Under the pieces are notes generated by a model, which saw only the letters and a program-made list of their open reading frames with translations, made no database searches and was not told the DNA's origin. 17,183 nucleotides of DNA, taken from NCBI GenBank assembly GCA_964657535.1, contig CAZZVX010000038.1, positions 2,003 to 19,185 on the forward strand. The letters run 5' to 3'. Both the position numbers and the translations under genes were made by a program. This DNA is from Armatimonadota bacterium (GTDB taxonomy: Bacteria; Armatimonadota; Armatimonadia; Armatimonadales; Capsulimonadaceae). Positions 1 to 17,183 of the stretch are shown in pieces (within the stretch, counting starts at the first letter, position 1; each line of letters starts with the position of its first letter).

Positions 1-1179
1 CCTTCCCATCATGCGCCATCCGCTTTGGAGGCGGCGCAGTCCGCCCAAGCCTCGGCGGAGAGCGTCGCGGACGCCCTGACGGTCTCGGAACGGCAGTACC
101 GACGCCTGTTCGAGGCGGCCCGCGACGGCATCCTGCTCCTCGACAGCGACCAGGGCCGGATCACCGACGCCAATCCCTTCATGACGGAACTTCTGGGCTA
201 CTCCCACGCCGAACTGCTGGGCAAGGAGCTCTGGGAGATCGGACTTCTCCAGGATAAGGACGCAAGCCAGGAGGCTTTCCGGCGGCTGCAGCGCGATGAC
301 CACATCCGCTACGAGGACCTGCCGCTCCAGAACCGGCGGGGTGAGCGCCGTGAGGTGGAGTTCGTAAGCAACCTGTACCGCGAGAACGGACACACGGTCA
401 TCCAGTGCAACATCCGCGACATCACCGAGCGAAAGCGCGTAGCAGCGGAACTCGTCGTTGCCACTGCCAAACACGCGCATCAGGACGCCGTGCTGGAAGA
501 GCGCACCCGCCTGGCGCGGGAGATCCATGACACGCTGGCGCAAGGGTTCGCTGGGATCACCACGCAGTTGGAAGCGGCGGAGGCGGCGCTGGCGAACGTA
601 CCCCCATCGGCCTCACCCGACAGTCTTGCCGCCTCCCAAGACCAAGTCGCTGCCTACCAGGCGCAACTGAGCAAGGTCCAGGCCCGTATCGGCAAGGCGC
701 GTGACCTGGCCCGCGAGAGCTTGACCGAGGCAAGGCGGTCCGTCGCGGCACTGCGGTCACCGGCTCTGGAGGCGACCCCCTTGAGCGAGGCCCTCGCACG
801 TTTCCTCACGCAGCGTGTTCTGAACACGGAGGCAAAGAGCCGTTATGTGCTGGAAGGCGTCCCTCACGCGCTGCCCGCCAATGTCGAGCATTATCTGCTG
901 CGGATCGGTCAGGAGGCCATCACGAACGCCGTGGAACACGCGCAGGCCGAGGAGATCGACGTGGTGTTGTCTTTTGAGCCGGGGCGAGTGCGACTGCGCG
1001 TGCACGACGACGGGCGGGGATTCGACCTTCATCGTCCTGGCGCCGGGCGATTCGGAATCATCGGCATGCGGGAGCGAGCGGAGAAAGCCCAGGGACAGCT
1101 GACCATCATCAGCCATCAGGGGAAAGGGACGCAGGTAGACCTGATCGTGCCGATCCCCCAGGAGTCGCTCACAGACTGA
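1..1179 (+). CDS. Sensor histidine kinase, PAS domain + HisKA_3 dimerisation/phosphoacceptor + HATPase_c (NarL-type partner kinase). 5' end truncated by the window edge: the reading frame is open from nt 1 and the first in-frame start seen is a TTG at 25.
   Basis: The translation shows a PAS-like block (SERQYRRLFEAARDGILLLD...GKELWEIGL...REVEFVSNLYRENGHTVIQCNIRDITERKR). It shows an H-box typical of HisKA_3 (EERTRLAREIHDTLAQ). It shows an ATPase N/G-box region (RIGQEAITNAVEHA...RVHDDGRGFD...GRFGIIGMRERA). High GC3 codon bias. The stop TGA at 1177-1179 overlaps the next ATG by 1 nt. Confidence 0.85.
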   Translation, partial: PSHHAPSALEAAQSAQASAESVADALTVSERQYRRLFEAARDGILLLDSDQGRITDANPFMTELLGYSHAELLGKELWEIGLLQDKDASQEAFRRLQRDDHIRYEDLPLQNRRGERREVEFVSNLYRENGHTVIQCNIRDITERKRVAAELVVATAKHAHQDAVLEERTRLAREIHDTLAQGFAGITTQLEAAEAALANVPPSASPDSLAASQDQVAAYQAQLSKVQARIGKARDLARESLTEARRSVAALRSPALEATPLSEALARFLTQRVLNTEAKSRYVLEGVPHALPANVEHYLLRIGQEAITNAVEHAQAEEIDVVLSFEPGRVRLRVHDDGRGFDLHRPGAGRFGIIGMRERAEKAQGQLTIISHQGKGTQVDLIVPIPQESLTD

Positions 1180-1910
1180 TGCAAAGGCCATCAGACAGGA
1201 TGAACGCTCACACGCCCCACATGGAAAATGACGCTATGCTCACTGACAAGACTGCGGCACCCGCCGACGAAGGTGTGACTCCCGGCGCGAGCAGAATCCG
1301 CATCCTGATCGCGGACGACCATCCGGTCGTGCGCGACGGCCTGGCCGGGGTGATCGAGGAGCAGGACGACATGGCCGTGGTCGGGCAGGCCGCCACAGGT
1401 ACTGAGGCGCTCGCCCTCTACGGAGAGCAGTGCCCGGATGTGACTCTGATGGACCTGCGTATGCCGGGGATGAACGGCGTGGAGGCCATCACCGCGATCC
1501 GGCAGCAGGCCCCGGCGGCGCGCGTGATCATCCTAAGTACCTACGACGCCGAGGAGGACATCTACCGCGCCCTGCAGGCGGGGGCCAAAGCCTACTTGCT
1601 TAAGGATGTCGGTCGGCAGGTCCTACTGGAGACCATCCGCGCCGTCCACGCCGGCCAGACTCCGGTTTCCCCGGAGGTGGGGGCGAAAATGGCCGGCCGG
1701 ATCGGCTACGAGCAACTCAGCGACCGGGAACTGGAAGTGCTGCGTCTCCTGGTCAGAGGCATGAGCAACCAGGAGATCGCCGGGGCGCTCTTCATCGCGG
1801 AGAGCACGGTCAAGTTCCACGTCAACCATATCCTCGGCAAACTGAACGCCGCTGACCGCACGCAGGCGGTCATCACGGCGCTCAAACGCGGTCTTGCCAC
1901 CTTGCAGTAG
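1179..1910 (+). CDS. Response regulator, NarL/FixJ (LuxR-type HTH) family: REC domain + C-terminal LuxR HTH.
   Basis: REC signature RIRILIADDHPVVRDGL...VTLMDLRMPGMNGVEA...KAYLLKD. LuxR HTH LSDRELEVLRLLVRGMSNQEIAGALFIAESTVKFHVNHILGKLN. The start is ambiguous: ATG 1179 (TGATG overlap with the kinase stop, RBS-like CAGGAG upstream) or in-frame ATGs at 1200, 1221 and 1236. All keep the REC domain intact. Confidence 0.9.
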   Translation: MQRPSDRMNAHTPHMENDAMLTDKTAAPADEGVTPGASRIRILIADDHPVVRDGLAGVIEEQDDMAVVGQAATGTEALALYGEQCPDVTLMDLRMPGMNGVEAITAIRQQAPAARVIILSTYDAEEDIYRALQAGAKAYLLKDVGRQVLLETIRAVHAGQTPVSPEVGAKMAGRIGYEQLSDRELEVLRLLVRGMSNQEIAGALFIAESTVKFHVNHILGKLNAADRTQAVITALKRGLATLQ

Positions 1911-1929
1911 TGAACGCCCATCTCTGGCC

Positions 1930-2508
1930 CTATCGCTGTCGGCGGACCCACCCCGGATAACGATTGGTGAACACGATCCCAAAGACCGTGCCGATGTAGG
2001 GCAGGGCCGGGAGCCATGCCCCTGTGCGCCCGGACAACCCACCCGGATTCAAGCCAATCGCAGCGGCGAGAGCGGCATTGACGGCGAAAATCGTACCCCA
2101 CACGACCGTAATCACGACATTCACCCGGCGGAAGCCGGGGTTGTCCCAATACTCTGCAGGCACCGCCTCACGCGCGTACTGGGCCGTGAACGGAGACCCA
2201 GCCAGCAGCGACCCCCAGGCGACCAATGCGAACGTGCTCCAGGCCAGCACGGAGTTGTTTTTCAGGAACACCGACGAGTGCAAGACAAGTGTCGCGTCGG
2301 CCCCGGCGGAAAAGAACAGCAGGGTGACCCCGTCGAGTATCTTTACGCGCCGCGCCCGCCACTGGGGGACGACCTGGCAGAGAGAGGCGATCATTCCGCC
2401 GGCGTAGGCCGCTGCCCCATGACCGGTCGCGGCCAGGAGCCCGTAGACGATCCAGGGTCCGAAATCGGACAGCACTGACCGGGCCGTGAAAGCGGGGGTG
2501 ATTTTCAT
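1930..2508 (-). CDS. Hypothetical integral membrane protein (about 192 aa, several predicted TM helices). Family not recognised.
   Basis: The minus-strand ORF has alternating hydrophobic stretches (WIVYGLLAATGHGAAAYAGGMIASL, VTLLFFSAGADATLVLHSSVF, LAWSTFALVAWGSLLAG, VNVVITVVWGTIFAVNAALAAAIGL, LPALPYIGTVFGIVF). The opposite-strand ORF 1894..2478 is R/P-rich nonsense. The start is chosen at the ATG for MKITPAF (GGAG 12 nt upstream on the minus strand). A longer start at 2541 is possible. Confidence 0.6.
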   Translation of the reverse strand: MKITPAFTARSVLSDFGPWIVYGLLAATGHGAAAYAGGMIASLCQVVPQWRARRVKILDGVTLLFFSAGADATLVLHSSVFLKNNSVLAWSTFALVAWGSLLAGSPFTAQYAREAVPAEYWDNPGFRRVNVVITVVWGTIFAVNAALAAAIGLNPGGLSGRTGAWLPALPYIGTVFGIVFTNRYPGWVRRQR

Positions 2509-2579
2509 AGTCTGTCCAGGCTCCGTATCGTCGCTCCTCATCTCACCGACGCCAGACGGAAGTCTTGTTGTGACTGACT

Positions 2580-2828
2580 TCAGCCCCGTTTTGTCTCAGG
2601 TTGCGGTGCCTGTTCCATCACCACCAGGCGGCGAACAATCAGTTCGTCTATTTCCAGTGAACGGATGCGAAATGTGCCGACGGCAAGCCGCCCGATAGCC
2701 ACTGCCCCGACCGCCAACGCGCCGATAGACACTACACCCACGGCAAACGCCCCGACGGCCAACGCCCCCGCCGAGGCGGCGCCGACAGAGCGTGTGTCCG
2801 CCTGCGGTTCTTCCAAATCATCCGGCAT
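2580..2828 (-). CDS. Small (82 aa) hypothetical protein. It has a hydrophobic Gly-every-5-residues repeat (GALAVGAFAVGVVSIGALAVGAVAIGRLAVG) followed by the charged tail FRIRSLEIDELIVRRLVV. Strand and start are uncertain.
   Basis: The minus-strand frame reads through a 15-bp tandem DNA repeat (2691-2795). An internal ATG (MPDDLEEP) is preceded by GGGGAA 7 nt upstream. The track ORF extends to 3011, but that N-terminal extension is R/M-rich and lower in GC. The + strand alternative 2665..2862 (TANAP low-complexity repeats) has no RBS and cannot be excluded. Confidence 0.35.
   Translation of the reverse strand: MPDDLEEPQADTRSVGAASAGALAVGAFAVGVVSIGALAVGAVAIGRLAVGTFRIRSLEIDELIVRRLVVMEQAPQPETKRG
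2691..2795. repeat. 15-bp tandem repeat, about 7 degenerate units, consensus roughly sCCGAyrGCCAACGC. It encodes the pentapeptide-period repeat in whichever strand is coding.
   Basis: Direct reading: cccgatagccactgc / cccgaccgccaacgc / gccgatagacactac / acccacggcaaacgc / cccgacggccaacgc / ccccgccgaggcggc / gccgacagagcgtgt. Confidence 0.75.
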
Positions 2829-3035
2829 GGAGTCGTTCCCCTGCAATATCGCGAGACACTGACGTCTTCGCATCGCCTGCCCGCACTTGCCCTCTGCCCA
2901 TTCACCGCGCTCAAGCATCAGCCGACGGGTCCGCATGAGAGAATGAAAGAGAGGAGTCATCCCATCGCTTGTGACTAACCCAATTTTACCAGGCAGGCGA
3001 TTGGGCGTCAACCGCCTAGGGTTGGGGAAATAACT

Positions 3036-3126
3036 GACCTTGAGGACGGCCTATGGGCTGTCCTTTTGTCGAGTTGAAAGCCGAACCCCAGACGGGCGAC
3101 AGGACAGACGCCACCTTCCATACTGT
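3036..3126 (+). promoter_or_regulatory. Copy A of a conserved intergenic module of about 90 bp, upstream of the DsbA-like/Usp operon. It contains TTGAGGA, the palindrome GGACGGCC-TATG-GGCTGTCC (3044-3063) + TTTTGT, the perfect 20-mer CCGAACCCCAGACGGGCGAC (3081-3100), and CCATACT (about 3118-3124).
   Basis: Aligns at about 80-85% with 12520-12625, with an identical 20-mer and compensatory changes that preserve the hairpin. It lies 40-80 bp upstream of ATG 3164 in a divergent intergenic region. Confidence 0.55.
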
Positions 3127-3163
3127 ATGTGCATCCATAGAGGAATGAAGATCGATTTTCACC

Positions 3164-3733
3164 ATGACAGAAGCGCCAGATGTGGGACCGAAATCACAAA
3201 TCGTAACGCTGGCCCCGCCGGTCGGTGAGCGTGATCACGCCCAGGGACCCGCCACGGCGGCCATCACCCTCGTCGAGTACGGCGACTACCAGGACCCGCA
3301 GTGCGCCGACGCCCAGCCCAGGATCAAAGCTCTTCAAGACCGAATGGGGGACCGGCTACGTCTGGTGTTCCGGCACTTCCCGGCGACCGGCCACTACCCG
3401 CACGCCGCCGAAGCGGCGGAGGCGGCGGGGCTGCAGGATCGGTTTTGGGCGATGCACGACACGCTCTTTGCGCACCAATCGGCCCTCGGCAATGGTCACT
3501 TGGTCGAATACGCGCACGACCTGGGCCTGGACATCAGCCGGTTCCTGCGGGATATGACCGGGCATGTGTCCGCCGAGCGCCTGCACGCGGATCGGGCCAG
3601 CGGCGCGCAGAGCGGCGTCCGGGACACGCCCGCGTTCTTCGTCAACGGAGTCCGGCAGCCTGGTCTTTGGGACGAGGCCGCCTTCTGGGCGGCTCTCGAA
3701 ACGGCCTGTGCAGAATATCTGAGCGGCGGGTGA
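3164..3733 (+). CDS. DsbA-like thioredoxin-fold protein (Thioredoxin_4/DSBA family). It is cytoplasmic (no signal peptide) and its active site is degenerate: DPQC instead of CxxC.
   Basis: LVEYGDYQDPQCADAQP aligns to the canonical F/Y-GDYQCPxC motif, with the first Cys replaced by Asp. A cis-Pro loop DTPAFFVNG is present. The stop at 3731-3733 lies 16 nt before the usp ATG, so the two genes are probably an operon. Confidence 0.8.
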   Translation: MTEAPDVGPKSQIVTLAPPVGERDHAQGPATAAITLVEYGDYQDPQCADAQPRIKALQDRMGDRLRLVFRHFPATGHYPHAAEAAEAAGLQDRFWAMHDTLFAHQSALGNGHLVEYAHDLGLDISRFLRDMTGHVSAERLHADRASGAQSGVRDTPAFFVNGVRQPGLWDEAAFWAALETACAEYLSGG

Positions 3734-3749
3734 TGGGAGGAGAGGGCAT

Positions 3750-4646
3750 ATGTTCAGCAGCATCTTACTTGCGTCGGACGGGTCGGAGTGCGCGCGCCGG
3801 GCGGCAGCCGTCGCCGCCGCGTTCGCCAACAAGTTCGGCGCTCGCCTGACGATCATCAACGTCTTCCACCCCGCGACCCTGTTTGCGCCTTACGGGAAGC
3901 CGCACGACCTGTTTGAATTCGGCTTCATCGAGAAACAGCAGGACAAGGCCCTAGAGGCCGTCTGCCGCATCGCCGATGGGAGCGACGTCGCCTACCAGGC
4001 ACGCCGGGAAAACGGCCAGCCGGCCGAAGAGATCGTGCGCGTCGCCGCCGAAGAAACGTGTGACCTCATCGTGATGGGCAGCCGGGGTTTGGGAGATGTC
4101 GGATCTCTGCTGCTCGGCAGCGTCTCGAACGCCGTCCTGCACCACGCCCACTGCCCGGTCCTGATTGTGCGAGAGGCCGGGGGAACGGCCGCAGGGAAAG
4201 AAGCGGCTGCCGAGGACACGTTTTCCAACATCCTGCTGGCGTCGGACGGGTCCGAGTGCGCGCTCAAAGCCGCCGAATTCGCCGGCGCGCTCGCAGGTAA
4301 GTTCGGCGCTCGCCTGACGATCATCAACGTCTTCCACCCGCCGCTCTACATCGCGCCCGATGGGGTGCCGGGCGGCTGGGAACCGAATGTCAGCGACATC
4401 GGCGACGACCAGGACGCCGCCGTCTGCTGCGCGGGCCGCGTCGTGGATGCTCAGAATGTGCCATATCTCCGCTGCAAGGAGATCGGGATTCCTGCCGCCG
4501 AGATCGTCCGTGTGGCCGAGGAAGAGGGCTGTGACCTGATCGTGCTGGGTAGCCGGGGCCTGAGCGGCATGAAGGCGTTCCTGCTGGGCAGCGTCTCCGA
4601 CGGCGTGGTTCACCATGCCCACTGCCCCACGCTGATCGTGAAGTGA
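3750..4646 (+). CDS. Tandem universal stress protein (two UspA domains, Rv2623-like architecture).
   Basis: Two repeats of the pattern ILLASDGSEC...ARLTIINVFHP...CDLIV(M/L)GSRGL...LLGSVS...VHHAHCP(V/T)LIV. The GSRG...G(S/T) region is the ATP-binding Usp motif. The RBS GGGAGGAGAGGG is upstream of ATG 3750. Confidence 0.9.
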   Translation: MFSSILLASDGSECARRAAAVAAAFANKFGARLTIINVFHPATLFAPYGKPHDLFEFGFIEKQQDKALEAVCRIADGSDVAYQARRENGQPAEEIVRVAAEETCDLIVMGSRGLGDVGSLLLGSVSNAVLHHAHCPVLIVREAGGTAAGKEAAAEDTFSNILLASDGSECALKAAEFAGALAGKFGARLTIINVFHPPLYIAPDGVPGGWEPNVSDIGDDQDAAVCCAGRVVDAQNVPYLRCKEIGIPAAEIVRVAEEEGCDLIVLGSRGLSGMKAFLLGSVSDGVVHHAHCPTLIVK

Positions 4647-4693
4647 CGTGAAGTGATCCGCCTGACCGTGAAGGGGCCGGAAAGGACAGTCCG

Positions 4694-5083
4694 ATGACAC
4701 AGCACAAACACAACAGGGCCGACGCCCGGATCCACGCGGGCGTGCGCCAGGAATTGCCCTGGGAGAGACGCGTGGATGAGGCCGAAGTGAAGGTGGCCCA
4801 GGGGCCTGGAATACGAGCCGTCGTGAATGGCCTCCGGTCTTGTAATCCTGTCTTTGTGTGCTTCCCGGAACAGAATGGTGCCGCAACGACAGACGACATG
4901 GAGACAGCAGAAGGCGTTCCGAGAGGCGAACGCCGGACCATGTGCGACGGCCCCGGCTGCCGCGCCGAGTCGGTGCAGGTCGACGGATGGCTCTTCGTGG
5001 GTCGTGGCGGGGAGCGCCGTCACTACTGCCGCGCGTGTCTGGTGTCATACCTGGACGGGCTTCGCGGGCCGTCGGCATCATAG
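4694..5083 (+). CDS. Hypothetical small protein (129 aa) with a C-terminal Cys4 zinc-ribbon-like motif (CDGPGC...CRAC). May be shorter, starting at the internal METAEG.
   Basis: The ORF has AAAGGA 8 nt upstream of its ATG. The C-x4-C...C-x2-C spacing is seen in the translation. GC3 is moderate to high. Several overlapping frames are open here, so the assignment is tentative. Confidence 0.35.
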   Translation: MTQHKHNRADARIHAGVRQELPWERRVDEAEVKVAQGPGIRAVVNGLRSCNPVFVCFPEQNGAATTDDMETAEGVPRGERRTMCDGPGCRAESVQVDGWLFVGRGGERRHYCRACLVSYLDGLRGPSAS

Positions 5084-5165
5084 ACCCGTAGGCCCTGAGT
5101 GCATCGCCGGGCCGAGGCCATGCGAACGGCACGATTGCCGTCGCTGAGAGAAGAAAGCCGATCCT

Positions 5166-6557
5166 ATGGACGCAACCGCAATCGCGGACCGTACCCATTT
5201 CGCCGCGCTGATCATGTTCCATTACCTGTTCCCGCCCGTGACCATCGGGCTGGGGGTGCTGATCGCCGTGCTCAAGGTGATGCAGCTGCGTCGCGGCGAG
5301 GGCTACGACGGTCTGCACGCACGGGCGGCCCGGTTCTGGGGCAGGCTGTTCCTGCTGAACTACGGGGCCGGCGTGGCGACCGGAGTGCCGATGGAGTTCC
5401 AGTTCGGCACCAACTGGGCGCGCTTCTCCACCATCTCCGGGGGCATCATCGGTCAGGGACTGATGATGGAGGGCCTGTTCGCGTTCTTCCTGGAGTCGGC
5501 GTTCCTGGCGGTCTTCCTCTTCGGGGAGCGGCGCGTCACCCCGAAGGTCCATACGCTCTCCGCCATTTTGGTCTCGCTCGGCTCGATCATCTCGGCCTAT
5601 TTTATCACGGCGACGGACGCCTGGATGCAGCACCCGGTTGGCTTCGCGCCGGGACCGGGCGGCGTCCTGCGCCTGACCAGCCTGACCGCCGTACTCACCA
5701 ACCCCTTCGAGGTCTGGGAGTACCTGCACACGGTCAACGGCGCGTTCGTTCACGGGGCGCTCGTCATGGGCGCTCTGGGGGCCTACTACCTGCTCGCCCG
5801 GAAGCACACGGAGTTCGCCCGCGTCACACTTGCCATCAGCCTGGTCTTCGGCCTGATCTTCTCCTTAACGCAGGTCTTCCCCACGGGGGCCAAGAACGGC
5901 GAGATGATCGTCAAATACCAGCCGACCACTCTGGCGGCCATGGAAGGGCAGTTCAAGAGCGAGCCGGGAGCGCCGCTGGCGATCATCGGTATGCCTGATA
6001 CCCAGAAAGGAAACCTGCTGGACCCGGTCGAAGTCCCCGGCCTGCTGTCCTACCTTGCCTACGGCAACGCCAAAGCGCCCGTCAAAGGCCTGAACGACAT
6101 CCCGCGCGGCCTGTGGCCGCCCGTCGAAATCGTCTACTACGCCTACCACATCATGATCTCGTTGGGCGGCTACTTCATCGCGCTGACGGCCCTGGGCGTG
6201 TTCCTGCTGTGGCGGCGGAAACTCGAAGCGGCGCGCTGGTACCTGTGGGCGTTGATGCTCTCGCTGCCGCTGCCTTACATCGCCAACGAGGCCGGCTGGG
6301 TGGTGACGTGCGTCGGCCGCCAGCCCTGGATCATATACGGCGTCCTGCGGACGGCCCAGGGGTACTCGCCGAACGTCTCGTCCGGCGAGGTCATCTTCAC
6401 CCTCCTCGGCTTCACCGGCATCTACATCGCCCTCGGCCTGCTGTTCGTGTTCCTTGTCTTGAAGCTCATCGCGCAGGGGCCGGAGGAGGCGCAGCCGGAG
6501 GGGCCGGGACAGCCCCTCCCGACGGGCGAGCCTCTTCGGCAGGAGGCGCTGGTATGA
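5166..6557 (+). CDS. cydA: Cytochrome bd ubiquinol oxidase subunit I.
   Basis: 463 aa multi-TM protein with the conserved CydA N-terminus (HFAALIMFHYLFPPVTIGLGVL) and Q-loop region. The RBS GAGAAGAAAG is upstream. The stop overlaps the cydB start (ATGA). Confidence 0.92.
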   Translation: MDATAIADRTHFAALIMFHYLFPPVTIGLGVLIAVLKVMQLRRGEGYDGLHARAARFWGRLFLLNYGAGVATGVPMEFQFGTNWARFSTISGGIIGQGLMMEGLFAFFLESAFLAVFLFGERRVTPKVHTLSAILVSLGSIISAYFITATDAWMQHPVGFAPGPGGVLRLTSLTAVLTNPFEVWEYLHTVNGAFVHGALVMGALGAYYLLARKHTEFARVTLAISLVFGLIFSLTQVFPTGAKNGEMIVKYQPTTLAAMEGQFKSEPGAPLAIIGMPDTQKGNLLDPVEVPGLLSYLAYGNAKAPVKGLNDIPRGLWPPVEIVYYAYHIMISLGGYFIALTALGVFLLWRRKLEAARWYLWALMLSLPLPYIANEAGWVVTCVGRQPWIIYGVLRTAQGYSPNVSSGEVIFTLLGFTGIYIALGLLFVFLVLKLIAQGPEEAQPEGPGQPLPTGEPLRQEALV

Positions 6558-7600
6558 ATGGAGGCGGCATGACGCACGACTGGCTGAACACCGCCTGGTT
6601 CGTTGTCCTCGGCGCGTTGCTGATCGGCTATGCCATCCTGGACGGCTTCGATCTGGGAATCGGGACGCTGCACTTTGTTCTGGGCCGGAGCGGCGCGGAG
6701 CGGCGCACGAGCCTGGATGTCATCGGCCCCTTCTGGTTCGGCTATGAGGTCTGGCTCCTGGTGGCGGGCGGCTCGATGGTCGCGGCGTTCCCCCGCCTGT
6801 ACGCGGCGAGTTTCAGCGGCTTCTACCTGGTGCTGATGGTCGTCCTGTGGCTGCTCATCGGGCGGGGAACGGCCATCGAGTTCCGCTCCCAGGTCGCCGA
6901 CCCGCTGTGGCGCGGCTTCTGGGACTTCGCCTTCTGCGCCAGCAGCTTTCTTCTGGCCGTGCTGTTCGGCGCGGCGGTCGGAAACGTGGTTCGGGGCGTG
7001 CCGCTGGACGCTTCGGGGAATTTCCAGGGATCATTCACACTCGCCCTGAACCCATTCGCCATCCTCGTCGGCCTCCTCAGCGCCGCGCTGCTGGCGATGC
7101 ATGGGGCGAACTATCTCGCCTTCAAGACGGAGGGCGCCCAGCAGGGGCAGGCGCGGCTGTGGGCGCGGCGACTCGGACCGGTGGTCGCCGTCCTCGCCAT
7201 CCTCGCGACGGTGTCCGCGTTCTTCGTCCGGGGCGGCCTCGGGGCGAACTTCGCCCGCCACCCGTTCCTGCTCGGCCTGCCCCTGCTGGCCGTGGTCGCT
7301 TTCGTCGTAATGTCCCTGTCCCAGCGCCGGGCCGAGGACGGCCGGGCCGTCGGCGCGGGGGCCGTCTTCCTGGCCGCACTGATGGGGTCGGCAGGGGCTG
7401 GCCTGTATCCGTTACTGCTGCCGACACTTGGGCAGTCGGGGCAGGGACTGTCGGCCTTCAACTCCTCCGCGCCCCGTCACACACTGGAAACGGCCCTCGT
7501 CGTCAATGTGGTGATGATGGGCATCGTGATCGCCTACAACCTTTACATCCATCGCGTCTTCCGTGGCGCCGTGCGCGGGCTGGGCGAACACGGACACTGA
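6554..7600 (+). CDS. cydB: Cytochrome bd ubiquinol oxidase subunit II.
   Basis: The translation [39 protein letters not shown] shows the CydB N-terminal signature. A GGAGG precedes an alternative in-frame ATG at 6569. The track ORF 6113..7600 is an upstream out-of-context extension that overlaps cydA. Confidence 0.9.
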   Translation: [348 protein letters not shown]

Positions 7601-7604
7601 ATAG

Positions 7605-7633
7605 CCCTCGCGGCAATAGAGGCCCGCCGAGGG
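7605..7633 (+). terminator. GC-rich imperfect hairpin directly after the cydB stop. Possible U-tract-less intrinsic terminator.
   Basis: ccctcgcggc-aataga-ggcccgccgaggg. Followed by an A-rich rather than T-rich segment. Confidence 0.25.
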
Positions 7634-7658
7634 ATTGAGAAAGAACAAGGACACAACC

Positions 7659-8669
7659 ATGAGCATCTACTTCTTCGAGACCGACGACCATGAGCAGGAC
7701 TACCTGACCCAGCACCTGTCGGGCGAGGCGCTGTGTTTCCGGCCCGAACCGCTGACGACTGCCGCCCAGGCGCGGCTGATCGCCGACGACGCGGAGATCG
7801 TCTCTCCGTTCGTCCACTCCCGCCTGGGCGCGGACGTGTTCGACGCCCTCCCACGCCTCCAAATGATCGCGACCCGCTCCACGGGCTTCGACCACATCAA
7901 CCTGCCCTGCGCCGAGTCGCGGGGCATCCCCGTCTGCAACGTGCCGACCTACGGCGAGAATACCGTCGCCGAACACACCTTCGCGCTCATCCTGGACCTT
8001 TCCCGCAACATCCACAAAGCCTATCTGCGCACCGCGTCCGGGGACTTCTCCCTGAAGGGCCTTCAGGGCTTCGACCTCAAGGGCAAGACCCTCGGCGTGG
8101 TCGGTATCGGACGCATCGGGCGCTACGTCGTGCAGATCGCACGCGGCTTCGGGATGAACGTGCTGGCCTACGATCCCGTGAAAGACATGACGGAGGCGGA
8201 CTGGTTCGGCTACACGTACACGACCCTGGAAGACCTGCTCGCCCGCTCGGACGTCGTCACGCTCCACGCTCCATTGACCTCTGCCACACGGCACCTGATC
8301 GGGGCGCATAACCTGCCCTTGTTCAAGCGCGGGGCGCTGCTGATCAACACGGCGCGGGGGGAGATGGTGGACACTCAGGCCTTGCTGTGCGCCTTAGATG
8401 ACGGCATCCTGGGAGGCGCGGGTCTCGACGTGATCGAGGGCGAGGAAATCTTCAGCGAGGAGCAGCAGCTCTTGCTGAACCCGCAGGCCTCGGCGGAAAG
8501 TCTGAAGCAGGCCCTGCGGAATCGGTCCCTGCTGCAGCGTCCCGACCTGATCATCACGCCCCACATCGCCTTCGACAGCCGTGAGGCCGTCGAGCGCCTC
8601 CTGAACACGACCGTCGTCAACATCCAGGCGTTCCGCAGCGGCACCCCACGGAACGCCGTGCATAGCTGA
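7659..8669 (+). CDS. D-isomer-specific 2-hydroxyacid dehydrogenase (D-lactate dehydrogenase-like), NAD-binding.
   Basis: GVVGIGRIGRYV Rossmann motif. The catalytic-domain layout matches LdhA/PGDH-family enzymes (NTARGEMVD...ITPHIAF). The ATG at 7659 follows the track's TTG at 7635. Confidence 0.9.
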   Translation: MSIYFFETDDHEQDYLTQHLSGEALCFRPEPLTTAAQARLIADDAEIVSPFVHSRLGADVFDALPRLQMIATRSTGFDHINLPCAESRGIPVCNVPTYGENTVAEHTFALILDLSRNIHKAYLRTASGDFSLKGLQGFDLKGKTLGVVGIGRIGRYVVQIARGFGMNVLAYDPVKDMTEADWFGYTYTTLEDLLARSDVVTLHAPLTSATRHLIGAHNLPLFKRGALLINTARGEMVDTQALLCALDDGILGGAGLDVIEGEEIFSEEQQLLLNPQASAESLKQALRNRSLLQRPDLIITPHIAFDSREAVERLLNTTVVNIQAFRSGTPRNAVHS

Positions 8670-8749
8670 GTCGGGGGCGACACCCCGGCTGAACCGCATT
8701 GGCCGTGGGAAACGCGGCTTCGAGTGTGGATACTGGGAGGAGAGACACG

Positions 8750-8992
8750 ATGCGAACATCCGCTGACCATGACGCGCGAACAAAGTCAGACTGTTCCGCC
8801 GGGGAGGAGGCCACCCTGTTCCTCGCCGGCCGCACGGCTCCTGCCGGCACATACCGACTGGTGGAGACCGACCGGGAAGTGCGACTGGACCAGGACGGCG
8901 TCCTGCCCGCGACCTGCGACGGCCGCATCGCCGTCTATGAACGCCGCGCGCCGACCTGGTCGGAGATGCAGGACCGTGGGGAGCAAGCCTGA
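8750..8992 (+). CDS. Hypothetical small protein (80 aa).
   Basis: RBS GGGAGGAGAG 6 nt upstream of the ATG. GC3 is about 78% across the ORF. No recognisable family. Confidence 0.4.
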   Translation: MRTSADHDARTKSDCSAGEEATLFLAGRTAPAGTYRLVETDREVRLDQDGVLPATCDGRIAVYERRAPTWSEMQDRGEQA

Positions 8993-9024
8993 CGCCTGCA
9001 AGACTCAAGTGGTGGGAGCGGGCT

Positions 9025-9480
9025 GTGAGACGGGGGCATCCCGTTTCGCCCGCGATAGAGAAATGCGGCCGGAATGAAGACTGGAAAACAGAAGTGACGA
9101 CTGGAATCAGCAGGGATGGAATCAGGAACGATGGCTTCAAAAGCCACGGCGGGAGGAATGGGGGCCGGGGCGATGAGGACAGACATCCCGATCTGACGGT
9201 CTCCGTGTTCCTCCGGACCGACTTGGTGCGAAGCCTGGAAGCACACGCGGAGAAGGACAGGCCGGGGACGATCCCGGCAGCACTTGAGGAGCGGATACGG
9301 TCACTGTACCCCGGCGCGGTGGTCTCGGTGCAAGTGATCCCCCTCCTCGACAGCGAGTGGGAGGTCCAGATCGGCGAGATGGGTCGGAGCCGAATGGGTG
9401 GTGCCGACCGCGAGGTTATTGAGCGGCGCCTGCGGTCGGTGGTCGAGGAGGCCGTCACCCGGTTCCGTGGGCCAGCCTGA
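9025..9480 (+). CDS. Hypothetical protein. The start is uncertain (GTG 9025 with GGGAG upstream, or in-frame GTGs at 9094 and 9205). The conserved-looking core is the C-terminal about 90 aa.
   Basis: The C-terminal part (TVSVFLRTDLVRSLEAHAEK...VVSVQVIPLLDSEWEVQIGEMG...VVEEAVTRFRG) has high GC3. The N-terminal 60 codons are low-complexity and lower in GC, and may be non-coding. The stop lies 11 nt before the VIT gene RBS. Confidence 0.35.
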   Translation: MRRGHPVSPAIEKCGRNEDWKTEVTTGISRDGIRNDGFKSHGGRNGGRGDEDRHPDLTVSVFLRTDLVRSLEAHAEKDRPGTIPAALEERIRSLYPGAVVSVQVIPLLDSEWEVQIGEMGRSRMGGADREVIERRLRSVVEEAVTRFRGPA

Positions 9481-9491
9481 GAGGAAAACAG

Positions 9492-10190
9492 ATGCCTCAG
9501 ACCCCGCACGTTGAGAAACACTTCACGTCCACGGAAGCCGTCCGCGACATCGTGATCGGGATGTCGGACGGCCTGACCGTGCCGTTCGCCCTCGCCGCCG
9601 GACTGACCGGCGTCGTCGCCGCCTCGCACATCATCGTCACGGCGGGACTCGCCGAAGTCGCCGCCGGCTCCATCGCGATGGGCCTGGGCGGCTACCTGGC
9701 GGCGCGGGGCGACGCGGAGCATTACGCCAGCGAGCGGAAGCGGGAGCAGCGCGAGGTCCAGACCCTGCCAGACGTGGAGGCGCGCGAAGTCGCTGAGGTC
9801 TTTCAGTCCTACGGGCTGACAGCCGAAGAAAGCGCCCCGCTGGTGGCGGCCCTGCAGCAGAGGCCCGAAGCCTATGTGGACTTCATGATGCGGTTCGAGC
9901 TGGGCCTGGAAGAACCGGACCCGAAGCGCGCCCTGACCAGTGCGCTGACCATCGCCGGGGCCTACGTCACGGGCGGCCTCATCCCGCTCTGCCCGTACTT
10001 CCTGCTGCGGCAGGCGCACACCGCGCTGCTCTGGTCCGTCTTCGTGACTCTAGCGGCGTTGGTCGTGTTCGGCTTCTTCAAGGCGCGGGCCACGGGCGCT
10101 GCGCCTGTCCGGGGGGCCGTGCAGACTGTCGTGATCGGCGGCCTCGCAGCCGCTGCGGCTTTTCTGATCGCGCGGTTGTTCTCAGGTTGA
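9492..10190 (+). CDS. VIT1/CCC1-family (vacuolar iron transporter-like) Fe/Mn transporter.
   Basis: The translation shows an N-terminal cytoplasmic region, a DGLTVPFALAAGLTG helix, a central acidic linker and C-terminal TM helices, as in PF01988. The RBS GAGAGGAAAACAG is upstream. Confidence 0.85.
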   Translation: MPQTPHVEKHFTSTEAVRDIVIGMSDGLTVPFALAAGLTGVVAASHIIVTAGLAEVAAGSIAMGLGGYLAARGDAEHYASERKREQREVQTLPDVEAREVAEVFQSYGLTAEESAPLVAALQQRPEAYVDFMMRFELGLEEPDPKRALTSALTIAGAYVTGGLIPLCPYFLLRQAHTALLWSVFVTLAALVVFGFFKARATGAAPVRGAVQTVVIGGLAAAAAFLIARLFSG

Positions 10191-10293
10191 GACCGTGGGC
10201 AGCGAAGTGCGTCACGCCTCGCTGCGGGAACTGAAACAAAATGCAAACGATGAGTGCGGACGTCTTCGACAGCGATCCGCCCGGAGAGCCGAC

Positions 10294-11316
10294 ATGAAAG
10301 CAATGGTCCTACTTAAACCCGGCCCTGTGGAGAATACCCCCCTGCGGCTCCTGGAACTGCCCAGGCCCGATCCGGGACCGGGCGAGGTTCTGATCCGGGT
10401 CGAGGTCTGCGGCGTCTGCCGGACCGATCTGCACGTCGTCGAGGGCGAACTGACCCCGCACTTGCAGCCGATCATCCCCGGACATGAGATCGTCGGGCGC
10501 GTCGCGGAACGTGGCCCGGATGCGCAGCGCTTCGCCGAGGGCGACCGGGTCGGCGTCGCCTGGCTGGGCGGCACGGACGGCGCCTGTCCCTACTGCCTGC
10601 GCGGCGACGAGAACCTCTGCGACGCCCCCGCGTTCACGGGCTATGACCGCAACGGCGGCTATGCTGAATACGCGGTCGCCCGCGAAGACTTTGTCTACCC
10701 GCTGCCGGGGGAAGTCTCTTCCCGCGAGGCCGCCCCGTTCCTGTGCGCCGGCATCATCGGCTACCGGGCGCTGCAGCGGGCGGAACTTCCGGCGGGGGAA
10801 CCATTGGGTCTGTACGGCTTCGGCGCGTCCGCTCACATCCTGATCCAAATCGCCCGCCATCAGGGCAGCGATGTCTATGTCTGCACGCGCGAACCGCGCC
10901 ACCAGGCGCTCGCCCGCGAACTCGGCGCGGCTTGGGCCGGCGGGGCCGACGAGATGCCGCCGATCAAACTGCGGAGCAGCATCCTCTTCGCGCCCGCCGG
11001 CCCGCTCGTCCTGCCCGCCCTGGCTGCCCTGGATAAAGGCGGGACGCTGTCCCTGGCCGGTATCTACATGACGCCGATTCCCGAAATGGATTACCACAAA
11101 TATCTGTTCCGAGAACACAGCCTCCGCAGCGTCACAGCCAACACGCGCCGGGACGGACACGCCTTGCTCCAACTCGCCGCCGAGATCCCTTTGCACGCAC
11201 AGACGACGGAGTTTCCTCTCGGACAGGCCAACGAGGCCCTCCAGGCCCTCAAGCACGACGAGATCAGCGGCGCGGCCGTCCTCCGCGTCTTTACCCCAGT
11301 CGAGAGCGATCCATGA
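10294..11316 (+). CDS. Zinc-dependent alcohol dehydrogenase (MDR superfamily).
   Basis: CGVCRTDLHVVEGE and GHEIVGRV catalytic-Zn motifs. A structural-Zn Cys cluster C-x2-C-x...C. A GxGxxA cofactor loop LYGFGASAH. The RBS GGAGAG is 5 nt upstream. The stop overlaps the next ATG (ATGA). Confidence 0.9.
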   Translation: MKAMVLLKPGPVENTPLRLLELPRPDPGPGEVLIRVEVCGVCRTDLHVVEGELTPHLQPIIPGHEIVGRVAERGPDAQRFAEGDRVGVAWLGGTDGACPYCLRGDENLCDAPAFTGYDRNGGYAEYAVAREDFVYPLPGEVSSREAAPFLCAGIIGYRALQRAELPAGEPLGLYGFGASAHILIQIARHQGSDVYVCTREPRHQALARELGAAWAGGADEMPPIKLRSSILFAPAGPLVLPALAALDKGGTLSLAGIYMTPIPEMDYHKYLFREHSLRSVTANTRRDGHALLQLAAEIPLHAQTTEFPLGQANEALQALKHDEISGAAVLRVFTPVESDP

Positions 11317-12461
11317 CTTTGTCCACGACACGACCAACATCGCCCACTCCCCGAAACCTCAGCCGCCGCCGGTTCCTCGCGGCTGCCGCCGCCGTGGGAA
11401 CGACTGCCGCGCTCGGCGACGCCCTGGTGACGTATGCGCCCTGGCTGGACTATAACGCGCAGGTGCGGCGGACCTGGGACACCCCGTTCCAAACGAAGGC
11501 GACCGTGACTACACAAATGCGGGAACTCGTCCGTTATGCGACACTCGCCCCCAGCGGGCATAACACGCAGCCCTGGAAATTTATGATCCTTGAGGGAGCG
11601 GTCCGCATCCTTCCCGACTACTCCCGGCATCTGCCGGTGATCGACCCGCTGGGCCGTGAACTCTGGATCAGCCTGGGGTGCGCCCTGGAAAACATGGAGA
11701 TTGCGGCGCAGAACGCGGGGTACGGAACAGAGATCACCTACCCGACTCAGGACGCGGACTTTCTCACTCTCCACCTGCGAACGATGCCTGTCCGCAGCCC
11801 CGCCCCTCTTGCGGACGCGATTCCCCACCGACAAAGCACTCGCTCCCCGTATGACGGACACGCGGTCCCACTCGCGGAGATGCGAAAGATCGAGAACACG
11901 GTACCTGTGCCGGGCGTCTCGCTACAGATTCTGACGGCCTCCGACCAGAAAGAGGCCGTCATTGAGTACATCAAATCAGCCGATCAACGCCAGTACGGCA
12001 ATCAAGCCTTCGTGAACGAGTTGGTCTCCTGGCTTCGCTTCAACAAACCGGAAGCGCTGCATAGTCTGGATGGCTTGTATACGCACTGTTCCGGCAACCC
12101 GGAAATCCCGCGCTGGCTGGGAGAGAGATTTATCACAACCGCCAGCGCCGGGCGGCAAAGTGCGACAGATGAGACGAACGTCCGCAGCTCGTCCGGCCTC
12201 ATCGTGATCGCCGCCGCGCAGGACGACAAACGCCATTGGATCGAGACCGGGCGGCTGTACGAACGTCTTGCTCTTACCATAACATCCCTCGGCATCAAGA
12301 CGGCGTTCATCAACCAGCCGTTGGAGGTCCCCGCCCTGCGCTCCCAGTTCCAGGGATACCTGAACCTCGGCACGGCGCAACCGCAGCTGCTTCTGCGATT
12401 CGGATACGCGGCCCCGATGCCGCGCTCCCTGCGGCGTCCCGTCGAGCAGGTCCTTGCCTGA
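11313..12461 (+). CDS. Tat-signal nitroreductase-family protein (Acg/Rv2032-like putative nitroreductase).
   Basis: Twin-arginine motif SRRRFLAAAAAVGTTAALG at the N-terminus. Nitroreductase-like blocks (ATLAPSGHNTQPW, LGCALENM). Translationally coupled to the alcohol dehydrogenase. Confidence 0.85.
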   Translation: MTLSTTRPTSPTPRNLSRRRFLAAAAAVGTTAALGDALVTYAPWLDYNAQVRRTWDTPFQTKATVTTQMRELVRYATLAPSGHNTQPWKFMILEGAVRILPDYSRHLPVIDPLGRELWISLGCALENMEIAAQNAGYGTEITYPTQDADFLTLHLRTMPVRSPAPLADAIPHRQSTRSPYDGHAVPLAEMRKIENTVPVPGVSLQILTASDQKEAVIEYIKSADQRQYGNQAFVNELVSWLRFNKPEALHSLDGLYTHCSGNPEIPRWLGERFITTASAGRQSATDETNVRSSSGLIVIAAAQDDKRHWIETGRLYERLALTITSLGIKTAFINQPLEVPALRSQFQGYLNLGTAQPQLLLRFGYAAPMPRSLRRPVEQVLA

Positions 12462-12482
12462 TCCCGGCGTGATGACCAGGAC

Positions 12483-12507
12483 GCCGCCGCAAGGCAGTCG
12501 GTTTTTT
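12483..12507 (+). terminator. Weak hairpin followed by a T6 tract, 20 nt after the nitroreductase stop. Candidate intrinsic terminator of the adh-nitroreductase operon.
   Basis: gacgcc-gccgcaa-ggcagtc (stem with 1-nt bulge), then gg-tttttt (12502-12507). Confidence 0.35.
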
Positions 12508-12519
12508 CCTAGCCGAAAG

Positions 12520-12625
12520 TTGAGGAAGCAGCCTGATCTGAAGGACAGCCTACAGGCTGTTCATTTGTCTTGCTGAAATCCGAACCCCAGACGGGCGACG
12601 GAACTGCCGCCACCCCCCATACTTG
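12520..12625 (+). promoter_or_regulatory. Copy B of the conserved module, upstream of the BON-domain gene. It contains TTGAGGA, the palindrome GGACAGCC-TACA-GGCTGTTC (12543-12562) + ATTTGTCTTG, the identical 20-mer CCGAACCCCAGACGGGCGAC (12580-12599), and CCATACT (12617-12623).
   Basis: See copy A. It lies about 110-190 bp upstream of ATG 12737. It is preceded by a separate weak hairpin + T6 tract (12483-12507) that probably terminates the adh-nitroreductase operon. Confidence 0.55.
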
Positions 12626-12736
12626 GAACGGTGGATCACCCTCCATCAATGGATTCCATTAGACATGGGCCGCGGGAACGCAGGCACCGCAACGCAGGGT
12701 CCTTTCAACTTAAGCCTGCCAAAGAGGTTAATGACT

Positions 12737-13390
12737 ATGACGAGTGATTCTCAACTACAGAGTGATGTTCTGGCGGAGCTGCAGTGGCAGCCCAGCGTGA
12801 ACGCGGCACACATCGGAGTCGCCGCGAAAGAAAACGTCGTGACTCTCACGGGCCAAGTCGCCCACTACGCGGAAAAGTCAGCGGCGGAAGAGGCGGCCAT
12901 AGGCGTCTACGGTGTCAAGGCCGTCGCCAACGACATCCAGGTCGAACTGTTTGGCATAGGTCGTCGTACCGATCAGGACATCGCGCAGGCGGCACTCAGC
13001 GCCCTGGACTGGGACTTCGAGGTGCCGACGGACAAGGTCAAAGTCGTCGTGAAGGACGGCCACGTCATCCTGGAAGGCAATGTGGACTGGCAATACCAGA
13101 AAGACGCTGCCAAGCGCTGCGTCCAGTACCTGATGGGCGTCACGGCGGTGAGCAACCTGATCGCCATTGAGCCAAAGGTGAAGTGGGCTGACGTCCAGGC
13201 TGAGATCGAAGGCGCGTTCCGCCGCAGCGCGGACCTGGACGCCAGGCGGATCGGGGTCGACACCTATGCCGGCACGGTGACGCTGAGCGGGACGGTCTCT
13301 TCCTGGGCTGAGCGGGACGAAGCCGTGACGGCCGCCTGGGGCGCACCGGGCGTGACCTCCGTCAATGACCAGCTCGCAGTCGCTTATTAA
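12737..13390 (+). CDS. BON-domain protein (OsmY-like, two BON repeats).
   Basis: Repeated BON pattern (VTLTGQVAHYAEKSAAEEAA..VKAVANDIQV and VILEGNVDWQYQKDAAKRCVQYLMGVTAVSNLI..., then VTLSGTVSSWAERDEAVTAAWGAPGVTSVNDQL). The RBS AAAGAGG is 9 nt upstream of ATG 12737. An ATG at 12731 is an alternative. Confidence 0.8.
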   Translation: MTSDSQLQSDVLAELQWQPSVNAAHIGVAAKENVVTLTGQVAHYAEKSAAEEAAIGVYGVKAVANDIQVELFGIGRRTDQDIAQAALSALDWDFEVPTDKVKVVVKDGHVILEGNVDWQYQKDAAKRCVQYLMGVTAVSNLIAIEPKVKWADVQAEIEGAFRRSADLDARRIGVDTYAGTVTLSGTVSSWAERDEAVTAAWGAPGVTSVNDQLAVAY

Positions 13391-13399
13391 CGCAGTCCT

Positions 13400-13440
13400 G
13401 TTTCCAGAGACGCTCACGATAAGGGGGCGTCCCTGGAAAC
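13400..13440 (+). terminator. Long inverted repeat (14-bp arms, 1 mismatch, 13-nt loop) immediately after the BON gene stop. Candidate intrinsic terminator or operator upstream of the second usp.
   Basis: gtttccagagacgc-tcacgataagggg-gcgtccctggaaac. Followed by ttgcccc, so the U-tract is weak. Confidence 0.35.
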
Positions 13441-13511
13441 TTGCCCCGGTTTCGGCCCGATGCCGGCGGCTAACTCAGAGCGTGGGGCGAGCGACAGGAA
13501 GAGAAAGACAT

Positions 13512-13940
13512 ATGTTCTCCAACATCTTATTGGCCGCGGACGGATCGGCGTGCGCGCTCCGGGCCGCCTCCGTGGCCGCGGGCTTGGTGAACCGGTTCGC
13601 GGCGCGGCTGACTCTCATCAACGTCTTTGAGCCGTTTCCGAGCATCGAGCCTTACGGGGACACCGTCGAAGCCGGCCTGGACCATCAGCGCGTCGCGGCT
13701 TTGCAAGAAAGCGCGATTTCTGACACGGGCCGCGTTGTGACTGAGAGGGACGTCTCCTATGAGAGCCGCCGCGAAGTCGGCCATCCCGCTGTTGAGATCG
13801 TCCGCGCGGCCGAGGAACGAGGCTGTGACCTGATCGTCATCGGCGGGCGGGGCCAGAGCGCCGTCCCGTCGTTCCTGCTCGGCAGCGTCTGCGACCGCGT
13901 GGCCCACCACGCCCGCTGCCCCGTGCTGATCGTCAAGTGA
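13512..13940 (+). CDS. Universal stress protein (single UspA domain), paralogue of the domains of the tandem Usp at 3750.
   Basis: MFSNILLAADGSACALRAA...ARLTLINVFEP...CDLIVIGGRGQS...LLGSVCDRVAHHARCPVLIVK. It shares the 3' flank tccgcctga with the 3750 gene. Confidence 0.9.
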   Translation: MFSNILLAADGSACALRAASVAAGLVNRFAARLTLINVFEPFPSIEPYGDTVEAGLDHQRVAALQESAISDTGRVVTERDVSYESRREVGHPAVEIVRAAEERGCDLIVIGGRGQSAVPSFLLGSVCDRVAHHARCPVLIVK

Positions 13941-14007
13941 TCCGCCTGATCATGACATGAGCGAAAGTCTGGCTCTTCGCACAGGTGCATCGCAGAAGGG
14001 AGTTCCA

Positions 14008-14985
14008 ATGAAATCGACGAGTTCTTTATCGGTACTGGTATTTATTGTCATCCTGGGCGCCGGCCTCGGAATATCCTTCGCCATGCGCGGCGCTTCACTG
14101 CACTGGCCGAGCATCGCAGCCGGCGTGCTGGCGTTCATCCTGGCGACGGTCGTGTCTTCGGCAGTTCAAGTTGCCAATCAGTGGGACAAGGCGGTGGTCC
14201 TGCGCATGGGGCGTTTCCAGGCGCTGCGCGGTCCGGGCCTGTTCTTCATCGTCCCGGTTGTGGACGCAATTGCTTACTGGATCGACACGCGGGTGATCAC
14301 GATGTCGTTCAAGGCAGAGAAGACGCTCACCAAGGATACGGTGCCGGTGGACGTGGACGCCGTCCTGTTCTGGAAGGTCCTGGACCCGCAAAAGGCGGCC
14401 CTGGACGTGGCGGACTACCAGGCGGCTGTCGGCTGGGCGTGCCAGACGGCCCTGCGCGACGTTATCGGCAAGACGATGCTCGCGGATATGCTGGAGGGCC
14501 GGGACCAGATCAGCGCGCAGTTGCAGAAGATTATCGATGTGCGCACGGAACCCTGGGGCATCACGGTCATCTCCGTGGAAGTCAAGGACGTCCTGATCCC
14601 GCCTTCGCTGGAGAGTGCGATGTCTATGCAGGCTCAGGCGGAGAGGGAGCGGCAGGCGCGTGTGATCCTGGGCGACTCGGAGCGTCAGGTGGCAGAGAAG
14701 TTTGGGGAGGCGTCTAAGACCTATGCCAACAACCCAGTGGCCTTCCACCTGCGGGCGATGAATATGCTCTACGAAGGCTTGAAGCAAAACTCAACCATCG
14801 TGATCGTCCCAAGCACGGCGGTGGAGTCCATGCAGCTCGGCGGTCTGGCCGGCCTCACCGCGCTGACGATGGGGATCGGGCAGGAAAGCGCGAAACGCGA
14901 GCCGATCCTGCCGCTGTCTGGTGCGGAAGCCCCCACGCCGACGGGGAACGGATTGACTTCAACAAACGGCGTTGGTTCAACATAA
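14008..14985 (+). CDS. SPFH/band-7 (stomatin/prohibitin-like) membrane protein.
   Basis: N-terminal TM segments. PHB-domain core (WDKAVVLRMGRFQALRGPGLFFIVPVVDAIAYWIDTRVITMSF...DVDAVLFWKVLDP). A C-terminal coiled-coil-like region (AQAERERQARVILGDSERQVAEKFGEA). The RBS GGGAG is upstream of ATG 14008. Confidence 0.88.
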   Translation: MKSTSSLSVLVFIVILGAGLGISFAMRGASLHWPSIAAGVLAFILATVVSSAVQVANQWDKAVVLRMGRFQALRGPGLFFIVPVVDAIAYWIDTRVITMSFKAEKTLTKDTVPVDVDAVLFWKVLDPQKAALDVADYQAAVGWACQTALRDVIGKTMLADMLEGRDQISAQLQKIIDVRTEPWGITVISVEVKDVLIPPSLESAMSMQAQAERERQARVILGDSERQVAEKFGEASKTYANNPVAFHLRAMNMLYEGLKQNSTIVIVPSTAVESMQLGGLAGLTALTMGIGQESAKREPILPLSGAEAPTPTGNGLTSTNGVGST

Positions 14986-15014
14986 ATCATAAAGACGCAC
15001 GAGGAGTATAACAA

Positions 15015-17183
15015 ATGAACGTACCCACTTTAGCGCCGGATATACAGTACCCAAACGGCAGCCGCGATCAGGAAATTACCCCTCAGCCAGGGACTCTGAA
15101 CCCGGATGAACTGCGTCGGACTGATGCCTACTGGCGGGCCGCCAACTACCTGTCGGTCGGCCAGATATACCTGTACGACAACCCGCTGCTGAAGCGGCCT
15201 CTGGCGCTCACGGACGTCAAGCATATGCTGCTGGGACACTGGGGGACGACGCCCGGACAGAACTTCATCTACACCCACCTGAACCGGGTCATCAAGAAGT
15301 ACGACCTGGATATGATCTACGTCTCCGGCCCCGGACACGGCGGCCCCGCCGTCGTGAGCGGCACGTACCTGGAAGGCACCTACAGCGAGGTCTATCCCAA
15401 CATCAGTCAGGACGAGGCCGGTCTGCGCAAACTGTTCAAGCAATTCTCGTTCCCCGGCGGCATCCCCAGCCACGCCTCGCCGGAGACGCCCGGCTCGATC
15501 CATGAGGGCGGCGAACTGGGCTATTCGCTTAGCCATTCGTTCGGGGCCGTGTTCGACAACCCCGAACTCGTCGTCGCCTGCGTCGTCGGCGACGGCGAGG
15601 CGGAGACCGGGCCGCTCGCCACGGCCTGGCACTCCAACAAGTTTTTGGACCCCGTCACCGACGGCGCGGTGCTGCCCATTTTGCACCTCAACGGCTACAA
15701 AATTTCCAATCCGACCCTGCTGGCCCGCATCAGCCGCGAGGAACTGGAACAACTGCTGCGCGGCTACGGGTGGACGCCGTATTTCGTGGAGGGCCATGAA
15801 CCGGACCGGATGCACGAGGCGATGGCCGCGACTCTTGATACGGCGGTGGCGCAGATTAAACAAATCCAGCAGGACGCCCGCAGTCAAGGGAACACGACGC
15901 GCCCGCACTGGCCGATGATCGTATTGCGTTCCCCCAAAGGCTGGACGGGGCCGAAGATGGTAGATGGCCTGCAAGTAGAAGGCACCTTCCGCGCGCACCA
16001 GGTGCCGCTTTCCGACCCGGCCACCCACCCCGAACACCTGGCACTGCTGGAAGAGTGGCTGCGGAGCTATCGGCCTGAAGAACTCTTCAACGCGGAGGGC
16101 CACCTGCTGCCGGAACTGGCCGAACTCGCACCGACGGGCGAGCGGCGCATGGGCGCGAACCCGCACGCCAACGGCGGCCTCCTGCTGCGCGACCTGCGGA
16201 TGCCGGACTTCAACGACTACGCGCTCCCTGTGCCGACGCCGGGGGCCGGCGGCCCCGGCGACACGCACATTCTGGGCAGGTTCCTGCGCGATGTGGTGAA
16301 ACTGAACGACGCGCAGAAGAACTTCCGCGTCTTCGGCCCGGACGAGACGCTGTCCAACGGACTGGAAGCGCTGTTCGAGGCGACCGAGCGCCAGTGGGAC
16401 GCGGCGACCGCGCCGAACGACGAATGGCTCGCGCCGACGGGCCGCGTGATGGAGGTGCTGAGCGAACACCAGTGCGAGGGCTGGCTGGAAGGCTACCTGC
16501 TCACCGGGCGGCACGGGCTGTTCAACTGCTATGAGGCGTTCATCCACATCGTGGACTCGATGTTCAACCAGCACGCCAAGTGGCTGAAGGTGACGTCGCG
16601 CCTGCCGTGGCGGCGGCCCATCGCGAGCCTCAACTACCTGCTGGCCTCGCACGTCTGGCGTCAGGACCACAACGGCTTCACCCATCAAGACCCCGGCTTC
16701 CTGGACCACGTCGTCAACAAAAAGGCTGAAGTGGTGCGCGTCTACCTGCCGCCGGACGCTAACTGCCTGCTGTCGGTGATGGACCACTGCCTGCGCAGCC
16801 GCCACTACGTCAATGTCGTGGTCGCGGGCAAGCACCCCGCGCCGCAGTGGCTGACGATGGATGCCGCCGTCAAGCACTGCACCGAGGGCATCGGCATCTG
16901 GCAGTGGGCGAGCAATGACCAGGAAGCCGAACCCGACGTGGTCATGGCCTGCTGCGGCGACGTGCCGACGCTGGAGACGCTCGCTGCCGTCTCGATCCTG
17001 CGCGAGCGCCTGCCCGACTTGAAGGTGCGGGTGGTCAACGTCGTGGATCTGATGCGGCTTCAGCCGCAGACCGAACACCCGCACGGCCTGAGCGACAGGG
17101 ACTTCGACGGGCTGTTCACCACGAACAAGCCGGTCATCTTCGCCTTCCACGCCTACCCCTGGCTGATCCACCGGCTGACCTAC
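15015..17183 (+). CDS. xfp: Xylulose-5-phosphate/fructose-6-phosphate phosphoketolase (TPP-dependent), 3'-truncated by the window end (723 codons present, no stop).
   Basis: The + strand frame is open from ATG 15015 to the window end, with RBS GAGGAG upstream. The translation contains phosphoketolase signatures ([62 protein letters not shown]). It is absent from the supplied track only because it has no stop. The 713-aa minus-strand ORF 15030..17171 is its antisense shadow. Confidence 0.9.

Follow-up and report, generated by a model that had tools for sequence, protein, structure and literature searches.

Introduction

In mycobacteria, the DosS/DosT–DosR system joins a NarL-family regulator and HisKA_3-type kinases to adjoining target genes, among them those for an Acg-family FMN oxidoreductase and for Usp proteins of both the single and the tandem kind, which have a conserved upstream element in common. 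In Streptomyces coelicolor, the OsdK/OsdR island (SCO0167–SCO0219) likewise places Usp proteins, a Zn-dependent alcohol dehydrogenase and a nitroreductase around a NarL-family two-component system (TCS), and a common motif, the 16-nt palindrome AGGGCCGATCGGCCCT, lies about 80–100 nt ahead of the start codons (PMC5069765). Outside the Actinobacteria, the low-oxygen-activated (lxa) locus of Burkholderia cenocepacia has a role in anoxic persistence; it contains several Usp genes, a nitroreductase, a Zn-binding alcohol dehydrogenase, two-component systems, a sulphate transporter, a cation ATPase and a common promoter motif (PMC3721108).

A locus of comparable content was analysed in a stretch of 17,183 nt of DNA (the window). 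Orthologues of its sensor kinase with 67–83% identity occur in Capsulimonas corticalis and in Capsulimonadaceae/Armatimonadales MAGs, and the window was therefore assigned to the Capsulimonadaceae (Armatimonadota) and not to an actinobacterium. The Armatimonadota are a little-studied soil phylum. With slightly better than even confidence, we read the locus as a stress-survival island of cassette-headed operons that would be run by a PAS kinase and a NarL-type regulator through a conserved block.

Gene content of the window

The genes named in a preliminary description of the window were all recovered in Pfam and NCBIfam searches, every one of them on the plus strand. The sensor histidine kinase gene (25..1179; PAS, HisKA_3 and HATPase_c in Pfam) is followed by that of a NarL/FixJ-family response regulator (1179..1910; Response_reg and GerE helix–turn–helix in Pfam). 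The island had been placed immediately downstream of this pair; the adjacency is exact in relatives, but here two minus-strand ORFs intervene after the regulator gene, one encoding a 203-aa membrane protein (1930..2541; weak IspA-like match in Pfam, sub-threshold at 24.8 bits) and one at 2580–3011.

The first putative operon (3164..12461, plus strand) comprises 11 ORFs separated by gaps of at most 82 nt. It runs from a DsbA/Thioredoxin_4 protein (3164–3733; Pfam/NCBIfam) through a tandem Usp (3750–4646; two Usp stretches, E=1e-67), an ORF without a family match (4694–5083), the side-by-side genes for subunits I and II of cytochrome bd oxidase identified with Pfam (CydA, 5166–6557, PF01654, E=1e-142; CydB, ~6554–7600, PF02322, E=9e-82), a D-isomer 2-hydroxyacid dehydrogenase (7635–8669; Pfam/NCBIfam), a small conserved ORF (8750–8992) and a further ORF (9025–9480), both without a family match, VIT1 (9492–10190; Pfam/NCBIfam) and a Zn-dependent alcohol dehydrogenase (Zn-ADH, 10195–11316; TIGR02822, 422 bits against a cut-off of 283) to an Acg-family FMN oxidoreductase with a twin-arginine motif (11313–12461; NF047509, 298 bits against a cut-off of 199). 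The dehydrogenase at 7635–8669 had been called D-lactate-type; its family assignment stands, but specificity for D-lactate is unproven because no NCBIfam equivalog cut-off was reached. A terminator scan gave no terminator-like site in the gaps of this operon before 12543.

The second putative operon (12737..>17183, plus strand) likewise has short gaps and encodes a three-BON protein (12737–13390), a Usp (13512–13940), an SPFH protein (13957–14985) and a phosphoketolase (15015..>17183, cut by the window end), all assigned with Pfam.

Two-component system

The preliminary description gave the sensor a PAS domain instead of tandem GAF domains, and Pfam agrees, detecting a single PAS domain but no GAF. 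The kinase is predicted to be cytoplasmic, without a transmembrane segment. It is identical to a database protein of 384 aa (P0001), and its orthologues (390–415 aa) have the same architecture with a single PAS domain. The best solved relatives of its core are the VraS and DesK kinase cores. Among solved structures, the regulator matched VraR best (1.5e-46), with ChrA and NarL (2e-37) also ahead of DevR (3c3w), which ranked eighth (1.7e-31); no NCBIfam equivalog cut-off was reached. These matches mark it as a general member of the NarL family, no nearer to DevR than to VraR or NarL.

The arrangement of a HisKA_3 and HATPase_c kinase adjoining a receiver and GerE regulator is that of a NarL/FixJ-type TCS, and the phospho-acceptor residues are visible in the translations (receiver DD, D, T and K; H-box His of the kinase). 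The recognition helix of the regulator, ESTVKFHV.H, is nearly invariant across eight orthologues, as it should be if all of them recognise a single conserved motif.

The regulatory cassette

The two intergenic regions flagged earlier as possible regulator targets (3012–3163 and 12462–12736) turned out to have one conserved regulatory cassette of ~92 nt in common, consisting of a hairpin and T-run, a conserved block of fixed length and a promoter-like GCGACA–17 nt–(C/T)ATACT element. Copy 1 (3034..3124, plus strand) was found as a direct repeat, by pattern match, in alignments and with nhmmer (E=2e-22). Its hairpin core (3044–3063) is followed by TTTTGT, the conserved block (3069–3095), the −35-like GCGACA (3096–3101) and the −10-like CATACT (3119–3124), and the DsbA-like gene starts 40 nt 3′ of it. 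Copy 2 (12532..12623, plus strand) was found as a direct repeat, by pattern, alignment and profile, and by the consensus hairpin. It has a hairpin core at 12543–12562, flagged by the terminator scan too and followed by ATTTGT, a −35-like GCGACG (12595–12600) and a −10-like CATACT (12618–12623); the BON gene starts ~114 nt 3′ of it. Between the two intergenic regions the copies form a 91-nt repeat of 80% identity. The cassette pattern matched twice in the window and never in 200 shuffles, and the profile search gave no third copy there.

The consensus hairpin (13 pairs, −19.6 kcal/mol, then TTTTG) is the sole consensus RNA structure in the cassette. One-sided changes in it comprise 14 G–U against three A–C/C–A, an excess that fits an RNA of the plus strand, and seven of the 22 hairpins have UNCG loops. 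The identical hairpin sequence recurs in unrelated metagenomic organisms as A-tract/hairpin/T-tract sites; searched alone, it gave 34 metagenome matches, 33 of them in unrelated organisms without the promoter part, which marks it as a generic terminator sequence and not as a specific operator. The hairpin and T-run are thus predicted to be an intrinsic (Rho-independent) terminator.

In the promoter part, GGCGAC and ATACT are invariant, as imposed by the search pattern, and lie a fixed 19 nt apart (17 nt between hexamers). The spacer is not conserved, and conservation in the alignment ends right after ATACT. A co-directional ORF starts within ~160 nt of nearly all copies listed. GCGACA fits the sigma-70 consensus at four of six positions and (C/T)ATACT at four to five of six, with 17 nt between them, which is below the threshold of a simple scan. 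The −10 sequence C(T/C)ATACT resembles that of stress-sigma (E. coli sigma-S type) promoters. No clear dyad operator could be defined in the block at −60 to −26.

Distribution and linkage

A profile search of 19 related loci (228 kb in total) gave 28 copies, counting those in which at least 75 profile positions were covered; none lay ahead of the kinase gene in the relatives, and there is thus no sign of autoregulation. In a pattern scan of 185,579 species genomes, 14 Armatimonadales loci had full-length conservation, and nine matches from other phyla did not. Across these reference genomes the cassette pattern is confined to this lineage. A Capsulimonadaceae chromosome of 4.38 Mb has only two strict-pattern copies, both in the island adjoining the kinase/regulator pair.

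A cassette lies just downstream in all ten orthologous kinase/regulator loci whose regulator is intact, a linkage that partly reflects retrieval, since six of these loci were fetched via the kinase and four via DNA pattern scans. It follows either the regulator gene or a membrane-protein gene behind it; in the window it lies ~1.1 kb 3′ of the regulator gene, past the two inverted ORFs. Paralogous loci (45% identity) have no cassette. Taken together, these observations make a good circumstantial case for the island as one unit with a link to the adjacent TCS.

Homologues of the membrane protein encoded at 1930–2541 share the orientation of the regulator gene in three loci (L014, L024 and L064), directly behind a cassette in L014. 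In the window, this protein is not obviously a regulon member.

The cargo behind the cassettes of relatives includes catalase, PRC-barrel, DUF308/HdeD, SDR, NmrA-like and DsbA-like genes, a set that points to a general stress regulon, not a hypoxia-specific one; the catalase, SDR and NmrA-like genes count against a purely low-oxygen signal. Some cargo overlaps with that of the window: CydAB and Zn-ADH in L003, Usp–BON–small ORF–2-hydroxyacid dehydrogenase–VIT1 in L020, 2-hydroxyacid dehydrogenase then phosphoketolase in L059 and SPFH in L001. Overall, the regulon resembles one for general stress, with cargo for low oxygen in the genome studied here. PP2C (SpoIIE) phosphatases are found in the same islands of four relatives (L001, L003, L005 and L064), with PAS domains 61–67% identical to that of the kinase, which points to a second signalling route.

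Proposed mechanism and alternatives

One cassette heads both operons and is kept in relatives, so that co-regulation of 3164–12461 and 12737→17183 is well supported; control of the island by the adjacent TCS is plausible. The sequences show the gene identities, the cassette with its anatomy and conservation, its confinement to this lineage and its linkage to the kinase/regulator pair. We infer where the operons begin and end, that the cassette acts as a promoter, that the regulator is the factor acting on it in trans, and what the signal is. In the proposed mechanism, the cytoplasmic PAS kinase would sense an intracellular cue, e.g. redox state, oxygen or energy status, and phosphorylate the NarL-type regulator. 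The phosphorylated regulator would bind the promoter-proximal block of fixed length at about −60 to −26 and recruit RNA polymerase to a core promoter of the sigma-70 type, in which a 17-nt spacer separates a weak −35 (GCGACA) from a −10 of (C/T)ATACT, while the hairpin and T-run would insulate each operon against upstream transcription. Induction here would then provide high-affinity cytochrome bd respiration, NAD+-regenerating dehydrogenases and phosphoketolase, together with protective proteins (Usp, Acg-type FMN protein, BON, SPFH, VIT1 and DsbA-like).

The cassette might instead be the general-stress promoter of an alternative or group-2 sigma factor, with the TCS as a co-located member or upstream input and not the direct activator, a reading that we consider rather unlikely. 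The relatives' first genes form a classic general-stress set, to which Usp, BON and SPFH also belong, and YflT genes occur in the same islands; the PAS-PP2C proteins could be partner-switching phosphatases that possibly feed such a factor. The −35 region GGGCGACAG is moreover invariant and non-canonical, and the −10 has an invariant C at −8. However, the examined loci of 8–21 kb hold no sigma, anti-sigma or STAS anti-anti-sigma gene, the hexamers, 17 nt apart, suit a sigma factor of the primary type, with the weak −35 that usually marks activator dependence, and each of the ten orthologous loci has its cassette linked to the regulator gene. We regard as improbable the view that the cassette is no more than a duplicated terminator and a promoter of constitutive or housekeeping type, spread through these islands by recombination as a 'gene-cassette spacer' and without a dedicated regulator, in which case clustering would reflect co-selection or mobility of the stress genes. 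Even the spacer, variable elsewhere, is alike in the two window copies, and this suggests gene conversion or a recent duplication; fragments of the regulator C-terminus (27–34 aa) lie upstream of some copies, and the cargo differs strongly between genomes. That cargo is nevertheless consistently stress-related. Copies ahead of the DsbA-like gene, in species whose proteins are only 61–73% identical, keep the invariant positions while spacer and flanks diverge, which indicates purifying selection on specific bases, and a −35 so far from consensus makes strong constitutive activity unlikely.

Descent of the whole from Actinobacteria, as true DosS/DosR or OsdK/OsdR orthologues with their regulon, specific to hypoxia, NO or CO, would account for the Usp, tandem Usp and Acg-family genes adjoining a NarL-family TCS, for the alignment of the tandem Usp with Rv2623 across both domains (E=4e-13) and for the Zn-ADH, Usp proteins and nitroreductase that the OsdR island likewise has. 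We consider it very improbable: the single-PAS kinase, the eighth rank of DevR and a conserved cis-element of different sequence and architecture all speak against it. Dev boxes (TTSGGGACTWWAGTCCCSAA) were absent from the window and its intergenic regions (core at up to one mismatch, 20-mer at up to four), as was the OsdR box AGGGCCGATCGGCCCT (up to three mismatches in the window, up to four in intergenic regions). A true system of either kind is largely refuted by sequence.

Comparison with known systems

The preliminary description held that the locus closely mirrors the DosR regulon. This is so where the Acg protein and the single and tandem Usp are concerned, but not for cytochrome bd, phosphoketolase, the alcohol and lactate dehydrogenases, the regulator or the boxes; the descriptions consulted of the M. 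avium and M. abscessus DosR regulons do not mention these oxidase, phosphoketolase and dehydrogenase genes. Whereas the DosR system has a sensor with tandem GAF domains, with haem in the first, and 20-bp Dev boxes, the island studied here has a single-PAS sensor, a 92-nt terminator-plus-promoter cassette, no sign of autoregulation and a different phylum, Armatimonadota. Its extra cargo comprises cytochrome bd, phosphoketolase, BON, SPFH, VIT1 and DsbA-like proteins, and catalase, PRC-barrel and SDR in relatives. As a further similarity, relatives have a P-type cation ATPase and a SulP/STAS transporter (L003), which recall CtpF and Rv1739c, respectively. From the OsdR island the locus differs in a non-orthologous TCS, other associated metabolic genes and the absence of the OsdR box. 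It is a testable regulon, but no true DosR system.

Motif, gene order and phylum all differ from those of lxa, whose regulators upregulated with the locus include CRP/FNR-type (Anr-related) proteins alongside two-component systems (PMC3721108); expression data exist for lxa, whereas the Armatimonadota island is known from sequence. The Bacillus sigma-B and alphaproteobacterial PhyR–EcfG systems have similar cargo families (catalase, Usp, BON/OsmY, PRC-barrel, YflT, SDR and HdeD-like), and there too one conserved promoter type heads many small stress operons. The nearby PAS-PP2C phosphatases resemble the case of RsbP; the cassette hexamers match neither the sigma-B nor the EcfG consensus sequence. 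In contrast to both systems, the 8–21 kb loci showed neither an alternative sigma gene nor genes for partner switching, and the island is headed by a NarL-type TCS.

Returning to control by the PAS kinase and NarL-type regulator, we suggest, tentatively and as a possibility short of a probable one, that the cassette is a modular, self-insulating unit of terminator and activator-dependent promoter copied before interchangeable stress genes. If so, it would define the first inferable regulon in Armatimonadota, and the sensor domain common to kinase and PP2C could pass one intracellular signal to two-component and phosphatase outputs. The whole would be a stress/dormancy switch analogous to DosR and OsdR but independently evolved.

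Identification and distribution of the cassette

A repeat search of the window returned a 91-nt direct repeat of 80% identity at 3034–3124 and 12533–12623. One copy lies in each of the two intergenic regions that the preliminary description had proposed for binding assays. In three relatives this element also occurs in the stretch from the regulator gene to the DsbA-like gene, and in Capsulimonas corticalis (locus L001; three copies in total) two further copies precede a PRC-barrel gene and an SPFH gene. The search pattern drawn from these copies, AGGACNG-N44/45-GGCGAC-N17-YYATACT, matched twice in the window and never in 200 shuffles.

One genome per species (185,579 species) was scanned with this pattern, giving 23 matches. 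Fourteen are in Armatimonadales MAGs, including two in a Janthinobacterium-labelled bin, and all 14 are conserved over their full length. The remaining nine, from other phyla, have only the imposed bases in common with the cassette and were taken as chance. The contigs labelled Janthinobacterium lividum, JBPBQB010000104.1 (L012) and JBPBQB010000216.1 (L024), have the cassette, kinase and regulator of Capsulimonadaceae, and the label is probably due to mis-binning or contamination. A profile derived from the alignment gave 28 copies, spread over 19 loci that add up to 228 kb; only two of the copies are in the window.

Cassette anatomy

The cassette copies were aligned (alignment A2) and fall into three parts. 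The first is an extended palindrome, (A)AAAGGACAGCC-N4-GGCTGTCCTTTT(G), for which a 13-pair hairpin (−19.6 kcal/mol) is the sole conserved structure predicted by RNAalifold. One-sided changes in the hairpin comprise 14 G-U against three A-C/C-A, and a UNCG loop is present in 7 of 22 hairpins. At the sequence level this part fits a + strand RNA hairpin followed by a U-run, i.e. an intrinsic terminator. Three copies depart from the common form with the promoter part intact: a compensated GGACGG/CCGTCC stem is found at 13698–13790 of L064, the 5′ arm is missing at 12024–12109 of the same locus, and at 14027–14118 of L001 the palindrome is everted (CCTGTCC-TTAA-GGACAGG) and the T-run lost.

The second part is a fixed 25-nt block running from the T-run to GGCGAC, with several nearly invariant positions. 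A second inverted repeat at about −58 to −39 looked promising in some copies, is inconsistently kept and was discarded. The third part consists of GGGCGACAG, a 17-nt non-conserved spacer and (C/T)ATACT, right after which conservation ends. It resembles a promoter in which a good −10 is paired with a weak −35 (GCGACA), and nearly all listed copies are followed by a co-directional ORF start within about 160 nt. Sigma-54 and ECF-type spacings were judged by eye to be misfits (GG-N15-GC instead of N10, and GAAC-N10-CGAC instead of N16–17, respectively).

Two other readings of the hairpin were considered. Against an operator for the regulator, a palindrome-only metagenome scan returned 34 loci, of which 33 are ordinary A-tract/hairpin/T-tract sites in unrelated organisms, often low-GC or gut, and only one is a full cassette. 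The palindrome is thus a generic terminator sequence rather than a specific operator, and the operator reading is weakened further by the copies without one arm or with an everted or compensated stem and by the G-U bias among one-sided changes. A riboswitch or leader was rejected on two grounds, the position of the hairpin ahead of the promoter-like part and the lack of conservation in the 17-nt spacer; RNAalifold found no conserved structure beyond the first hairpin. A known RNA family at the cassettes was ruled out by an Rfam search of the whole window (E ≤ 1). Its sole match, to the mycobacterial sRNA ASdes at 14270–14328 (+) inside the SPFH coding sequence, is below threshold (26.8 bits where the gathering score is 40; E = 0.019) and most likely due to chance.

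Gene content and operons

Pfam and NCBIfam searches recovered every gene listed in the preliminary description, all on the + strand, in DNA of 60–69% G+C. The PAS-HisKA_3-HATPase kinase gene (25–1179) and the REC-GerE regulator gene (1179–1910) precede genes for a DsbA/Thioredoxin_4 protein (3164–3733), a tandem Usp (3750–4646), CydA and CydB (5166–7600), a D-isomer 2-hydroxyacid dehydrogenase (7635–8669), VIT1 (9492–10190), a Zn-ADH of subfamily TIGR02822 (10195–11316) and an FMN oxidoreductase of the Acg family that bears a twin-arginine motif (11313–12461; NF047509, 298 bits, cut-off 199). Behind the second cassette are genes for a triple-BON protein (12737–13390), a Usp (13512–13940), an SPFH protein (13957–14985) and a phosphoketolase (from 15015), the translation of which continues past the window end. 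A large minus-strand ORF at 15030–17171 was dismissed as the shadow of the phosphoketolase gene. As neither a terminator-like site in the gene gaps of 3164–12461 nor a third cassette in the window was found, two operons were inferred, 3164–12461 and 12737 to the window end at 17183.

The island had been described as immediately downstream of the regulator gene; two minus-strand ORFs overlooked there, 1930–2541 and 2580–3011, intervene. The former encodes a 203-aa membrane protein and is inverted in the window; in L014, L024 and L064 the homolog has the same direction as the regulator gene, and that of L014 lies directly behind a cassette. Within the 5′ end of the latter there is a near-consensus minus-strand promoter-like site (3011–2983, TTGACG-17-TAAAAT), and the real start of this ORF is probably later, at about 2828 (MPDDLEE...). 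The product predicted from there is small, Gly/Ala/Val-rich and hydrophobic; it matched no family, and the related loci have no homolog of it.

Three + strand ORFs inside the first operon were likewise absent from the earlier gene list and match no family. Two of them, 4694–5083 (129 aa) and 9025–9480 (151 aa), gave no tblastn matches in the related loci, and their coding status is uncertain. The third, 8750–8992 (80 aa, with a good ribosome-binding site and no match in Pfam or NCBIfam), has counterparts (46–68% identical) within these islands in four relatives (L001 18289–18465, L003 14524–14733, L020 2582–2752 and L064 16652–16870) and looks like a conserved, uncharacterised island component.

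Directly behind cassettes in the compared loci are genes for DsbA-like (five), NAD(P)H-binding/NmrA-like (four), PRC-barrel (three) and SDR (three) proteins, together with Usp, BON, SPFH, twin-arginine catalase, DUF308/HdeD, TPR, muconolactone-isomerase-like and alpha/beta hydrolase proteins and the membrane protein described above. Later operon genes encode YflT, PP2C, CydAB, SulP-STAS, Zn-ADH, P-type ATPase, 2-hydroxyacid dehydrogenase, VIT1 and phosphoketolase. The regulon looks like one of the general-stress type. Its respiratory and fermentative cargo (cytochrome bd, dehydrogenases and phosphoketolase) is prominent in the window genome and only partly shared with relatives. Hypoxia is a candidate signal at most.

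Twin-arginine-type signal peptides were observed in the Acg-family FMN protein of the window (11313–12461; SRRRFLAAAAAVG) and in a cassette-driven catalase (L023 6065–8000). Mycobacterial Acg proteins are cytoplasmic, and export would be unusual.

Link to the two-component system

At its 5′ side the kinase ORF stays open as far as the first base of the window. Since the databases list an identical protein of 384 aa and each ortholog (390–415 aa) has one PAS domain, the earlier assignment of a PAS rather than GAF sensor stands. The closest relatives of the kinase (67–83% identity) are from C. corticalis and from Capsulimonadaceae and Armatimonadales MAGs, i.e. from the phylum Armatimonadota, far from Actinobacteria.

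In all ten orthologous kinase/regulator loci with an intact regulator (the window, L001, L003, L005, L014, L017, L023, L024, L059 and L064), the regulator gene, or the membrane-protein gene behind it, is directly followed by a cassette; in the window the regulator gene and the first cassette downstream are about 1.1 kb apart, with the two inverted ORFs in between. Retrieval bias is limited, since L014, L017, L023 and L024 were retrieved by the reference-genome pattern scan and not by the kinase. The 4.38 Mb chromosome OZ255823.1 has only two strict-pattern copies, heading two consecutive operons beside the kinase/regulator pair in the same island architecture as in the window. Loci of distant kinase paralogs (45% identity) have neither cassette nor stress island.

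At L004 10001–11692 a kinase ortholog (81% identity) precedes a regulator gene that is cut short behind the receiver domain, with neither cassette nor stress genes downstream; an assembly error is possible (contig coverage only 4×). Matches of 27–34 aa to the regulator C-terminus were found at L015 4314–4415 and L027 5152–5232, cassette-bearing contigs with no full regulator gene nearby, the latter just upstream of a cassette. They hint that part of the regulator gene, its 3′ end, was copied along with the cassettes.

Control of the cassettes by the kinase and regulator is the best-supported model. The PAS kinase would sense an intracellular cue and phosphorylate the regulator, which would activate the weak −35 promoters, probably via the conserved −60 to −26 block; the upstream hairpin would hold each operon dependent on its own promoter. 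A test of co-variation between the recognition helix of the regulator and cassette subfamilies was without power because the helix is almost invariant across orthologs. The chief alternative has a stress sigma factor driving the cassettes, perhaps fed by PAS-PP2C proteins. In C. corticalis, two PAS-SpoIIE (PP2C) phosphatases flank the two-component system (L001 8399–9952 and 16846–18081) and have PAS domains 61–67% identical to that of the kinase; PP2C genes are also within the L003, L005 and L064 islands. This likeness suggests that one signal may feed two output types, kinase and PP2C.

To our knowledge, gene regulation in Armatimonadota has not been characterized experimentally to date, and nothing relevant was found in the literature on this lineage. 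The island provides a concrete, testable regulon, comprising a cis-element conserved at base level together with a candidate sensor and a candidate regulator. Three cassette copies are present in C. corticalis, a relative in culture.

Comparison with known systems

The best solved relatives of the regulator are VraR, ChrA and NarL, with DevR eighth, and no NCBIfam equivalog cut-off was reached. The DevR box and the OsdR box (motif from PMC5069765) are both absent. Rv2623 aligned with the tandem Usp of the window over both domains, with E = 4e-13 only. Two papers on mycobacterial DosR regulons (M. avium and M. abscessus) make no mention of cytochrome bd, phosphoketolase, alcohol dehydrogenase or lactate dehydrogenase. 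The Streptomyces OsdR island (PMC5069765) has a Zn-ADH, as does the window island, and the Burkholderia lxa locus has Zn-ADH, nitroreductase, Usp proteins, a sulphate transporter and a cation ATPase.

From the regulator ranking, the absent boxes and the cargo differences, the island is considered an analogue of the DosR and OsdR islands and not a member of their family. Of the proposed DosR-like regulated island, the co-regulated unit linked to the local two-component system is retained and the DosR type is not; gene content alone is insufficient for a DosR-like label in annotation. The combination of Usp, Acg and fermentative or respiratory back-up genes beside a NarL-type two-component system is a recurring design in Mycobacterium, Streptomyces and Burkholderia. 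The same design appears to have arisen in a distant phylum with unrelated sensors and operators, which bears on the evolution of dormancy and persistence programmes.

Follow-up and report, generated by a model that had tools for sequence, protein, structure and literature searches.

The DNA analyzed here, referred to as the window, is a stretch of 17,183 nt from a member of the Capsulimonadaceae (Armatimonadota; contig CAZZVX010000038.1, positions 2,003 to 19,185), the main features of which are listed in Table 1. It begins with genes for a sensor histidine kinase, presumably the upstream sensor of the regulon discussed below, and for a response regulator, presumably the activator. The closest solved structures to this regulator are VraR/LiaR, ChrA, NarL, and DevR, its DNA-binding domain being nearest to LiaR/VraR, and it is 85% identical to its counterpart in the cultured species Capsulimonas corticalis, BDI34106. 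Further downstream lie genes for universal stress proteins (USP), an Acg-family nitroreductase (NF047509, 8e-89), cytochrome bd, BON and SPFH proteins, an alcohol dehydrogenase, and a phosphoketolase. As judged from sequence, this set resembles the DosR regulon, and the island appears to be of the hypoxia/dormancy type. Partner-switching components (PAS-SpoIIE PP2C phosphatases, an RsbW-like HATPase_c_2 protein, and YflT) are also found in the same islands. An exact-protein look-up left the window USP and WP_119321650 unmatched and matched a longer C. corticalis isoform.

Table 1. Features of the window, with coordinates counted from its first nucleotide.
Feature	Position	Strand	Evidence and remarks
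PAS + HisKA_3 + HATPase_c sensor histidine kinase	25..1179	+	Pfam; syntenic with the module in L004, L006, L009, L010, L011, and L025
NarL/LiaR-type response regulator (Response_reg + GerE)	1179..1910, start probably 1236	+	Pfam
Module copy A, whole cassette	3019..3124	+	nhmmer profile E=6e-28; heads the DsbA-like/USP/cytochrome bd operon
CTGACC box (CTGAYC in most copies)	3034..3039	+	Block of columns conserved in both alignments, A2 and A3; 4 nt 5' of the hairpin
Hairpin A, GGACGGCC-TATG-GGCTGTCC, 8-4-8, one G.U	3044..3063	+	RNA fold −16.9 kcal/mol, z = −4.4
T-tract TTTTGTC, directly 3' of hairpin A	3064..3070	+	TTT (nearly) invariant in A2 and A3
−35-proximal element (20-mer), copy A	3081..3100	+	GGGCGAC at 3094-3100; invariant columns G86-C91 of A3
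−35-like GCGACA (4/6 vs. TTGACA)	3096..3101	+	17 nt before the −10; read from the sequence
−10 hexamer CATACT, copy A	3119..3124	+	Predicted transcription start ~3130-3132
DsbA-like thioredoxin-fold protein, first gene after copy A	3164..3733	+	Pfam
Module copy B, whole cassette	12515..12623	+	nhmmer E=1e-29; flanked by the stop codon of the Acg-type nitroreductase gene (12461) and the start codon of the BON gene (12737)
Hairpin B, GGACAGCC-TACA-GGCTGTTC, 8-4-8, one G.U	12543..12562	+	RNA fold −12.8 kcal/mol, z = −3.1
T-tract ATTTGTC, directly 3' of hairpin B	12563..12569	+	Flagged by terminator scan
−35-proximal element (20-mer), copy B	12580..12599	+	GGGCGAC at 12593-12599; −35-like GCGACG at 12595-12600
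−10 hexamer CATACT, copy B	12618..12623	+	Predicted transcription start ~12629-12631
Triple-BON (OsmY-like) protein, first gene after copy B	12737..13390	+	Pfam, NCBIfam; homologues of 217 aa

Two intergenic stretches of the window form an ungapped direct repeat of 91 nt (3034-3124 and 12533-12623) with 80% identity, in line with the 80 to 85% estimated in an earlier, sequence-only reading of this DNA. As that reading had also stated, both copies lie upstream of + strand genes, the DsbA-like gene at 3164 and the BON gene at 12737. When identity is computed per 30-nt window in register, it amounts to 77 to 83% within the repeat vs. 7 to 40% beyond it on both flanks. The duplicated block is thus a sharply bounded element with unrelated flanks, and a segmental duplication is not supported. 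Once a weaker similarity on the 5' side is added, the element extends over ~105 bp (~3019-3124 in copy A and ~12515-12623 in copy B). The 20-mer CCGAACCCCAGACGGGCGAC, which had been singled out as identical in both copies, is indeed exact at 3081 and 12580 and occurs nowhere else in the window (0.01 matches expected by chance), nor was a third site found there with up to three mismatches allowed. When 185,579 species genomes were searched for the exact 20-mer, only two matches came up, both attributable to chance and located in coding regions of unrelated metagenome-assembled genomes. The perfect 20-mer is specific to the genome of the window and is not itself the conserved unit; only GGGCGAC and a few bases beside it are invariant across relatives. 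The TTGAGGA motif previously listed for both copies turned out to be non-homologous. In copy A (3040-3046) it overlaps the hairpin and in copy B (12520-12526) it is found 23 nt 5' of the hairpin, the real equivalent in copy B of the box in copy A being CTGAAGGA.

The module is present in relatives. We found 15 copies in ~10 genomes or metagenome contigs, three of these copies being from C. corticalis (AP025739.1, region 7107824-7128504; L025), with one to three copies per locus in the ~20 kb of sequence searched per genome. Every copy is intergenic and oriented toward the gene downstream, which encodes a DsbA-like, BON, USP, SPFH, PRC, SDR, or HMA protein, and the order and spacing of the parts are constant in all copies, apart from a few 1-nt exceptions. 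The two window copies are 78% identical to each other vs. up to 84% to copies of other genomes, divergence within one genome being the same as between genomes (55 to 84% identity). In six genomes (L004, L006, L009, L010, L011, and C. corticalis), a copy comes immediately after the PAS-kinase/NarL-type regulator operon, with only 16 nt between the regulator stop codon and the start of the module in the C. corticalis copy M1. The module is followed by a DsbA-like orthologue in L004, L009, L010, L011, and L025, and the BON orthologue of L016 is likewise downstream of a module. One copy, in L017, adjoins an insertion sequence. When a degenerate module pattern was run against a metagenome collection, it returned four contigs only (L012, L013, and L015 being useful), too few to define a regulon. 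No partial or degenerate module was detected before other genes of the island in a profile search at E<=10, and the remaining intergenic regions contain neither the hairpin nor a GGGCGAC-N18-YATACT unit. The module is also absent near BON orthologues of 81% identity (L020-L024) and at L027, where a regulator homologue of 65% identity accompanies a PAS-GAF kinase. It is therefore restricted to a lineage and not bound to the BON or regulator genes as such.

As for the 5' half of the module, the inverted repeats and the T-rich run behind them are present as described in the sequence-only reading, the repeats being at 3044-3063 and 12543-12562. The corresponding − strand RNAs fold less stably (−11.8 kcal/mol for hairpin A and −9.1 kcal/mol for hairpin B), as they do over all copies, where the stability of the stem ranges from −9 to −22.5 kcal/mol on the + strand. 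With a stable GC-rich stem-loop followed by a U-tract, and with the T-tract kept in 14 of the 15 copies (the C. corticalis copy M3 being without it), hairpin and T-tract have the appearance of an intrinsic terminator on the + strand. Consistent with such a role, a co-directional gene ends no more than ~0 to 220 nt upstream in at least 11 of the 15 copies. In the window, copy B follows the stop codon of the co-directional Acg gene (12461) and the upstream neighbor of copy A is divergent.

The loop varies in sequence and in length (3 to 6 nt) and the stem is retained, the helix being 93% paired over the 15 copies. Double changes occur at two pairs: pair 5 is A-U in seven copies, G-C in four, and G.U in two, while pair 7 is altered on both sides, from C-G to U-A, in C. 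corticalis M1. Single deviations within the stem are mostly G.U on the + strand. This covariation signal is modest, as 13 of 500 shuffles score as well as the two double-change pairs. The compensatory changes previously claimed for the two window stems have to be qualified. Each 8-bp stem does contain one G.U, and A and B differ by two single changes, each creating a wobble, without any double change. Conservation by covariation was thus overstated from the window pair, and gains modest support from the 15 copies, the double changes appearing only when relatives are added. The stem sequence itself, GGACRGCC/GGCYGTCC, is nearly invariant, in genomes whose DsbA-like proteins are only 61 to 82% identical, and such constancy is unusual for a hairpin under structural constraint alone. 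Since the arms are conserved beyond the need of folding, the hairpin may also be contacted by a protein and hence have a dual role. The upstream CTGACC box resembles the right arm of the hairpin. In C. corticalis M3, the right arm and the T-tract are lost, and the left arm is kept, its pairing with the CTGWCC box on its 5' side yielding a perfect 20-bp palindrome, an arrangement that a terminator role alone does not predict. An antiterminator formed by the left arm and the CTGWCC box was rejected as a general feature, since most copies consistently contain A.A and C.C mismatches at this pairing. RNAalifold also proposes a second helix, a weak one that extends across the putative −35 and is made up largely of G.U pairs.

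The 3' half of the module is laid out like a promoter. The −35-proximal element lies 30 nt past the hairpin in 14 of the 15 copies; in M3, which has no right arm, the register from the left arm is intact. This element is a weak dyad only. By itself, the RCGGGCGAC motif has two to four chance occurrences inside genes per 20 kb, because of which a lone intergenic match in L027 is uninterpretable. The −10 column reads YATAMT in all 15 copies (CATACT in 12, TATACT in two, and CATAAT in one), with A2, T3, A4, and T6 invariant in alignment A3. This hexamer is close to TATAAT and, like sigma-70 −10 elements, has A as its second and T as its sixth base. Spacing between the −35-like hexamer, which matches the consensus at only 4/6 positions, and the −10 is 17 nt in 14 of the 15 copies and 18 nt in L011. 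The GCGACA-N17-CATACT arrangement scores 8/12, and the window copies fall below the 9/12 threshold of a consensus scanner. Such a weak −35 and core promoter are expected for activator dependence. Conservation ends immediately 3' of the −10 hexamer. From there to the start codon the distance varies from 5 to ~190 nt, and the leaders differ gene by gene and are not alignable. In C. corticalis M1, the ATG of the DsbA gene is found 5 nt past CATACT, as would fit a leaderless mRNA. The earlier proposal that CCATACT (3118-3124 and 12617-12623) provides a possible −10 is supported by the few variants of the hexamer among the copies, by the abrupt end of conservation at this point, and by the short distance to the ATG in M1. 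The kinase/regulator operons of L009, L011, and L025 are preceded by a CATACA hexamer with an extended −10 TG.

We propose that the block serves as a promoter cassette, insulated and activator-dependent, at the head of hypoxia/dormancy-type stress operons in Capsulimonas-like Armatimonadota, a reading of the sequence to which we give a probability of roughly 0.5. Of the three candidates put forward in the sequence-only reading, it corresponds to the terminator plus promoter cassette, which is the best match. In the proposed mechanism, in which termination, the sigma-70-type promoter, and both the identity and the binding place of the activator are predictions, the GC-rich 8-bp hairpin and its T-tract would act as RNA, as a Rho-independent terminator blocking read-through from upstream. 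The source of this read-through would be either the constitutively needed kinase/regulator operon or a stress operon that precedes the cassette. At copy A, whose upstream neighbor is divergent, the terminator would stop antisense or spurious read-through only. Thirty nt further on, the invariant GGGCGAC is part of a conserved element of ~20 bp at about −52 to −31, within which GCGACA would serve as a poor −35. The phosphorylated NarL/LiaR-type regulator encoded next door could dock on this element and recruit RNA polymerase as class II activators do. The predicted −10, YATAMT, follows after another 17 to 18 nt, and transcription would start ~6 to 7 nt past it. Copy A would initiate the operon that comprises the DsbA-like, USP, and cytochrome bd genes and ends with Acg, while copy B would both close that operon and initiate the next one (BON/USP/SPFH/phosphoketolase). 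A more speculative version of the cassette, which we consider possible, gives the hairpin two functions, as an RNA terminator and as a DNA array (GGACRG/CYGTCC arms, CTGWCC, and TTGTC) for the phosphorylated regulator. The module would then be a portable insulator/operator/promoter unit of ~105 bp, copied before new operons in Armatimonadota to build an oxygen/redox stress regulon.

The constancy of the arms could also mean that the palindrome is primarily a DNA operator, as in the earlier candidate of a dimeric-regulator operator at about −60 to −80, any likeness to a terminator being incidental or secondary. A regulator dimer would bind GGACRGCC-N4-GGCYGTCC, perhaps together with CTGWCC and TTGTC, and activate transcription as LiaR does at PliaI. 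The palindrome lies at about −87 to −68 from the predicted start, its center being at about −77. We regard this as somewhat doubtful. Several observations speak for it. The sequence of the arms, beyond their pairing, is almost invariant in 14 of the 15 copies and stands at a constant 30 nt from the −35; copy A retains the hairpin although there is no upstream gene to terminate; M3 presents a perfect 20-bp palindrome with GGACAG and without T-tract; the conserved columns of the module hold five GAC/GTC triplets; and the DNA-binding domain of the regulator is nearest to LiaR/VraR. However, an operator leaves the one-sided and strongly conserved T-tract unexplained. The arms co-vary (pair 5 from A-U to G-C in four copies, pair 7 in M1) and lone deviations are mostly + strand G.U, both of which suit base pairing better than independent half-sites. 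The inner spacing is off by 1 nt in L010 and L012, which both come from error-prone assemblies. Finally, 12 nt separate GGAC from GTCC, vs. 4 in DosR boxes and 5 to 6 in the LiaR box, and the copies do not share a conserved LiaR motif, T(X)4C(X)4G(X)4A.

Recognition by an alternative sigma factor, for example a general-stress sigma controlled by partner switching, is unlikely. GGGCGAC would then be the −35 and CCCCATACT the −10, the regulator acting only indirectly. It would account for the conservation, above the sigma-70 norm, of GGGCGAC and of the pyrimidine-rich run before ATACT, for a gene set similar to a general stress regulon, and for the partner-switching genes of the islands. Yet the −10 variants drift to TATAAT, as predicted for the housekeeping sigma, the regulator operons are themselves preceded by CATACA with an extended −10 TG, and no sigma factor gene is present in the loci examined. 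The motif is also unlike the consensus sequences of sigma-B/F (GTTT-N-GGGTAT) and ECF factors (GGAAC-N-CGT). Far less probable is a structured RNA (leader, riboswitch, or attenuator) transcribed from further upstream, with the hairpin as a regulated terminator. The terminator-like look of the hairpin and U-tract, the second weak helix, and the partial complementarity of the CTGWCC box to the left arm, which offers an alternative hairpin that is perfect in M3, would fit such an RNA, but most copies consistently show the mismatches in this alternative pairing, no co-directional promoter or gene precedes copy A, and M1 leaves merely 16 nt after the regulator stop codon. In addition, the conserved block stops at the −10-like hexamer rather than at a ribosome-binding site or start codon. 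Rfam has no match on either module in the window at E<=1 and, at the gathering score, only two tRNAs in L009, L011, L016, and L025. The structured RNA leader among the earlier candidates is thus not sustained, the block being upstream of the predicted start and the leaders gene-specific. The sole sub-threshold Rfam match, to ASdes within the SPFH coding sequence (14270-14328), is probably due to chance. Least probable of all, and very remote, is a neutral repeat, mobile element remnant, or recent segmental duplication. It is suggested by the two or three occurrences per locus and the insertion sequence beside one copy, and is contradicted by the comparative data: the boundaries are sharp, the copies all point at a downstream gene, the orthologous site after the regulator gene is conserved in six genomes, and copies within a genome are as diverged as those between genomes. 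A REP/MITE-type repeat was rejected as well, the copies being co-oriented, few per ~20-kb locus, and without visible terminal inverted repeats. Conservation of the block at orthologous and non-orthologous sites in ~10 genomes or contigs argues for function over neutral duplication, as the sequence-only reading had maintained.

In the literature searched, we found no description of cis-regulatory logic for the phylum Armatimonadota. The cassette offers a concrete, testable marker for the regulon of a DosR-like hypoxia/dormancy island, and its presence in a cultured species, C. corticalis, makes start-site mapping, footprinting, and reporter tests possible. A terminator hairpin conserved in sequence and held in register with an activator-dependent promoter would be a tidy natural insulated promoter, and if the hairpin were also an operator, a single palindrome would have both RNA and DNA functions. 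For annotation, the cassette flags operon boundaries within such islands, dividing the window into two long operons split at 12543-12623.

The closest parallel to the gene content is the DosR/DevR system of Mycobacterium, whose box is the 20-bp TTSGGGACTWWAGTCCCSAA (GGGAC-N4-GTCCC) overlapping the −35 of dormancy-regulon promoters. In both systems, a sensor kinase and a NarL-family regulator are adjacent and the targets include USPs and an Acg-family nitroreductase, to which the island described here adds cytochrome bd and alcohol dehydrogenase. The promoters share a conserved element over a weak −35, a TANNNT-type −10, and GGAC/GTCC-type half-sites. However, the GGAC-GTCC gap is 12 nt in the module instead of 4, and a DosR box as such was rejected, since GGGAC-N4-GTCCC occurs nowhere in it. 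Moreover, the kinase is of the PAS and not the GAF type, the DNA-binding domain of the regulator is nearer to LiaR/VraR than to DevR, the host belongs to the Armatimonadota, and the promoter is always joined to an upstream terminator-like hairpin.

LiaR/VraR, the closest solved relatives of the DNA-binding domain, provide a second parallel. LiaS, unlike the kinase in the window, has no PAS domain, and its system responds to envelope stress, whereas the genes here are of the redox/hypoxia type. PliaI of Bacillus subtilis, a sigma-A promoter that depends strictly on its activator, has a palindrome at −76 to −52, extended to −89 (PMC7191749), comparable in its far-upstream position to the palindrome of the module. 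The LiaR/VraR box, T(X)4C(X)4G(X)4A or ATAcGAC-N5-GTCtTAT, is located upstream of the −35 (PMC7191749). Both sequence and half-site spacing differ in the module, where this box was rejected, its motif being conserved at no alignment column (at most 3 of the 15 copies per position). With intrinsic terminators, the module has in common a GC-rich 8-bp stem, a loop of 3 to 6 nt, an adjacent T-tract, and the strand of the upstream gene. In contrast to these, the sequence of its stem is conserved across genera, its distance to a promoter element is constant at 30 nt, and no co-directional gene precedes copy A. The cassette is a fresh instance of a familiar type of element.

A repeat finder delimits the two copies of the module in the window (A and B) as an ungapped 91-nt direct repeat with 80% identity. 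An in-register comparison in 30-nt windows gives 77-83% identity within the block against 7-40% on both flanks; with such sharp edges, it does not belong to a larger segmental duplication with uniform flanks, a possibility that the sequence-only reading had raised. That reading was right that both copies lie upstream of + strand genes (the DsbA-like and BON runs) and that they share an identical 20-mer, CCGAACCCCAGACGGGCGAC, whose two sites are the only ones in the window; no third is found even at 3 mismatches (chance expectation, 0.01 matches). Two of its details did not survive: TTGAGGA occupies non-homologous positions in A and B, and the arm substitutions taken as compensatory are two single changes to G.U, with no compensatory pairs. 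The inverted repeats are directly followed by TTTTGTC in A and ATTTGTC in B.

As judged from Pfam and NCBIfam matches, plus a frame check at the 3' end of the window, each copy heads a long co-directional gene run. Copy A is followed on the + strand by DsbA-like, tandem USP, cytochrome bd I and II, 2-hydroxyacid dehydrogenase, VIT, alcohol dehydrogenase and Acg-family FMN oxidoreductase (NF047509, 8e-89) genes, up to copy B, which precedes BON, USP, SPFH and phosphoketolase genes. The long gaps ahead of cydA and of the VIT gene show neither the module nor any other obvious promoter.

Coordinates of the module copies and of neighboring features (window unless a locus is named; L numbers denote loci of related genomes or metagenome contigs, L025 being Capsulimonas corticalis, AP025739.1)
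Feature	Positions	Strand	Remark
PAS-HisKA_3 kinase	25-1179		
NarL/GerE-type response regulator	1179-1910		
Two small genes	between response regulator and copy A	-	
Promoter TTGACG-17-TAAAAT	2983-3011	-	strong consensus, extended-10 TG; drives divergent 118-aa gene; touches 5' edge of copy A
Copies A; B	3019-3124; 12515-12623	+	
Direct repeat	3034-3124; 12533-12623		
8-4-8 inverted repeats	3044-3063; 12543-12562		
20-mer	3081; 12580		
CCATACT, 3' end of each copy	3124; 12623		
Predicted starts	near 3130-3132; near 12629-12631		
ORFs without Pfam match	4694-5083; 8699-9480		before cydA (Cys-rich end); before VIT gene
BON leader block CGCGGGAACGCAGGCACCGCG	12667-12695; L016 ~310-340; L020 ~9935-9965		
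ASdes match	14270-14328		inside SPFH coding region
Phosphoketolase (XFP-like)	15015-17183	+	continues past window end
713-aa ORF	15030-17171	-	opposite phosphoketolase; no Pfam match; rejected as spurious
SPFH/PRC leader block CCTCTCAAATTCCACGCAGCCGGGTGCGTCGCAGG	L011 ~10893-10927; L016 ~8822-8856; L025 ~13092-13126; L006 ~10790-10825		CGCA...TGCG stem
CTTGTCATACA	L009 7820; L011 7836; L025 7256		inverted copy near 7164 in L025
Hairpin GGCGATGACCTAACC-ACGA-GGTTAGGTCATCGCC	L025 11364-11396		15-bp stem; directly 5' of M2, after DsbA-like gene
Palindrome GCCTGTCC-TTAA-GGACAGGC	L025 12903-12922		in M3
Tandem near-repeat ATAGGACAGCCGATTATGA / ATAGACAGCCGGTTATGA	L009 17900-17945		includes hairpin half-site AGGACAGCC; end of alcohol dehydrogenase gene, before P-type ATPase gene
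Insertion sequence (DDE_Tnp_1 / DUF4096 ORFs)	L017 1113-1942		just upstream of BON module; contig otherwise identical to L016
Met-rich ORFs (MGGMT repeats) and cupredoxin-like gene	L013 12113-12448; 12975-13454		flank module copy before HMA/CopZ-like gene
DosR-like palindrome GGACCGTCAGGTCC	L027 10929-10942		intergenic
GGCGGGCGAC	L027 11105-11114		same intergenic region, about 45 nt before next gene

Scanning one genome per species for the exact 20-mer returned just two chance matches, both inside genes. The module does recur in relatives, traced by retrieving the contigs that encode homologues of three proteins (DsbA-like, BON and regulator). In L004, L009, L010 and L011 it separates the regulator gene from the DsbA-like gene, and in L006 from an unknown 342-aa gene. 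Metagenomes searched with a degenerate pattern contributed copies before USP (L012), HMA/CopZ-like (L013) and short-chain dehydrogenase (L015) genes, the L013 neighborhood placing the cassette in a copper-handling context as well; L016 has two copies, one before BON and one before SPFH. Capsulimonas corticalis, a cultured member of the Armatimonadota whose regulator shares 85% identity with the one in the window, carries three copies inside 2.3 kb: M1 between the regulator and DsbA-like genes, M2 before a PRC-domain gene and M3 before SPFH. A sequence profile run over each ~20 kb locus revealed no extra or partial copies. The block is absent from BON orthologues of another lineage and likewise from the locus of a 65%-identical regulator paired with a PAS-GAF kinase.

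Alignment of 15 copies gives a constant anatomy. From the 5' end, a weakly conserved stretch (GGAAGTTGAGG ... CCTGAYC) is followed by the hairpin A-GGACRGCC / loop / GGCYGTCC-T, the T-tract TTTTGTC, 23 moderately conserved nt, an invariant GGGCGAC, an 18-nt spacer (19 in L011) and YATAMT. The hairpin ends 30 nt from GGGCGAC in all copies having the right arm, and in M3 the left arm holds the same register. Conservation breaks off sharply after YATAMT; the stretch from there to the start codon, 5 nt to about 190 nt long, is gene-specific, and BON and SPFH/PRC leaders have separate conserved blocks of their own. The hairpin-like BON block, present even in the module-less lineage L020, has no Rfam match and may be a gene-specific RNA element. 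The block common to SPFH and PRC-domain leaders had no Rfam match in the three loci scanned (L011, L016 and L025). The ASdes sRNA match in the window is sub-threshold (26.8 bits, gathering score 40) and probably due to chance.

The 3' third of the block reads as a core promoter of sigma-70 type, and a weak one. Twelve copies end in the hexamer CATACT, two in TATACT and one in CATAAT; this hexamer varies solely toward TATAAT and lies 17 nt downstream of GCGACA, which matches TTGACA at 4/6 positions. In M1, the annotated DsbA-like ATG begins 5 nt past CATACT, a leaderless-mRNA geometry. CATAC-type -10 hexamers seem usual in this lineage, since CATACA after TGn precedes the kinase/regulator operon in three genomes. 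CTTGTCATACA, conserved ahead of the PAS-kinase/regulator operon and, in C. corticalis, ahead of the PAS-SpoIIE gene preceding that operon, resembles an extended -10 (TGnCATACA) or an autoregulatory site.

The hairpin has the look of an intrinsic terminator: a T-tract follows it and, for most copies, the end of a co-directional gene lies 0-220 nt upstream. Predicted + strand RNA hairpins range from -9.1 to -22.5 kcal/mol, those of the window copies being less stable on the - strand. Standard pairs fill 93% of helix cells, falling to 31-64% if the 3' partner is shifted 1-3 columns, and single deviations are mainly G.U on the + strand. Pair 5 is A-U in seven copies, G-C in four and G.U in two; pair 7 is C-G in 11 and changes to U-A in M1. 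Such covariation is equaled by 13 of 500 shuffles. The loop is free in sequence and 3-6 nt long. A purely structural terminator is nevertheless hard to reconcile with arms almost invariant in sequence between genomes whose DsbA-like proteins are just 61-82% identical, with the 30-nt lock to the -35 element, with copy A, which has no co-directional gene upstream, and with M3, which keeps GGACAGGC although its right arm and T-tract have decayed or been lost. There, upstream box and left arm form a perfect 20-bp palindrome, which could reflect a template-switch event or operator function. Together, these features suggest that the arms are recognized at the level of DNA sequence, too.

We favor, at a probability of about 0.5, a promoter cassette that is insulated and activator-dependent. 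Its hairpin would act as a terminator against read-through, YATAMT would be the -10, and the most likely docking site of the phosphorylated regulator would be the conserved element at -52 to -31, in which GGGCGAC overlaps a poor -35. Our confidence in the promoter part is higher than in the whole, and in the candidate binding site lower. That the palindrome is itself the operator, as M3 might hint, we regard as rather doubtful. An alternative sigma factor promoter, for which the PP2C and RsbW-like genes in the same islands speak, is unlikely. A regulated RNA leader or attenuator is very improbable; the Rfam scan envisaged earlier gave no match to the module. The window copies, 78% identical to each other and 80-84% to copies in other genomes, are no closer to one another than to the latter, which points to an old, maintained duplication; a neutral repeat is the least credible reading of all.

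The closest solved relatives of the regulator are VraR/LiaR, ChrA, NarL and DevR. Genomes with the module share its recognition helix, ESTVKFHVxH, which is different in the 65% group that lacks the module. At the sigma-A promoter that depends strictly on it, LiaR protects -76 to -52, with extension to -89 in the phosphorylated form (PMC7191749). By analogy, an operator at about -87 to -68 of the module is plausible, although the LiaR motif is not conserved there. The window runs resemble the mycobacterial DosR dormancy regulon in gene set. In the DosR box, however, GGAC and GTCC are spaced 4 nt, whereas those of the module are 12 nt apart, so that this box is absent. The DosR-like palindrome of L027 lies downstream of the 65%-identical regulator with PAS-GAF kinase, in an intergenic region from which the module is missing. 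The literature searched yielded nothing on regulation in Capsulimonas or Armatimonadota; its presence in a cultured strain makes the module accessible to direct tests. The module adds a new, lineage-specific case to a known kind of element, the regulon promoter with an upstream terminator, and is unusual in the fixed, sequence-conserved coupling of its terminator and promoter parts.
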